Positions 1 to 47,665 of a DNA stretch of 47,665 nucleotides are shown here, in pieces (the stretch's first letter is position 1; each line of letters begins with the position of its first letter). The notes below the pieces were generated by a model, which had not been told where the DNA came from, did not search any database, and worked only from the letters and a program-made list of their open reading frames with translations. The DNA comes from a candidate division WOR-3 bacterium (GTDB lineage: Bacteria > Hydrothermota > Hydrothermia > LBFQ01): the NCBI GenBank assembly GCA_027002825.1, contig JALWZG010000072.1, positions 1 through 47,665 on the forward strand. Reading direction: 5' to 3'. The position numbers and the translations under genes were made by a program.

Positions 1-270
1 CGGAACTACCGGGTATTATAAGGGCGGGAAAACGAAGGTGTATGTTCGTAAACCTCCAATCCTGCGCGAAAGCCGGGGGGTTTGCGAAGTGGGTGTGAAT
101 GCCTGTGGCCATTAGAGAAACGGCCATCAAGTTTACCTGAACGACCGTTCAAACACTCCGCACAAAGCGGGATTTTTCGGAGGTTTGCGAAGTCGCTTTG
201 TGATGCAAAGTAGTTTATATTGTAGAATAAATCTCCCATCCCATCCTTGTATCCGTTGAACCTCTGTGGA

Positions 271-285
271 TTTCCCCAGTATAAT
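271..285 (+). promoter_or_regulatory. Promoter of rpsO-pnp: TTTCCCCAG-TATAAT, possible -35 TTGAAC at 256-261
   Basis: TATAAT at 280-285, 8 nt before ATG 294, no SD. The same 15-mer lies on the minus strand at 16886-16900. Confidence 0.75.
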
Positions 286-293
286 TCCCGGCT

Positions 294-566
294 ATGGTGT
301 TCAGACCGGAGAAAGAGAAGATCGCAAAGGAGTTTATGAGGCATGAGAAGGACAGCGGCTCTCCAGAGGTGCAAATAGCCCTGCTCACGCATAGGATAAA
401 GCATCTGACGGAACATGTCAAACGCCACAGAAAGGACGTTCACACCCGCTACGGCCTGCTGAAGCTGGTTGAAAAGCGGAAAAAGTTGATGAAATACCTG
501 AAACGCACCGATTACAGGAAGTACGTTAAGGTCATAAAAACCCTTGGACTGCGTGATGTGAAGTGA
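294..566 (+). CDS. rpsO: 30S ribosomal protein S15
   Basis: DSGSPEVQIALLT..I..LTEH..H.KD...GLLKLV..RKKL..YL signature; directly upstream of pnp. Confidence 0.98.
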   Translation: MVFRPEKEKIAKEFMRHEKDSGSPEVQIALLTHRIKHLTEHVKRHRKDVHTRYGLLKLVEKRKKLMKYLKRTDYRKYVKVIKTLGLRDVK

Positions 567-2713
567 TTATGAAGAAGAGGTACGATTTAAACTTCAACGG
601 CAGAACCCTCACGATAGAACCCGCCGACAGATGGTTGAAACAGGCGGCAGGTTCCGCCCTTGTGCGGATGGGCGATACGGTTGTCCTCGCGGCCGCCACC
701 TACAAAAAGGCGGATCCAAAAAACAAGCGGGATTTTCTACCCCTTCTGGTTGAGTACAGGGAGGAATCCTTTGCGGCCGGAAAGATACCCGGAGGGTTTT
801 TCAGACGTGAGGGAAAACCGCGCGAGAAGGAGATCGTCTACGGCAGGGCCATTGACCGTTCCCTCAGGCCGCTCTTTCCCAAAGGCATGACCGACGACGT
901 GGAGTTGGCCGTAATGCTTATATCTTACGATATGGAATACGAGGGCAACTTTCTTGGAGCGATAGCCTCGTCTCTTGCCCTAACCCTCTCGGAGATACCC
1001 TTCAACGGACCGATAGGTACGGTCAGGCTGACCAGAATCAACGGGGAATTCGTAATCTTCCCCACAAACGAAGAGGTTGAAAAAGGGGATTTTGACCTGT
1101 TGGTTTCGGGAACTCCCGGTGGAAAGTTCCACATGATAGAGCTCGGTGGGAAGGAGGTGCCGGAAGACATCCTGATAGAGGCCCTGAAGTTCGCCCGTGA
1201 ACCCATAGAGATCATAGCCAACGTACAGGAGGAGCTGAGGGAATCCCTGGGTAAAGAGAAGTTTGAACCGACGCTCCTGCGCTATCCCGAAGGGTTAAAG
1301 GAGGAGGTTGAGGGGATTGTCAAGGACAAAATCCTTGATGCCATGCTCTCAGGGACAAAAGGTGAGAGAAACGAAGCCCTTGACAGACTCAGAGAGGAGG
1401 TAATAGAGGCACTCTCCGAGAAGTATCCGGACAGCGAAGTTGAGATAGGAGACATACTTTACAACCTTGAAAGGGAGACCCTCCGGAAATACGTGCTTGA
1501 GAACAACAAACGCATAGACGGAAGGGCGCTTGACGAAATACGACCGCTCTTTGCCGAAATCGGAATGCTGCCAAGGGTTCACGGATCGGCCGTGTTCGGT
1601 AGAGGTGAAACAATAGCGCTTGTGTCCACCACCCTCGGCACCCACGAGGACATGCAGATGATGACAGAACTGGACGTTGAAGAGTTCAAAAGGTTCATCC
1701 TCCATTACAACTTTCCACCCTTCTCCGTGGGCGAAGTAAGACCCATGAGGGGACCTGGACGCAGGGAAATAGGCCACGGAAACCTGGCGGAAAAGGCCCT
1801 TGAACCGCTCATCCCCGACGAGGAAACCTTTCCCTACACCATAAGGGTGGTCTCGGACATACTCTCCTCCAACGGCTCCACGTCCATGGCCAGCGTATGC
1901 GGTGGATCCCTCTCCCTGATGGACGCCGGTGTACCGATAAGGGAACACGTTGCCGGTATCTCCATAGGTTTGATAACGACGGAAGACAAAAAGGACTACC
2001 GTTTACTTACGGATATACAGGGCATGGAGGACTTCTTCGGCGACATGGACTTCAAGGTTGCCGGGACATCCAAAGGGATAACGGCCATACAGCTGGACCT
2101 GAAAATTGACGGGTTGACCCTTGATATGATCTCCGACGCCCTTCAACGGGCAAAAGCCGCCCGCGAGAAAATACTTGAGTTCATGAACAACGTTATATCA
2201 AGACCGAGGGAAAAGGTTTCTGCCCACGCACCCAAAGTTATGACCCTGAAGGTTGACCCTTCAAAGGTGGGTGAGATCATAGGTCCGGGGGGAAGGGTCA
2301 TACGCTCCATCATAGGTCAGACGGAGACCAAGATAGACATAGACGACGAGAGCGGCATGATCTTCATCTACGGTAAAACCTACGAAAACGTTGAAAGGGC
2401 CAAGGAGCTCATACAGGAGATAACGGCCGATCTGGAGATAGGCAAAACCTACATAGGTGAGGTTTACAGGATAGAGCCTTACGGCGTCTTCGTAAGGATA
2501 GGCAAAAAGGAGGCCCTACTCCACATATCCGAATTCGATTTCCGCCGAATAACACCGGAGGAGTTGAGGAGATCCGTAAAGATAGGAGACAAACTCCTTG
2601 TAAAGGTGATAGACGTGGACGAGCTGGGAAGGGTAAAGGTCTCCCGCAAACAGGCGATGCGGGGGGTTTCCAAGCTTTCAAGGGGTCCAAAAACCGGTGG
2701 AAGCGGAAGGTGA
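563..2713 (+). CDS. pnp: Polyribonucleotide nucleotidyltransferase (PNPase)
   Basis: AGKIPGGFFRREG, RREIGHG, SNGSTSMASVCG and GDMDFKVAGT motifs, KH (IIGPGGRVI) and S1 domains. Start is GTG 563 or ATG 569. Confidence 0.98.
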   Translation: MIMKKRYDLNFNGRTLTIEPADRWLKQAAGSALVRMGDTVVLAAATYKKADPKNKRDFLPLLVEYREESFAAGKIPGGFFRREGKPREKEIVYGRAIDRSLRPLFPKGMTDDVELAVMLISYDMEYEGNFLGAIASSLALTLSEIPFNGPIGTVRLTRINGEFVIFPTNEEVEKGDFDLLVSGTPGGKFHMIELGGKEVPEDILIEALKFAREPIEIIANVQEELRESLGKEKFEPTLLRYPEGLKEEVEGIVKDKILDAMLSGTKGERNEALDRLREEVIEALSEKYPDSEVEIGDILYNLERETLRKYVLENNKRIDGRALDEIRPLFAEIGMLPRVHGSAVFGRGETIALVSTTLGTHEDMQMMTELDVEEFKRFILHYNFPPFSVGEVRPMRGPGRREIGHGNLAEKALEPLIPDEETFPYTIRVVSDILSSNGSTSMASVCGGSLSLMDAGVPIREHVAGISIGLITTEDKKDYRLLTDIQGMEDFFGDMDFKVAGTSKGITAIQLDLKIDGLTLDMISDALQRAKAAREKILEFMNNVISRPREKVSAHAPKVMTLKVDPSKVGEIIGPGGRVIRSIIGQTETKIDIDDESGMIFIYGKTYENVERAKELIQEITADLEIGKTYIGEVYRIEPYGVFVRIGKKEALLHISEFDFRRITPEELRRSVKIGDKLLVKVIDVDELGRVKVSRKQAMRGVSKLSRGPKTGGSGR

Positions 2714-3108
2714 TACCGTTCATCCTGCAGTTGGACACCCTAAAAGGGGATACGGTTGACACCCTTGTCAGAAAGGACACCTTCCTCCTCTCCCCCGCAC
2801 AGGCCGCCCTGCGTTCCGCCATCATTCCCGGCTGGGGGCAGTTCTACACGGGAAACGCCGCCAAAGGTATGTGCCTCGGCCTTTTAACCTTAGCCGCCAC
2901 ATCCTACACCCTTTACAGGTATTACGTAATGCGCGAGGAGGAATCCTACTCCTACTCCGCAACCACAGACTTCCTCGCGGCGCTCATCTTGAACATCGCC
3001 GTTTGGGGTTATACCATCGCGGACGCCTTTACGGACGCATATCTCTACGGGTTTGAGACCTTTCGGGACACGCTAAAAGCGGATTTAACACCGAAAAAGG
3101 GGGATTAG
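2710..3108 (+). CDS. DUF5683-like membrane/exported protein
   Basis: SP..AALRSAIIPGWGQFY motif plus hydrophobic segments and DAFTDAYL; GTGA-coupled to pnp. Confidence 0.7.
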   Translation: MIPFILQLDTLKGDTVDTLVRKDTFLLSPAQAALRSAIIPGWGQFYTGNAAKGMCLGLLTLAATSYTLYRYYVMREEESYSYSATTDFLAALILNIAVWGYTIADAFTDAYLYGFETFRDTLKADLTPKKGD

Positions 3109-4964
3109 GCCATCTCCTGCAACCTGTACAGCTGGTAATACTTACCCCCCTTTCTCAGCAGTTCCTCGTGGCTACCCTCCTCAACGACCCTACCGTCTTC
3201 AAGGACGAGTATGCGATCGGCCACCCGTGCTGTGGCCAACCTGTGGGCGACTATCACCATCGTCTTGTCCCTGAACTTCTCCAACAAAAGCCTTTGGATC
3301 TTTGACTCCGTAATGGCGTCTATGTTGCTCGTAGCCTCATCGAATACGATTATAGGCCTGTTGAAGGCCAGGGCCCTGGCTATGGCCACCAGCTGTTTCT
3401 CCCCCGCGGATAGCTCCGAGTGGCTTTTACCCAACACATCCCCCAAACCCATATCCCTGAGGACATCCTCAAAGGGTAGGTCGTACCCAAAGGTTATGTT
3501 CATCGCCATGCTGTCCGCAAACACGGTCAAATCCTGAAGGACCGGAGAAAACAACTCCCTGAGGGCGAGCACGTCCCACTCCCTCGTATCAACTCCGAAC
3601 ACCTCAACCTTACCGTGGGTTGGTAGATAAAAGCCCATCATCAGGTTTAAAACCGTAGTCTTACCGGCCCCCGTCCTGCCGACCAGCGCCACCTTCTCCC
3701 CAACCCTTACGTCAAAGGAGAGACCCTTAAGGGCAAGCCTTTTACCATCATAGGAGTAAACGACATCTTGAAACCTTATGGCGATACCATCGCTTGGGGA
3801 AAGCGCCTTCCTATCACCCGTAGGTTCGGGAGACGTCTTGAGAAACGCCTTCACCTTTTCGTATCCCGCGATTGAGGACTGGACGGTCTGAACCCTCTGT
3901 GAGAACTCCTCCACGGGCCTGAACAGTATGTCCACGTAGCTCAAAAACGCGACGAGGCTCCCAAAGGTTATCTCACCCTCAAGTATCCCGCCTGCGGAGT
4001 ACCATATGACCGTGGCGACGGCCACGTACCTTATAAAACTTATGGCGGGTCGGAAAATCCCGGCTATATAGACCACCCCCATGTAAGCCCTGTAGAGGTA
4101 ATCGTTGACCTCCCTGAACCTATCAAGCATGGACCTATGCGCCCCGAGGTTCTGAACGGTTTTCAGTCCCCATATACTCTCCTGAACGAAGGCGTTTATG
4201 CGCGCTATCCCCGTGCGCACCTTTCTCCAGGCCTTCGCGAAAAGCCCTGCAAACGCATAGGACACACCCAGAATCACGGGCATCAGGAGTAGAACTATCA
4301 GGGTCAGCTTAACGCTTATGGCCAGCATCAGGACAAGGGCGGCCGCGAACATGAGGACGTTCTGAAAGACGTTCAGAAAGCCGCCTTTAAAGGTTTCCAC
4401 CACGGCGTTTATGTCGTTTGTAAGCCGTGTTATCACCACACCAAGGGGTGTTCTGTCGTAAAATACCATGGGAAGCCTTAAGGCGTGCCTGAACGTCCTA
4501 ACCCGGAGATCGTTCGCCACCCTTTCCCCGACCCAACTGCTCAGAAACACAAACCCAAAGTTGAAAAAGAACCTCAGCGTGAGCAGGAGGAGGAAGAGCA
4601 GGAACATATCCCTTACCGCCCTGAGGTCCTCTTCCCTCAACTTCAGGATCTCCTCCTTGGGCATCCTGAAAACCTCTTCCGCCCTCATGAAACCCCTTGG
4701 GGTCTTAAAGTACCTCTCCGGTAGCACCCTTTTTTCCAAATCCCACTTGGACAGCCGTGTTATGTCCAACATCTCACCCGTTTCCCTGTCCTGGGCGTAC
4801 TTGGGGAGTATGTGGTGGTCTATGGTATGCCTTACAACCTGAGGTATGGTCACCTCAACGACCGCCGAACCCACGAGAAACGCGAAGGCGACGGAGAACG
4901 GAAGCCAGTAAGGTTTGGCCAGGGCGAAGAGCTCCTTCAGGGCGAGAAAGTAATCCCTACCCAC
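3105..4964 (-). CDS. ABC exporter, fused permease/ATPase (MdlB/MsbA-like)
   Basis: N-terminal TM domain, Walker A GRTGAGKTT, LSAGEKQ signature, FDEATS, AHRL. Confidence 0.93.
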   Translation of the reverse strand: MGRDYFLALKELFALAKPYWLPFSVAFAFLVGSAVVEVTIPQVVRHTIDHHILPKYAQDRETGEMLDITRLSKWDLEKRVLPERYFKTPRGFMRAEEVFRMPKEEILKLREEDLRAVRDMFLLFLLLLTLRFFFNFGFVFLSSWVGERVANDLRVRTFRHALRLPMVFYDRTPLGVVITRLTNDINAVVETFKGGFLNVFQNVLMFAAALVLMLAISVKLTLIVLLLMPVILGVSYAFAGLFAKAWRKVRTGIARINAFVQESIWGLKTVQNLGAHRSMLDRFREVNDYLYRAYMGVVYIAGIFRPAISFIRYVAVATVIWYSAGGILEGEITFGSLVAFLSYVDILFRPVEEFSQRVQTVQSSIAGYEKVKAFLKTSPEPTGDRKALSPSDGIAIRFQDVVYSYDGKRLALKGLSFDVRVGEKVALVGRTGAGKTTVLNLMMGFYLPTHGKVEVFGVDTREWDVLALRELFSPVLQDLTVFADSMAMNITFGYDLPFEDVLRDMGLGDVLGKSHSELSAGEKQLVAIARALAFNRPIIVFDEATSNIDAITESKIQRLLLEKFRDKTMVIVAHRLATARVADRILVLEDGRVVEEGSHEELLRKGGKYYQLYRLQEMA

Positions 4965-4981
4965 GGCCTTAGGATTCTACC

Positions 4982-5272
4982 TCAGAAAAACCTCCCCGGT
5001 GCTATCTCCTCGTCAAGCCAGGGGAACTTTCTCCGGTAAGCCGCCACGAATTTGGGGTAGAGTATGCCTCCGAGGATACCCTTTATAAACTCCTTTACGT
5101 CCTCCTCATCGGCCTTTCCTCTGTACACATCGTCTACGATTTCGGCCACCCTGTAGGCTCCCGGCGGAAGGGATGCGGAGTCGTACCCACCCATCCTGTA
5201 ATCAAGAAACTCCTCCAAAACGGTGTATACCGCCAGGATTATGGCCTCCACGTACTCCCTCTCCCTCCCCAT
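4982..5272 (-). CDS. Hypothetical protein (~96 aa)
   Basis: ATG at 5272 (MGREREY) directly after the stop of the upstream gene; fills the operon gap. Confidence 0.6.
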   Translation of the reverse strand: MGREREYVEAIILAVYTVLEEFLDYRMGGYDSASLPPGAYRVAEIVDDVYRGKADEEDVKEFIKGILGGILYPKFVAAYRRKFPWLDEEIAPGRFF

Positions 5273-5273
5273 A

Positions 5274-5642
5274 TCACCTGTCCCAGAACTTCCTGAAGGT
5301 GAAGAAACCCGAAAGGAGACCGAACGAGAACACAAGGGGAACCAAAAGCCACTTCCCCGTAAGTCTGTACATCCAAAAGGCCCCCGCGGTGTACACGGAT
5401 AGGTACATACCCCCGTTCAAAACGGCCATGTAAAGCGGGAGGTTTAAACCCCTTAACCTACCCTTGAGCGTCCTGTAAAAGTAGGAGTTTATCCTATCCA
5501 ACGCGTAATCGGAGGCGGCCAGGAGGAAAGCGACCAACAGGGCGTAAGGGGAACACACCTCGCCGAAGTGAAAACCTCTGGAGAGGAGGACGAAAACCAA
5601 CCCTCCAACGGAATAAACTGTGGCAAACAGCAGGGAGTACAC
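5274..5642 (-). CDS. Hypothetical membrane protein (3-4 TM)
   Basis: Hydrophobic segments; abuts neighbours on both sides. Confidence 0.65.
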   Translation of the reverse strand: MYSLLFATVYSVGGLVFVLLSRGFHFGEVCSPYALLVAFLLAASDYALDRINSYFYRTLKGRLRGLNLPLYMAVLNGGMYLSVYTAGAFWMYRLTGKWLLVPLVFSFGLLSGFFTFRKFWDR

Positions 5643-5996
5643 CTACTCCAACCAGATCAGTATTATTGAGCAGTTGGGACAGGTTATGATCTTCTCGTCC
5701 GTGGGGATTATGGAGGCGGGTAGGGCCGCGAAGCAGTTGGTACACATGCGGTTCACCACACGGGTGATACCCCTTCCGTACTTCCTGCGGAGCATCTCGT
5801 ACCTCTGGTACATCATCGGGTTGGCCTTGCGGAGCTCCTGGGCTATCTCCTTTCTCTTCCTCTTCAGCTCTTCTACCTTATCCGGGGAGACCTGAAGGCC
5901 CGTCTTCTCGGTGTACTGGGGGTCCTCAACCTGCTGGATGAGGAGGTCCAAATCCTGCAGAAAGTAGAGCTTCTTGAGGAATTCCTTATTACTCAT
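5643..5996 (-). CDS. C4 zinc-ribbon protein (zf-RING_7/DUF164-like), short form
   Basis: LQDLD N-terminal motif, YEMLRR, CTNC...CPNC.IL. Confidence 0.8.
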   Translation of the reverse strand: MSNKEFLKKLYFLQDLDLLIQQVEDPQYTEKTGLQVSPDKVEELKRKRKEIAQELRKANPMMYQRYEMLRRKYGRGITRVVNRMCTNCFAALPASIIPTDEKIITCPNCSIILIWLE

Positions 5997-6444
5997 GGTC
6001 GTGGGAAAGTATGTAATCCACCACCTCTTTAGGAGAGGAGAAATCGGTCTTTATCTCCCCCTCGCCGACTATGGACCTTGACACCCTTGCTATAGAGCCG
6101 AGAGCGGAGAGGTACTTCATAGAGGGGTCGTTGGGGGTGGCTATGAGCATAAAGAAGAGGTGGACGGGCTTGCCGTCAAGGGCCTCAAAATCCACACCCT
6201 TCTTGGAGATCCCCACGACGAGCGTGATGTTGTCCACGACTATGCTGCGGGAGTGAGGTATGGCTATACCTTTACCTATGCCCGTTGAGCCGAGGATTTC
6301 GCGCTGCATGAGGGATTTGAATAGGATCTCCTTCTTGTCGTCGGGCAGGTCCAGAACGTCTATGAGCTCCTTTAGAGCCTCCTCCTTCGTCTCCGCCTTC
6401 ATGTCAAGGATGATCCTGTCCTCCCTTAAGAGTTCCTTGAGCAT
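5989..6444 (-). CDS. PTS EIIA component (PtsN/fructose-type)
   Basis: REILGSTGIGKGIAIPH phospho-His motif, GVDFEALDGKPVHLFF; GGAGGT SD. Confidence 0.92.
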   Translation of the reverse strand: MLKELLREDRIILDMKAETKEEALKELIDVLDLPDDKKEILFKSLMQREILGSTGIGKGIAIPHSRSIVVDNITLVVGISKKGVDFEALDGKPVHLFFMLIATPNDPSMKYLSALGSIARVSRSIVGEGEIKTDFSSPKEVVDYILSHDHE

Positions 6445-7153
6445 CTTTTACCTCCTTTTTTTCCCTGTTTAACCTGAGAATCAGGGGATCCTCAACCCCC
6501 ACCTCGGCGAAGGCCTCGGCCCTTTGGACACACGTGGGACACTCCCCACACGGCCAACCGTCCTTAGGTGAATAGCAGGACCACGTCCACTCGTAAGGCA
6601 CCCCCAGGCTCAGACCAAGTCTTATTATATCGGCCTTCCTGAGGGATATGAGGGGTGTGTGGACCCGCACCCTTTTCTTTCCCTCAAAGGCGAGGGCGGA
6701 GCCGGAGTTCAAAAGGGATTCAAGGGCCGAAGCCCATTCCGGGCGTGTATCGGGATAGTTGGGGACGTCCTCCGAATGCACCCCCAGGACGAGATCCCCT
6801 ATACCGTTTGCGTCCATGTATGCCCCCGCCACCACACCGAAAAGCGAGTTCCTCATGGGTACGTATGTGGATATAACCCCCCTATCCGGATAAGGGCCTT
6901 TGGGGACCTCCAAACTCCTGTTCGTCAGGGCCGATCTCCCCAAGCCGGCAAGGAAGTCCAACCTCAGTATAACGTGTTTCTCCACACCGGCCAAAGAGGC
7001 CAGCTTTTTGGCGTACTCCAGTTCAAGGGAGTGCCTCTGTCCGTAATCAAAGGTCATGGCGTGTACGGTGCGAAAACGCCTCTTCGCCCACCACAAAGCG
7101 GTGGAGGAGTCAATCCCCCCCGAGAGGAGGACCAAACACTTATCACCCTCCAT
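6404..7153 (-). CDS. queC: 7-cyano-7-deazaguanine synthase
   Basis: SGGIDS, FDYGQRH, TYVPMRN, YPDTRPE, TWSCY, CGECPTC. Confidence 0.96.
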   Translation of the reverse strand: MEGDKCLVLLSGGIDSSTALWWAKRRFRTVHAMTFDYGQRHSLELEYAKKLASLAGVEKHVILRLDFLAGLGRSALTNRSLEVPKGPYPDRGVISTYVPMRNSLFGVVAGAYMDANGIGDLVLGVHSEDVPNYPDTRPEWASALESLLNSGSALAFEGKKRVRVHTPLISLRKADIIRLGLSLGVPYEWTWSCYSPKDGWPCGECPTCVQRAEAFAEVGVEDPLILRLNREKKEVKDAQGTLKGGQDHP

Positions 7154-7232
7154 ATCCGACGAGAGCGGATATTGTAAGGGTGTAAACGGTGAATTGCTCC
7201 GGGGGACGTTTGTGCCTTAAAATACCCACCGG

Positions 7233-8387
7233 ATGCTTTTCGTCCTCACATATGTGTCCGAGGTGTGGTTGGAAAGGGGGAGGTGTGAACCCGTCAGGAT
7301 GCGCAACGCCGAGGAGTACGTCGTTCCCGCCTCAACGTTGAAGTCCCTCTGGGCCATACTCCTCCTAAACGAGTTGGGGGAGGACTACCGCATCCCAACA
7401 CTTGTGGCCACAAAGGGAAACGTCGTGATCCTCAGGTTCAACGGTGATCCTTACTTCAAACTCAGGAGGTTGGACTCGGTTTTGCTGGAGAGGTTTAAAG
7501 GGATAAGGGGTAAGACCGTATACGTCCTCCTCTCCTTTCCCCGCTGGGGGGAGAGGTACGGTTATGGTTGGGCGTGGGATGACATAAAGTTCAGACTCGT
7601 CTCACCCATAACCCCCATATCCATAAACGGCGGAAGGCTTTACGAGGACAGCACCCTGAACATAGTAGTGGTGGAGGGTCTGGAGGAGGAGATAATAACG
7701 GATACGGCCCTGCTGATACCGAGAAACGGTTGGAGGTACTCCGATCCGCTCTCCGTGATCGGGTACGTGGTGAGGCGGGCGGGGGAGAGGAGCGGTAAGA
7801 GGGTGGTCTTTGAGTACAGGGAGGAAAACCGCATAAACCTCTCAGGCTTTTCAACCGACACATTTTACAGCCCCCCACTCCGCCGTATGCTCAAGGGAAT
7901 ACTCGCCTACAGCTCCAACTTCCACATGGACATGTTGGTGGCCCATTACTCCGGCGGTCTGATAAACTCGGGTAAGGCGTTCAGGAGGTTTATGGGTAAT
8001 CTCGGAATGGACACACTCGCCTACGTGTTTGACGGTTCAGGTCTCTCGCGGTACAACCTGATAAGGGCGGTGGACGCCACCTACATGCTGTGCGCCGCGT
8101 CAAGGGGGAAGGACAGCACGGTCAGGTACATATTCCCGTATCCGGGAGAGGGAACGCTGAGGAGGAGGCTCCTGGAGATGAGAGACATGGTCTACGCCAA
8201 AACGGGAACGCTTTTCGGTGTTTCCTCCCTGCTCGGGTTTTACGAGGGGTGCAACGGGAATTACGTGTTCGGCATATACATGCAAAACTCCCCGATCGTC
8301 AGGAAATCCAGGGATTTCATAGACTCCCTTGTGGTGTGGACGAGTGGGGGTAGGGAGTGCAACCGAGCCGAGGAGGTCAGAAGATGA
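7233..8387 (+). CDS. dacB: D-Ala-D-Ala carboxypeptidase/endopeptidase (PBP4, peptidase S13)
   Basis: SxxK (PASTLK), GDP, SxN (SSN), DGSGLSRYN, KTG (AKTGTL). Confidence 0.88.
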   Translation: MLFVLTYVSEVWLERGRCEPVRMRNAEEYVVPASTLKSLWAILLLNELGEDYRIPTLVATKGNVVILRFNGDPYFKLRRLDSVLLERFKGIRGKTVYVLLSFPRWGERYGYGWAWDDIKFRLVSPITPISINGGRLYEDSTLNIVVVEGLEEEIITDTALLIPRNGWRYSDPLSVIGYVVRRAGERSGKRVVFEYREENRINLSGFSTDTFYSPPLRRMLKGILAYSSNFHMDMLVAHYSGGLINSGKAFRRFMGNLGMDTLAYVFDGSGLSRYNLIRAVDATYMLCAASRGKDSTVRYIFPYPGEGTLRRRLLEMRDMVYAKTGTLFGVSSLLGFYEGCNGNYVFGIYMQNSPIVRKSRDFIDSLVVWTSGGRECNRAEEVRR

Positions 8388-9043
8388 TAGCTCTCATCCC
8401 GTCCTTTTTGGACACACCGGAAACCCTTGTGTTTGAGGCCAAATTCGGACCCTTTAAAGCCGGAAGGCTTTACCTCATAAGCGAGGGAAAGGTGTTCTGG
8501 AACGGGAGGGAGGCTTACAGGTTCACACTGATAGCCCACGGCGGAGTTCCGTTCTTCAGGATAAGGGACACACTCATAAGCGTCGTGGATCTAAACCTAC
8601 GCTCACTCTTCTACAAAAAGCTTCAACACGAGGGGAACTACCACAACTGGGGATGGATAGCGTACGATCAGGAAAACGGTGTGGCCCAATACCACACAGG
8701 TGAAAGGGTTGGGATACCGAAGGGCAGTTTGGACCCTCTCGCCCTCGTTTACGTGGCCAGAACACTTGACTTTGACGCCAAGGAGGAGTACTCCTTCCCC
8801 TATCACGTGGACTTCATAACCGAAACGGTGCGCGTGAGGCTGGTGGGGAGGGAAAAGGTCAAGACGAAGTTCGGGTGGCACGACTGTTGGGTGGTAAAGC
8901 CGATAATGAGATCCGGGAAGAACGTCTTCGGCGGTAAGGGTGGGATGAGGATATGGATTGACAGGAAAACCCGCCTACCCGTAAAGGTTGAGGCCAGGAT
9001 GGTCTTCGGTAAGGCGACGGGTGTGTTGGTTGACCGTCAGTAA
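8384..9043 (+). CDS. DUF3108-family exported protein
   Basis: ETLVFEAKFGPFKAG, DPLALVYVAR, GREKVKTKFG..DC, IWID...LPVK. ATG 8384 overlaps the dacB stop (ATGA). Confidence 0.75.
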   Translation: MIALIPSFLDTPETLVFEAKFGPFKAGRLYLISEGKVFWNGREAYRFTLIAHGGVPFFRIRDTLISVVDLNLRSLFYKKLQHEGNYHNWGWIAYDQENGVAQYHTGERVGIPKGSLDPLALVYVARTLDFDAKEEYSFPYHVDFITETVRVRLVGREKVKTKFGWHDCWVVKPIMRSGKNVFGGKGGMRIWIDRKTRLPVKVEARMVFGKATGVLVDRQ

Positions 9044-11826
9044 TCCCAACCGAACGATACGACCCATCTGCCCCTCCCGATCTCCCTGAAGTCCGTGGGC
9101 CAGGCGTAGTCAAGTCGCACGGGGAAATAACCCAAGGTGAACCTCAACCCCACACCGAAGTCCGCGCCCAGATCCCACAACCTCCCGTCCTTTATGGGTT
9201 GGAATTTCCTCAGGGGTATGTCCTCATCAAACCAGGCGTTTCCCACGTCAAGGAAGAAGAGGGATCTCACACCCCTTATCTCAAAGGGTAAAAAGCCGAA
9301 CTTCAGTCTGTCCAGAAATGGAAACCTCAGCTCCGACGTGAAGAGGACGAGGTTGTTCCCTATAAGGGCGGTTATGAATTTTCCTTCCTCATCGTATCCG
9401 AAGTAGTACAGGTCGTACGCCCGCAAGCCGTAAGGTCCGCCCGCAGGAAAGGCCTGTTTGTGGTGGCCGACGCTTCTCGCCAAGACCAGCCTGTTGGCCC
9501 AAACACTCCTGAAGGTTACCCTCTTGAAGAACATCGCCTCAAGCAGGACTGTTTTGAAGTCCACCTGTGAGAAGGGCAGGCTCGTGGACGTTATCAGTCT
9601 CCACCTCAGGCCATCCGTCGATCCGAACACGGTCAACAGGACGTCGTCGTACACGAGGCTGCCGGTTATGTCATATCCCTTGGGATAAACGAAGGACGGG
9701 TAAACGCACAGGAGGGTACCTCCGCAGTAGGGGTAGTAGTAGTTGAGGGAATCCTGATGGAACCTTATCCACGTGTTGTAATGGGCGGAGAAATACGCCT
9801 CCCCCCTGAAATACCTGTTGAAGGGGTACTGCATACCCGCCACGCCGGACAACCTTTTCTCAAACACGAAGTAAGGCTTCAGGTACTTGAAATCCCACAG
9901 CTGGGATATACCGAACACCTTGTCTATGCGCCCCTTAAAGTTGTACCACGCGAGCACGAACTCGGAGTTTTCTATGTTTTGGGATTGCCCCAAAATCTGA
10001 AAGAATATCCAGTTATCTCCGGGGATGTCGGAGAAGAGCATGTAAAACGCCCCAACCGTCCCGTAAAAGCTGGAGTACCCCAAGCTCCCCATGGCGAAGT
10101 CTAGACCGAGAGTGAAACCAAGGGGTCGGCGGACGGCCTCCGCCGTCAGGTTGCTGTCCGGGAGTTCATAACCCTCCTCCCCTTCAAGGAAGACCAAGCC
10201 CTTGGGTGTCATGGGATAGGGTGATAGGAAGACGTCCCATCCACCCTCCCACATCATGGAGAAGACCAACCTTTCCCCCTTGGCCACATCGGGGTGGGAT
10301 ATCTCCGTAAAGTAATCGCTCAACATGTAAACGCTGTCCCCCCTCAGGAGGAAGAGGTTCACGGCGCCCATGTGATCCGTCAGGAAGGCTATGTCCTCTC
10401 CCCACCGGATGGGGGATCTCAGGATCCTCCTGCTACCCCACACCTTTTCCACCTCTCCCGTCCTCAGGTCCATCTTGAAGATGGAGTAAGCCCCGATCCG
10501 ACCCCTCTCGTTTCTGTCGCTCACGAAGAGGAGGGTGTTGTCATCGTACCAGTAGGGATCATCCTCGCTCCACCCGTCGTCCGTTATGCGCACGAACGTG
10601 TCCCTCTCCATATCGTAAACGTATAGGTCAGTTATACCGTCCTTGTACCCCACAAACACCACCCTCCTGCCGTCAGGTGATACCCTTGCCCCATGGGCTC
10701 CGTCCAGAAACCCCAGCTCCACCTTCTTCACCCTCCTGAACCTCCTCAGGTCCCATACGTGGAGTATGTCGGAGTACGTCCCCTGGGACACGAGTATCAA
10801 CCTGTTGTCGGCCGTTATGTCAAGGGAGGGTTTCAGGACGTGCAGGTTCTCAAAATCGGGGGATCTGCCCGCCGTCAGGACCTTTCTGATCCTCCTCGTT
10901 CCGAGATCCACCACGTAAACCCCTATCCTTCCCCCCTTGTCCGATATGAAGGCTATCTTTGAGCCGTCCGGCGATATGGCGGTACCGAGGTTGAGGAAGG
11001 ATTTGTCCCTCCTCCTGCTCGTGATCTTCTTCACGTCATCGGGAAAGTTGAACGTTCCCATGGCCTTCAGGACCCGCTCCTTTATGTACATCGCGAACTC
11101 CTCATCTATTTCCGGGAGGTTCTTGTGGGTTATCCTCTCAAGGGCAACCCGGACGTTCCCGGATATGCCAAACCTTATGAAGTCCCTTACGGCTTCCTCA
11201 CCGTATACGTCCTTTACGTAGTTGAAAAAGGCCTCGCCGTATCTGTAGACGATGTACCCCCCGTAGTAATCCATCTCCTCCAAGGGGATCAGGTTTAGGT
11301 TCACCACCAGGTCCCTCATGTAGGCCTCTGTGCGCACACTCCAGCCCTGTGAGAGGAACTCCGCCATGCCTTCAACGAACCAAAGGGGTGGGGATGAGTA
11401 GAGGAGGGAGGAAAAACCGCGGGAGTAGGAGTACTGAAAGGCGTGGACGAGTTCATGCCTCAGTACATGTCTGAACTCCGCGTAAGAACCCGCGAAAGGC
11501 ACAACGATACGCCTCTTGAAACCCTCGGTGAACCCCCCCACACCTTCGGGCACAAGGTAGGGGGAGACGTTCGTCATCTGAAAGTCCTTGGGTGAGACGT
11601 ATATGAGAACCGGTATCTTCTCCCCCTCCCCCAGGGCGCCGGGGAAGTACTTCTCAAACTCCCTGTAAGCCTCCTCCAGAACACCCAAGGCGAAGAGGGC
11701 GAGCCTTTCACCACCCTGATAGTAGTAAACCTTGAAATGCCTCCCGTCCAGATAACCCCACCTCAGCTCCTTGTGGTCAACCTTGTTGTAGCCATAAGAC
11801 CACTGGGATACGAGGAGGAGAAGCAT
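9037..11826 (-). CDS. Omp85/BamA-family outer-membrane protein with N-terminal gluzincin-like peptidase and PD40/TolB-like propeller
   Basis: HELVH...WFVEGMAE; SPDGSKIAF and SPDGRRVVF repeats; GLRAY, ELRFP, FFLDVGNAW, GVGLRF, RLDYAWP; terminal GWDY. Confidence 0.85.
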   Translation of the reverse strand: MLLLLVSQWSYGYNKVDHKELRWGYLDGRHFKVYYYQGGERLALFALGVLEEAYREFEKYFPGALGEGEKIPVLIYVSPKDFQMTNVSPYLVPEGVGGFTEGFKRRIVVPFAGSYAEFRHVLRHELVHAFQYSYSRGFSSLLYSSPPLWFVEGMAEFLSQGWSVRTEAYMRDLVVNLNLIPLEEMDYYGGYIVYRYGEAFFNYVKDVYGEEAVRDFIRFGISGNVRVALERITHKNLPEIDEEFAMYIKERVLKAMGTFNFPDDVKKITSRRRDKSFLNLGTAISPDGSKIAFISDKGGRIGVYVVDLGTRRIRKVLTAGRSPDFENLHVLKPSLDITADNRLILVSQGTYSDILHVWDLRRFRRVKKVELGFLDGAHGARVSPDGRRVVFVGYKDGITDLYVYDMERDTFVRITDDGWSEDDPYWYDDNTLLFVSDRNERGRIGAYSIFKMDLRTGEVEKVWGSRRILRSPIRWGEDIAFLTDHMGAVNLFLLRGDSVYMLSDYFTEISHPDVAKGERLVFSMMWEGGWDVFLSPYPMTPKGLVFLEGEEGYELPDSNLTAEAVRRPLGFTLGLDFAMGSLGYSSFYGTVGAFYMLFSDIPGDNWIFFQILGQSQNIENSEFVLAWYNFKGRIDKVFGISQLWDFKYLKPYFVFEKRLSGVAGMQYPFNRYFRGEAYFSAHYNTWIRFHQDSLNYYYPYCGGTLLCVYPSFVYPKGYDITGSLVYDDVLLTVFGSTDGLRWRLITSTSLPFSQVDFKTVLLEAMFFKRVTFRSVWANRLVLARSVGHHKQAFPAGGPYGLRAYDLYYFGYDEEGKFITALIGNNLVLFTSELRFPFLDRLKFGFLPFEIRGVRSLFFLDVGNAWFDEDIPLRKFQPIKDGRLWDLGADFGVGLRFTLGYFPVRLDYAWPTDFREIGRGRWVVSFGWDY

Positions 11827-12455
11827 TAAAACCTCTTCTCCTTCTTGGCCTTAAGGCGTTTTAGGCGGAACTTGTCCTCCCTCTCCCTGTCCTCAAGGAC
11901 CTGCCTTATGAACTTCATCTCAGCCTGAAGCTGGGGTATGACCCTCTGCTCCAGTGTGTTTACCCGTCTTGATGTCTTCTTTATCTCCTGGCCCACCTTC
12001 TTCATCTTCGCCTCAAGGGGGACCAGATCAAAGATCTTGCTCAAGAGCCTCTCATAGGCCATCGCCGTAAGGTCAATACGGGCGCTCACACTCAGAAGGG
12101 TGTATCCCCTCTCAGAGCTCCTCCTGACCACGTTCCTTACCACAAGCTTGGGTATCCTAACACCCCACACCTTCTCCTCCTCCCTCTCAACCTCCAACCT
12201 CCCTCTGCTGGAGAGGGCGGCGGACCTGACGGCCTCCGGGCCGTCCTTTCCTAGGGCCAAAGCCAGGAACGAGACGGCCTCCCTCGCCGTTCTGTCAAGA
12301 TCCCTGTGAGCCTGGACAAGGGGCTTCAGCATCTTCTGGAACTCCTTCATAAGGGCGTCGCGCTTCTTCCTGAGCAGGTCAGCGCCCTGTTTGGCGATCT
12401 TAACCTGTCGTTTTCTTATCAGTAGGTTCATCCTCGTCGGGCTTACCCTCTGCAT
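11826..12455 (-). CDS. atpD: V/A-type ATP synthase subunit D
   Basis: PTRMNL, G..LL..KRDAL, EIKKTSRRVNTLE..VIP, EREDKFRLK. Confidence 0.95.
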   Translation of the reverse strand: MQRVSPTRMNLLIRKRQVKIAKQGADLLRKKRDALMKEFQKMLKPLVQAHRDLDRTAREAVSFLALALGKDGPEAVRSAALSSRGRLEVEREEEKVWGVRIPKLVVRNVVRRSSERGYTLLSVSARIDLTAMAYERLLSKIFDLVPLEAKMKKVGQEIKKTSRRVNTLEQRVIPQLQAEMKFIRQVLEDREREDKFRLKRLKAKKEKRF

Positions 12456-12461
12456 AGAGAA

Positions 12462-12498
12462 TATTCTAAACCCGACGGCAACCTTTCCACCTTAGAAT
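12462..12498. promoter_or_regulatory. Back-to-back promoters: TAGAAT (-, 12463-12468) for atpD and TAGAAT (+, 12493-12498) for the PCD gene
   Basis: Hexamers 7 and 8 nt before their start codons. The flanking 15-mers recur exactly at 29465-29479 and 39669-39683. Confidence 0.7.
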
Positions 12499-12506
12499 CC
12501 GAAACC

Positions 12507-12770
12507 GTGAAGGGGAAGCTGGAAAGGCTGAAAGCGATGGGTTGGAGGGTGGAGGGCGCATCCCTCGTAAAGGTGTTTGAGTTCCGGGACTTCACCGAGG
12601 CGTTTGCCTTCGTCTCAAGGGTAGCCCTGCTCTCCGAGAGGGAGGGACACCATCCCGACATATGCGTGTCCTACAACAGGGTCCGTCTCAGCCTTACCAC
12701 CCATGATGCGGGTGGGATGACGGAGAGGGATTTGGAAATGGCAGGGAAAATAGAGGAGGTGATACCATGA
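12507..12770 (+). CDS. Pterin-4-alpha-carbinolamine dehydratase
   Basis: F.DF.EAFAF...VA..E..GHHPDI...YN.V...LTTHD.GG.T..D. Confidence 0.93.
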   Translation: MKGKLERLKAMGWRVEGASLVKVFEFRDFTEAFAFVSRVALLSEREGHHPDICVSYNRVRLSLTTHDAGGMTERDLEMAGKIEEVIP

Positions 12771-13159
12771 AAAAGTACGATTTGGCCTTGCTTTTCTTGA
12801 GGGTCAGCATCTCAGCCATGATGCTTGTACACGGTATATCAAAGCTGAAAAACCCCCAATCCTACGTGAACTTCATAGAGGCGAACTTCGGCTTAAAGGC
12901 CCTGAGCATGCCCTTGGCCTTTGCATCCATAGCGGCGGAAACCGTCTTCCCCCTCTTCGTGATGTTGGGTATCCTCGTCAGGGTTTCCGCGTTCGTGTCC
13001 GCCGTGAACATGATGGTGGCCGTCGTGTGGTTCCACATACTGATAAAGGGAGACCCCTTCTTCTCCTGGGAAAAGGCGGCGCTTTACGCCATCGTCTTCC
13101 TCTACCTCACGGCCGTCGGAGGGGGAAGGTACAGCATACTCAAGGTGGCGCGTCCATGA
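12767..13159 (+). CDS. DoxX family membrane protein
   Basis: ALLFLRV...M..HG..K, AE, G...R, GGGRYS. Confidence 0.88.
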   Translation: MKKYDLALLFLRVSISAMMLVHGISKLKNPQSYVNFIEANFGLKALSMPLAFASIAAETVFPLFVMLGILVRVSAFVSAVNMMVAVVWFHILIKGDPFFSWEKAALYAIVFLYLTAVGGGRYSILKVARP

Positions 13160-13160
13160 G

Positions 13161-14111
13161 CTAGCGGCCGACCTTCACCCCCTTCAACACCTCCGAGAGG
13201 ACGTTCTTTACGCTAACGCCTTCGGCTTCCGCCCTGAAGTGCAATATAACGCGGTGTTTCAAGACCTCGTAGAAGAGGTCCCTGACCTCTTCCGTCGTGG
13301 GTACGGCCTTGTCCCTGAGGTAGGCCAAGGACCTCGCCGCCCATACCAGGAACTGGGAGGCCCTGGGACCTGCGCCGTACCTGACGTACTCCCTGACGAT
13401 AGGGGGGGCCAAAGCGTCGGACGGCCGGGTGCTGCGCACCAGCTTGACGGCGTACTCCACAACGTGATCCGGAACGGGGAGGTTTGAGGCCTCCTCCTGC
13501 ATTCTCAGTATGTCCTCCCTCCCCATGACCACGGACAGGTTCTCAAGGGCGGAGAAACCCTCCAAAAGGGCTATCTTCACCTCGTCTTCATAGGAGGGAT
13601 AGGTGAGGTCTATTTCAAGGAGAAACCTGTCGAGTTGGGCCTCGGGCAGGGGATACGTCCCCTCCTGCTCTATGGGGTTTTGGGTTGCCAGGACGAAAAA
13701 GGGCTTGGGAACACCGTACGTCTTTCCACCGTAGGAAACCTTTCTCTCCTGCATCACCTCAAGAAGGGCGGCCTGTGTCTTGGGTGGCGCCCTGTTTATC
13801 TCATCGGCCAAAACGACGTTGGCAAATACGGGTCCCTTTACAAACGTGAACCCATCCCCACGGAAGATCTCCGTTCCCGTTATATCCGAGGGCATGAGGT
13901 CGGGTGTGAACTGTATCCTGCTGAAGGACAGGTCAAGGGCCCTGGCCAAAGCCCTAACCACCAGGGTCTTGGCCAAACCCGGCACCCCGACCAACAGGAC
14001 GTGGCCGTTGGTGGTCAGGGCCACGAGGAGCCTCTCCACCACACCCTCAAACCCCACAACGACCTTGGAGAGCTCCCTCTGGAGATCCCTTAGCTCAGCC
14101 CTCAACTCCAC
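13161..14111 (-). CDS. moxR: MoxR-family AAA+ ATPase
   Basis: HVLLVGVPGLAKT, RIQFTPDLMPSDITG, LADEINRAPPKTQAALLE, ATQNPIEQEGTYPLPEAQLDRF. Confidence 0.95.
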   Translation of the reverse strand: MELRAELRDLQRELSKVVVGFEGVVERLLVALTTNGHVLLVGVPGLAKTLVVRALARALDLSFSRIQFTPDLMPSDITGTEIFRGDGFTFVKGPVFANVVLADEINRAPPKTQAALLEVMQERKVSYGGKTYGVPKPFFVLATQNPIEQEGTYPLPEAQLDRFLLEIDLTYPSYEDEVKIALLEGFSALENLSVVMGREDILRMQEEASNLPVPDHVVEYAVKLVRSTRPSDALAPPIVREYVRYGAGPRASQFLVWAARSLAYLRDKAVPTTEEVRDLFYEVLKHRVILHFRAEAEGVSVKNVLSEVLKGVKVGR

Positions 14112-14730
14112 CCACCTCTTTTCGGAACTCCTCTAAGAGCATCTGATAGGCCCTCTCCAGTCTGACCATCAGGTCGTTGTTCAGGATGAAGTTCCTCTCC
14201 GCGTCCCGGATCACAACCCCTGCCCACACCCTCTCGTCCCCGACCACCTCCCACTCCTCCACGTTTACGTTCCACATTCCGGGGGCCTTTGGCGGCTTCA
14301 TAACCCACTCCTGGGGGAGCTCCGCGAGTATGTCTCTCACCAGTTCCACATCCCTGGGGTTAACGTATATGGTGGCCCTTCCGGTGATGTGGTTCAGGGT
14401 TTCCTCTATGAGTCTCTTGAGCAGATCGGCGTACCTCTCCCTGTTTTCCACGACCTCCTTTAGGGATTTCACGGCCTCCTCCCTGGCCTCGTTGAGCAGG
14501 GACATCTGTGTGCCTAAAACCCTTTCCTTTGCCTGTGTGTAGTAGCGGGAGAGGTGGGAGTGAAGGCTCTGGGTGTAGGCGTTGCGGGCGACGGGCCGAT
14601 ACTCGGAAAGCACCTCCGCCGCCTCAACCTCCGCCCTCCTGAGTATGCGGGAGGCCCGCTCCTCCGCCTCCCTCAGTATCTCCGCCGCCCGGTTGCGGAC
14701 CTCCCTCTCTACGAGTGCTTTCAGCTCCAC
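14095..14730 (-). CDS. atpE: V/A-type ATP synthase subunit E
   Basis: N-terminal charged coiled coil, VNPRD, GVVI....NN.L..RL; follows subunits I and K. Confidence 0.8.
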   Translation of the reverse strand: MELKALVEREVRNRAAEILREAEERASRILRRAEVEAAEVLSEYRPVARNAYTQSLHSHLSRYYTQAKERVLGTQMSLLNEAREEAVKSLKEVVENRERYADLLKRLIEETLNHITGRATIYVNPRDVELVRDILAELPQEWVMKPPKAPGMWNVNVEEWEVVGDERVWAGVVIRDAERNFILNNDLMVRLERAYQMLLEEFRKEVGGVEG

Positions 14731-14732
14731 GT

Positions 14733-15032
14733 TTAGAAAATGAGGATCAGGAAGGCTATGACGAAGCCGAGTATCACGATCGTCTCCGGGAGGGCGAGGA
14801 GTATGAGGATGGGAACCTGGAGGGTTTTGTCCTCGGCCAAAGCACCGGCACCCGCGGAACCGATCTTGGCCTGGGCGTATCCCGTGGCAAGAGCCGACAG
14901 ACCCATGGCGAGTCCGGAGCCTATGTACACAGCCCAGCTTTTGCCAGCGCCGGCCTCCGCCGCCATTAGAAAGCCGAAGCTAACCATTAACATAAAGGTT
15001 ATGCCGAAGAAGGTTGCAAGTATCCTTCTCAT
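14733..15032 (-). CDS. atpK: V/A-type ATP synthase proteolipid subunit K (c)
   Basis: ATGYAQAKIGSAG.GA.AED...LPETIVILG with the ion-binding Glu; N-terminal hydrophobic presequence. Confidence 0.93.
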   Translation of the reverse strand: MRRILATFFGITFMLMVSFGFLMAAEAGAGKSWAVYIGSGLAMGLSALATGYAQAKIGSAGAGALAEDKTLQVPILILLALPETIVILGFVIAFLILIF

Positions 15033-16876
15033 GCTTCACCTCCTTTTCTTATCGGTTTGAAAATCCTGCTCGCCGGCAGGAAAAACTTCGTAAAGGATTC
15101 AACGAACTGCAAACGCACACCCTGAATGGTCGGATCCACTATCCCAAGCGTAAAGGCCAAGAGGTGGAAAGCCACCACCACGGTTATGGCGAAGAGGGGT
15201 ATGGGGATTATGTGGGCGAAGTGGTTGGCTATCTCCGCCAGAATGGCGGAGGCCAGACCCACCGCGGCCAGACGGGCGTAGGAGAGGACGTTTCCAAAGG
15301 CCGAGAAGATCTCTATCAGGCCGATCAAACCCTTTATGATCCCCCCCGTCATCCACTCCGCTACGAACACCAACAGCACTCCGATAACGGCGAACAGACC
15401 ACCGGTGATAGCGAGAGGTCCGGAGAGGTGTGAGACCCCTTCAAGCCAGGGCCTCTCTATACCCATGAAGGAGAGACCGAGCGGTAGGAGGAACAGTATC
15501 CCGAGGACGGCGAAGAACCTGCCCAACTCAAAAAGGGAGTGTTCAAGGTGTTTCAAAACCCAGTTGTTCCAGACACCTATGAGCATGCTGATGAGGATCT
15601 GGAAGAAGCCGAAACCTATGGCTATGAGGAGGAGGTCCATCCCGTGATGGGTCCTGTGGAACAGGGGTTCTATGAGTCCCACCTTTATACCCCAGTCCCC
15701 GAATATCTCGCCGAACAGGAGTCCGAAGAAGAGGGCCATTGCCGAGTTTATGAAGTAGACCATGGAGATGTTGTGGGCCGCCGATCCCGGCCGGGTTATG
15801 CGGGCGAGTGTCCAGAACAGGAACATACCCACCAAACCGTACCCGGCATCCCCGAGCATGAACCCGTAGTATATGGGGAAGAAGACGGCTATGATAATGG
15901 TGGGGTCAAACGTCCCGTAGACGGGGGGAACGTAAATGTCAAGCAGACTCTGAAACCACGAAAGGGGAGGGGAGTTCTTAAGGGCTACGGGAACGTTCTC
16001 GTACTCCTCTTCACTTGGACTCCCGTGGCGCACCACGGCGTTTGGATCCACCTTTCTGAGGCTCTCCTTGAACTCCTGCAACCTCTCCCTCGGTATCCAC
16101 CCCTTCAGGAACACCAGAAACCCACTGGTCGCAAGGTTTTTCTCCTTGAGCCTGAACAGGTCAAAGATGTACCTCGCCAGGAACTTCTGAGCGCCCAAGA
16201 ACCTCTCGTACCTATCCCTCAGCTGGGAGAGCGTCTCCCTTAACCCCTCCAACCTCCTCGGAATTCTCACGGAGACGGCCTCCCTGACCTCGGATAGATT
16301 TGAATATCCCTTCGGCGGTTTCACCAGGATAAACCCCTCACCCTCAAGCGTGGACTCCAAACGCTCCCTTTCACCCTCCGGAACTTCAACCGTTATCACG
16401 AACTTCTCCCCGACTATCCTCTCCGAGTAGGAGTACCCCTCCCTCTGGAGTATTCTGCTCAGGAGGGCCTTCGCACCCAGCTCGTTCCTGTTCAAGACCA
16501 CCCCTACCTCTCCACCCTTCAGCACCTCGCTCAGCTCCAGATAATCGCGCAACCTCTTCATCTCCTCTTCAAGGGACGTTATCTCCCTTTGCACCTGCAG
16601 GATTTCGTTCCTAACCCTGAGGACACCCTCGTGATCCATCTCACCCTCAGAGGGGAACTCCTTAATCTCCCCCACATAGGATTCAACCTCCCCTATGAGG
16701 CCCAGGATCCTCCTCGCCTTTCTCCTCTCCTCCTCTTCCTCCTCCGTCAGATCGAACCTATGCTCGCCCGTGTACTCCTCGGGGTGCAGGAAACCCCATT
16801 CCATAAGCGTGTCCAACAGGTGCCTCCACTTCCTCTTTGGCACGGCCACTTCCACCTTCAGCATCGGAACGTGCAT
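15029..16876 (-). CDS. atpI: V/A-type ATP synthase subunit I (a)
   Basis: GWIP, VPVALKN, DPT, FP..YG.MLGDAGYG, GEIFG, NVLSYARL.A.GL, RLQFVE.FTKF. Confidence 0.95.
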   Translation of the reverse strand: MHVPMLKVEVAVPKRKWRHLLDTLMEWGFLHPEEYTGEHRFDLTEEEEEERRKARRILGLIGEVESYVGEIKEFPSEGEMDHEGVLRVRNEILQVQREITSLEEEMKRLRDYLELSEVLKGGEVGVVLNRNELGAKALLSRILQREGYSYSERIVGEKFVITVEVPEGERERLESTLEGEGFILVKPPKGYSNLSEVREAVSVRIPRRLEGLRETLSQLRDRYERFLGAQKFLARYIFDLFRLKEKNLATSGFLVFLKGWIPRERLQEFKESLRKVDPNAVVRHGSPSEEEYENVPVALKNSPPLSWFQSLLDIYVPPVYGTFDPTIIIAVFFPIYYGFMLGDAGYGLVGMFLFWTLARITRPGSAAHNISMVYFINSAMALFFGLLFGEIFGDWGIKVGLIEPLFHRTHHGMDLLLIAIGFGFFQILISMLIGVWNNWVLKHLEHSLFELGRFFAVLGILFLLPLGLSFMGIERPWLEGVSHLSGPLAITGGLFAVIGVLLVFVAEWMTGGIIKGLIGLIEIFSAFGNVLSYARLAAVGLASAILAEIANHFAHIIPIPLFAITVVVAFHLLAFTLGIVDPTIQGVRLQFVESFTKFFLPASRIFKPIRKGGEA

Positions 16877-16885
16877 GAAGCGGGT

Positions 16886-16900
16886 ATTATACTGGGGAAA
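16886..16900 (-). promoter_or_regulatory. Promoter of atpI-K-E-moxR: TTTCCCCAG-TATAAT
   Basis: Identical 15-mer to the rpsO promoter; 9 nt before ATG 16876. Confidence 0.7.
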
Positions 16901-16912
16901 ACACGCGGCCGT

Positions 16913-18580
16913 TCACTTCACATAGGTCTGGACGTGATGCCCGTATATGTTCAGTTCCGCCACTAGCTCCCCGAAATCCTCAAAGCCCTTGGAGTTTTGG
17001 ATCTCCTGGGCGGAGACCACCGTGGTTATCCTCCTTCCTCCGTAATCCGAAGAGAACACCCTGTAGGGTTCCTCCTCGGACTTGACCGCTCCTTCTAGAA
17101 ACATCTCAACCGATGAGAAGGTGTGGGTGATGAGTGGTGAGAGCTCCTCCGCGCTCTTCAGTATCCTCCACTCGTCCTTTATAGAGTAGAAGATCGTGTG
17201 TATGATCTTCCGGGGGACGTGTTCCCCTACCATCTCGTAGAGTTTGGAGAGCTTCTCGTAGTTTGTCTTTCGCAGGGTCTCGTCAAAGTCCCTAACCTTT
17301 CCGTAAAGGCGTTCAATCGCCCTCTTTATCCTGTCATGCACCTGAAGGTGGTTTTCCGAGCTGAAGGTGATCCTCATGAGGTACGCACCCTCCAAAGATG
17401 CGGGTTTAACATCCACCGACGCGATGATACCCTCTCCCCTCAAGAGGTTTTTGACCTTCTCCCGCATCTCCCCCGGGGGTATTCCCATAGAGGGCCCAAC
17501 CACGGAGGTTTTGAAAATATCGCCTCCGACGTAAAGCGTGAGCAGTTGCGGTACACCCGATGTGCGGTACTCCCTGATCAGCCTTTCGTTCACCATCCTG
17601 CCTATTATCTCGTCGCCGGGGGCCACCGCGGGGGAGGGCTTCCTTCCGAGGAGTTTCTTTATCTGATCCGTGAGGAGGATGGCGGTTATCCTTGTGGGAC
17701 GTGCGATCTCCACCCTTACAACCGATATGCTTCCCGGCAGTATGAACTCCTTTCTGTAGGATTCAACTATCTCGTTCTCATGAAGGACCTGCAGGACCTT
17801 GCTCAGGTCCACGTGTTCGGATCTACCGACAACGGTGAAACCTCCCATCTCCACGTCCCGCTTTTCCTCAGGTCCCACCTTGAACTCGTGGTAATACACG
17901 TATATCTTTCCTGGGTTTTTCAAAGCCTTCTCGGACAACCTGACCTGGTTGATCACTATGTCGGCCAGGGTTTTGCTGTCCCTCTCGGAGAGGTAGGCTA
18001 TGGTGCGGGATCTTATGAACTTTATGAGTTCCCCGTCCTCCCCCAGTATCTTCTCCATCTCCTCGTCCGAGAGCTCACCCCTGCTGTGCCTCTCCTCTAT
18101 CTCCTTCACCACCCTCTGGAATATCTTGAGTTTGCCCTGCTCCTCCCCCAGAATAGTCCTTATCTCCAGACCGCCCTTTGCCACCACCCTAAGCAGGGAT
18201 ATCATCTCGTCCCTGTCCCTCATCAGCCTGTCCAGCTCCACTTCGTCTATGTCCGCTATCTTCATGATGACAACGGAGTGGGGGGTTTCGGGTACTTGTG
18301 TGCCGAAGACGAGGGAGAGGTTGTACCCCTTTTCGTGGATCACGGCCAGGGAGGCATCGGACAACCCCGGCCAATCCTTCGCGACCACTATAAAGTAGTA
18401 CTCACCGTTATCCTCAACAACCCTGGCCTGTGGGGCTCCTCTGTCCTCAAGGTCAAGGATCATATCATAGCACTCCCGAACTATCCGCTCGGAAAACCTG
18501 ACGCTCAGAACCTTAGGCAGGACGCCTTTCAGCTCCTCCCTCAGGGAAGGGTAAAGTTGAGCAGATCCTTTTGCAACCAT
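16913..18580 (-). CDS. Hypothetical protein with ACT-like domains
   Basis: Long ORF with normal codon use; FIVVAKDWPGLSD..LAVIHEKGYNL resembles an ACT fold. Start uncertain (ATG 18580 preferred over GTG 18646). Confidence 0.7.
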   Translation of the reverse strand: MVAKGSAQLYPSLREELKGVLPKVLSVRFSERIVRECYDMILDLEDRGAPQARVVEDNGEYYFIVVAKDWPGLSDASLAVIHEKGYNLSLVFGTQVPETPHSVVIMKIADIDEVELDRLMRDRDEMISLLRVVAKGGLEIRTILGEEQGKLKIFQRVVKEIEERHSRGELSDEEMEKILGEDGELIKFIRSRTIAYLSERDSKTLADIVINQVRLSEKALKNPGKIYVYYHEFKVGPEEKRDVEMGGFTVVGRSEHVDLSKVLQVLHENEIVESYRKEFILPGSISVVRVEIARPTRITAILLTDQIKKLLGRKPSPAVAPGDEIIGRMVNERLIREYRTSGVPQLLTLYVGGDIFKTSVVGPSMGIPPGEMREKVKNLLRGEGIIASVDVKPASLEGAYLMRITFSSENHLQVHDRIKRAIERLYGKVRDFDETLRKTNYEKLSKLYEMVGEHVPRKIIHTIFYSIKDEWRILKSAEELSPLITHTFSSVEMFLEGAVKSEEEPYRVFSSDYGGRRITTVVSAQEIQNSKGFEDFGELVAELNIYGHHVQTYVK

Positions 18581-19332
18581 TTTGTCATGGTCGTATCTTT
18601 TGGATCCCTCTCTATGCGCTTCACCACACCCGTGTAGGGTGTCCACCAGTAATGGGAGCTGAGGTAAACGCTCCCCGCGCCGCCCACAAGCTCAAGGACT
18701 ATGGTGTAAACGACCTCCTGAGAGCATACCGGTTGGGAGTTGACCTCCAGTGTGGTCGTATCCTTTACGACGGCTATGAGCCTGTACCTTATGGTGTCGG
18801 CCGCCGTATCCCCTATGTAGTCCGCCGGTGGTAGTGTGTCCCAATCCGTACTCACGCTATCACCGCTCTTCAGGGGATACCAGGCGAAGGGGGCCTCTAT
18901 CCTCAGCAGGACGGTATCCGTGATCAGCTTTATGGTCCTGTTTATCCTCATGTAAAGGGTGTCGTTCTGTAGGAAGACGTAAACCGTGTCCTCCTGACCG
19001 TCGTAAGGACCACCGGAGTAGTAGGTCACCCACGTGCTGTCGTCAACCATCCTGACGTCCTCGGACCACGTGTTCCCCGTGGGAGAGGTTATGCTGTCCT
19101 TGGACGTGTCCCGACCCGTCCCCTCTATCACGTTGTAGGTCCAGAGGGCGTTTACGACAAGGGGAAAATACCCCGCACGTCCCGTATCCGGACACGATAT
19201 GACGGAGACCGTGCTGTCCGAATCCGTAGCGGATGTGCAGAGGGGGGATTCGGGGTAATCGCTACAGAAATCCTTGTCGCACCCCAAAAGGGCGCTTACG
19301 GCCAAAAAACCCAAAAGAAGACGTTTTAACAT
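18541..19332 (-). CDS. Lipoprotein of unknown function
   Basis: MLKRLLLGFLAVSALLG-C lipobox; YFPL..N..WTY and WWTPYTGVVKR; Thr/Asp-rich. Confidence 0.8.
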   Translation of the reverse strand: MLKRLLLGFLAVSALLGCDKDFCSDYPESPLCTSATDSDSTVSVISCPDTGRAGYFPLVVNALWTYNVIEGTGRDTSKDSITSPTGNTWSEDVRMVDDSTWVTYYSGGPYDGQEDTVYVFLQNDTLYMRINRTIKLITDTVLLRIEAPFAWYPLKSGDSVSTDWDTLPPADYIGDTAADTIRYRLIAVVKDTTTLEVNSQPVCSQEVVYTIVLELVGGAGSVYLSSHYWWTPYTGVVKRIERDPKDTTMTKWLQKDLLNFTLP

Positions 19333-19342
19333 CCAACGTTTA

Positions 19343-20734
19343 TTATAAGGGGGATTCCTCTCCCCTTTTGTACCTCTCGACCAGGTCCTTCAGGACCTCA
19401 AGTGCTTCCTCCCGTGTTCTCACCTTACCCTCCGCCCTCAACTCCTCTATCTCGTTCAAGATCCTCTTGTAAACCGGACCGGGTGGTAGTCCCATGGCCT
19501 TGATATCGTGGCCGGTCACCAACCTCGGAGGTCTGTTGGCCTCCGCCTCAAGGTCCCTCAGCAACCTCTCCAACTTCCTCGCCAGTCTCAGCTGACCCGC
19601 AACCCCTTCCGCCCTCAGGGGTGTGGCAAGGGCGTCGGCGTAGGCCAGCAGTATGATGGGAAAGGCCCATTCCCCCGTCCTCCTGTGAAACCTGAAAAGC
19701 GCCCTCCTGGTCACGTCCGGTGTGGCGAGGAGATGGGGGTGCATATGCTCCGCTATGATCAGGGCGACGGTGTCCGTGAGGTCCTTGCTCATCCTGAGCC
19801 TGCGACCTATTCTCCTGAAGATCTTTGAACCTATGTAATCATGGCCGTGGAAGGAGATCTCGCCGTTTTCGTCCATTCTGTACGTGGCCGGCTTTCCGAC
19901 ATCGTGGAACATGGTTCCGAGGACGAGGGCAAACCTCCCCTCCGCCCTCTTCAGGACGTCCAACCTGTGAAGGTAATACGTGAAAGGTCCGTCCTCCAGG
20001 GTGTTCAGGGCGACGTTCAACCTCCTCAAGGCCAAAAGGGTGTGCGACCAAACGTCCGTTTCAAGGCCTTTAAGGGGCCTCCTCAGATCCTCAAGCTCCG
20101 GAAATATGTAAAAGAGGAGGTGCGTCTCCGCCATGGCGGAAACGGCCCCGTAGAAGTTCTCCGAGGAGAGTATGAGCCGCAGCTCGTAGACTATACGCTC
20201 AGGGGATACCCCATCTATCAGGCTGCTGTTCTCCCTTACGGCGAAGAGGGTGCGATGCTCCACCTTGAAGTTGAGGGTTGAGGCGAACCTGAAGACCCTG
20301 AGCATCCTGAGGGGGTCCTCTTTCAAATTCCTCTCGGATGTCATCCGGACAACCCCACCTTTTATGTCCTCAACACCGCAGAAGGGGTCTATGATCCTCC
20401 AGTCGGACAGGGAGACGGCTATGGAGTTGATGGTCAGGTCCCTCTTCATGAGGTCGTCGTATATGCTCCCGTCTATGCGTGTAAAGTCTATCTGCTCTCC
20501 GTCTATTACGACCCTGTATATCCCGAACTCCTCACCAAGGGGTACAAACACCCCCCCCATGTGTCGGGCCATAAGGCGGGCGACTTCCTCGGGTTGCCAG
20601 ACGGCGAAGTCCCAATCCTTTGGGACCTTTCCCATGAGGAGATCCCTTACACTTCCACCCACCAAAAACGCGTCGGCCGGAACCCACTGAAACCACGGTT
20701 TTGAGGAGAGGAGACCCTTTATCACCTCAACCAT
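19343..20734 (-). CDS. Class II tRNA nucleotidyltransferase with HD domain (probably CC-adding type)
   Basis: VGGSVRD..G...DWDF, DDLMKRDLTINS, EDPLRMLRVFRF, ERI..EL, HTL...FHDVGKP. Confidence 0.9.
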   Translation of the reverse strand: MVEVIKGLLSSKPWFQWVPADAFLVGGSVRDLLMGKVPKDWDFAVWQPEEVARLMARHMGGVFVPLGEEFGIYRVVIDGEQIDFTRIDGSIYDDLMKRDLTINSIAVSLSDWRIIDPFCGVEDIKGGVVRMTSERNLKEDPLRMLRVFRFASTLNFKVEHRTLFAVRENSSLIDGVSPERIVYELRLILSSENFYGAVSAMAETHLLFYIFPELEDLRRPLKGLETDVWSHTLLALRRLNVALNTLEDGPFTYYLHRLDVLKRAEGRFALVLGTMFHDVGKPATYRMDENGEISFHGHDYIGSKIFRRIGRRLRMSKDLTDTVALIIAEHMHPHLLATPDVTRRALFRFHRRTGEWAFPIILLAYADALATPLRAEGVAGQLRLARKLERLLRDLEAEANRPPRLVTGHDIKAMGLPPGPVYKRILNEIEELRAEGKVRTREEALEVLKDLVERYKRGEESPL

Positions 20735-21960
20735 ATGAACCTTTCGCTGTAAAAGATGCCGTTTATCCTGACACGGACGAAGTACACCCCTCTGTGGGCG
20801 ACCTTTCCGTCCGAGGTCCTACCATCCCAGAAAACCTTAAAGGCCCCCCTACGGAAACCCGAATACACCGTCCTCACAACCTTGCCCGTGAAGTTGAGGA
20901 TCTCCACTTCAACCCTTGAAGGCCGGTCCAGCTTGACGTATATCTCAACCCCGTCCCCCCTGTAGGAGACGGATATGGGTTTTTCGCTCAGTATGTACCC
21001 GGCGAGGTCGTACCCGTCCGTCCCGGATATCTGGAGCGTGAACTCCCTTCCGCCGTAGATCACCGTGTAGCTTCCCTCCTTCACGGGGAACACACCTTCA
21101 ACCGTGGAATTCATAAGGTTTAACGCGGTGACGTACACCGAGGACGAACCCGATTTCAGGATGTAGGGGGAGGAGAACTTTATAAACGGTCGGTTTATGG
21201 GGAAAAGGTTCAGGTTTCTGCGGCCGTAGACGGCGAAAAGCGAGTTGTTGAAGGCGGCAAGTCCCACCGCCCTGCTCTCCCCGTGGGCTACGCCGTTTAT
21301 GTAAAGCACCTCGTTGGCGATCTTGAGCTCCACGTCGGCCACGACCGTCCTCGGATAATACGAGGATTTGAAATCAACGTGCGGTTTCCCACCCCCGAAG
21401 CTTATAGCGCCGTACTCCGTATAAACCCTTTCATCCCCGCATACGACGAAGGATGAACCGAAAGATAAGGTGTCCACGGCTTCGGGTGATATGATGAGGG
21501 TTGAAACGTCGGATACGGCCAGAAGCCTCTCCTCTCCCCCTACACCGCATACGGTCAGGTCGCGCGCGCCCTCCAAGACGAGGGAGAGATTCCCATCCCT
21601 CAGGACAAACATGCCCTCGCGGGAGAGGAGGTAGATCCCACCGTTAAAGGCGTAGGCTTTGGAGTAGTCTCCGGTTATCTCCTTCTGTTCAACCTCCCAC
21701 GTATGAACGTTGAAAACGACCACGGGGGAAACCAGGTCCTCAAGCGTCAGCAGAAGGTGGCCTTCGGAATGGGTTGATATGTGAAGGACGGGCGCTTTGA
21801 CCGACTTAACCTCTTCCGGTCGGGACCCCTTACCCATGCGATAAAGTCCTTTGGAGGTTCCGAGGAATATCTCGCTTTCCCCGTCCCCGTTCGCGTCCAC
21901 GGAGGCTATGGCGTTTATTTCACCTATCTCCCAACTTGAGAGGATGAAAAACGCGAGCAT
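20722..21960 (-). CDS. Exported protein with C-terminal FlgD-Ig/T9SS-type domain
   Basis: DANGDG loop near the N-terminus; C-terminal ILNFTGKVVRT...WDGR..DG....GVYFVRV. Confidence 0.75.
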   Translation of the reverse strand: MLAFFILSSWEIGEINAIASVDANGDGESEIFLGTSKGLYRMGKGSRPEEVKSVKAPVLHISTHSEGHLLLTLEDLVSPVVVFNVHTWEVEQKEITGDYSKAYAFNGGIYLLSREGMFVLRDGNLSLVLEGARDLTVCGVGGEERLLAVSDVSTLIISPEAVDTLSFGSSFVVCGDERVYTEYGAISFGGGKPHVDFKSSYYPRTVVADVELKIANEVLYINGVAHGESRAVGLAAFNNSLFAVYGRRNLNLFPINRPFIKFSSPYILKSGSSSVYVTALNLMNSTVEGVFPVKEGSYTVIYGGREFTLQISGTDGYDLAGYILSEKPISVSYRGDGVEIYVKLDRPSRVEVEILNFTGKVVRTVYSGFRRGAFKVFWDGRTSDGKVAHRGVYFVRVRINGIFYSERFIWLR

Positions 21961-21961
21961 T

Positions 21962-23719
21962 TCACTTCAGCTGTTGGACGAACTGCTCCATCTGGCTCGC
22001 CTCTTTGCCCTTACCCGCCGCCCTGTACAGCTTGGCGGCGTTCTGGAAGGCGGTTATGGCGTTGGCCTTGGCGGTCTCGTCCCCGGCCTCGTACTTCTTG
22101 TAGTAGGAGAAGCCGAGGAACTTGTAGGCGTCGGCGAGCTTGTCGGATCTGGTATAGGTCTGGACGAACCGTGTGAGGTAGGTGATGGCGTTGTCGTAGT
22201 CCTTCTTGGCGAAGTGGGCCAGGGCGAGGAGGTAGAGGGCGTTCTCGGCGTCCTCACCGTTGGGGTACTTCTGGACGTACTCCGAGAAGTGCTGTATGGC
22301 CTTGTCGTACTCCTTCATCTGGTAGGCGATGTAGCCGGCGTTGAAGGTGGCCTTGGGGGTGTACTGGCTGTTGGGGAAGAGCCTGACGAACTCCTCAAAG
22401 AGCTTAAGGGCCTTGGGGTAGGCCCCCTGTTTGTAGGCGGCGAGGGCCTTGTTGAAGACGGCCTCCGCCCCCACCTCGGATTTCACGTACTGGGCCACCT
22501 CCGGCTTTTCCGCTATGAGGGCCTGGAGGAGTTTCTTCACCTTCTCGGCGTCCTTGTGGCCGGGGTACTCCCGTAGGAACTGGTCCCAAACTTCGGCCGC
22601 CCTCCTGTAGTCCTTCAGCCTGTAATACACCTTACCGAGGAGTTCAAGGACGGCCGGCCTGTCCTCACCCTCAGGGTACCTCTTCAGGTAGTACTCCAGC
22701 TTTTCCTTTGCCTTCTCGTAGCTGCCGGCCTGATAGAGGAGCTGGCCGAGGTAGGCGACCAACTTGGCGGATCTGGGGTCGTCGGGGAAGAACTGGATGA
22801 ACCTCTCAAACCTCTGCTGGGCCTTGGTCATCTGGCCGCTCTCGTAGGCCTTCATACCGGGTTTGTAGAAGAGGATCTCACCCACGAGGGGGTTGCTGAC
22901 CTTCACGTTGGGCGCGAGGGCTATGTTGTCTCCGTACTTCTTCTCAACATATGCGAGGGAGGCGAGAATGGTGTCCTTCAAAAAGGGATAGCCCGCCAGG
23001 GCCTTCTCGTACTGCTGGATAGCCTTGGGATAATCCCCGTACTCGGCGTACCACTCGGCGAGTATGATCTCAAACCTCGGTTTCCGTGGGTGTCCCCTCT
23101 CTATGAGCTTTTTCAGCTCCGTTATGGCCTTGAAGAGCTCTCCCTTCTTCCTGTAGGCGAAAACCTTTAGCACGGCAGCCTCGTTCGCCTTTTTGGTGTT
23201 GGGAAACTTCTTCTGCAGGAGATCCACGTAGCGCACAACCTTATCGTAGGAGCCGTTCATGTAGGCGGAGAGGGCGGCAAAGTAAAGGGCGTCCCTGTAC
23301 ACGTCCTCGTATTCCGGGTAGCGGGTTAAGGCGCTGAAGTACCTCTGGGCCTTCAGGTACTTGCCCTTGTTGTAGTACGCGATCCCCAAACCCATGTATA
23401 CGGGTATTATGAAGGGTTTTCTGCCACCGCTCAGTATCTCGGCCTTTTTCAAGGTGTCTATGGCCTCGCTGTACCTTCCGAGATGGATCAGGGTCCATCC
23501 GTTCCCGATGAAGCCGGCCAACCGCTTCCCCATCGCCTCCGTGTTGTTTATGAGGTCCTCGTACATTCCCTTCGCCCTCTCGTAGTTTCCGGAGTAGTAC
23601 AGCCTTTCGGCCTGTGCGACGAGCGATCCGTACTTGCTGGCAAAGAGATCGGGCAGGGGCTTTTTGTATCCTGTTATCTTGGTAGGTATGAGCGACGACA
23701 CCAAAAAGATGCTCAACAT
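21962..23719 (-). CDS. Periplasmic TPR-repeat protein (BamD/CpoB-like repeats)
   Basis: Many TPRs of the type A...F..F...YP.S....A.Y..G. Start moved to ATG 23719, which avoids the mtaB overlap and has TAGAAT 10 nt upstream. Confidence 0.85.
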   Translation of the reverse strand: MLSIFLVSSLIPTKITGYKKPLPDLFASKYGSLVAQAERLYYSGNYERAKGMYEDLINNTEAMGKRLAGFIGNGWTLIHLGRYSEAIDTLKKAEILSGGRKPFIIPVYMGLGIAYYNKGKYLKAQRYFSALTRYPEYEDVYRDALYFAALSAYMNGSYDKVVRYVDLLQKKFPNTKKANEAAVLKVFAYRKKGELFKAITELKKLIERGHPRKPRFEIILAEWYAEYGDYPKAIQQYEKALAGYPFLKDTILASLAYVEKKYGDNIALAPNVKVSNPLVGEILFYKPGMKAYESGQMTKAQQRFERFIQFFPDDPRSAKLVAYLGQLLYQAGSYEKAKEKLEYYLKRYPEGEDRPAVLELLGKVYYRLKDYRRAAEVWDQFLREYPGHKDAEKVKKLLQALIAEKPEVAQYVKSEVGAEAVFNKALAAYKQGAYPKALKLFEEFVRLFPNSQYTPKATFNAGYIAYQMKEYDKAIQHFSEYVQKYPNGEDAENALYLLALAHFAKKDYDNAITYLTRFVQTYTRSDKLADAYKFLGFSYYKKYEAGDETAKANAITAFQNAAKLYRAAGKGKEASQMEQFVQQLK

Positions 23720-23732
23720 ACCACTTTCAATT

Positions 23733-24959
23733 CTAAGGGTGAAACACCCCTGAACTTCCAAAGGTTTCGCTCCGCGCCATGAGAACTCCGGTTCCACGAT
23801 CCTCCGTTATACGCACGGGTAGTACTTCGCCAAGGAGGGAAGGCTCACCCTCAAACATCACCTTCAGGTAGTTCTCGGTCGTGCCGTAAAGCATATTTCC
23901 TTCATGTTTCTCCACATAGGCGTTGAGAACCCTTCCCAGAAATCTCGTGCGATACTCCTTTCTCTTCCGGCCTATTAGCGATTGTATGCGGCGCATCCTC
24001 TCCTTCCTGACCCCGGCGGGAACTTCCTTGAAGGCGTAGGCCTCGGTTCCGGGACGTGGGGAGTACTCAAAGGCGTGGACGTAGGCGAAGGGATACCTCT
24101 CTATGAGGTCCAGCGTATCCTCAAAGTCCTCGTCGCTCTCGCCGGGAAACCCCACGATCACGTCCGTCCCCACGGCGGCATCCGGAAGGTGGGAGTAGAT
24201 CAGACGGAGTTTCCTCTCGTAAAACTCACGGGTGTAGGGTCTCTTCATGAGCCTCAGGACCCTGTCGCTTCCGCTCTGAACGGAGACGTGCAGGTGAGGA
24301 CATACGTTTTCCCTCTCGGCCATCAGCCGCAGGAGCTTTTCGGTTATGTGAACGGGGGAGATGGAGGATAGCCTAAACCTGATGTGCGGAAATTCGTATG
24401 TCAAAACGTCAAGGAGATCCACCAGGTCCATGCCCCACTCCTTCCCCCAATCCCCTATCTGTATCCCCGTGAGGGTTATCTCCTTGGTGATCCTTGAGAG
24501 GTTGCGGGCCTCATCAACTATCCTTTGCAGGGGAAAGCTGCGGGATCTACCCCTGGCGACCTTTATTATGCAGTAGGTGCAGGCGAAATCGCACCCCTCC
24601 TGAACCTTCAGGATTCCCCTCGCCCTTGAAAACGTATTTATAAGCGTCCTTTCGTTTATACCCAGGAATCTCAGGACCTCCTCAACGGATCCGGAGAACG
24701 TGGCCTCATCGTAAGGGTTTACCTTTGCGGCACATCCCGTGTATAAGACCTCTTTACCCCTGCGAAGGTGTCTTCTGACCTCTCTTCTGCTCTCCCTCTC
24801 CGCCTTGTGGGTGACGGCGCAGGAGTTCACGACCACAAGGTCGGCCTCTTCGGGGTCGTCAACAACCACAAACCCGCCACGCACCAGATGGCTCTTCAGA
24901 AGCTCGCTATCGTACTGGTTGCTCCTGCAACCGAAGGTCTTTACGAAAACCCTCCTCAA
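23733..24959 (-). CDS. mtaB: tRNA t6A37 methylthiotransferase (radical SAM)
   Basis: TFGCRSNQYDS, NSCAVT, TGC, KVQEGCDFACTYC, HLHVSVQSGSD.VL..M.R, YSPRPGT, TRAM-like end. Confidence 0.9.
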   Translation of the reverse strand: MRRVFVKTFGCRSNQYDSELLKSHLVRGGFVVVDDPEEADLVVVNSCAVTHKAERESRREVRRHLRRGKEVLYTGCAAKVNPYDEATFSGSVEEVLRFLGINERTLINTFSRARGILKVQEGCDFACTYCIIKVARGRSRSFPLQRIVDEARNLSRITKEITLTGIQIGDWGKEWGMDLVDLLDVLTYEFPHIRFRLSSISPVHITEKLLRLMAERENVCPHLHVSVQSGSDRVLRLMKRPYTREFYERKLRLIYSHLPDAAVGTDVIVGFPGESDEDFEDTLDLIERYPFAYVHAFEYSPRPGTEAYAFKEVPAGVRKERMRRIQSLIGRKRKEYRTRFLGRVLNAYVEKHEGNMLYGTTENYLKVMFEGEPSLLGEVLPVRITEDRGTGVLMARSETFGSSGVFHP

Positions 24960-24991
24960 GTTTCAATTGTAAGGCGGTTTTACGCCCGGCT

Positions 24992-26698
24992 TTACCTCAC
25001 CAGAACCCTTACAAACCTGCCTCCGACCCTCACGAAGTATATCCCTTTCCCCATACGGGCAACCCTCCTCCCGGACGGATCGTAGATCTCCTCCCATCCC
25101 ACTTTGATGTCTCTGGCCTCATAGACCCGGAGCCCATCCCCCTCTCCGAGGGGAAGGGGCAGGGGATAGTTGTGGGAGAATTCAGACGTGTTTCCGGAGT
25201 TATCCCTGCTCAGGGCCGTCAGGTAAAGGCCGCCGCTGGACCAGTCGGGGCCTGTGCTGTCAACCTTGACGTTGAGGGTGAAGGTCTGGGCCAACACGGG
25301 CACGGCGGATATGAAGGCTCCACCCTCCCCGTGGCCGTGAGTTTCACCGAGGCAGTTCTGGTTATCGCGGGTTGAGACCACGTATATCTCAACGGAATCC
25401 GCTCCCGTGTACGCCCTTCCCCACACGAGCAGGAAGGTATCTCCCGCGGATACGAGCACATCGGCCGAGTCTATGTAGGGGTAGTCTATCAGGCCGTTGG
25501 GATAACCCGTTGTGAAGGCGTTGTCGTTGCACGTCACCCCATCGCCGGCCGATCCCGACGCCCCTGAGGGGTCAAGATCTATGGCGAGGCCTCCGTTGTT
25601 GGAGAAGTAATTGCGCGATACGAGGACCATTTTGGAATTCCCTCCCTTCCTTCCGACACCCACACCCGGGCCGGGCAGGTGCCATCCGTTATCGTAAATC
25701 CTGTTGTGCGTTATATAAACGCCGGCGGAGCCTCCGTCAACGAAGATCCCTTTCGTTCCGTTGTTGTAGATGGTGTTCTCGGTTATGGTTATGTTCTCGG
25801 CGTTGTACCTGACCTCTACACCTGCACCGAAAACCCTTTTATCGGTTGCCGTGGGATGATCCGAGGAGTGTATCAGGTTGTGTCTGAGGGTGACGTTGTT
25901 GAAGTAGACGTTTAGATTGTCCCCCTTGTTGAAGTTCCAAGCGCTGGCGAAGACCTCCGAGGAGTCAAGGACCCAACCAGAGGAGGAATTCGCTGATGTG
26001 CTTCCGAACTTCACACCGTGGGCGCCGCAGAATCCGACGTAGAGTCTCGTGAGCTTTCCGGAGGTGTTTTGATCCACAAAGACGCAGTCGGAACGGGTTG
26101 AGTCCACGGGCTCGCTCCCGTCCGCAGGAATACCCACGAAGAGGTTTTCCAGACGCACGTTATGGTTTCCGGGTCTGACCCTTATAACCTGACTTCCCGA
26201 ACTCCCACCTCCGTTGAAGAAGGCCATACCCCTGATCTGGACGTCGGAGGAGTTTATCTCAAGGAGGCCGAAGGTGTTGGATTTCCCGTTGAGGTCTATC
26301 TCTATCTCCGGACAGGGGAAGTATCCGAGGGTGGCCCCAAGGGTTCCCACGCTTCTGCTCTCGGAGTTCATGACGCCCGTCCAACCGGCGGAGTCGGGGG
26401 CGGCCCTGTAAGAGGGATGGCAGAGGTTGGTGTTGCCCCGGTTGAGGGTCTGACTCCACCCGTCTATTAAGAGGGGGTCGGTGATGGTCGGGAGCTTTGA
26501 GGAGAGGGTTATCCTCCACCAGCAGTTCCCCGAGGAGCATACGTGTCCGGGATCGGATGGGGGTATGTTGAAGACCACGGTGTCCTTACCGGGATGGGAG
26601 TTGGCCTGATTTATGGCCCATCGGAGGGTGCCCACGGCACCGTTGTCCGCCGTCTTATCCACAACATAGGTATGGGACAGGATAAAAATCGCCATCAT
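24992..26698 (-). CDS. Exported right-handed beta-helix protein with T9SS-like C-terminal sorting domain
   Basis: GTLRWAI.QAN..PG.DT..FNIP N-cap, Asn/Gly ladder repeats, GLAIDL, GNTSEFS, C-terminal IYDPSGRRV...KGIYFVR. Confidence 0.82.
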   Translation of the reverse strand: MMAIFILSHTYVVDKTADNGAVGTLRWAINQANSHPGKDTVVFNIPPSDPGHVCSSGNCWWRITLSSKLPTITDPLLIDGWSQTLNRGNTNLCHPSYRAAPDSAGWTGVMNSESRSVGTLGATLGYFPCPEIEIDLNGKSNTFGLLEINSSDVQIRGMAFFNGGGSSGSQVIRVRPGNHNVRLENLFVGIPADGSEPVDSTRSDCVFVDQNTSGKLTRLYVGFCGAHGVKFGSTSANSSSGWVLDSSEVFASAWNFNKGDNLNVYFNNVTLRHNLIHSSDHPTATDKRVFGAGVEVRYNAENITITENTIYNNGTKGIFVDGGSAGVYITHNRIYDNGWHLPGPGVGVGRKGGNSKMVLVSRNYFSNNGGLAIDLDPSGASGSAGDGVTCNDNAFTTGYPNGLIDYPYIDSADVLVSAGDTFLLVWGRAYTGADSVEIYVVSTRDNQNCLGETHGHGEGGAFISAVPVLAQTFTLNVKVDSTGPDWSSGGLYLTALSRDNSGNTSEFSHNYPLPLPLGEGDGLRVYEARDIKVGWEEIYDPSGRRVARMGKGIYFVRVGGRFVRVLVR

Positions 26699-26747
26699 CT
26701 CTACCGGTGGTATTCTAAGGGGGATTCTCCCGTAGGATAAAAGGGTT

Positions 26748-27485
26748 ATGAAGTTGGAAGGAAAGGTGGTGCTTTTAACCGGTGCGACGGGGGGTATAGG
26801 TTGGGAGATCCTGAGGCTTTTGGTTAAGGAGAGGGCAAAGGTCGTGGCCGTGGGTAGGGATGAGGGTAGGTTGAGGGAGATTTCCGAGATTTTCCCTACG
26901 GTTAAACCCGTTCAGGCCGATCTCCGGGACGAAAGACAGAGGGCCGAAATCGTATCCATGGCGGTGGAGGGGGTCGGTGGTGTTGACGTCCTCATAAACA
27001 ACGCCGGGTACGGTATGTACGGTGATTTCAGGGGTATGGGCCTGGAGGATATGAAGGCCCTCTTTGAGGTCAACTTCTGGTCGGCGGTGGATCTTACAAG
27101 GAAGGTTTTACCCTTTATGGGGGAGGGAGGGGTGATAGCAAACGTCGTGAGTATGATAGCCTTCGTCCCCCTTAAGTACTGGGCGGTGTACGCCGCCAGC
27201 AAGTCGGCCATGAGGTCTTTCTTCATGGCGATAAGGGAGGAGGTCAGGGGTGAGGGCATAAGGGTGATAAACGTATACCCTCCCGTTGTGAACACCCCGT
27301 TCTTTGACAAGGCTAAGGGTGTTCCACCCACAAGGAGAAAGGGTGTTCCACCGGAGAGGGTGGCGAAGGTGCTGATAGACGCCATAAAGAAGGGGAGGCA
27401 GGAGGTGTTTCTGTCTTTCTGGGACGCCCTCCTGGCCCATCTCGGTTTCCTTTTGGGGCCGCTTAGCGTCCGACTCATAACGTGA
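26748..27485 (+). CDS. Short-chain dehydrogenase/reductase
   Basis: TGATGGIG, NNAG, YAASK. Confidence 0.95.
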   Translation: MKLEGKVVLLTGATGGIGWEILRLLVKERAKVVAVGRDEGRLREISEIFPTVKPVQADLRDERQRAEIVSMAVEGVGGVDVLINNAGYGMYGDFRGMGLEDMKALFEVNFWSAVDLTRKVLPFMGEGGVIANVVSMIAFVPLKYWAVYAASKSAMRSFFMAIREEVRGEGIRVINVYPPVVNTPFFDKAKGVPPTRRKGVPPERVAKVLIDAIKKGRQEVFLSFWDALLAHLGFLLGPLSVRLIT

Positions 27486-27528
27486 TCTTCCCCTCCTGAG
27501 GGTGGGTGAGGACGATAGGGCTTGAGGG

Positions 27529-29097
27529 TTAACGTGTGGAGGTCTTTTCCTCCGCTATGTCCAGGTTCCTGACCCTTTCCCTTGGGATCCTCGCCCTGCT
27601 CACCTGGGCGCAACCGAGAAACATGTAGTCCATGTCCCACTCCCTGTGGGCATCCGTTCCGAGGATCACCTTCCCCCTGTAGCCGCCCTCCAGAAGGGCG
27701 TAGGCGTCAAGGTCCACCCTTTTGGGGTTGGCGTTTATCTCAAGGGCTTTCCCCGTCTCCTCTGCCATTCTCATCACCTTTTCAAGGTTCACGCGGTAGG
27801 AGGGTCTTTTCTTCAGGACCCTCCCCGTGGGATGTCCTATGGCGTCCACAAAAGGGTTTTCCAAGGCCTTAAGTATCCTGGCCGTGATGTCCTCATCCTC
27901 TCCCCAAGAATGAACGGACGCTATGACGAGGTCAAAAACCTTTAAAACCTCGTCCGGGTAGTCAAGCGAGCCGTCGGGGAGTATGTCCACCTCCGTAGCG
28001 AACAGTATGCGCACGTAAGGGTACTTCTCGCGCAGCTTGAGTATCTCGTAGAACTTCCTCTCAAGCCTCACGAGGTTCAGGCCACCGGCTTTTGAGGACG
28101 GGGAGTGATCCGCGAGGGCGATGGCGGTGTATCCCCTCTTTATGGCCGCCTGAACGGCCTCTTCCGCCGTCATGCTCCCGTCGGAGTAGGTGGTGTGAAC
28201 GTGCATGTCCCCCGGAACGTTCTCCGGGAGGAGTGGAGGGGGAAGCTCTCCCCTTGCGGCGAGGGCGATCTCACCACCGTCAAACCTCTGATAGGGGTGT
28301 ACGTAGGGTAGGCCGGCCCTCGCGTATATATCCTCCTCGCTCTCCCCCTTTATATCCACCAGTTCGCCAAGGGCTCGCACGTGGGCCTCCGGCCCCGTGG
28401 CGTACAGGAGAACACTGCCCAGGTCATCCGGCGTGTATATGTGGACGTGTATGGGTATCCTCTCGTCCGCCCACATCCACCAGCCGTCCCTGTACCTTCC
28501 CGATATGGCCAGCCTGAAGGCATCCTCTTCCGAGAGGAGGAAATCAAAGCGGGATACGATAGGCTCTCCCCTCCTGTACTCACCGGCGGCTATGGCCGAG
28601 GGGTACTCCTTCAGGAAGGCCTTGACCACAAGTCTCGCCTCGGGAAACGTGAAGAGTTCCCTTTGCAACAGGTAGAACTTTACACTCCCGTACACCCTTT
28701 CCGGACTTTTGAACACATCGCCCGCTTTACCGCTTTCAAGGAACTTGAGGAGGTCGTCATAGGTTTTTATGCCGAGTCTGAAGAGGTGTTGGGCCGTGCT
28801 TACGCCTATACCCCTGACGTTTATAAAATCGGGTGTATCTCCGAACTCCGACAGGGCCTCCTCGTACTCCCGCAACCTACCCGTTTCCAGAAACTCCTTT
28901 ATTTTCAAGAGGAAGGACCTGTCCACGTTGAGGAGTTCTTCCAGCTCCCCGTACAGCTCCGATACGTCCTCCGGGAGGCCGAGAAGTACCTTTGAAAGGT
29001 GCTTGTAGACGCTGCACCTCCTCTTCGGATTTCCACGCAGCAGACACGTCGTGTAGAGGTAGGAGAAGATCTTGGAGAGCCTGTAGTTGTTCTCCAA
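27529..29097 (-). CDS. polX: Family X DNA polymerase-PHP fusion (polymerase site altered)
   Basis: HhH GIG, AGEYRRG, TG..H, EEDIY; PHP motifs HVHT.YSDG, DHS, EVDI, HPTGR, EIN, TDAH. Confidence 0.9.
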   Translation of the reverse strand: MENNYRLSKIFSYLYTTCLLRGNPKRRCSVYKHLSKVLLGLPEDVSELYGELEELLNVDRSFLLKIKEFLETGRLREYEEALSEFGDTPDFINVRGIGVSTAQHLFRLGIKTYDDLLKFLESGKAGDVFKSPERVYGSVKFYLLQRELFTFPEARLVVKAFLKEYPSAIAAGEYRRGEPIVSRFDFLLSEEDAFRLAISGRYRDGWWMWADERIPIHVHIYTPDDLGSVLLYATGPEAHVRALGELVDIKGESEEDIYARAGLPYVHPYQRFDGGEIALAARGELPPPLLPENVPGDMHVHTTYSDGSMTAEEAVQAAIKRGYTAIALADHSPSSKAGGLNLVRLERKFYEILKLREKYPYVRILFATEVDILPDGSLDYPDEVLKVFDLVIASVHSWGEDEDITARILKALENPFVDAIGHPTGRVLKKRPSYRVNLEKVMRMAEETGKALEINANPKRVDLDAYALLEGGYRGKVILGTDAHREWDMDYMFLGCAQVSRARIPRERVRNLDIAEEKTSTR

Positions 29098-29099
29098 CT

Positions 29100-29459
29100 C
29101 TACCCTTCCCCCTTCAGGGACTTGATGGCCTCGTAGACGTCGGAGTAGGTCTTGAACACCTTGTCAAAGGCCATGATCTTGTAAATCTTGAGGGTTTTGT
29201 CCTTCAGGCCACAGGTTATGATGTCCCCGCCTATCTCCCGCGCGTGCTTCAGGACGGTTATCAGGGCGCCCCATATGGCCGAGGATATGTACGTGGCCTC
29301 CGAGAAGTCTATCACGAAATACCTGACCCCGTCGGCCAGCTTGTCGTCAAAGAAGACGATAAGAGGCTCTCTCATCGCCGTGTCCAGCTCGCCTATGAAC
29401 CTGACTATACCTATGTCCCCGTCTCTGCGGAATTTGACCACTTCCCCTATGTTGCGCAT
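29100..29459 (-). CDS. STAS-domain anti-sigma factor antagonist
   Basis: GELD, IDFSEATYISSA.WGAL. Confidence 0.9.
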   Translation of the reverse strand: MRNIGEVVKFRRDGDIGIVRFIGELDTAMREPLIVFFDDKLADGVRYFVIDFSEATYISSAIWGALITVLKHAREIGGDIITCGLKDKTLKIYKIMAFDKVFKTYSDVYEAIKSLKGEG

Positions 29460-29464
29460 AACAG

Positions 29465-29499
29465 TATTCTAAACCCGACATTCAAATCCGGGGTAGAAT
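29465..29499. promoter_or_regulatory. Back-to-back promoters: TAGAAT (-, 29466-29471) and TAGAAT (+, 29494-29499)
   Basis: 6 nt before the STAS ATG and 7 nt before ATG 29507 of the PmbA-like gene. Confidence 0.65.
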
Positions 29500-29506
29500 G
29501 CCTTCT

Positions 29507-30865
29507 ATGTTAAAACAGCTCCTCTACGATCTCGCCGAAGGGGTTTTGAGGATCTCCAACGCCGAACAGACGGTGGTGTTGGTCAAAGGTGAGAGGTCAA
29601 GGCTTGTAAGGTTTGCCAATTCACGTGTGCATCAGAACACAGAGGTCAGAAACGTCTCCATCAGCGTTCACGTCCGGTTTGGAAACAGGGCCGCCACGGC
29701 CGAGAGCAACGCCATAAACTCCCCGGAGGACATAGCAAGCCTTGTGAGGAAGGCCGAAGAGATGGCCAAAATCTCACCGGAAAATCCGGAGCTCTTGGAG
29801 GTGCCCAAATCCGGAAAACTGGAAACCTCACCCGACACGTTTGACGAACTGACGGCCGAGGCGGATCCGTCCCACCTCATAGATATGGCCACCCGCCTGA
29901 TAAAGGGAACCCCCAAGCCCTTTGAGGCTTTCGGGACGATCTCCGGCGGAGCGGACGAGATGGTAGTCCTGACCTCGGAGGGGTTTGAGGGGTACAGGGG
30001 TGTGACGGCGGCGCACGTCAAGTACAACCCCATACACGACCTTACACACGGTTATCTCGTCCAGAAATCCGGTCACACGTTCAGGGACTTTGACGTTGAG
30101 CTTATACTCCAGCGCGCTCAGGACAGGCTTTCCTTCGTTTTAAACCCGGCCGAACCCCAACCGGGCAAATGGACGGTCATCCTTGAACCCCTTGCCGTCG
30201 CCGAGCTTTTGGGTTTCCTCAACTGGATGGGCCTCTCGGCCAGGTCGGTTCTGGACGGAATATCACCCCTTGGCGAAAAGCTGGGAAAGGGGATCTTTTC
30301 GGAAAGGTTTACACTTTACGACGATCCCCTCAACCCCAGGGGGTACCCCTTCCCGTTTGACGCGGAGGGGAGGAAGAAGGGGCTTACAACCGTGGTTGAA
30401 AGGGGTGTCCTTAAAAACCTCGCCCATGACAGCATCACGGCCAAGAGGCTGGGTACAAAGTCCAACGCCTGCGCCACTACGCTTCAGGCGAGCAGGCCCA
30501 TGTTCCTCAACCTCAGGCTGAAGGAAGGTGATGAGGGGTACGGGGAGATCTTGAACGGGAGTGAGAGGGCGTTACTCGTGACGAGGTTCTGGTACACCAA
30601 CATCGTAAACCCAAGGGACCTGAGCATCACGGGTATGACGAGGGATGGACTGTTTTTGGTTGAGGACGGTAGGATAGTGGGGAGTGTCAAGAACATGCGT
30701 TTCAACGTAAGCCTGTTTGACGTCTTCTCCAACGTCGTTTCCGTCTCCAAGGAAAGCGAACCTGTTGGGGATTCCACCTGGTACGGCCCTTTCATCGCCA
30801 TAGGTGCGATCGTTCCCACGCTCAAAGTGGAAGGGTTCAACTTTTCATCGTCAACCCTGTTCTGA
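29507..30865 (+). CDS. TldD/PmbA family protein (PmbA/TldE-like, no HExxH)
   Basis: RFANS.VHQN, PG.WTVILEP.AV, DDP, FDAEG, TG.TRDG.FLVEDG. Start moved to ATG 29507 because ATG 29498 lies inside the -10 box. Confidence 0.9.
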   Translation: MLKQLLYDLAEGVLRISNAEQTVVLVKGERSRLVRFANSRVHQNTEVRNVSISVHVRFGNRAATAESNAINSPEDIASLVRKAEEMAKISPENPELLEVPKSGKLETSPDTFDELTAEADPSHLIDMATRLIKGTPKPFEAFGTISGGADEMVVLTSEGFEGYRGVTAAHVKYNPIHDLTHGYLVQKSGHTFRDFDVELILQRAQDRLSFVLNPAEPQPGKWTVILEPLAVAELLGFLNWMGLSARSVLDGISPLGEKLGKGIFSERFTLYDDPLNPRGYPFPFDAEGRKKGLTTVVERGVLKNLAHDSITAKRLGTKSNACATTLQASRPMFLNLRLKEGDEGYGEILNGSERALLVTRFWYTNIVNPRDLSITGMTRDGLFLVEDGRIVGSVKNMRFNVSLFDVFSNVVSVSKESEPVGDSTWYGPFIAIGAIVPTLKVEGFNFSSSTLF

Positions 30866-32502
30866 TGTGGTTCTTCCCCTTTTTGGACAGTCTCTTGGCC
30901 TACGGGGGACTCTCAAGGGTTGACCTCACCTTTGAAAAGGATCTGTCAACCCGAACGCTCTTCAAACCCCAACCCGTTCTCCGCTACCTATCCGATCCCC
31001 TCTCCCTGATGGTTTGGGCATCGGACGGTGGAAAGTACGTCACCGTTAAACCCGAAAGCCTACCCGCGACCTTTTGGCCCGTCAGGTACAGAAAGGTCAG
31101 AATGCGCACCCGCTTTACCGTAAGGGACAGCACGATCAAGAGGATCGTTGAGACCCTCTACTGTGTGGATTACTTTGAGGGTAGGGCTTTTCTGAGGGTT
31201 GGCAGGAGGAGGGATACGTTGAGGGAGAGGTTGAAGCGAGCCTGGGACCCGAGCGCACCGGACGGTGATTCGTTGACGTTTGCGGAGGTGCGTCTCGCCG
31301 TGGACTCCGTCGATTACAACCTCCTCCTCAACGCCTTCGGCTGCCTCTTAAACCTGGACACCTCACTCGTCCCCCGAATGGAGGGGGATTTTCAGTACGA
31401 GTACATAACGGGCTTTGGAAAGGTAGCCGTCGGGGGAACTGGAAGCAACACCTACAGGGGAAGGTACGCGGCCATTTACGACTTCGGAGGGGATGACTCC
31501 TACTTCCTCGAGAGCTCCCCCACGCTGATAGTGGACCTCGGGGGGAACGATAGGTATTGGGGGGAGTTCGCGTCGGGCATCGTGGGTGTTTCCGCCCTTT
31601 ACGACCTCGCCGGGAACGATGTGTACGAGTGTGATGGCGTTTGCGCCGGTGTGGGTCTCATGGGGTTCGGTCTACTTTACGATAGGAGTGGGGACGATTA
31701 CTACTCCGCCGGCTACCACTCCCTCGGCGCCGGCACCTTTGGAGGGGGCTATCTTATGGACAGGGAGGGGAACGATGTGTACAAAGGTGTAATATACGGC
31801 CAGGGGTTTGCCGGGACATACGGAGTGGGTATTCTTTCGGACTCTTCCGGGAACGACGTGTACGCCCTCGGATACGGCCCAATACACGCCCCCCTGTTCA
31901 AAACCCAGCACCAGTCCTTGGGGCAGGGCTTTTCCATAGGCTGGAGGGACAGGTTCGGAGGAGGTGTGGGGGTCCTGGCGGACGGTTCCGGAAACGACCA
32001 TTACCTCGCAGGCACGTACGCCCAAGGCGTCTCCTATTGGTACGCCCTGGGTTTGCTTTACGATGGGGGCGGAGATGACAGGTACATATGCGCTGAGTAC
32101 TGTCAGGGGGCCGGGATACACGTTTCCGTGGGGGCGTTGGTGGATAAATCGGGTGATGACCTCTACTACGCCATGTTCGGTCCGAGCATAGGTGAGGGAC
32201 ACGACTTCTCGGTCGGCTTCTTTTACGATTCAACGGGGAACGATACGTACTACACCAGCGGTGGTTTCGGGGTCGGGCTTACCAACTCCGTCGGAATATT
32301 CGTGGACGGCGGAGGGAAGGACAACTACTCGGCTCGTGAGAAGGAGATCTCCTTCGGAGGGGCGAACGAGAAGCGGGAGATGGGAGGTATAGGTGTGTTT
32401 CTGGACCTCGGAGGTGAAAGGGACACCTACCCCATGCTCTTCCACACGAAAAACGGACACCTATGGGTCAGACCCAAATGGGGACTCGGATGGGACAGGT
32501 AG
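30865..32502 (+). CDS. Exported Gly/Asp-rich repeat protein (about 12 DxxGxDxY repeats)
   Basis: YDFGGDDSY, VDLGGNDRY, YDLAGNDVY, YDRSGDDYY and further copies; TGATG-coupled to the upstream gene. Confidence 0.8.
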   Translation: MWFFPFLDSLLAYGGLSRVDLTFEKDLSTRTLFKPQPVLRYLSDPLSLMVWASDGGKYVTVKPESLPATFWPVRYRKVRMRTRFTVRDSTIKRIVETLYCVDYFEGRAFLRVGRRRDTLRERLKRAWDPSAPDGDSLTFAEVRLAVDSVDYNLLLNAFGCLLNLDTSLVPRMEGDFQYEYITGFGKVAVGGTGSNTYRGRYAAIYDFGGDDSYFLESSPTLIVDLGGNDRYWGEFASGIVGVSALYDLAGNDVYECDGVCAGVGLMGFGLLYDRSGDDYYSAGYHSLGAGTFGGGYLMDREGNDVYKGVIYGQGFAGTYGVGILSDSSGNDVYALGYGPIHAPLFKTQHQSLGQGFSIGWRDRFGGGVGVLADGSGNDHYLAGTYAQGVSYWYALGLLYDGGGDDRYICAEYCQGAGIHVSVGALVDKSGDDLYYAMFGPSIGEGHDFSVGFFYDSTGNDTYYTSGGFGVGLTNSVGIFVDGGGKDNYSAREKEISFGGANEKREMGGIGVFLDLGGERDTYPMLFHTKNGHLWVRPKWGLGWDR

Positions 32503-32509
32503 GGATGCC

Positions 32510-33229
32510 TTGCGGTTGAACATAGGCATATACGATTCCGAGATCTCTTTGCGTTTTCCCAGGGGCCTGGCGGGCGTTTTGGAGGTGGTGGCGGAGATAA
32601 ACAGGTATTACACGTCAAGCGGGAGGAGGAGCATGTGCGCCTTTCCATCGGATAGGAACGAGTTCTTTCCCACACGGGGTGTGTTCCACGTGAGACCGGA
32701 TGACAGGTGGAAGACGGCGGCCTTTTTCGGTAGGGTTCTGAGAAACTTTTACGGTCCCAAAACCGTGAGGTTTGCGCTCTTCCACGCCAGTGCCGTATCC
32801 GACGGAGGGGGTGCCATAGTCTTTCTCGGCCATCACGCCTGGGGGAAGACCACACTTCTCAGGGGTTTCCTAAGTGCGGGCTACTCGTACCTATCCGACG
32901 ATATGGTGGCCGTGAACCTCAAAAGCGGATTGCTCCACCCAACCCTCCCCGTAGACCACAGGGTGAGGTTTGGGAGTGTGTCCCCCCCCGTACCTCTGAA
33001 CACCGTGTTCTTGATCAGGTATTCACCGCAGAGGGATGAGTCGGAGATCCGTGAAATCCCCCCCCATAAGGCCTTCCTCTCGGCCATGGAAAACCTCCTG
33101 AACCCGACCTCCGTGGGGGAGGATTCCCTGAAGACGCTTTTGCGGGTTTTCTCAGGAGCATCCTCCTACCGCACCTTCCACAGGGACTGGAGGGACGTTT
33201 TGAGGTTTCAGTCCCTCAGGTCCTCATAG
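32510..33229 (+). CDS. HPr kinase-related P-loop protein
   Basis: FHASAV...G.AIVFLGHHAWGKTT...G..YLSDD. Start uncertain (in-frame TTG 32510 or 32516; the ORF track starts at 32393). Confidence 0.72.
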   Translation: MRLNIGIYDSEISLRFPRGLAGVLEVVAEINRYYTSSGRRSMCAFPSDRNEFFPTRGVFHVRPDDRWKTAAFFGRVLRNFYGPKTVRFALFHASAVSDGGGAIVFLGHHAWGKTTLLRGFLSAGYSYLSDDMVAVNLKSGLLHPTLPVDHRVRFGSVSPPVPLNTVFLIRYSPQRDESEIREIPPHKAFLSAMENLLNPTSVGEDSLKTLLRVFSGASSYRTFHRDWRDVLRFQSLRSS

Positions 33230-33780
33230 GTGAACTTTTCAACCCCGTAATGTTTCAGGGTGGTTTTCGGATCCTCATAGACCGAGGGTGGGAGGCCGGC
33301 CTTGTAAGCAAGTTCGCTTAAAAACCTCACCGGATCCGGGATTTTCTCCCATACCTGTGGAAGGAAGGTGGCCCTTCCGTGAGGATGTTCCAGTATCAGT
33401 CCCATTCCGGGTTTCACCTTTTCCAACAGATCCCCAAAATCCCTGTAGTGTAAGACTTCGGGTTCGGAGAGGACGCTGACCTCAAGGGTTGTGTGGGGCC
33501 ACTCCTCAACGCTCAGAGGTGGAAATCTCGGATCCCTGAAGGCGGCGGCAAGGGCGTTGTAATGTACGTCCAGGACAAGGGGGCGATAGGCCTCAACGCT
33601 ACCTATACATCCGCGCAGCCTCCCGCCTTTCGTCAAGGTCACAAAGCTCGCACCCTTTTCCAGAAGGGTGGGGGGAAGTCCATCCGTCTCAGGGGGTGAT
33701 ACATCCCCTCGGAACGCCCTTGATACGGCCGAATGCGCCACATCCAACAGGATACGTTTTTCCCTCCTGCTCAGGCCCAT
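33208..33780 (-). CDS. amrA: AMMECR1-domain protein (AmmeMemoRadiSam protein A)
   Basis: ASFVTL..GGRLRGCIGS, AAFRDPRFPPL, EVSVLS, ATFLPQVW, KAGL. Confidence 0.93.
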   Translation of the reverse strand: MGLSRREKRILLDVAHSAVSRAFRGDVSPPETDGLPPTLLEKGASFVTLTKGGRLRGCIGSVEAYRPLVLDVHYNALAAAFRDPRFPPLSVEEWPHTTLEVSVLSEPEVLHYRDFGDLLEKVKPGMGLILEHPHGRATFLPQVWEKIPDPVRFLSELAYKAGLPPSVYEDPKTTLKHYGVEKFTYEDLRD

Positions 33781-33836
33781 GAACGTATTATTTTACGGAC
33801 GCCCAAAAACACATCTCCTCCTCTTAAAATCCCCGG

Positions 33837-35840
33837 ATGCGGTTTAGGGACTACGGAGAGTACCACGACCACTTCCGTCGCCTCATCCTGCTTGAGAGGG
33901 AGGCGGAGATCGAGTTCCACAGGAGGGAAATAAGGAGACTGCCCGGCTGGAAGAGGGAGAAGCTCGGCAGGGCCATTCTGAACCTCAGGGGGAAACTCGT
34001 GGGCAGAGGACTGGGGGGAACCTATCTGGTCAAGTACGTCCGTCAGGGGGGACTGCCCCAGACGGAGATAAAGGTGGGAGACCTCGTAATAGCGAGCAGG
34101 GGAAAACCGAAAGGGAACGAGGTACAGGGGACCGTAGTTGAGAAGACCCGTTTCTCCTTAACCGTGGCCTACGACAGGTACCCGCCCGACTACGCCCTCG
34201 GCAGGGGGGTCAGGGTAGACCTCTTCGCCAACGACGTAACCTTTCAGAGGATGTTGGACGCCCTCAAGGCCCTCAGGGGGCATCCTGACCTCCTCAACCT
34301 CCTCCTCGGAAGGGCAAAACCGGAGATAACTGAAACGGAGGTGGAGTTTAAAAACACCTCCCTGAACGGGAGCCAGAGGACGGCCGTTAAAAAGGCCATC
34401 GGCTCAAAGCCCGTTTTTCTCGTCCATGGCCCTCCGGGTACGGGGAAGACTACGACCGTAGTTGAGGCCATATACCAGTACGTCGCAAGGGGTAAGAAGG
34501 TGCTCGCCACGGCCGACTCCAACGTGGCCACGGACAACATGGTTGAGAGGCTCGCCGCCTACGGCATAAACGTGGTAAGGGTGGGAAACCCCTCCCGCAT
34601 AACCAAGGCCGTCGTGGAACATTCCCTTGACTATCTCCTCCAGTACGACGAGGACTACAAGAGAGCCTTGAAGATATACGAGGAGGTGGACAGACTCCGG
34701 CAGGAGCAGAAGGACTACCTCGCCCCGACACCGAGGTGGAGGAGGGGGCTCTCCGACGAACAGATACTGAGGCACGCAGAGACGGGAACACCGGTCCGGG
34801 GAGTCCACCCCAACGCCATAAGGAAGATGGCCGCCTGGATCAAACTCCAGAAACGGATAAACCACCTGATGGAGACGGCCAGAAAGTACGAGGCCATAGC
34901 CGTGGAGCGGATCCTGAGAAACGCCGACGTGGTATGCTCAACCAACTCCTCCGCCGGGAGCGAGGTCCTCGCCCACTTCAGGTTTGACATCGTCTTCATA
35001 GACGAGGCCACCCAATCCACAGAACCTTCCTGTCTTATACCCATGGTGAAGGGTAGCGCCTGGATAATGGCAGGGGACCACAAACAGCTTCCCCCCACGA
35101 TACTGAGCGAGGAGGCGGCAAGGCACCTGCAGATAACCCTGTTTGAGAGGCTCTTGAAGGTGTACGGGGAGGGTATAAAGGAGATGCTCCGGGTCCAGTA
35201 CAGGATGAACAGGGTAATAATGGACTTCCCCAACAGGATGTTCTACGAAGGGAAGCTCATAGCCCACGAGAGCGTCGCGGATCATACTTTGAGGGACCTG
35301 GGAGTTGTGCCGGAGGTCCTGAAGGGTCTCCCCCAACCCCTGCCCTTCGTCCTTGACCCCGACAGGCCCGTTATCTTCGCCGACACCCTCGGCAGGTCCC
35401 CTGAGAGGCAGAGGAGGGGGTCAACCTCCTACTACAACGAGGGGGAGGCGGATTTCGTCTTAAAGGTGGTGAAGGCCCTGCTTGACCTGAAGGTGCGGCC
35501 TGAGGATATAGGCGTTATATCCCCTTACGACGATCAGGTTGACCTGATAAGGGGCCTGCTCAACGGGAACGGGATACCGGAGGAGGTTGAAGTCAAGACC
35601 GTAGACGGTTTTCAGGGGAGGGAGAAGGAGGTTATAGTGGTCTCCTTCGTGAGGTCAAACGACAGGGGGGAGATGGGTTTTCTGAGCGACGTCAGGCGGT
35701 TGAACGTGGCCATAACGAGGCCGAAGAGGAAACTCATAACCGTTGGGGACTCCTTGACGCTAAGGGTGCATCCGGTCTACAAGGGGTTTATCAACTACAG
35801 CCTAAAGGCTGGGGGGTACGTTCGGCTTTTCCATCCTTAA
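33837..35840 (+). CDS. SF1 helicase, IGHMBP2/Upf1-like
   Basis: HGPPGTGKTTT, SNVATDN, IDEATQ, GDHKQLPPT, QYRMN, TVDGFQGREKE, RRLNVAITR. Confidence 0.95.
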   Translation: MRFRDYGEYHDHFRRLILLEREAEIEFHRREIRRLPGWKREKLGRAILNLRGKLVGRGLGGTYLVKYVRQGGLPQTEIKVGDLVIASRGKPKGNEVQGTVVEKTRFSLTVAYDRYPPDYALGRGVRVDLFANDVTFQRMLDALKALRGHPDLLNLLLGRAKPEITETEVEFKNTSLNGSQRTAVKKAIGSKPVFLVHGPPGTGKTTTVVEAIYQYVARGKKVLATADSNVATDNMVERLAAYGINVVRVGNPSRITKAVVEHSLDYLLQYDEDYKRALKIYEEVDRLRQEQKDYLAPTPRWRRGLSDEQILRHAETGTPVRGVHPNAIRKMAAWIKLQKRINHLMETARKYEAIAVERILRNADVVCSTNSSAGSEVLAHFRFDIVFIDEATQSTEPSCLIPMVKGSAWIMAGDHKQLPPTILSEEAARHLQITLFERLLKVYGEGIKEMLRVQYRMNRVIMDFPNRMFYEGKLIAHESVADHTLRDLGVVPEVLKGLPQPLPFVLDPDRPVIFADTLGRSPERQRRGSTSYYNEGEADFVLKVVKALLDLKVRPEDIGVISPYDDQVDLIRGLLNGNGIPEEVEVKTVDGFQGREKEVIVVSFVRSNDRGEMGFLSDVRRLNVAITRPKRKLITVGDSLTLRVHPVYKGFINYSLKAGGYVRLFHP

Positions 35841-35854
35841 AATCCGCACCGGTT

Positions 35855-37270
35855 ATGGTTAAGCTGTTTATCTTTGACAAACTGCGACCGCTGATGGGGG
35901 AGACGAACTCCTCCTCCGTCCACGTCCTCGTCCTTGGGCGGGAGACCTCCGAAGACTTCAAGGACTACGTCTCCATCCTAAAGGACTACGCCAAAGACGG
36001 CAAACTCGGACACGTACCCGGCCACAAACCGTGGCCGAACGAGGCGATAAGGGGTCTGGAACTTTGGAACTACATAATAGCCGCACTTTACGATTTTAGG
36101 AGGGACGATATTGCGAAGCGGTTGTCCGAGGTCCTGGGGGTGGAGGTGGTCCCGGACATAGGCTTTGAGGCCCTAAACCCCCTCCTCACGACCTATACCC
36201 TTGATAACGATAGCAGCTCTTTAGAGAACCTCTACTCTCCCCTGCGGAAGGTCAGAACTCCGGGGCAGCTCAACAAGCTCCTCAACGGGGTCCTCGTCGT
36301 CACCGCCGACTGGTTCTTTGAGCCGAGGGACTGGGAGGTGCTAAGGGAGGTCTTCAAGCCGGGTATGATATACGAAAACGGCAACAGGATAGTCCTCCTG
36401 TACCCGGAGACGGGCAAGAAGATACGCCTGAAGACGGACTTTGAGGAGTACAGGCCGGAGTTTCCGGAGTCCATAGACCTGAACATCTCCTACAGGTGCG
36501 ATGTCGGATGTCCCTACTGCTACATATCCGCCACACCGGAGGGGGAGGAGTGGAGGTTTGATCGGAAACTTTTGGACCAGATTTTCGGCTTTACCGGTGC
36601 GGATATTTTTGACCTGTGGCGGGAAAACGATAGCGTTGGCCTTGACTACCACCCTTTCATTGAGGTGGCCATAAACGTCAACAACCTCTTTGACTTTGGA
36701 AACCTCAAGGACCTCGTTGAAGACTTCAAGGTCAGCTCCTTCATCCCGAACCTTACCCTCCACTACACAACCGCCCTTAAACATCCGGAGGTCATTACGG
36801 ACCTACCCGCCCAGTGGGTGGGCGTCAGCGTTATGTCAGCCGAGCAGATAGACCACGTGCGCTCCCTCTTCCCCGAAGGGAGGATAGTCTTCCACATAAT
36901 AAACGGCGTATTCAGGGGCGTAGAGAAGGTCAAAGGCGAGAACGTCCTCATCCTCGGATACAAGAGGATGGGCAGGGGGGTGGGGTACAGGCCCCGGCTC
37001 TGGGAGTGGGACGTCGTAGAGACCCTGATGGAGAACGGGAACAACGTAGCCTTTGACGACCTCGCCGTTGAGCAACTGAAGGCCAAGGAGCATATAAGCG
37101 ACGATTACTTTGACCTCGTCCATATGGGGATGGACCGCCGGCACGCGATGTTCATAGACCTGGTGAGGGGGGAGTTCGCCCACACCTCAACCTCCGAGAG
37201 GCGGTTCAAGATTGAGGGGAGGAGCCTGAAGGAGATGTGGGACTTTTTAAATGGTCCCGGGAGGACTTGA
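35855..37270 (+). CDS. Radical SAM protein fused to an N-terminal ETNSSS-motif domain
   Basis: CxxxCxxC (CDVGCPYC, nt 36497-36520) after PEFPESIDLNI; ETNSSSVH at nt ~35900; 3' end overlaps tRNA-Ile. Confidence 0.8.
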   Translation: MVKLFIFDKLRPLMGETNSSSVHVLVLGRETSEDFKDYVSILKDYAKDGKLGHVPGHKPWPNEAIRGLELWNYIIAALYDFRRDDIAKRLSEVLGVEVVPDIGFEALNPLLTTYTLDNDSSSLENLYSPLRKVRTPGQLNKLLNGVLVVTADWFFEPRDWEVLREVFKPGMIYENGNRIVLLYPETGKKIRLKTDFEEYRPEFPESIDLNISYRCDVGCPYCYISATPEGEEWRFDRKLLDQIFGFTGADIFDLWRENDSVGLDYHPFIEVAINVNNLFDFGNLKDLVEDFKVSSFIPNLTLHYTTALKHPEVITDLPAQWVGVSVMSAEQIDHVRSLFPEGRIVFHIINGVFRGVEKVKGENVLILGYKRMGRGVGYRPRLWEWDVVETLMENGNNVAFDDLAVEQLKAKEHISDDYFDLVHMGMDRRHAMFIDLVRGEFAHTSTSERRFKIEGRSLKEMWDFLNGPGRT

Positions 37271-37325
37271 ACCTCCGACCTCGCGGTTATCAGCCGCGCG
37301 CTCTGACCACCTGAGCTACGGGACC
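37252..37325 (-). tRNA. tRNA-Ile(GAT), CCA not encoded
   Basis: Acceptor GGTCCCG/CGGGACC+A, D-arm AGCTCAGGTGGTCAGAGC, anticodon arm CGCGG-CTGATAA-CCGCG, T-loop GGTTCAAGTCC. Confidence 0.96.
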
Positions 37326-37331
37326 CCGTAG

Positions 37332-37404
37332 TGGCCGGGGAGGGAGTCGAACCCCCGACACAGGGATTTTCAGTCCCCTGCTCTACCGCCTGAGCTACCC
37401 GGCC
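37332..37404 (-). tRNA. tRNA-Phe(GAA), CCA not encoded
   Basis: Acceptor GGCCGGG/CCCGGCC+A, anticodon arm GGGGA-CTGAAAA-TCCCT, T-loop GGTTCGACTCC. Confidence 0.96.
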
Positions 37405-37413
37405 GAGGTTGAT

Positions 37414-37427
37414 ATTATAAAGCGGAA
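37414..37427 (-). promoter_or_regulatory. Promoter of the tRNA-Phe/tRNA-Ile pair (TTCCGCTT-TATAAT)
   Basis: TATAAT 9 nt upstream of the mature tRNA-Phe 5' end. Confidence 0.7.
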
Positions 37428-37443
37428 GGGTGGACGTATGGGA

Positions 37444-39294
37444 TCACAGTCCGAACACCTTTTCTATCAACGCCACGTTCATAACCCTCCATTTCAGTAT
37501 GTGGTTTAGGCCGTCCTTCACACCGAGCTCGGCGAGCACCTTGGAGTTTGCCGTGTACCTTTTGAAAAGACCGTCATCCAAGAGGTATTCCTGAGGAAAG
37601 GGGAAACCGAGCTTGTCCCTACGCCACACTATTTTTGGTGGGAGTACGCCTTCAAAGGCCTTTCGGGCGATGAACTTCGTGTATCCACCCCTTATCTTGT
37701 AGTCCGAGGGAAGGGAGAGAAGGAACTCTACCAGCCTGTAATCCAAATACGGACTCCTCACCTCAAGCGAAAAGGCGGAGGAGTTCTTGTCCGCATACCG
37801 CAGTAGGGTTGATATGTTGTCCCTTATATCCTGAACGAGTTTTTCCCGCAGGTCAAACACCCTCTCCCGGGTTTGGGAAGGGGGAGGTACGTAATCCGGA
37901 GGTTTCCTGAAGATCTGGGATGAGCGCAATTTGAAAAGGAACTCAGGTCCCAAAACGTTCAAAACCATCCTCGCAAAGGTTAGGGGATAGTTCAGGTTGC
38001 TCCTCCGGAACTTCAACATCTCCCCTATCGCCCTCCCCACATCCATTTTCCTCAACCTCTCCAAGATGTATACGGGGACGTACCGCAGGTACCCGGCAAG
38101 GGTTTCATCCCCTCCCTGACCGTCCAAAAGGACTATCACGCCGTAATTTCTCGGTAAGGTGTAGACCATGAACTGGGCAAAGGGGCTGAGCGTTCCGACG
38201 GGTTCTTCCTGGTGGTAGACGAACCTTTCCAAATTGTTTTCCAAAATCCCCTTATCGGACTCGGTGTAAACCCATTTGACCCCCGTTGCCCTGACCGCCT
38301 CCTCTATGAACTCCCTCTCGTCGTACTCGGGGAACCTCGGATGGACGGCGGAAAAGGCGTAGTAGCTGAAGTTGGGATGGTTGGATTTGGATGCGAAGAA
38401 CACGATGGAGGACGAGTCCAAACCACCGCTCAGAGACGTTCCGGTCTTCACATCGCTCCTCAACCTCAAGCCTATGGACTCGGTGAAGAGGTGCAGGAAC
38501 CTCTCCTTCGCCTCGTTGAACGGTATCCTCCTCTCCGGAACGTTCAGCGAATAGTAGCGCTCTATCCTCATATCACCCGTCTCCAAGTTGTACACCGCGT
38601 AGTGTGAAGGGAGGAGTCGCTTGATCCCTTTGAAAAGGGTGTTCTCGTTCATGTCGGATTCCGAGTACACGAGAAACCTGATGACCTCATCCGTGTCAAA
38701 CGAGCGACCCGAAAGGGAGGTGTGGAGAAGGGCCTTTATCTCGGAGGAGAACACCAACTTCCTTCCGGTGTGGATGTAGTAAAGGGGCTTCTTTCCAAAT
38801 CTGTCCCGTGAGAGGAGGAGTTTCCTCTCCCTCCTGTCGTAAAGGGCAAAGGCCCACATCCCGTTCAGCCTTCTCAGGGCGTCCGGACCCCACCTGTGGA
38901 GGGCCTTCAGCAGGACCTCCGTATCGGAGTCGCCCCAAAAGGTATAACCCTCACCTTCCAGCTCCTTTCTCACCTCAAGGTAGTTGTAAATCTCCCCGTT
39001 GAAGACCAGGAGCAGACCCTCAAACTCCATGGGTTGATGCCCCTTTGGGGAGAGGTCTATTATCCTCAGCCGCCTGGAGAGGAGGAGGAGGTCCCCCCTG
39101 TCCATGACGTCCGATACGTGGGGGAGGTGGGATAGCTCCTCTACGGTGTCATCCCCTCTCGCGTGGAAGACCTCGGAGGTTTGGGTGTTTATCACCACCC
39201 ATCCCTCATCGTCCGGTCCCCTGTGTCTTAGGAGCCGGGAAACCCGGCGCGGGTCGTAATCAACCCTCCCCGAGGAGCCGAATATCCCACACAT
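37444..39294 (-). CDS. asnB: Asparagine synthase (glutamine-hydrolysing) / amidotransferase
   Basis: MCGIFG, HRGPD, FNGEIYNY, SDTEV, RDRFGKKPLYY, LSGGLDSS, GQGGDE..AGY, EVRSPYLD. Confidence 0.95.
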   Translation of the reverse strand: MCGIFGSSGRVDYDPRRVSRLLRHRGPDDEGWVVINTQTSEVFHARGDDTVEELSHLPHVSDVMDRGDLLLLSRRLRIIDLSPKGHQPMEFEGLLLVFNGEIYNYLEVRKELEGEGYTFWGDSDTEVLLKALHRWGPDALRRLNGMWAFALYDRRERKLLLSRDRFGKKPLYYIHTGRKLVFSSEIKALLHTSLSGRSFDTDEVIRFLVYSESDMNENTLFKGIKRLLPSHYAVYNLETGDMRIERYYSLNVPERRIPFNEAKERFLHLFTESIGLRLRSDVKTGTSLSGGLDSSSIVFFASKSNHPNFSYYAFSAVHPRFPEYDEREFIEEAVRATGVKWVYTESDKGILENNLERFVYHQEEPVGTLSPFAQFMVYTLPRNYGVIVLLDGQGGDETLAGYLRYVPVYILERLRKMDVGRAIGEMLKFRRSNLNYPLTFARMVLNVLGPEFLFKLRSSQIFRKPPDYVPPPSQTRERVFDLREKLVQDIRDNISTLLRYADKNSSAFSLEVRSPYLDYRLVEFLLSLPSDYKIRGGYTKFIARKAFEGVLPPKIVWRRDKLGFPFPQEYLLDDGLFKRYTANSKVLAELGVKDGLNHILKWRVMNVALIEKVFGL

Positions 39295-39659
39295 CAGATG
39301 GGATATCCCAAAGCCCTGAGGGTTTCCTTACCCTCTTCGGTCATCCTGTCTATGCTCCAAGGTGGGTCAAACGTCAGTTCAACCTTCACGTCCGTGAAGC
39401 CGAGGGCGTAAAGCCTGTCCTCAACCATCACCCTCAGGGGTTCGGCGACGGGACATCCCGGAGCGGTCACCGTCATCAAAACGTAAACGCTCCTCTTCTC
39501 CGGATCTATTTCAAGGGCGTATATGAGACCCAGGTCCCATATGTTGACGGGTATTTCCGGGTCGTAAACGTCCTTTAAAACGTTTATAACCGCCTCTTTG
39601 CTCAGGTTGGGGTTTCTACCTACCTCTGCCTTCTGCTGCTCTCTCCTGTTCTCCTGCAT
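39294..39659 (-). CDS. DUF59/SufT metal-sulfur cluster assembly protein
   Basis: VYDPEIPVNIWDLGLIY, MTVTAPGCP, FDPPW. Start moved to ATG 39659, 9 nt after TAGAAT. Confidence 0.92.
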   Translation of the reverse strand: MQENRREQQKAEVGRNPNLSKEAVINVLKDVYDPEIPVNIWDLGLIYALEIDPEKRSVYVLMTVTAPGCPVAEPLRVMVEDRLYALGFTDVKVELTFDPPWSIDRMTEEGKETLRALGYPI

Positions 39660-39668
39660 GTTCAACCT

Positions 39669-39731
39669 ATTCTAAGGTGGAAATCCGACCCAAAAGGTAA
39701 GGATTTGGAAAGAGGCTTTCCACCGTAAAAT
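39669..39731. promoter_or_regulatory. Divergent promoters: TTTCCACCT-TAGAAT (-, 39669-39683) and TTTCCACCG-TAAAAT (+, 39717-39731)
   Basis: Two near-identical motifs, 9 and 5 nt before their start codons. Confidence 0.72.
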
Positions 39732-39736
39732 CCCCC

Positions 39737-40795
39737 GTGTTCAGGATACTGGTCATAAACACCGGGTCCTCCTCCACAAAGGTTGCGCTTTACAACTCGG
39801 AGGAGGAGGTGTGGAAGGAGGTGGTGCGTCACACCTACGATGAGCTGAAGGACTTAAGGGACACGAAATCCCATCTGGACTTCCGTGAGGAGGTGGTGGA
39901 GGGTGTTTTAAGGAGGAGGGGAGTGGATGGGGTGGACGCGATAGCGGCCATCGGAGGGTTGTTGAAACCGCTTGAGAGCGGGGTTTATGAGATCGATACC
40001 GAAATGGTTTTGGACCTCTACGAGGGTAAAAGGGGGTTCCACGCCTCAAACCTTGCCGGGATCATCGCACACAAGCTCGCCCAGAGGTACGGCGTCAAGG
40101 CCTACACGGTTGACCCCATAAGCGTTGATGAGATGGGGAGGTTGGCGAGGTATTCGGGGCATCCGCTCCTGCCGCGCTACAGCCTATCCCACGCCTTGAA
40201 CACCAAGGCCGTGGCGAGGAGATGGTCAAGGGAGAACGGAAAGAGGTACGAGGAGGTGAATTTGATAGTCGTACACATGGGAAGTGGGATAACCGTTTCC
40301 GCCCACGAGAGGGGTAGAATGGTGGACCTCACAAACTCCATGGAGGAGGGGCCGTTCTCCGTTGAGAGGACGGGAAGTTTACCCGTTATGAGTCTCGCCC
40401 GGATGTGTTTCTCCGGGGAACACACCTTTGATGAGGTGGAAAGGATGATATTCGGGGAGGGTGGTGTTTACGCCTATTTGGGTGAGAAGGACTTCCGGAA
40501 AGTTATGGAGCGGGTTAGGGGTGGTGATGGAAGGGCCAAAGAGGTGGTGGATGCTATGCTCTACCAAATAGCAAAGGAGACGGGGGGTATGGCGGCCGTC
40601 CTCTCCGGAGATGTGGATGCCGTAATAATAACGGGGGGGATGGCCTACGAGGATTACGTGGTCGATGGACTGAGACGCCGTCTATCCTTCATAGCGCCCG
40701 TACACGTCTACCCCGGTGAGGACGAGATGGAAGCCCTCGCCTCAGGTGTGCTGAGGGTTTTAAGGGGGGAGGAGGATGCCAAGAGATACGGATAG
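39737..40795 (+). CDS. buk: Butyrate (branched-chain carboxylate) kinase
   Basis: INTGSSSTK, GGLL.P..SG.Y, HASNL, HALN.KA, HMGSGI, EGPFS.ER.G, PGEDEM.AL. Confidence 0.95.
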   Translation: MFRILVINTGSSSTKVALYNSEEEVWKEVVRHTYDELKDLRDTKSHLDFREEVVEGVLRRRGVDGVDAIAAIGGLLKPLESGVYEIDTEMVLDLYEGKRGFHASNLAGIIAHKLAQRYGVKAYTVDPISVDEMGRLARYSGHPLLPRYSLSHALNTKAVARRWSRENGKRYEEVNLIVVHMGSGITVSAHERGRMVDLTNSMEEGPFSVERTGSLPVMSLARMCFSGEHTFDEVERMIFGEGGVYAYLGEKDFRKVMERVRGGDGRAKEVVDAMLYQIAKETGGMAAVLSGDVDAVIITGGMAYEDYVVDGLRRRLSFIAPVHVYPGEDEMEALASGVLRVLRGEEDAKRYG

Positions 40796-41459
40796 CCCCC
40801 CTCTGCTGTTGAGGGTCTCATCCCTGGGGGTTGAGATCGGGCGCAGACGGGTCTTGGAGGGTGTGAGTTTTGAGGTCAGGCGGGGTGAGATAGTCTCCAT
40901 ACTGGGGCCGAACGGTGCCGGAAAGACCACCTTACTGAAGGCCATAGCAGGTCTGATACCCCACACGGGTGAGGTGGAAGTCTGGGGAAGGGTGGCCTAC
41001 CTACCCCAGGAAAAAACCTTTAACACCTTTATACCTTTTACGGTTGGTGATGTGGCGTATCTCGGTGTGAAGGACAGGGATGCGGTCAGGGAGATCCTGA
41101 GGAAACTATCGGTTGAGGACGAGAACCAAACCTTTCACACACTTTCAGGAGGACAGAAGCAAAAGGTTCTGATCGCCCGTTTTCTCGGAACGGGGGCGGA
41201 CATCTTCCTCCTTGATGAGCCTTTTACAGGCCTGGACAAGGTTTCCTCCTTGGAGTTTGAGAGGGTTTTGAAGATGCTGAAGGAAAGGGGTAAAGGGATA
41301 GTTCTGGTAAGCCACGATGTGGGCCACACCCTCTCCCTCTCGGACAGGGTTCTGTGCCTGAACAGGAAGGTCTTCTACCACGGAAAACCCAAGTACGATC
41401 CGAAGATATTCGCCCAAACCTACGGCATAAGCGTAGTCCCCATGTGGCACGACCACTAA
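40776..41459 (+). CDS. Metal (Zn/Mn) ABC transporter ATP-binding subunit, ZnuC-like
   Basis: GPNGAGKTT, YLPQ, LSGGQKQ, LDEPF.GLD, SHD, VLCLN, His-containing C-terminus. Confidence 0.88.
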   Translation: MPRDTDSPPLLLRVSSLGVEIGRRRVLEGVSFEVRRGEIVSILGPNGAGKTTLLKAIAGLIPHTGEVEVWGRVAYLPQEKTFNTFIPFTVGDVAYLGVKDRDAVREILRKLSVEDENQTFHTLSGGQKQKVLIARFLGTGADIFLLDEPFTGLDKVSSLEFERVLKMLKERGKGIVLVSHDVGHTLSLSDRVLCLNRKVFYHGKPKYDPKIFAQTYGISVVPMWHDH

Positions 41460-42175
41460 CCGAAAAGGAGTTTAAGACCGGCCACCAGTAGGACAAAACC
41501 CAGGAGTGTCCTTACAGCCTTTTTGCCGAGGTGGTTCGCCGCCCAAAATGACCCCACAAACCCCCCTATCAGGACGACCAGGGCGCTGACGGCAACGGCG
41601 AGAACGTCCAAGGATGTGTACCTCAGGCGGGCCGCGAGTCCGCTGGCCGAGTTCACGAGTATGAAAAAGGCGGACATGGAAGCGGTTTCCTTTGGGCCGT
41701 ACCCGAGGAACAGAAGGACGGGACTCAGGAATATTCCCCCTCCTATCCCTATCGCCCCCGCCACCACACCCAGGGAAAACCCCACCGCGGCCGATATGAG
41801 CGTCCTCCTAAAGGTCCCCACGTCTTTCAGGGAGGCGAGGGGTTTGAAGTTTGAGAACATCCTCAGACCGGCCAACAGCACGAACACACCCGTTATGGAC
41901 CTGACGGTATTGCCCGAGAGGTTGAGGGATCCTCCGATATAGGCCGCGGGGACCGAGACGGCGACGAAGGGGAGTATTTGGTGGAGGGAAAAGTGCTTTC
42001 TGTAGTTGAAAAAGGCCGAAGCGGATACGATGAGGTTGAGGGTTAGGGCCATGGTTGCAGCCTTTTGCGCCTCAACACCCAAGAGGTGGAACACGGCGAG
42101 GTATCCACTTCCCCCACCGTGTCCAACCGAGGAGTAGAGAAGGGCGATGAAAAAGAGGGCGGCGTGGAGCATCAC
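41456..42175 (-). CDS. TauE/SafE (TSUP) family transporter
   Basis: YSSVGHGGGSGY, GAIGIGGGIFLSP, FILVNS.SGL. Confidence 0.9.
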   Translation of the reverse strand: MMLHAALFFIALLYSSVGHGGGSGYLAVFHLLGVEAQKAATMALTLNLIVSASAFFNYRKHFSLHQILPFVAVSVPAAYIGGSLNLSGNTVRSITGVFVLLAGLRMFSNFKPLASLKDVGTFRRTLISAAVGFSLGVVAGAIGIGGGIFLSPVLLFLGYGPKETASMSAFFILVNSASGLAARLRYTSLDVLAVAVSALVVLIGGFVGSFWAANHLGKKAVRTLLGFVLLVAGLKLLFG

Positions 42176-42627
42176 GGGGTGGGAGCCAGGGCCTTTATAA
42201 CCTCCACCTCATCGCCCACCCTGACCTTTCCCCCCTTTATAACCCTTGCGAAGACCCCCTCCTTCGGCATCACACAATCACCCACGATACGGTATATGGC
42301 GCATCCCGTGTGGCACTCCTTTCCCCTTTGGGTTATCTCAAGGAGTACCTCCCCCACCTTAAGCACATCTCCCACGCAAAGCTCCGGTACCCTTACGAAG
42401 CGGGTGGTCAGGTTTTCGGCGAACGCTCCGGGACGGAGCGAGGGGATCCTTTCCCTCATCTTGTCTATGCTCTCAACGGCGAGGATGCTCACCTGCCTGT
42501 GCCACTTTCCGGCGTGGGCGTCCCCCTCTATACCCCAATCCCTGATGAAGATCGCCTCCGGGACGTTCCTTTTCGGAAGACCCCGGCGTGTGCTTATGGA
42601 TATCGCTATGACCTTTCCCTTTTCCAT
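42172..42627 (-). CDS. MOSC-domain protein
   Basis: GIEGDAHAG.WHRQVS, PGAFAENL, TQ.GKECH..C.I....GDC.MP.EG.F. Confidence 0.92.
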   Translation of the reverse strand: MEKGKVIAISISTRRGLPKRNVPEAIFIRDWGIEGDAHAGKWHRQVSILAVESIDKMRERIPSLRPGAFAENLTTRFVRVPELCVGDVLKVGEVLLEITQRGKECHTGCAIYRIVGDCVMPKEGVFARVIKGGKVRVGDEVEVIKALAPTP

Positions 42628-42640
42628 GTTTCACCTCCTT

Positions 42641-43858
42641 TTACTCAAACAGGTCAAACCACCTCAGGGGTATAACCTTTACGTCCTGACAATGCTCAAA
42701 GTAGCCCCTGTCCTCCGGCAGGATTATTAGGGCGTTGGCGTCCTTCAGGCTCGTGAGCATATGGGAGGCCCTCTTCTGGATAGGTCTCACTATTGGGAGG
42801 TATTTCCGGTCCTCCGTGTAAAAGAGATGTCCCCTTACGAACTCCAAGCGTTTTCCCTTCTTGTTCAGGGTTTTGGAGAGGAGGGCGTACACGAAGTCCT
42901 CAAGTATGCTCCTCTTGACCCCCATCATCTTTCTGACGGCCGTCTTGACGTATATGTAAAGGCAAACACTCGCCGACACCGGATTTCCCGGCAGGCCGAA
43001 TATGAGTTTCCTACCCTTTATGCCGAAGAACAGGGGCTTTCCCGGTTTTTGGGCGACCTTCCAGAACACCTCCCTTATCCCCAAATCCTCGGCAACCGAA
43101 GTTATCAGGTCGTACCTGCCGACGGAAACCCCTCCCGACGTTATGACGATGTGGGCGACCTCCAAAGCCTCTGATACGGCCTCCTTGAGTGCTTCTCTGT
43201 CATCCTCCACCCTTTTGGAGTACACCACCTCCAGACCCCACGCCCTGAGTGCCGCCGTGATCTGGTACATGTTTGAGTCTATCACCTTTCCCGGAGGAGG
43301 TGAGGGGGTGGGGCCCACAAGCTCGCTCCCCGTGGTGATAACCGCCATTTTGGGTTTTTTGTAAACCCTGACCTTCTCACGTCCGAGGGCGGCGAGGAGA
43401 CCGACAACCGGGGGGGTTATGAAATCCCCGACCTTCAGCACCCTCTGTCCCTCCTTCACCTCTTCCCCTTTCCTCCTTATGTTTTCACCGTCCTTTATAA
43501 CCTTACTGCTCCTCAACCTCCCCCCGATCTCCTGCGTGTACTCCTGGGGTATTACGGCGTACGTTCCGGGGGGGACGGGTGCACCTGTGTATATACGTAT
43601 GGCCTCACCCGGCATTATGGGGGATTCCACGGGGTGATCCCCCGCTTTTATCTCGCCCTCAAGCAGGGTGAACTCGTACCCGTGCGATCCCACCGCGTAA
43701 CCGTCCATGGCGGCCTGATCGTACATGGGGAGGGGGAAGGGTGAAGGGATGTTCTCGGCGAGGACATGGCCCAAGGCCTCCTCCAACGGCAGTTTTTGGG
43801 TTCCCAAAACCCTTGTGCGTTTTATTATCCTGTCAAGGGCCTCCTTCACCCTCAGCAT
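42641..43858 (-). CDS. moeA: Molybdopterin molybdotransferase
   Basis: AMDGYAV, TGAPVP, TGSEL, SGGVSVG, QKPGKP, LPGNPVS; ATG 43858 follows a GGAGGT SD. Confidence 0.95.
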   Translation of the reverse strand: MLRVKEALDRIIKRTRVLGTQKLPLEEALGHVLAENIPSPFPLPMYDQAAMDGYAVGSHGYEFTLLEGEIKAGDHPVESPIMPGEAIRIYTGAPVPPGTYAVIPQEYTQEIGGRLRSSKVIKDGENIRRKGEEVKEGQRVLKVGDFITPPVVGLLAALGREKVRVYKKPKMAVITTGSELVGPTPSPPPGKVIDSNMYQITAALRAWGLEVVYSKRVEDDREALKEAVSEALEVAHIVITSGGVSVGRYDLITSVAEDLGIREVFWKVAQKPGKPLFFGIKGRKLIFGLPGNPVSASVCLYIYVKTAVRKMMGVKRSILEDFVYALLSKTLNKKGKRLEFVRGHLFYTEDRKYLPIVRPIQKRASHMLTSLKDANALIILPEDRGYFEHCQDVKVIPLRWFDLFE

Positions 43859-44762
43859 GGCCACCTCCCCCTATCCTCATAACCTTGAAGGCGTGGTTTA
43901 TGTAAGGGAAAAGGGCGTTGAGTGCGTCCCTGACGCCACCCCTCGATCCCGGAAGGTTCACGATAAGGGTTTTACCCGATATGCCGGCAACCCCTCTGGA
44001 TAGAAAGGCGTAGGGTGTCCTCTCGCTTCCGTACATCCTTATGAACTCCGAGAGACCCGGAGCCTCCCTCTCTACGACCCTCCTTGTGGCCTCCGGGGTG
44101 TGATCCCTACGGCTGAACCCCGTACCTCCGGTGGTGATGACGAGGTCATAACCCTCGTCCACCGCCCTTCTCAGCTCCTCCTCTATCCTTTCCGGCTCAT
44201 CGGGTAGGACGGTGTACTCCCCCACCTCTATACCCTCCCGCTTCAGCCTCTCCACGATCATCCTGCCGCTCCTGTCCTCCTTCTTTCCTGAGAACACACT
44301 GTCGGATATGACGAAGACGGCCGCCCTCACACCGTCTGCGCGGGATCTGAACTCACCCCTTCCCCCCCTCTTTTCGAGCAGCCTTATACCTCTGATCTCA
44401 AGGGTTTCGGATACGGGTTTGAGCATATCGTAGACGGTCAGGGCAGCCACGGAGACGGCGGTTAGGGCCTCCATTTCAACTCCTGTCCTGTAAATGCTCT
44501 TAACCTCCGAGGTTATACGCAGGACGTTCCCCTCCAACCTGAAGGACACGTCGCAGTGTAAGATGGGGAGGTTATGACAGAGTGGGATGATATCGGACGT
44601 CCTCTTCGCGGCCGTTATACCGGCGACCCTGGCCACCTCAAACACGTCCCCCTTCGGTGTCCTGCCCCCTTTTAAGAGCTCAAGGGCATTCCCGTCCACA
44701 AGGACTTCGGCTTCCGCCTTTGCGTATCTCAAGGTGTTCACCTTTTCACTGACATCTACCAC
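43833..44762 (-). CDS. moaCB: Bifunctional MoaC / MoaB-MogA protein
   Basis: MVDVSEK, KGDV, IPLCH, TGVEMEALT; then TTGGTG...RD.TPEAT, LSRG.AG, NLPGS. Confidence 0.93.
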   Translation of the reverse strand: MVDVSEKVNTLRYAKAEAEVLVDGNALELLKGGRTPKGDVFEVARVAGITAAKRTSDIIPLCHNLPILHCDVSFRLEGNVLRITSEVKSIYRTGVEMEALTAVSVAALTVYDMLKPVSETLEIRGIRLLEKRGGRGEFRSRADGVRAAVFVISDSVFSGKKEDRSGRMIVERLKREGIEVGEYTVLPDEPERIEEELRRAVDEGYDLVITTGGTGFSRRDHTPEATRRVVEREAPGLSEFIRMYGSERTPYAFLSRGVAGISGKTLIVNLPGSRGGVRDALNALFPYINHAFKVMRIGGGGHAEGEGGP

Positions 44763-44764
44763 GG

Positions 44765-45736
44765 TTAACCTCCTATTGCCACCATCCTCCTGTTCCTTTC
44801 GGCGTTCCTTACCGTGTTCTCCGCACCCTTGGGCTTGAAAAACACCGCCCTTTTGATCGCTTCCCTTATCTCATCGTCGTCCGCCCCATCCCTCAGCATC
44901 CGCCTGAGGTTCACCTCCACGGGTGAAAGGAGGCACAGCTTCAGACAGCCGTCCGCCGTAAGTCTCAGGCGGTTGCACGTATCACAGAAAGGTTGGGTCA
45001 GTGAGCCTATGAAACCCACCAAACCCTTGAAACCCGGTATGGTGTAATCCCGTGAGACCTCGGAGAATCCCCTGACGGGCTTGAGGGGGTAAAACCTCCC
45101 GATCACCTCCTTCATCTCCCCTACGGGGACCACCTTATCCGCACCCCAGCCGTTTCCGGGGAAGGGCATGAACTCTATGAACCTCACCGCAACCCTTCTA
45201 TCCCTGGCGAATTCAACAAAGTTCAGGAGCTCGTCCTCGTTGAATCCCCTTATCACGACGGTGTTGATCTTGACAAGGGGAAAGTCCATTTCCAACGCCG
45301 TGTTTATGGCGTCCAGCACCCTGTAAAAGTCGCGCCGGGAGCCACCCGTGATCCGGGCGTACCTCTTCGGGGAGAGTGTGTCAAGGCTGACGTTCAGGTG
45401 GTGCAACCTTCCCCTCAAACCTGGTAAGAAGTCTCGCAGCATCACACCGTTTGTCGTCAGGTTGAGTTTGACGGGTAGGCGGGATATCCCGTTGAAAACG
45501 TCCCAAAAGTCCCTCCGCATCAGGGGTTCTCCACCGGTCAGCCTCACCTTCTCCACGCCAAGGCTCACGAACACCCGCACAAGCCTTTTCACCTCCTCCG
45601 CCGTCAGCAGGTTTTCCCTCCGTATGAACCCCACGGGGCATCCGGGGGGCATACAGTAGGAACACCGGAGGTTGCACCTGTCGGTCAGGGAGACCCTCAA
45701 ATAGTTCAGGCGGCGCCCGAAGGAATCCCTTAACAT
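44765..45736 (-). CDS. moaA: GTP 3',8-cyclase
   Basis: YLRVSLTDRCNLRCSYCMP, TGGEP, FCDTCNRLRLTADG.LK.CL, terminal IGG. Confidence 0.97.
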   Translation of the reverse strand: MLRDSFGRRLNYLRVSLTDRCNLRCSYCMPPGCPVGFIRRENLLTAEEVKRLVRVFVSLGVEKVRLTGGEPLMRRDFWDVFNGISRLPVKLNLTTNGVMLRDFLPGLRGRLHHLNVSLDTLSPKRYARITGGSRRDFYRVLDAINTALEMDFPLVKINTVVIRGFNEDELLNFVEFARDRRVAVRFIEFMPFPGNGWGADKVVPVGEMKEVIGRFYPLKPVRGFSEVSRDYTIPGFKGLVGFIGSLTQPFCDTCNRLRLTADGCLKLCLLSPVEVNLRRMLRDGADDDEIREAIKRAVFFKPKGAENTVRNAERNRRMVAIGG

Positions 45737-45773
45737 GAGGGAAATATTTTAAAGTTCCGGTTCCGTATTCCTT

Positions 45774-45790
45774 TTGCAAAACGTTTGCAA
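45774..45790. promoter_or_regulatory. Palindrome TTGCAAA-ACG-TTTGCAA, candidate operator between divergent moaA and aminotransferase genes
   Basis: Perfect 7-bp inverted repeat, extendable by CCTT/AAGG, in the intergenic region. Confidence 0.45.
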
Positions 45791-45862
45791 CAAGGTTCCG
45801 GGTTCTTTCCACTCCGCAGGCCGTGGAGCATCCCGAAGCCTCCGTATAATAGCAGTTTCACC

Positions 45863-46948
45863 ATGAACAGGAGGGTCAAGCTTTTCCTTCCGGGGCCCAC
45901 GGAGGTCCTTGATGAGGTCCTTGAAAAGCAGGCGCTACCCCTTATAGGACACAGGTCAAGCGAGTTCTCCTCCCTCTACGAGGGGATCGTGGGCAAGCTC
46001 AAAATGCTGTTCGGCACGGACTACCACGCCTTCGTCTTCACATCCTCCGCCACGGGTGTTCTGGAGGGCTTTATAAGGAACTTCGTAAAGAGGAGGGTTC
46101 TCATCCCCGTAAACGGCTCTTTTTCCAAGAGGTGGGTTGAGGCGGCCGAGCTGAACGGAAAGGAGGTAAAGGCGCTGGAAATTGAATGGGGAAGGGCTAT
46201 AAGACCGGAGATGGTGGCGCAGGAGTTGAGATCCTCCCATTACGACGCGGTCATGGTGGTCCACAACGAGTCCTCAACCGGTCTTACCAATCCCCTCAAG
46301 GAGATAGCGGAGGCCGTCAGGGAGGTTTCACCCGATACGCTCATCCTTGTTGACGCCGTCAGCGGAATGCTCGGTGTCCCGTTGGAGCTTGAGGCCTGGG
46401 GAATAGACGCCGTAGCCGCGAGCGTCCAGAAGGCCTTTGCCCTACCTCCGGGTTTGACCGTGGCCTACGTGAGCGATAGGGCGATGGAGTTTTCAAAAGG
46501 TGTTGAGAACAGGGGGATGTACTTCAACTTTGAGAAAATGCTGGATTACTACAACAGAAAGCGTCAAACCCCTTTCACACCCAACATATCCCTCATGTTT
46601 GCCCTGGACCACCAGCTCAACAGGATCCTGGAAGAGGGGCTTGAGAACAGGTACAGGAGGCATCGTGAGATGGCATCCCTTGTTCAGACGTGGGCGCTTG
46701 AGAGGTTTGACATGTTCCCGGAGGAGGGGTATTGGTCCCCGACCATATCCTGTATTTCCAACACAAGGGGACTGCCCGTCGGTGAGTTCATACAGGCCCT
46801 GAAGGAGAGGGGGTACGCCATAGTAAACGGCTACGGTCCCCTAAGGGGGAAGACCTTCCGCGTGGGACACATGGGGGACCTGACACCGGACGACGTAAAA
46901 GGCTTAATAGATGCCATGGACGAGGTAATAAAGGAGAGGGGATGGTAA
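45863..46948 (+). CDS. Class V PLP aminotransferase (alanine-glyoxylate/serine-pyruvate family)
   Basis: [45 protein letters not shown]. Start moved to ATG 45863. Confidence 0.93.
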
Positions 46949-47665
46949 AGGCACAGGAAATAGCGCGCATAGTCGGCGGAGAGGTTGAGGGTGACGGGGA
47001 CTTCGTTTTCAAGAGCATAAAGGAGTCCTCGGAGGCCACATCTGAAGATCTGACCGTCTGGGACGGCAAATCGCCCATATCCCCCCGCGTCGGTGTCGTA
47101 ATATCACAGGAGCGTCCGGATGTTGAGTTCAGGGCCTTTGTAAAGGTGAGGGATTATCGGGAGGCCTTGGCGAAACTCCTCAAGAGGTTTGAGCCCGAAC
47201 ACCCCTTCAAAGGTATAAGTCCGGCCGCCTTTGTGGAGGAGGGTGCGAACGTCAGTCCGGACGCGAACGTGGCCCCCTTCGCCTACATCTCGGCCGGAAG
47301 CACGGTGGAGAGCGGGGTGTTCGTATACCCCTTCGCTTACGTGGGACCGGACAGCCGCATAGGTGAAGGCACGGTCGTGTACCCGTTTGTGTTCATAGGG
47401 AGAGGGGTTGAGATAGGGAGGAGGTGTTTGCTCCATCCGGGGGCGGTAATAGGGGCGGAGGGCTTTGGATTTGTGCCGAAGGGTTCTGAATGGGTCCGCA
47501 TACCCCAGATCGGAAGGGTCAGGATAGGTGATGACGTAAGGATAGGGGCGAACACCACGGTTGACAGGGCGACCTTTTCGGAAACCGTCATAGGGAAGGG
47601 GAGCAAGATAGACAACCTCGTCCAGATAGCCCACAACGTTCGCATAGGGGATTACACGGTTATAG
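46942..47665 (+). CDS. lpxD: UDP-3-O-acylglucosamine N-acyltransferase (partial, runs off window)
   Basis: Translated by hand: [18 protein letters not shown]..., hexapeptide repeats, [42 protein letters not shown]. Confidence 0.95.

What the first reader, a model, noticed from the sequence alone, without database searches (positions are those of the whole stretch)
2710..30900. Ultra-short, charge-free 'mini signal peptides' on nearly all predicted exported proteins
Seen in sequence: eight proteins that should need export begin with Met plus 4-8 uncharged, mostly hydrophobic residues, with no basic n-region and no AxA c-region. They are MLLLLVS-QWSYGYNKV (Omp85, 11826-), MMAIFILS-HTYVVD (beta-helix, 26698-), MLAFFILSS-WEIG (FlgD-Ig, 21960-), MLSIFLVSS-LIP (TPR, 23719-), MIPFIL-QLDTL (2710+), MIALIPSFL-DTPE (DUF3108, 8384+), MLFVLT-YVSE (DacB, 7233+) and MWFFPFL-DSL (30865+). 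Missed upstream starts do not explain the clearest cases. The Omp85 frame has an in-frame TAA at 11851-11853 and the FlgD-Ig frame a TGA at 21967-21969. Four of the genes overlap the upstream stop codon, and three have a -10 box just upstream. The lipoprotein at 19332 keeps a normal signal (MLKRLLLGFLAVSALLGC), so the effect is specific. Established: Omp85 barrels, PBP4 and T9SS cargo must cross the inner membrane, and Sec signals are about 18-30 aa. From recall, homologous mature domains start right after the stub (Q..G.NKV; xTxxV...GxLR.AI). Two stubs are followed by Gln, as in the Bacteroidota pyroglutamate Q-rule. Inference: this lineage uses an undescribed minimal export signal, perhaps with an adapted SecA/SecY/LepB.
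Basis: partly seen in the sequence, partly recalled or inferred. Interest (0 to 1): 0.9.

Follow-up and report, generated by a model that had tools for sequence, protein, structure and literature searches.

The report
Charge-free mini export signals; SRP missing
In this vent bacterium and its close relatives, most exported proteins that are not lipoproteins start with only Met plus 5-10 greasy residues instead of a normal signal peptide, and the universal SRP targeting system was not found.

Summary
All eight N-termini read as reported. In-frame stops and conserved orthologue starts rule out longer N-termini.

- **Marker proteins.** 20 of 22 complete T9SS-tail proteins and 8 of 8 non-lipoprotein OM/periplasmic marker proteins begin with Met plus a short uncharged hydrophobic run.
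- **Strict rule.** It scores 18 of 31 markers as stubs against 97 of 1571 other genes.
- **Lipoproteins.** They keep classical signals.
- **Distribution.** The trait marks families f1 and f2 (one order). Sister families and other phyla carry classical signals at the same alignment position.
- **After the stub.** Gln is over-represented as the first polar residue.
- **Machinery.** SecY, SecA, SecDF, YidC, LepB and LspA are present.
- **SRP.** Ffh and FtsY were found in none of 31 class genomes. SRP RNA was also not found, but that test is weak.
- **SecY.** Its C4 loop is remodelled only in f1 and f2.

Best reading: a minimal Sec signal, probably cleaved by LepB. Export and cleavage themselves are untested.

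The parts
9037..11826 (-). Omp85/PD40 outer-membrane protein. Stub MLLLLVS is encoded at 11806-11826, followed by QWSYGYNKV.
   Evidence: Pfam Omp85 and PD40. In-frame TAA at 11851-11853. Stub plus SQWS is conserved in 12 of 12 f1 loci. Classical K/R signals occur in f5 and f9 at the same position.
24992..26698 (-). Right-handed beta-helix protein. Stub MMAIFILS is encoded at 26675-26698.
   Evidence: Pfam Beta_helix. No ATG/GTG/TTG lies in the 71 open codons upstream. TTAGAAT box at 26712-26718. Orthologues were not examined.
20722..21960 (-). T9SS-type cargo with a FlgD-Ig C-terminal domain. Stub MLAFFILSS is encoded at 21934-21960.
   Evidence: PF13860 match at 20770-20949. In-frame TGA two codons upstream.
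21962..23719 (-). TPR / YfiO(BamD)-like protein. Stub MLSIFLVSS is encoded at 23693-23719. The G000 frame stays open up to a GTG at 23797.
   Evidence: Pfam TPR and YfiO. The Met and stub are conserved in 12 f1 loci. Stops lie 2-4 codons upstream in L244-L246 and 9 codons upstream in L243.
2710..3108 (+). DUF5683 protein. Stub (GTG start) MIPFIL is encoded at 2710-2727, then QLDTL.
   Evidence: Pfam DUF5683. Relatives carry MLLFPLL, MFLLPLV, MLLTLILLQ and MLIILLN. The f4 form is MKFFLVFLILSLNA, with one K.
8384..9043 (+). DUF3108 protein. Stub MIALIPSFL is encoded at 8384-8410, then DTPETL. The ATG overlaps the dacB stop.
   Evidence: Pfam DUF3108. The stop lies 1-4 codons before the Met in 8 of 10 f1 relatives, so the G000 GTG at 8357 is not conserved.
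7233..8387 (+). PBP4/DacB-like S13 peptidase. Stub MLFVLT is encoded at 7233-7250, then YVSEVWL.
   Evidence: Pfam Peptidase_S13. The stub is conserved in 10 of 10 f1 loci with stops 2-17 codons upstream. The f7, f8 and f9 orthologues have long lipoprotein-like signals. TTAAAAT box at 7217-7223, 9 nt before the ATG.
30865..32502 (+). Protein of no known family. Stub MWFFPFL is encoded at 30865-30885.
   Evidence: First start codon of the frame; overlaps the stop of the upstream ORF. No Pfam family, so export is not independently supported. Orthologues were not examined.
18541..19332 (-). Control: a lipoprotein with the classical signal MLKRLLLGFLAVSALLGC, encoded at 19279-19332.
   Evidence: It is one of 28 or 42 lipobox proteins in G000, all with a basic n-region and a long h-region.

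Best explanation
The organism is a 1.72-Mb MAG. The DNA runs that hold this stretch are labelled hydrothermal vent metagenome. Homologues carry the source labels WOR-3 and Hydrothermia. It and its order-level relatives (families f1 and f2) export most non-lipoprotein envelope proteins with a contracted N-terminal signal.

**The signal.** It is the initiator Met followed directly by about 5-10 strongly hydrophobic residues. There is no basic residue. It often ends in Ser/Ala/Gly, and a polar residue follows, with Gln over-represented.

**Shown:**
- It sits exactly where orthologues in sister families and other phyla carry an 18-30-residue classical signal.
- It is conserved in character but not in sequence.
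- It cannot be extended upstream.

**Inferred:**
- It works as a minimal Sec signal through the conserved SecA/SecYEG-SecDF machinery.
- It is probably clipped by the unchanged LepB.
- It could evolve because this class has no SRP. Very hydrophobic N-termini then need not be sorted between SRP and SecA.
- Lipoproteins keep full-length signals because Lgt and LspA act on a membrane-spanning signal.
For: **Genome-wide use**
- 20 of 22 complete T9SS-tail ORFs carry the stub by eye; 2 are classical.
- BamA, two other Omp85 proteins, two TolC-like proteins, OmpH and two PD40 proteins make 8 of 8 non-lipoproteins with the stub.
- The strict rule scores 18 of 31 markers against 97 of 1571 other genes.

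**Lineage limits (first-start census)**
- Stubs: 115 of 1602 (G000), 29 of 368 (G007, f1), 18 of 207 (G013, f2).
- Stubs elsewhere: 0 of 116 (f3) and 5 of 363 (f4). There classical signals prevail (9 and 21).
- Orthologue series for Omp85, DacB, DUF3108, TPR and DUF5683 agree.
- Among 120 database homologues, 9 of 9 f1 proteins have 11 residues before the motif and no K/R. The median is 26 in 82 proteins from other lineages.

**Start sites**
- A TTAnAAT box peaks 6-10 nt before start codons (109 of 322 hits in the 90-nt upstream windows).
- This implies leaderless mRNAs. 12 strict stubs have such a box 4-16 nt upstream.

**Hints of cleavage**
- Gln is the first polar residue in 18 of 80 stubs against 7 of 110 internal controls (p = 0.002).
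- In G007 the figures are 9 of 27 against 0 of 20.
- Ser-Gln is invariant in 12 of 12 f1 Omp85 loci.

**Machinery**
- LepB is found in 29 of 31 genomes, with catalytic boxes conserved.
- LspA is in 30 of 31, SecY in 31 of 31 and SecA in 27 of 31.
- SecD, SecF, YidC, YajC and trigger factor are found in G000.
- Ffh and FtsY are not found.
Against: - No expression, proteomic or N-terminal data exist, so export and cleavage are inferred.
- A 5-9-residue h-region cannot span a bilayer as a helix.
- In E. coli (recalled, not checked here) loss of the basic n-region needs a longer hydrophobic core. Here both are minimal.
- A small residue at -1 is not enriched overall (31 of 80 against 45 of 110, p = 0.88). 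Ser alone is weakly enriched (15 of 80 against 9 of 110, p = 0.045).
- No glutaminyl cyclase was found. PF05096 gave 0 matches, and the one M28 protein is a PA/PDZ peptidase.
- My strict rule misses 11 of 31 markers, so part of the count rests on reading by eye.
- SRP is also missing from f3-f9, which keep classical signals. SRP loss is therefore not sufficient.
- The SecY and SecA differences between the clades may be plain phylogenetic signal.
- G000 is 86% complete.
Confidence: 0.65

Rival explanations
1. The stub is a Sec targeting signal but is never cleaved. It is too short to anchor the chain in the membrane, so the protein is released into the periplasm with the stub still attached. 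LepB then serves only the few classical SPI precursors.
For: - No enrichment of small residues at -1 overall.
- Many stubs in f2 end in Leu/Phe/Ile before Asn.
- The stub is 5-9 residues long.
- About 11 classical SPI-like signals remain that would still need LepB.
Against: - Gln is enriched as the first polar residue in two genomes.
- Ser-Gln is invariant in the f1 Omp85 proteins.
- Junctions like [V/S/F]-x-[A/S] occur in the TPR orthologues.
- An exposed hydrophobic N-terminus on soluble periplasmic and secreted proteins would be costly (inference).
Confidence: 0.22
2. The stub directs export by a route or recognition mode unlike the classical SecA hairpin. Possibilities are head-first N-terminal insertion, direct ribosome or mRNA targeting to SecYEG/YidC, or an unknown lineage-specific factor. 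Loss of SRP would have made this necessary.
For: - Ffh and FtsY were not found in 31 of 31 genomes.
- The SecY C4-loop residues aligned to E. coli R255-R256-V257-Y258 are replaced only in f1 and f2.
- Some stubs carry Glu at position 2-3 (P0021, P0025, P0026, P0028; G012 and G016).
- Many genes appear leaderless.
Against: - SecA, SecY and SecDF are conserved.
- 5 of 6 pore-ring positions and the plug Phe are unchanged.
- Classical signals on lipoproteins still work in the same cells.
- Acidic stubs are rare (3 of 37 short hydrophobic N-termini in G012).
- No candidate factor was identified.
Confidence: 0.1
3. Artefact: the true starts lie upstream (non-canonical start codons, recoded stops or assembly errors), so the proteins really carry normal signals.
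For: In G000 alone, two frames (DUF3108, TPR) have upstream GTGs, and some frames are open for tens of codons.
Against: - All three stop codons occur just upstream.
- 13 of 20 T9SS stubs have at most 5 codons between the stop and the Met.
- One Omp85 orthologue has the stop directly before the ATG (L005).
- The same short starts occur in more than 12 independent assemblies.
- -10 boxes lie 6-10 nt upstream.
Confidence: 0.02

Closest known systems
Classical Sec/SPase I signal peptide (n-h-c; established knowledge)
   Same: N-terminal, hydrophobic, poorly conserved in sequence, found on proteins that must cross the inner membrane. It sits at the same alignment position as classical signals in orthologues. 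SecA, SecY and LepB are present.
   Different: No basic n-region at all. The h-region is about 5-9 residues. Total length is about 7-12 residues instead of 18-30. The c-region is reduced to one or two residues.
Bacteroidetes Q-rule for SPI substrates (PMC5837995; abstract seen in the listing)
   Same: Gln is over-represented directly after the signal: 22-33% against 0-6% in controls. Classical signals in this genome also end in AQ.
   Different: Per that abstract, the rule applies to most SPI substrates in Bacteroidetes and not to the whole FCB group. Here it covers a minority, and no glutaminyl cyclase was found.
Defective or minimal signal sequences exported in E. coli prlA (SecY) suppressor strains, and engineered poly-Leu cores (recalled; no paper read)
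   Same: Export with signals that lack normal n- or h-region features. A changed SecY is the known way to tolerate them.
   Different: Here the state is natural and proteome-wide. The positions I recall as prlA sites (F67, S282, F286, L407, I408) are unchanged. Only I187 is Ala/Ser, as it also is in f3 and in Aquifex SecY.
SRP bypass in E. coli by slowed translation or by mRNA targeting (PMC7844537, PMC8299109, PMC10066597; abstracts seen in the listing)
   Same: Membrane and secretory proteomes can be handled without SRP.
   Different: Those are laboratory suppressors. Here Ffh and FtsY were found in none of 31 natural genomes (the SRP RNA test was weak). PMC7844537's abstract calls SRP conserved in all living organisms.
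Class III (prepilin) signals
   Same: Very short N-terminal leader.
   Different: Prepilin leaders are charged and precede a hydrophobic stretch of about 20 residues that stays in the mature protein (recalled). The stubs are themselves the only hydrophobic stretch: the strict rule requires mean hydropathy of residues 2-19 below 1.5.

Membership tests
Sec/SPase I signal peptide | N-terminal position on proteins that work outside the cytoplasm | tested here: met
   T9SS cargo, BamA and other Omp85 proteins, TolC-like, OmpH, PBP4-like.
Sec/SPase I signal peptide | Positively charged n-region | tested here: not met
   The strict rule requires no D, E, K, R, Q, N or H before residue 7, so the 80 strict stubs have no K/R there by definition. 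9 of 9 f1 Omp85 proteins have no K/R before the mature motif.
Sec/SPase I signal peptide | Hydrophobic h-region of about 7-15 residues | tested here: inconclusive
   In the 80 strict stubs the uncharged run including Met is 6-13 residues, mostly 7-11. This lies at or below the lower bound.
Sec/SPase I signal peptide | c-region with small residues at -1/-3, and cleavage by SPase I | tested here: inconclusive
   Small residue at -1: 31 of 80 against 45 of 110 controls. Ser: 15 of 80 against 9 of 110. Gln at +1 is enriched. Cleavage itself cannot be tested with these tools.
Sec/SPase I signal peptide | Machinery present (SecY, SecA, LepB) | tested here: met
   SecY 31 of 31, SecA 27 of 31, LepB 29 of 31 genomes.
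Lipoprotein (SPase II) signal | Lipobox Cys after a basic n-region and a long h-region | tested here: not met
   Stubs lack it. The genome's 28-42 lipobox proteins all carry classical signals. LspA is in 30 of 31 genomes.
Tat signal | Twin-arginine motif | tested here: not met
   No Arg in the stubs, by definition of the class and by reading the lists.
Bacteroidetes Q-rule | Gln at +1 in most SPI substrates, plus a glutaminyl cyclase | tested here: inconclusive
   Gln in 18 of 80 and 9 of 27 stubs: enriched, but not a majority. PF05096 gave no match in the 86%-complete G000. The single M28 protein has 562 aa; the PA and PDZ domains are my reading of its sequence, not a scan.
SRP-dependent targeting | Ffh, FtsY and SRP RNA encoded | tested here: not met
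   - PF02978: 0 of 31 genomes.
- PF00448: only partial hits of at most 28.5 bits. The three ORF types I scanned are MeaB, an AAA_22 ATPase and a KaiC/AAA_25-type ATPase (RadA-like by my reading).
- TIGR00959 and TIGR00064: at most 21.7 bits in G000 (ffh only) and in five genomes 90-100% complete.
- tblastn with E. coli Ffh and FtsY on G000: E = 1.1 and 0.063.
- RF00169: 0 of 31, but this control missed Bacteroides.

The most novel reading that the evidence does not exclude
A whole bacterial class lives without SRP. No Ffh or FtsY was found, and the weak SRP RNA test also found nothing. Inside that class, one order has replaced the classical Sec signal on nearly all non-lipoprotein exported proteins with a charge-free signal of 7-12 residues. 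That signal would be read in a new way, for example by SecA or SecY at the ribosome exit, or by head-first entry. A remodelled SecY C4 loop, the loop that elsewhere contacts ribosome and FtsY (recalled), would be part of the adaptation.
Probability: 0.3. Interest if true: 0.95.

Novelty: new variant of a known kind. Interest (0 to 1): 0.85.

Why it matters
- **Limits of signal recognition.** Textbook rules say a Sec signal needs a basic n-region and a hydrophobic core long enough to sit in the lateral gate. A natural lineage that drops the first and halves the second on dozens of essential envelope proteins, BamA included, gives a direct handle on the minimal requirements for SecA/SecY recognition and SPase I cleavage.
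- **Secretome prediction.** Predictors trained on classical signals will probably miss most of these proteins (not run here). Predicted secretomes, CAZyme localisation and T9SS cargo lists for this group may therefore be badly underestimated.
- **SRP.** Absence of Ffh and FtsY from 31 of 31 genomes of the class would be a rare natural exception to a system described as universal. It would open the question of how inner-membrane proteins are targeted there.

Tried and rejected
**Explanations tested and dropped**
- Upstream or non-canonical starts and stop recoding: rejected.
- Thermophily: a proteome proxy gives 57-87 C for all nine families, including those with classical signals.
- Altered LepB: the catalytic boxes are alike in 13 aligned sequences.
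- SecA: 17 clade-specific columns, no more than expected for sister clades. I did not map them to function.
- Acidic n-region as a rule: only 3 of 37 short hydrophobic N-termini in G012.
- Glutaminyl cyclase: none recognised.

**Method corrections**
- My first start-choice rule (first start with a Shine-Dalgarno match) skipped the true starts of many stub genes. It scored only 9 of 31 markers. I replaced it with the most-upstream-start rule. Census figures are therefore under-counts.
- The loose classifier has a 6% false-positive rate at internal Met residues, so I tightened it.

**Steps that gave nothing**
- RNA evidence: no RNA holder listed.
- The structure, complex and atlas tools were not used.

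**Literature**
- Seven searches found no description of such signals or of natural SRP loss in free-living bacteria.
- I read only matched passages of PMC12285271, PMC12542636, PMC9287161 and PMC12297393. For the other papers cited I saw only listings and abstracts.
- Supplements were not seen. Gene tables of the WOR-3 papers could bear on the SRP claim.

Full report
**Observation**

The window is contig C72 of a 1,720,098-base assembly of 113 contigs. GC is 55% and estimated completeness 86%.

Pfam supports the identities: Omp85 plus PD40, Beta_helix, FlgD_ig, TPR/YfiO, DUF5683, DUF3108 and Peptidase_S13. The protein at 30865 has no family.

Three corrections apply:
- The 2710 start codon is GTG.
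- The DUF3108 frame has an upstream GTG at 8357.
- The TPR frame has an upstream GTG at 23797.

**The short starts are real**

I fetched orthologues from 20-30 related genomes for five of the eight proteins.

- **Omp85.** 12 of 12 family-f1 loci start with Met or Val, then 5-6 hydrophobic residues, then SQWS. An in-frame stop lies 0-22 codons upstream. Two f2 loci have a 10-residue charge-free start. One f3 locus has a single Arg. Three loci of f5 and f9 have classical signals with Lys/Arg. In two f8 loci the start is ambiguous.
- **DacB.** 10 of 10 f1 loci have the stub, with stops 2-17 codons upstream. Four f2 loci have 7-8 hydrophobic residues followed by Asn. The f7, f8 and f9 loci have long lipoprotein-like signals.
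- **DUF3108.** The stop lies 1-4 codons before the Met in 8 of 10 f1 relatives. This discards the GTG at 8357 in G000.
- **TPR and DUF5683.** These behave the same way.

Two further lines support the starts. Among 156 loosely defined stubs, the upstream stop is TAA in 68, TAG in 45 and TGA in 43, so recoding is not an explanation. A TTAnAAT box also piles up 6-10 nt before start codons: 109 of 322 hits in the 90-nt upstream windows. That points to leaderless mRNAs. 135 genes have such a box 4-16 nt upstream, 12 of them strict stubs.

**The trait is genome-wide**

- T9SS-type C-terminal domains (PF13860, PF18962) mark 23 ORFs, one of them cut by a contig end.
- Of the 22 complete ORFs, 20 begin with Met plus a short uncharged hydrophobic run and 2 have classical signals.
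- BamA, two further Omp85 proteins, two TolC-like proteins, OmpH and two PD40 proteins show the stub, 8 of 8. A third PD40 protein is a classical lipoprotein.

I then applied my own gene caller, the most-upstream-start rule and a strict stub definition. The definition requires:
- no D, E, K, R, Q, N or H before residue 7;
- the first such residue by position 15;
- mean hydropathy of residues 2-7 of at least 2.3;
- no TM-like continuation.

| Set | Strict stubs |
|---|---|
| 31 marker proteins | 18 (2 classical, 11 unclassified) |
| All other genes | 97 of 1571 |

The odds ratio is 21 and p = 7e-14. Internal Met residues give 1.8%. An earlier start rule based on Shine-Dalgarno matches skipped many true starts, so the figures are under-counts. 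Lipobox proteins (28, 42) all carry a basic n-region and a long h-region.

**The trait is limited to one lineage**

First-start census:

| Genome sample | Family | Stub | Classical |
|---|---|---|---|
| G000 | f1 | 115 of 1602 | 69 |
| G007 | f1 | 29 of 368 | 11 |
| G013 | f2 | 18 of 207 | 9 |
| G019+G025 | f3 | 0 of 116 | 9 |
| G020+G026 | f4 | 5 of 363 | 21 |
| G027 | f5 | 4 of 94 | 5 |

The remaining samples (two smaller f2 samples, f7, f8 and f9) are small.

I also compared the 120 best database homologues of the Omp85/PD40 protein:

| Group | Residues before the conserved Gly | No K/R before the motif |
|---|---|---|
| 9 f1 proteins | 11 in all 9 | 9 of 9 |
| 26 proteins at 34-43% identity | median 16 | 11 of 26 |
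| 82 of 85 proteins from other lineages (motif found) | median 26 | 8 of 82 |

Source labels on these homologues include candidate division WOR-3, Candidatus Hydrothermales and Candidatus Hydrothermia. Same-genus records are titled Thermotogota or Thermotogae bacterium. The four DNA runs that hold this stretch or part of it come from three studies, and three of them are labelled hydrothermal vent metagenome.

A proteome proxy suggests thermophily in all nine families (57-87 C). Temperature alone therefore does not explain the trait.

**The junction after the stub**

| Test | Real stubs | Internal controls | p |
|---|---|---|---|
| Gln as first polar residue, G000 | 18 of 80 | 7 of 110 | 0.002 |
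| Gln as first polar residue, G007 | 9 of 27 | 0 of 20 | 0.006 |
| Ser at -1, G000 | 15 of 80 | 9 of 110 | 0.045 |
| Any small residue at -1, G000 | 31 of 80 | 45 of 110 | 0.88 |

Proteome-wide Gln is only 1.6%. No PF05096 cyclase was found, and the one M28 protein looks like a PA/PDZ peptidase.

**Machinery**

- **LepB** is found in 29 of 31 genomes. Its Ser and Lys boxes are alike in 13 aligned sequences from both kinds of lineage.
- **LspA** is in 30 of 31 genomes.
- **SecY** is in 31 of 31.
- **SecA** is in 27 of 31, with 17 clade-specific columns that I could not interpret.
- By tblastn with E. coli queries, G000 has SecD, SecF, YidC, YidD, YajC and trigger factor.

Aligned to E. coli SecY (chain 5abb_A), the plug Phe67 and pore-ring residues I82, I86, I191, I278 and I408 are kept. 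I187 is Ala or Ser in f1, f2 and f3, as it also is in Aquifex SecY. The stretch aligned to R255-R256-V257-Y258 reads Leu-Gly/Ser-Pro-gap in f1 and Arg/Lys-Gly/Ala-Val-Val in f2. It reads Arg-Lys/Arg-Val/Ile-Tyr in most of the other 12 sequences (two f6 sequences have Thr or Asn at the first position and one has Met at the third). Only 5 of 454 alignment columns separate the 17 f1+f2 sequences from the 12 others. That R255/R256 contact ribosome and FtsY is recalled, not checked.

**SRP**

- The Ffh M domain (PF02978) matched 0 of 31 genomes. All 14 control genomes matched.
- The SRP54 GTPase domain (PF00448) gave nothing in G000. In 19 of 31 genomes it gave only partial hits of at most 28.5 bits, 7 of them nominally over the Pfam cut-off.
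- The three ORF types I scanned are MeaB (301 bits), an AAA_22 ATPase and a KaiC/AAA_25-type ATPase, RadA-like by my reading.
- TIGR00959 and TIGR00064 reach at most 21.7 bits, against cut-offs of 473 and 261. That holds for G000 (ffh only) and for five genomes 90-100% complete.
- tblastn with E. coli Ffh and FtsY against all of G000 gives E = 1.1 and 0.063. Eleven control proteins give 1e-15 to 1e-116: TrmD, RplS, RpsP, SmpB, RluD, NadK, SecD, SecF, YidC, ClpP and Tgt, with trigger factor the twelfth at 1e-15.
- Some controls were weak or missed. GrpE (E = 0.24) and FtsX (E = 0.12) were not found, and RecN, DnaA, MnmE, YajC and YidD scored only 1e-10 to 1e-12.
- RF00169 matched 0 of 31 genomes, but that control missed Bacteroides, so the RNA result is weak.
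- I could not fetch the rest of the near-closed genome G020 for an independent BLAST.
- SRP is missing from the families with classical signals as well. It may be a precondition for the mini-signals but is not their cause.

**Interpretation**

The best-supported reading is a natural, lineage-wide contraction of the Sec/SPI signal to Met plus a very hydrophobic core. Recognition would be by SecA/SecYEG in cells that have no SRP, with probable cleavage by LepB. Lipoprotein signals stay long because Lgt and LspA act on a membrane-spanning signal (inference).

Two rivals remain open: the stub is not cleaved, or it is read by a different recognition mode. The artefact reading is contradicted. Export, cleavage and mechanism remain untested.

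**Literature**

Seven searches found no description of such signals or of natural SRP loss in free-living bacteria.

Noticed in passing
Whole genome G000 and 30 relatives (G001-G030): No Ffh or FtsY was detected in any of 31 genomes of the class, and the weak SRP RNA test found nothing either. SecY, SecA, SecDF, YidC, trigger factor, LepB and LspA are present. This includes the families with classical signals.
   Followed up: yes
window 7217-7223 (+), 19342-19348 (-), 26712-26718 (-); genome-wide in G000: A -10-like box TTAnAAT, often CCCTTAnAAT, peaks sharply 6-10 nt before start codons (109 of 322 hits in the 90-nt upstream windows). 135 genes have one 4-16 nt upstream. This suggests widespread leaderless or near-leaderless mRNAs.
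   Followed up: partly
G000:C81:35551-36570 (SecY; L194:1408-2745): The SecY C4-loop residues aligned to E. coli R255-R256-V257-Y258 are replaced in f1 and f2 only. Pore-ring I187 is Ala/Ser in f1, f2 and f3.
   Followed up: partly
P0021, P0025, P0026, P0028; L252, L253: Some short signals in related lineages carry Glu at position 2-3 (for example MLELIIIS, MELFILT, MVEFIVASLVS). This is the opposite of the usual basic n-region. It is rare in G012 (3 of 37).
   Followed up: partly
G000:C1:22143, 22857, 23571, 26869 and C14:4633: At least five paralogous genes start with near-identical N-termini (MRDGRDLLKRDPVLRRIVEVIV and variants). Each sits behind a closely similar CCCTTAGAAT-type promoter box and a GGAG-type SD-like stretch.
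   Followed up: no
window 11826-12455 (-) and 14733-16876 (-): The gene whose stop overlaps the Omp85 start, and its neighbours, look like a V/A-type ATPase operon by their N-terminal sequences. This is my reading only; no family scan was run. The 99-aa protein at 14733-15032 that my rule scored 'classical' is probably a membrane proteolipid, not an exported protein.
   Followed up: no
G000:C98:6483-8171 (L206:754-2442): The only M28 peptidase of the genome (562 aa). By my reading of its sequence it has PA and PDZ regions, and it starts with a stub itself (MFWIAVI then H).
   Followed up: no
G000 whole genome: E. coli GrpE and FtsX found no tblastn match in G000 (E = 0.24 and 0.12). The neighbouring control proteins matched well. 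The genome is 86% complete, so this is weak.
   Followed up: no

Follow-up and report, generated by a model that had tools for sequence, protein, structure and literature searches.

A One-Gene Cassette Fusing a Phage-Type Radical SAM Domain to a Tag-Bearing Domain, a Candidate Self-Maturing Protein

Results

An Intact ORF Joins Two Domains

We analysed a window of 47,665 nt of DNA from a candidate division WOR-3 bacterium, whose genome is a 113-contig assembly from hydrothermal-vent metagenomes. One ORF of the window fuses a tag-bearing domain to a radical SAM (rSAM) domain (Table 1). The 471-aa protein starts MVKLFIFDKLRPLMGETNSSSVH; its second unit opens at Met171 (nt 36365), continues IYENGN...GKKIR...PEFPESIDLNISYRCDVGCPYCY, and is followed by LILGYKRMGRG, VAFDDLAVEQL and MFIDLVRGEFAHTSTSERRF. 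An earlier note on this DNA had described a KLRPLMG-ETNSSS-VH start and a second unit from ATG 36365, and all the strings that it quoted are found in the ORF. No Shine-Dalgarno sequence lies ahead of ATG 35855, and the interval between the helicase gene and the fused gene holds no terminator-like site. A separate start for the rSAM unit at ATG 36365 was considered and rejected, the GGAGG 14 nt upstream of it being too distant to support one.

Table 1. Features of the fused gene and its right border (window coordinates).
Feature	Coordinates	Strand	Remarks
Whole ORF	35855..37270	+	471 aa; tag domain fused to radical SAM domain
Tag-bearing domain	35855..36364	+	aa 1–170; family without a name
N-terminal tag	35855..35938	+	aa 1–28; strand KLFIFDKLR, then loop, then start of first core strand
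E16-T-N-S-S-S21 motif	35900..35917	+	read from sequence; followed by H23 at 35921–35923
Radical SAM domain	36365..37267	+	aa 171–471; phrog_16999 family
Y173-x-N-G-N ... G187-K-K-I-R191 β-meander	36371..36427	+	opens rSAM domain; predicted docking strand for tag
C215-x3-C219-x2-C222	36497..36520	+	ligands of the radical SAM [4Fe-4S] cluster
tRNA-Ile (GAT)	37252..37325	-	ARAGORN; Rfam tRNA, 72.7 bits; 3' end overlaps last 19 nt of ORF; right cassette border
tRNA-Phe (GAA)	37331..37404	-	ARAGORN, Rfam; adjoins tRNA-Ile

The ORF is real and intact, and the fusion is not an assembly artefact, because intact fused ORFs recur in P0001/L002 (95% at the amino-acid level), in P0002 and P0003/L004 (43–47%) and in L003 (27%); P0001 (95%) and P0002/P0003 (43%) are homologous over the full length. 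The ORF is present in contigs of four sequencing runs from three studies with 0 indels, and for three of the runs (X1, X3, X9) the contigs span the domain junction. Of the 12 runs listed, none is an RNA run that holds the sequence, from which we conclude nothing about expression. A stop between the domains, which the earlier note had named as evidence against its reading, did not appear: there are 0 stops among the 40 substitutions listed (50 further substitutions lie beyond those listed). One apparent contig joint skipping 36526–36674 reflects paralogues and not a deletion, the contigs matching only 63 nt around the cluster motif.

The window copy is a one-gene cassette that moved recently. 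It shares 95.7% nucleotide identity with the copy of a congener (G003), and this identity ends at the gene borders, on the right at 37245. An "empty site" was not found, and the flanks differ in all congeners searched. Measured against the G003 copy, the tag domain has a dN/dS of 0.048, indicating strong purifying selection, and its natural variants in other runs amount to 16 synonymous and 2 replacement changes. The rSAM domain, with a dN/dS of 0.37, evolves faster.

The AlphaFold2 (AF2) model of the fused protein has a pLDDT of 83.2 and a pTM of 0.84. In this model residues 3–11 form a strand, residues 11–30 reach pLDDT values of 81–84, and the rSAM domain begins with three strands (171–175, 178–183 and 188–193). 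The rSAM domain is modeled as a partial TIM barrel, with a pLDDT of 91–98 over most of residues 271–460.

The C-Terminal Domain Belongs to a Phage-Type Radical SAM Family

The earlier note had called the enzyme "phage-type", and this description was borne out: the rSAM domain matches phrog_16999 (E = 1.7e-18, 68.2 bits, in two stretches), as do P0002 of the same clade (5.6e-19 over profile positions 6–269 of 288) and the domain's relatives (1e-38 to 1e-41), and the ESM Atlas clusters nearest to the tag proteins, all without a name, are 88–100% viral. The rSAM family comprises 1166 representatives (50% identity, E≤1e-3), mostly stand-alone proteins of about 300 aa. Used as the sole query, the window protein found no relative among the genome contigs searched.

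The CX3CX2C motif, present as CDVGCPYC, is invariant across alignment A1, and the window domain keeps 23/23 invariant columns of that alignment. Invariant residues of the enzyme include E270, H347, K370, D401 and S445. C215, C219 and C222 are the only cysteines in the 471 residues; hence the SPASM cysteines are absent, as had been noted earlier, as are the twitch cysteines, leaving a single cluster. The Pfam Radical_SAM model (PF04055) gives the window protein only a weak match over residues 210–232, at 14 bits and below the gathering threshold of 29.5. Because of this sub-threshold score, membership in the radical SAM superfamily rests on the relatives, several of which pass the threshold (P0030, 35.6 bits; P0031, 42.3; P0034, 42.3; P0037, 40.9), on the motif and on the fold. 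With the rSAM domain as query, Foldseek returned 10 matches at E≤1e-3, all of them radical SAM enzymes, the best being SuiB (5v1s, E = 6.7e-6). In the region of the "GGE"-type SAM-binding strand, the family has ExAIGGGNP or ExAINGNDL as its consensus; the window sequence, EVAINVNN, keeps E270 and A272 and has AINVNN where many relatives have AIGGGNP. No PqqD/RRE domain was matched in the window protein by Pfam at E≤1, and the short β-meander (residues 171–193) occupies that position.

No existing NCBIfam name applies to the family, since 60 rSAM relatives gave only sub-threshold matches (W-cofactor maturase, 14; MoaA, 12; HxsC, 10); weak matches to NrdG2 occur in 5/60. Matches with 27% coverage in T4-like phages of Klebsiella, Enterobacter and Cronobacter (e.g., Miro gp194) were set aside as members of another rSAM family, one that contains SPASM.

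Tagged Proteins Accompany the Enzyme in Phages and Are Repeatedly Fused to It

The earlier note had pointed to small tagged proteins beside a radical SAM gene in phages, a link that holds. We retrieved IMG/VR phage loci by rSAM alignment and used the best 80 of 96 confirmed. ORFs carrying ETNSSS.H (starting M..IR..FETNSSSxH) lie on the rSAM strand in 74 of these 80 loci, as against 0 occurrences on the opposite strand across 961,326 nt; a looser motif, reversed as a control, was found in 1/80. The nearest tagged ORF is less than 1.5 kb from the rSAM gene in 71 of the 74 loci and upstream of it in 60. Six loci have no tagged ORF within 6 kb; the others have one (32 loci), two (29), three (9), four (1) or five (3). 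Every other gene family is limited to 16 or fewer of the 80 loci.

A named example is Microcystis phage Ma-LMM01, in which gp130 (MLSIQVRQGVFETNSSSTH...) lies two genes upstream of gp128, at a locus that also has primase and Holliday-junction resolvase genes. Gp128 is of the same family (phrog_16999) as the C-terminal 300 aa of the window protein. Its name, "Fe-S oxidoreductase", is an annotation only. Separate genes encode the two parts in these phage modules, whereas the window has them in a single ORF of a cellular genome.

The link through fusion that the earlier note had proposed from a single ORF is broader than that, and searching the halves separately, as it had advised, brought out both adjacency and fusion. 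Fused forms account for 14 of the best 150 of the 1166 representatives, with the tag domain first in 13 and last in 1 (P0118). On the rSAM tree the fused state takes 10 changes, of which at least 3 are forced by well-supported branches. Fusions thus arose at least three times, in both domain orders.

The tag of the window protein reads K9-L-R11-P-L-M-G-E16-T-N-S-S-S-V-H23 and fits E-T-N-S-S-S-x-H within the first 25 residues, after a basic strand (..IR..). E, T, N, S, S, S and H are invariant in 49/49 long-type phage proteins, and the window tag keeps the invariant long-type positions except for F10, which corresponds to G15. E, T, N, S and S are invariant in 4/4 fused copies of the window genus. 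The residue before the E varies (F, G, A, R, P, H or W). Although no family of Pfam, NCBIfam, PHROG or PADLOC matches residues 1–170, hhalign aligns them with the long-type phage family (probability 95.7, E = 8.9e-9 over 87 columns, window residues 6–98), with the tag contributing part of the score. Both halves of the protein are homologous to phage proteins. Long-type partners have further invariant (Y62, D112) and near-invariant (H113, D149) residues, as well as Y(I/V)DHQS and xNDN body motifs. DHQS is missing from the window clade, in which only the Asp after the last strand (VVTAD152) is kept.

The partners were collected from the phage loci, a word-index search with the P0051 tag domain having given only 2 matches. 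When compared without their tags, the 129 distinct tagged ORFs sort by similarity into 15 groups (71, 38, 4, four of 2 and eight singletons) that have only the tag in common. The proteins are 83–306 aa long, some only 83–144 aa, and acidic (median pI 4.64). No meaningful Pfam match was obtained for 49 partners, and no glycyl-radical match for these or the window protein; the partner family is likewise without a match in NCBIfam and PADLOC. Against the PDB, the best sequence match has an E of 0.29, and the fold gave a best Foldseek E of 1.2 and a best VIA-align Z of 2.6 over 48,161 chains, an absence of matches that is no proof of a new fold. BFVD gave phage proteins only: uncharacterised ones and a single fused "Radical_SAM" protein.

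The Tag Is Predicted to Dock in the Enzyme Barrel

A complex was predicted for the phage pair L010 (5520–5972 and 5962–6915), in place of the window's own halves, and was modeled without SAM or the cluster. The pair scored 0.82 (0.82, 0.83 and 0.82 in individual runs), compared to 0.00 for the best of three controls. The score mark was reached by 58/80 solved complexes and 2/110 mismatched pairs, counts that are only roughly valid here because our own alignments were used. The runs share at least 64% of contacts, and the partner pLDDT is at least 64.

In the model, the partner contacts the enzyme only via residues 1–28, and the enzyme interface (69 of 318 residues) lies at the C-terminal ends of the barrel strands. 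This interface holds 11/17 invariant family positions (Fisher p = 1e-4) and 20/40 invariant or near-invariant ones (p = 2e-5). The enzyme segment DGTKTRTW (residues 26–33), equivalent to the meander, pairs with partner residues 2–8 with the lowest predicted error. The earlier note had asked whether the tag reaches the active site and had supposed that the enzyme acts on or with the motif; the predicted placement of the partner's first 28 residues on the conserved barrel interior, together with the scores of the controls, supports the supposition. The docking geometry is a prediction only. We know of no solved complex of this kind, and since the model lacks SAM and the cluster, a flexible tail might merely fill the empty cofactor pocket. 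Modeled alone, the partner has a well-defined body (pLDDT 86–96 over residues 21–100) and a tail that is predicted to be disordered (below 50 at residues 1–4 and 11–13), compared to 81–84 for the same segment in the fused window model.

Discussion

On balance, we think it probable that the gene product consists of a radical SAM enzyme that modifies proteins and, joined to it in one chain, the enzyme's own client. In the mechanism we propose, the N-terminal strand (residues 3–11) would dock by strand pairing on the β-meander Y173..R191, so that E16-T-N-S-S-S21-V-H23 would enter the partial TIM barrel through its open face and lie above SAM and the [4Fe-4S] cluster of C215/C219/C222. Reductive cleavage of SAM would yield a 5'-deoxyadenosyl radical, which would abstract a hydrogen from a Thr or Ser of the tag, and the tag-bearing domain would thereby be modified, in cis or between two copies. 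Because the protein has no auxiliary cluster and no other cysteine, three outcomes would be likely: a Ser/Thr side chain oxidised to a carbonyl, the electron passing back to the single cluster; an epimerised residue; or a radical that stays on the protein. We infer that the tag is modified, and in such a manner; which of its residues is attacked, and whether a cofactor results, is speculation. In phages, the enzyme is a protein of its own, and between one and five tagged proteins, whose bodies are unrelated, would be its clients.

The linkage, the many clients of one enzyme, the recurrent fusions and the complex prediction support a maturase with its client, as do the contrast between a tail disordered alone and ordered in the fused model, the peptide maturases among the structural neighbours and the purifying selection on the tag domain. 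Several observations count against it: the window clade lacks DHQS, the rSAM domain of the window protein has AINVNN, a higher dN/dS and a sub-threshold Pfam score, the modeled complex is that of a phage pair, and 6/80 phage loci have no tagged ORF within 6 kb. Moreover, the motif with its eight residues (E, T, N, S, S, S, x, H), polar and nearly invariant, resembles a loop for catalysis or for binding a ligand rather than a plain substrate, and the extra invariant residues of the long-type partners are what would be expected of an enzyme. These last features fit a different arrangement, which we regard as unlikely though worth weighing, in which the tag is a built-in part of the active site, closing the barrel on its open side and contributing Glu, Ser and His side chains; the partner body would then bring, or process further, the true substrate, be it a small molecule, a nucleotide or a nucleic acid. 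Fusions in both orders are as expected of the subunits of one enzyme, the peptide is predicted to contact nearly all conserved barrel residues, and phage loci often lie among replication or nucleotide genes, as in Ma-LMM01. However, one enzyme may have up to five partners with unrelated bodies, some of them very short; only the tag touches the enzyme in the model, and no third gene is consistently linked.

The compact, single-cluster enzyme without auxiliary cysteines would also suit an activase like that of pyruvate formate-lyase, which would abstract one hydrogen and leave a stable protein radical on the tag for catalysis by the partner domain; the predicted targeting of a flexible segment of a folded protein and the several clients of one enzyme are in keeping with this. 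We nevertheless hold it to be improbable, as the tag has no conserved glycine, neither the window protein nor the 49 partners match a glycyl-radical family in Pfam, and no activase is among the 50 best Foldseek matches (weak evidence). Least probable is that the halves are functionally unrelated and were brought together by chance, or that the window copy is either the remnant of a decaying gene or a chimera made in assembly. The weaker constraint on the rSAM domain, the 19 nt by which the ORF enters a tRNA gene and the fragmentation of the genome into 113 contigs could be read in this way, but the counts have already largely refuted it: linkage in 74/80 loci against 0 to 1 control matches, independent recurrent fusions, every invariant column of the alignment kept, and an ORF intact in three studies. 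The predicted interface, far above its controls, would argue against it too.

Returning to an enzyme that modifies its client, we tentatively propose a more general role that we regard as possible, if short of probable. An rSAM family common in large phages may install a new kind of modification, or a protein-bound radical or cofactor, on a portable N-terminal tag of 20–28 residues (..IR..FETNSSSxH) that has been grafted onto at least 15 unrelated bodies. The tag might then be a general maturation handle; the window gene would encode a single chain that matures itself and would pass between bacteria as a one-gene cassette.

The nearest solved folds are those of SuiB/SuiA (5v1s, 5v1t), SkfB (6efn), EpeE/YydG (8ai1) and CteB (5why), with Foldseek E values of 6.7e-6 to 1e-3 and TM scores of about 0.3–0.45. 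In the RiPP maturases SuiB, SkfB, EpeE and CteB, a substrate strand docks on an N-terminal element of the enzyme and a nearby short motif enters the barrel, a docking logic that is predicted for the window and phage proteins as well. Identity to these enzymes is 9–12%, and the window enzyme differs from them in that SPASM and twitch cysteines are absent and no recognition domain of the PqqD type can be detected; the putative substrate is an N-terminal tag on folded proteins of 83–306 aa, not a small precursor peptide. As a working analogy for one enzyme with several tagged clients, AtsB and other anSMEs may serve: one rSAM maturase acts on a short invariant Ser-containing motif in paralogous sulfatases, before they fold fully, and creates a catalytic residue. 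The anSMEs, however, have two auxiliary clusters in a SPASM domain and the client motif C/S-x-P-x-R, whereas the window protein has no SPASM cysteines and the motif ETNSSSVH; no anSME is among the 50 Foldseek matches listed. PFL-AE and NrdG are, like the window enzyme, small, single-cluster rSAM proteins and act on a loop of a folded partner, but their clients differ from ours, in which the tag has no conserved glycine and the partners no glycyl-radical domain.

A literature search on the tag motif and on phage or viral radical SAM enzymes, covering titles and abstracts, found no study of the family, and both the rSAM family and the partner family are absent from Pfam and NCBIfam. Linkage and fusion point to a protein-modification system without prior study. 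To our knowledge, only a few kinds of radical SAM enzyme modify whole proteins (the sulfatase maturases, the glycyl-radical activases and a handful that act on ribosomal or methanogenesis proteins), and each revealed new chemistry. Once matured, the acidic phage-borne partners may bear on phage-host conflict. The eight-residue tag offers a precise, testable site, and the fused window protein is a convenient single-chain object for mass spectrometry and structure determination, which may be heat-stable because its genome was assembled from hydrothermal-vent metagenomes.

The Fused ORF Joins a Tag Domain to a Radical SAM Domain

The fused ORF of the window encodes a tag domain (residues 1–170) followed by a radical SAM (rSAM) domain (residues 171–471). 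Residues 1–23 read MVKLFIFDKLRPLMGETNSSSVH, with the ETNSSS motif (E16–S21) encoded at nucleotides 35900–35917 (gag acg aac tcc tcc tcc), and Met171, at nucleotide 36365, opens the second unit, IYENGN..GKKIR..PEFPESIDLNISYRCDVGCPYCY. All strings that the earlier note had quoted from the later part of the ORF were found, and its claim that SPASM cysteines are absent was borne out: the protein has three cysteines in all, C215, C219, and C222, and thus no site for a SPASM or twitch cluster. Over its C-terminal 300 residues, the protein matches phrog_16999, “Fe-S oxidoreductase” (E = 1.7e-18), the match to Pfam Radical_SAM is weak (14 bits versus a cut-off of 29.5, which clear relatives exceed), and 23/23 invariant columns of a 36-sequence rSAM alignment are retained. 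An exhaustive search returned 1,166 representatives of the rSAM family at E≤1e-3, mostly ~300 aa long and aligning to residues 171–470 alone; no NCBIfam model covers this clade. The AF2 model of the fused protein (pLDDT 83.2, pTM 0.84) contains an rSAM domain that, among solved folds, comes closest to the peptide maturases SuiB, SkfB, EpeE, and CteB. Residues 1–170 have no match in Pfam or PHROG.

Features of the window in and around the fused ORF
Feature	Position	Strand	Remarks
ORF, 545 aa	30865–32502	+	With the 278-aa ORF, directly upstream of AMMECR1 gene; no Pfam match at E≤1e-5
ORF, 278 aa	32393–33229	+	No Pfam match at E≤1e-5
Upf1-like SF1B helicase	33837–35840	+	14 nt upstream of fused ORF
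Fused ORF	35855–37270	+	471 aa; single ORF in ORF listing
tRNA-Ile(GAT)	37252–37325	-	Overlapped by 19 nt by 3′ end of fused ORF; tRNA-Phe next

The Tag and the rSAM Enzyme Are Linked in Phages and Repeatedly Fused

The adjacency of small tagged proteins and a phage rSAM gene, which the earlier note had described, was evident in the best 80 of 96 confirmed phage loci, fetched with the rSAM alignment. A strict ETNSSS.H motif near an ORF start on the rSAM's strand occurs in 74 of the 80, in one to five ORFs each (0, 1, 2, 3, 4, and 5 tagged ORFs in 6, 32, 29, 9, 1, and 3 loci, respectively), and the closest tagged ORF lies within 1.5 kb of the rSAM gene in 71 of these 74 loci and upstream of it in 60. 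The gene order in Microcystis phage Ma-LMM01 is gp130 (tagged), gp129, gp128 (rSAM). The motif has no occurrence on the opposite strand across 961 kb, and a reversed-motif control matched one locus. Since any other gene family recurs near the rSAM gene in at most 16 of the 80 loci, the module consists of the enzyme and its tagged proteins. Six loci (L008, L009, L020, L023, L070, and L080) show no tagged ORF at distances up to 6 kb, nor does a relaxed pattern reveal one; their partner may lie elsewhere in the genome or be missing. ORFs of the AP2/HNH-like homing-endonuclease type occur in 16 of the 80 loci, and a ~277-aa family (e.g., L026:1781–2614), which may resemble a tRNA-His guanylyltransferase-like protein, lies near the module in 14.

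The Rosetta-stone fusion of the tag domain to the rSAM, which the same note had proposed for the one ORF, is recurrent. Fused proteins number 14 among the best 150 of the 1,166 representatives. An ..IR..FETNSSSxH start runs on into the same rSAM in the homologues P0024, P0030-37, P0034, P0051, P0064, P0066, P0081, P0121, and P0153, while P0118 has the reverse order, rSAM and then a short tagged domain. Five further fusions (P0048, P0069, P0098, P0147, and P0160), 559–593 aa long with a longer N-domain of ~270 aa, carry a variant tag, (F/H/W)ETSSSSAS, without Asn or His; hence the tags share the core E-T-(N/S)-S-S. On a FastTree phylogeny of 249 rSAM domains, from which two intein-bearing sequences and sequences too short or lacking the motif were omitted, the fused state requires 10 changes, with at least three forced by well-supported branches. 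Together with the locus counts, this repeated fusion shows that the association is real. In the stand-alone relatives P0129 and P0131, an intein-like insertion ending ..VHNC sits directly within the CX3CX2C cluster motif.

Tagged Proteins Have Diverse Bodies

Once the tag is stripped, 129 distinct tagged ORFs fall into 15 similarity groups: a long type (71 ORFs, 134–299 aa, motifs GEFGW, Y(I/V)DHQS, and xNDN), a short type (38 ORFs, 83–144 aa, C-terminal FGYYGYDG), and thirteen small groups. The tagged proteins are acidic (median pI 4.64), and R6, F10, E11–S16, H18, Y62, and D112 are invariant in 49 long-type sequences. Homology to the long type extends to the window's N-domain (hhalign probability 95.7, E = 8.9e-9, 87 columns), which lacks the DHQS motif. 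The tagged family is in none of the libraries searched (PDB sequences, Pfam, PADLOC, and NCBIfam); one member, modeled with AF2 at pLDDT 84.9, has no PDB counterpart (best Foldseek E 1.2; best VIA-align Z 2.6, 48,161 chains) and, in BFVD, matches uncharacterised phage proteins only. In many of the long-type partners the C-terminus is a conserved ..(Y/F)(Y/W)KGN, and such aromatic-Gly C-termini, the FGYYGYDG end of the short type included, are a second conserved element of the partners (e.g., L011:5157–5648, L022:5164–5664, L022:5688–5963, and Ma-LMM01 gp130).

The Tag Is Predicted to Dock in the Enzyme's Barrel

In a controlled complex prediction, the tag is the one part of the partner that is placed in the enzyme's barrel. 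The isolated partner is modeled with a confident body and with residues 1–4 and 11–13 at pLDDT below 50, suggesting that its most conserved part is a floppy tail. For a phage rSAM (L010:5962–6915) and its separate tagged partner (L010:5520–5972), the complex scored 0.82 in three runs versus 0.00 for the best of three controls; 58 of 80 solved complexes, as against 2 of 110 mismatched pairs, attain the mark set for this score, counts that are only roughly valid because our own alignments were used. The runs shared at least 64% of contacts, with a partner pLDDT of at least 64. In this complex, modeled without SAM or cluster, partner residues 1–28 form the sole contact with the rSAM: residues 2–8 pair with the enzyme's DGTKTRTW strand, and the remainder of the tag covers the strand C-termini of the barrel, at SIDMK, EVAIGG, NLT, HGLG, VIH, LILGYK, AFDNL, YMGDDG, and SST. 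The predicted interface comprises 69 of 318 enzyme residues yet 11 of 17 invariant positions (p = 1e-4). The N-terminal segment of the fused window model forms a strand (residues 3–11) followed by a confident loop (pLDDT 81–84).

The simplest account is that the rSAM is a putative maturase and the tagged proteins its clients. The enzyme would recognize a portable N-terminal tag through strand pairing and perform radical chemistry on the ETNSSS loop, and the window would hold the maturase and one client in a single chain. Because there is one cluster and no other cysteine, oxidation of Ser/Thr to a carbonyl, or epimerisation, is the favored candidate chemistry, with a stored protein radical as a possible alternative outcome. 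In the main rival reading, the tag would complete the active site, as a built-in lid, for a different substrate, a role that would suit the invariance of so many polar tag residues; however, the partner bodies are many and unrelated, and the tail alone makes contact in the predicted complex. The earlier suggestion that the rSAM acts on or with the TNSSS motif thus gains support within computation, and, as far as computation goes, the interpretation of the window protein as a so far undescribed pairing of a protein-modifying radical SAM enzyme and its client is supported. We found no study of the tag motif or the phage radical SAM, and a broader search, judged by title, gave none relevant.

The Two Domains Differ in Constraint

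Between the window gene and its ~95% copy in the related genome G003 (compared over 35855–37245), the tag and rSAM domains have an equal dS of 0.106 and differ in dN/dS (0.048 and 0.37, respectively). Many replacements cluster at residues 229–246, beside a low-confidence loop (residues 258–264, pLDDT <50). Among the natural variants listed, the pattern is the same: synonymous and replacement changes number 16 and 2 in the tag domain and 6 and 16 in the rSAM domain. No stop, such as the earlier note had considered between the domains, is among them.

The Window Gene Is a Mobile Cassette

What is new from this window is the fused form in a bacterium, its behavior as a cassette, and the controlled complex prediction described above. 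The fused gene is present in 3 of 41 related genomes, including the window's own (a 113-contig assembly, 86% complete): G003 holds the 95% copy and a 47% paralogue, and G004 a 27–33% fused relative adjoining an Amidase_3 gene. Runs in which the gene occurs carry labels of hydrothermal vent metagenomes. At the nucleotide level, the 95.7% identity with the G003 copy is limited to 35850–37245, while the genes flanking the window ORF are only 69–79% identical to those of congeners. The G003 copy is neighbored by patatin and cobalamin adenosyltransferase genes and not by the helicase, contigs of two metagenome runs (X3 and X9) part from the window sequence 2 nt before the ATG, and the C-terminal ends differ (NGPGRT in the window, QSQP in G003). 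Identity bounded at the gene, with differing flanks and ends, shows that the gene moved recently as a one-gene cassette; no integrase was seen near the window gene.

The helicase upstream matches the PADLOC Mokosh model MkoA (E = 1.2e-103) over its helicase part only, and no partner PLD nuclease was observed next to it. Relatives' helicases are 73–77% identical to it. Like the rSAM gene, it shares high nucleotide identity within gene borders only, 93% and 90% with two congeners versus 75–79% with three further ones, and may also have been horizontally exchanged.
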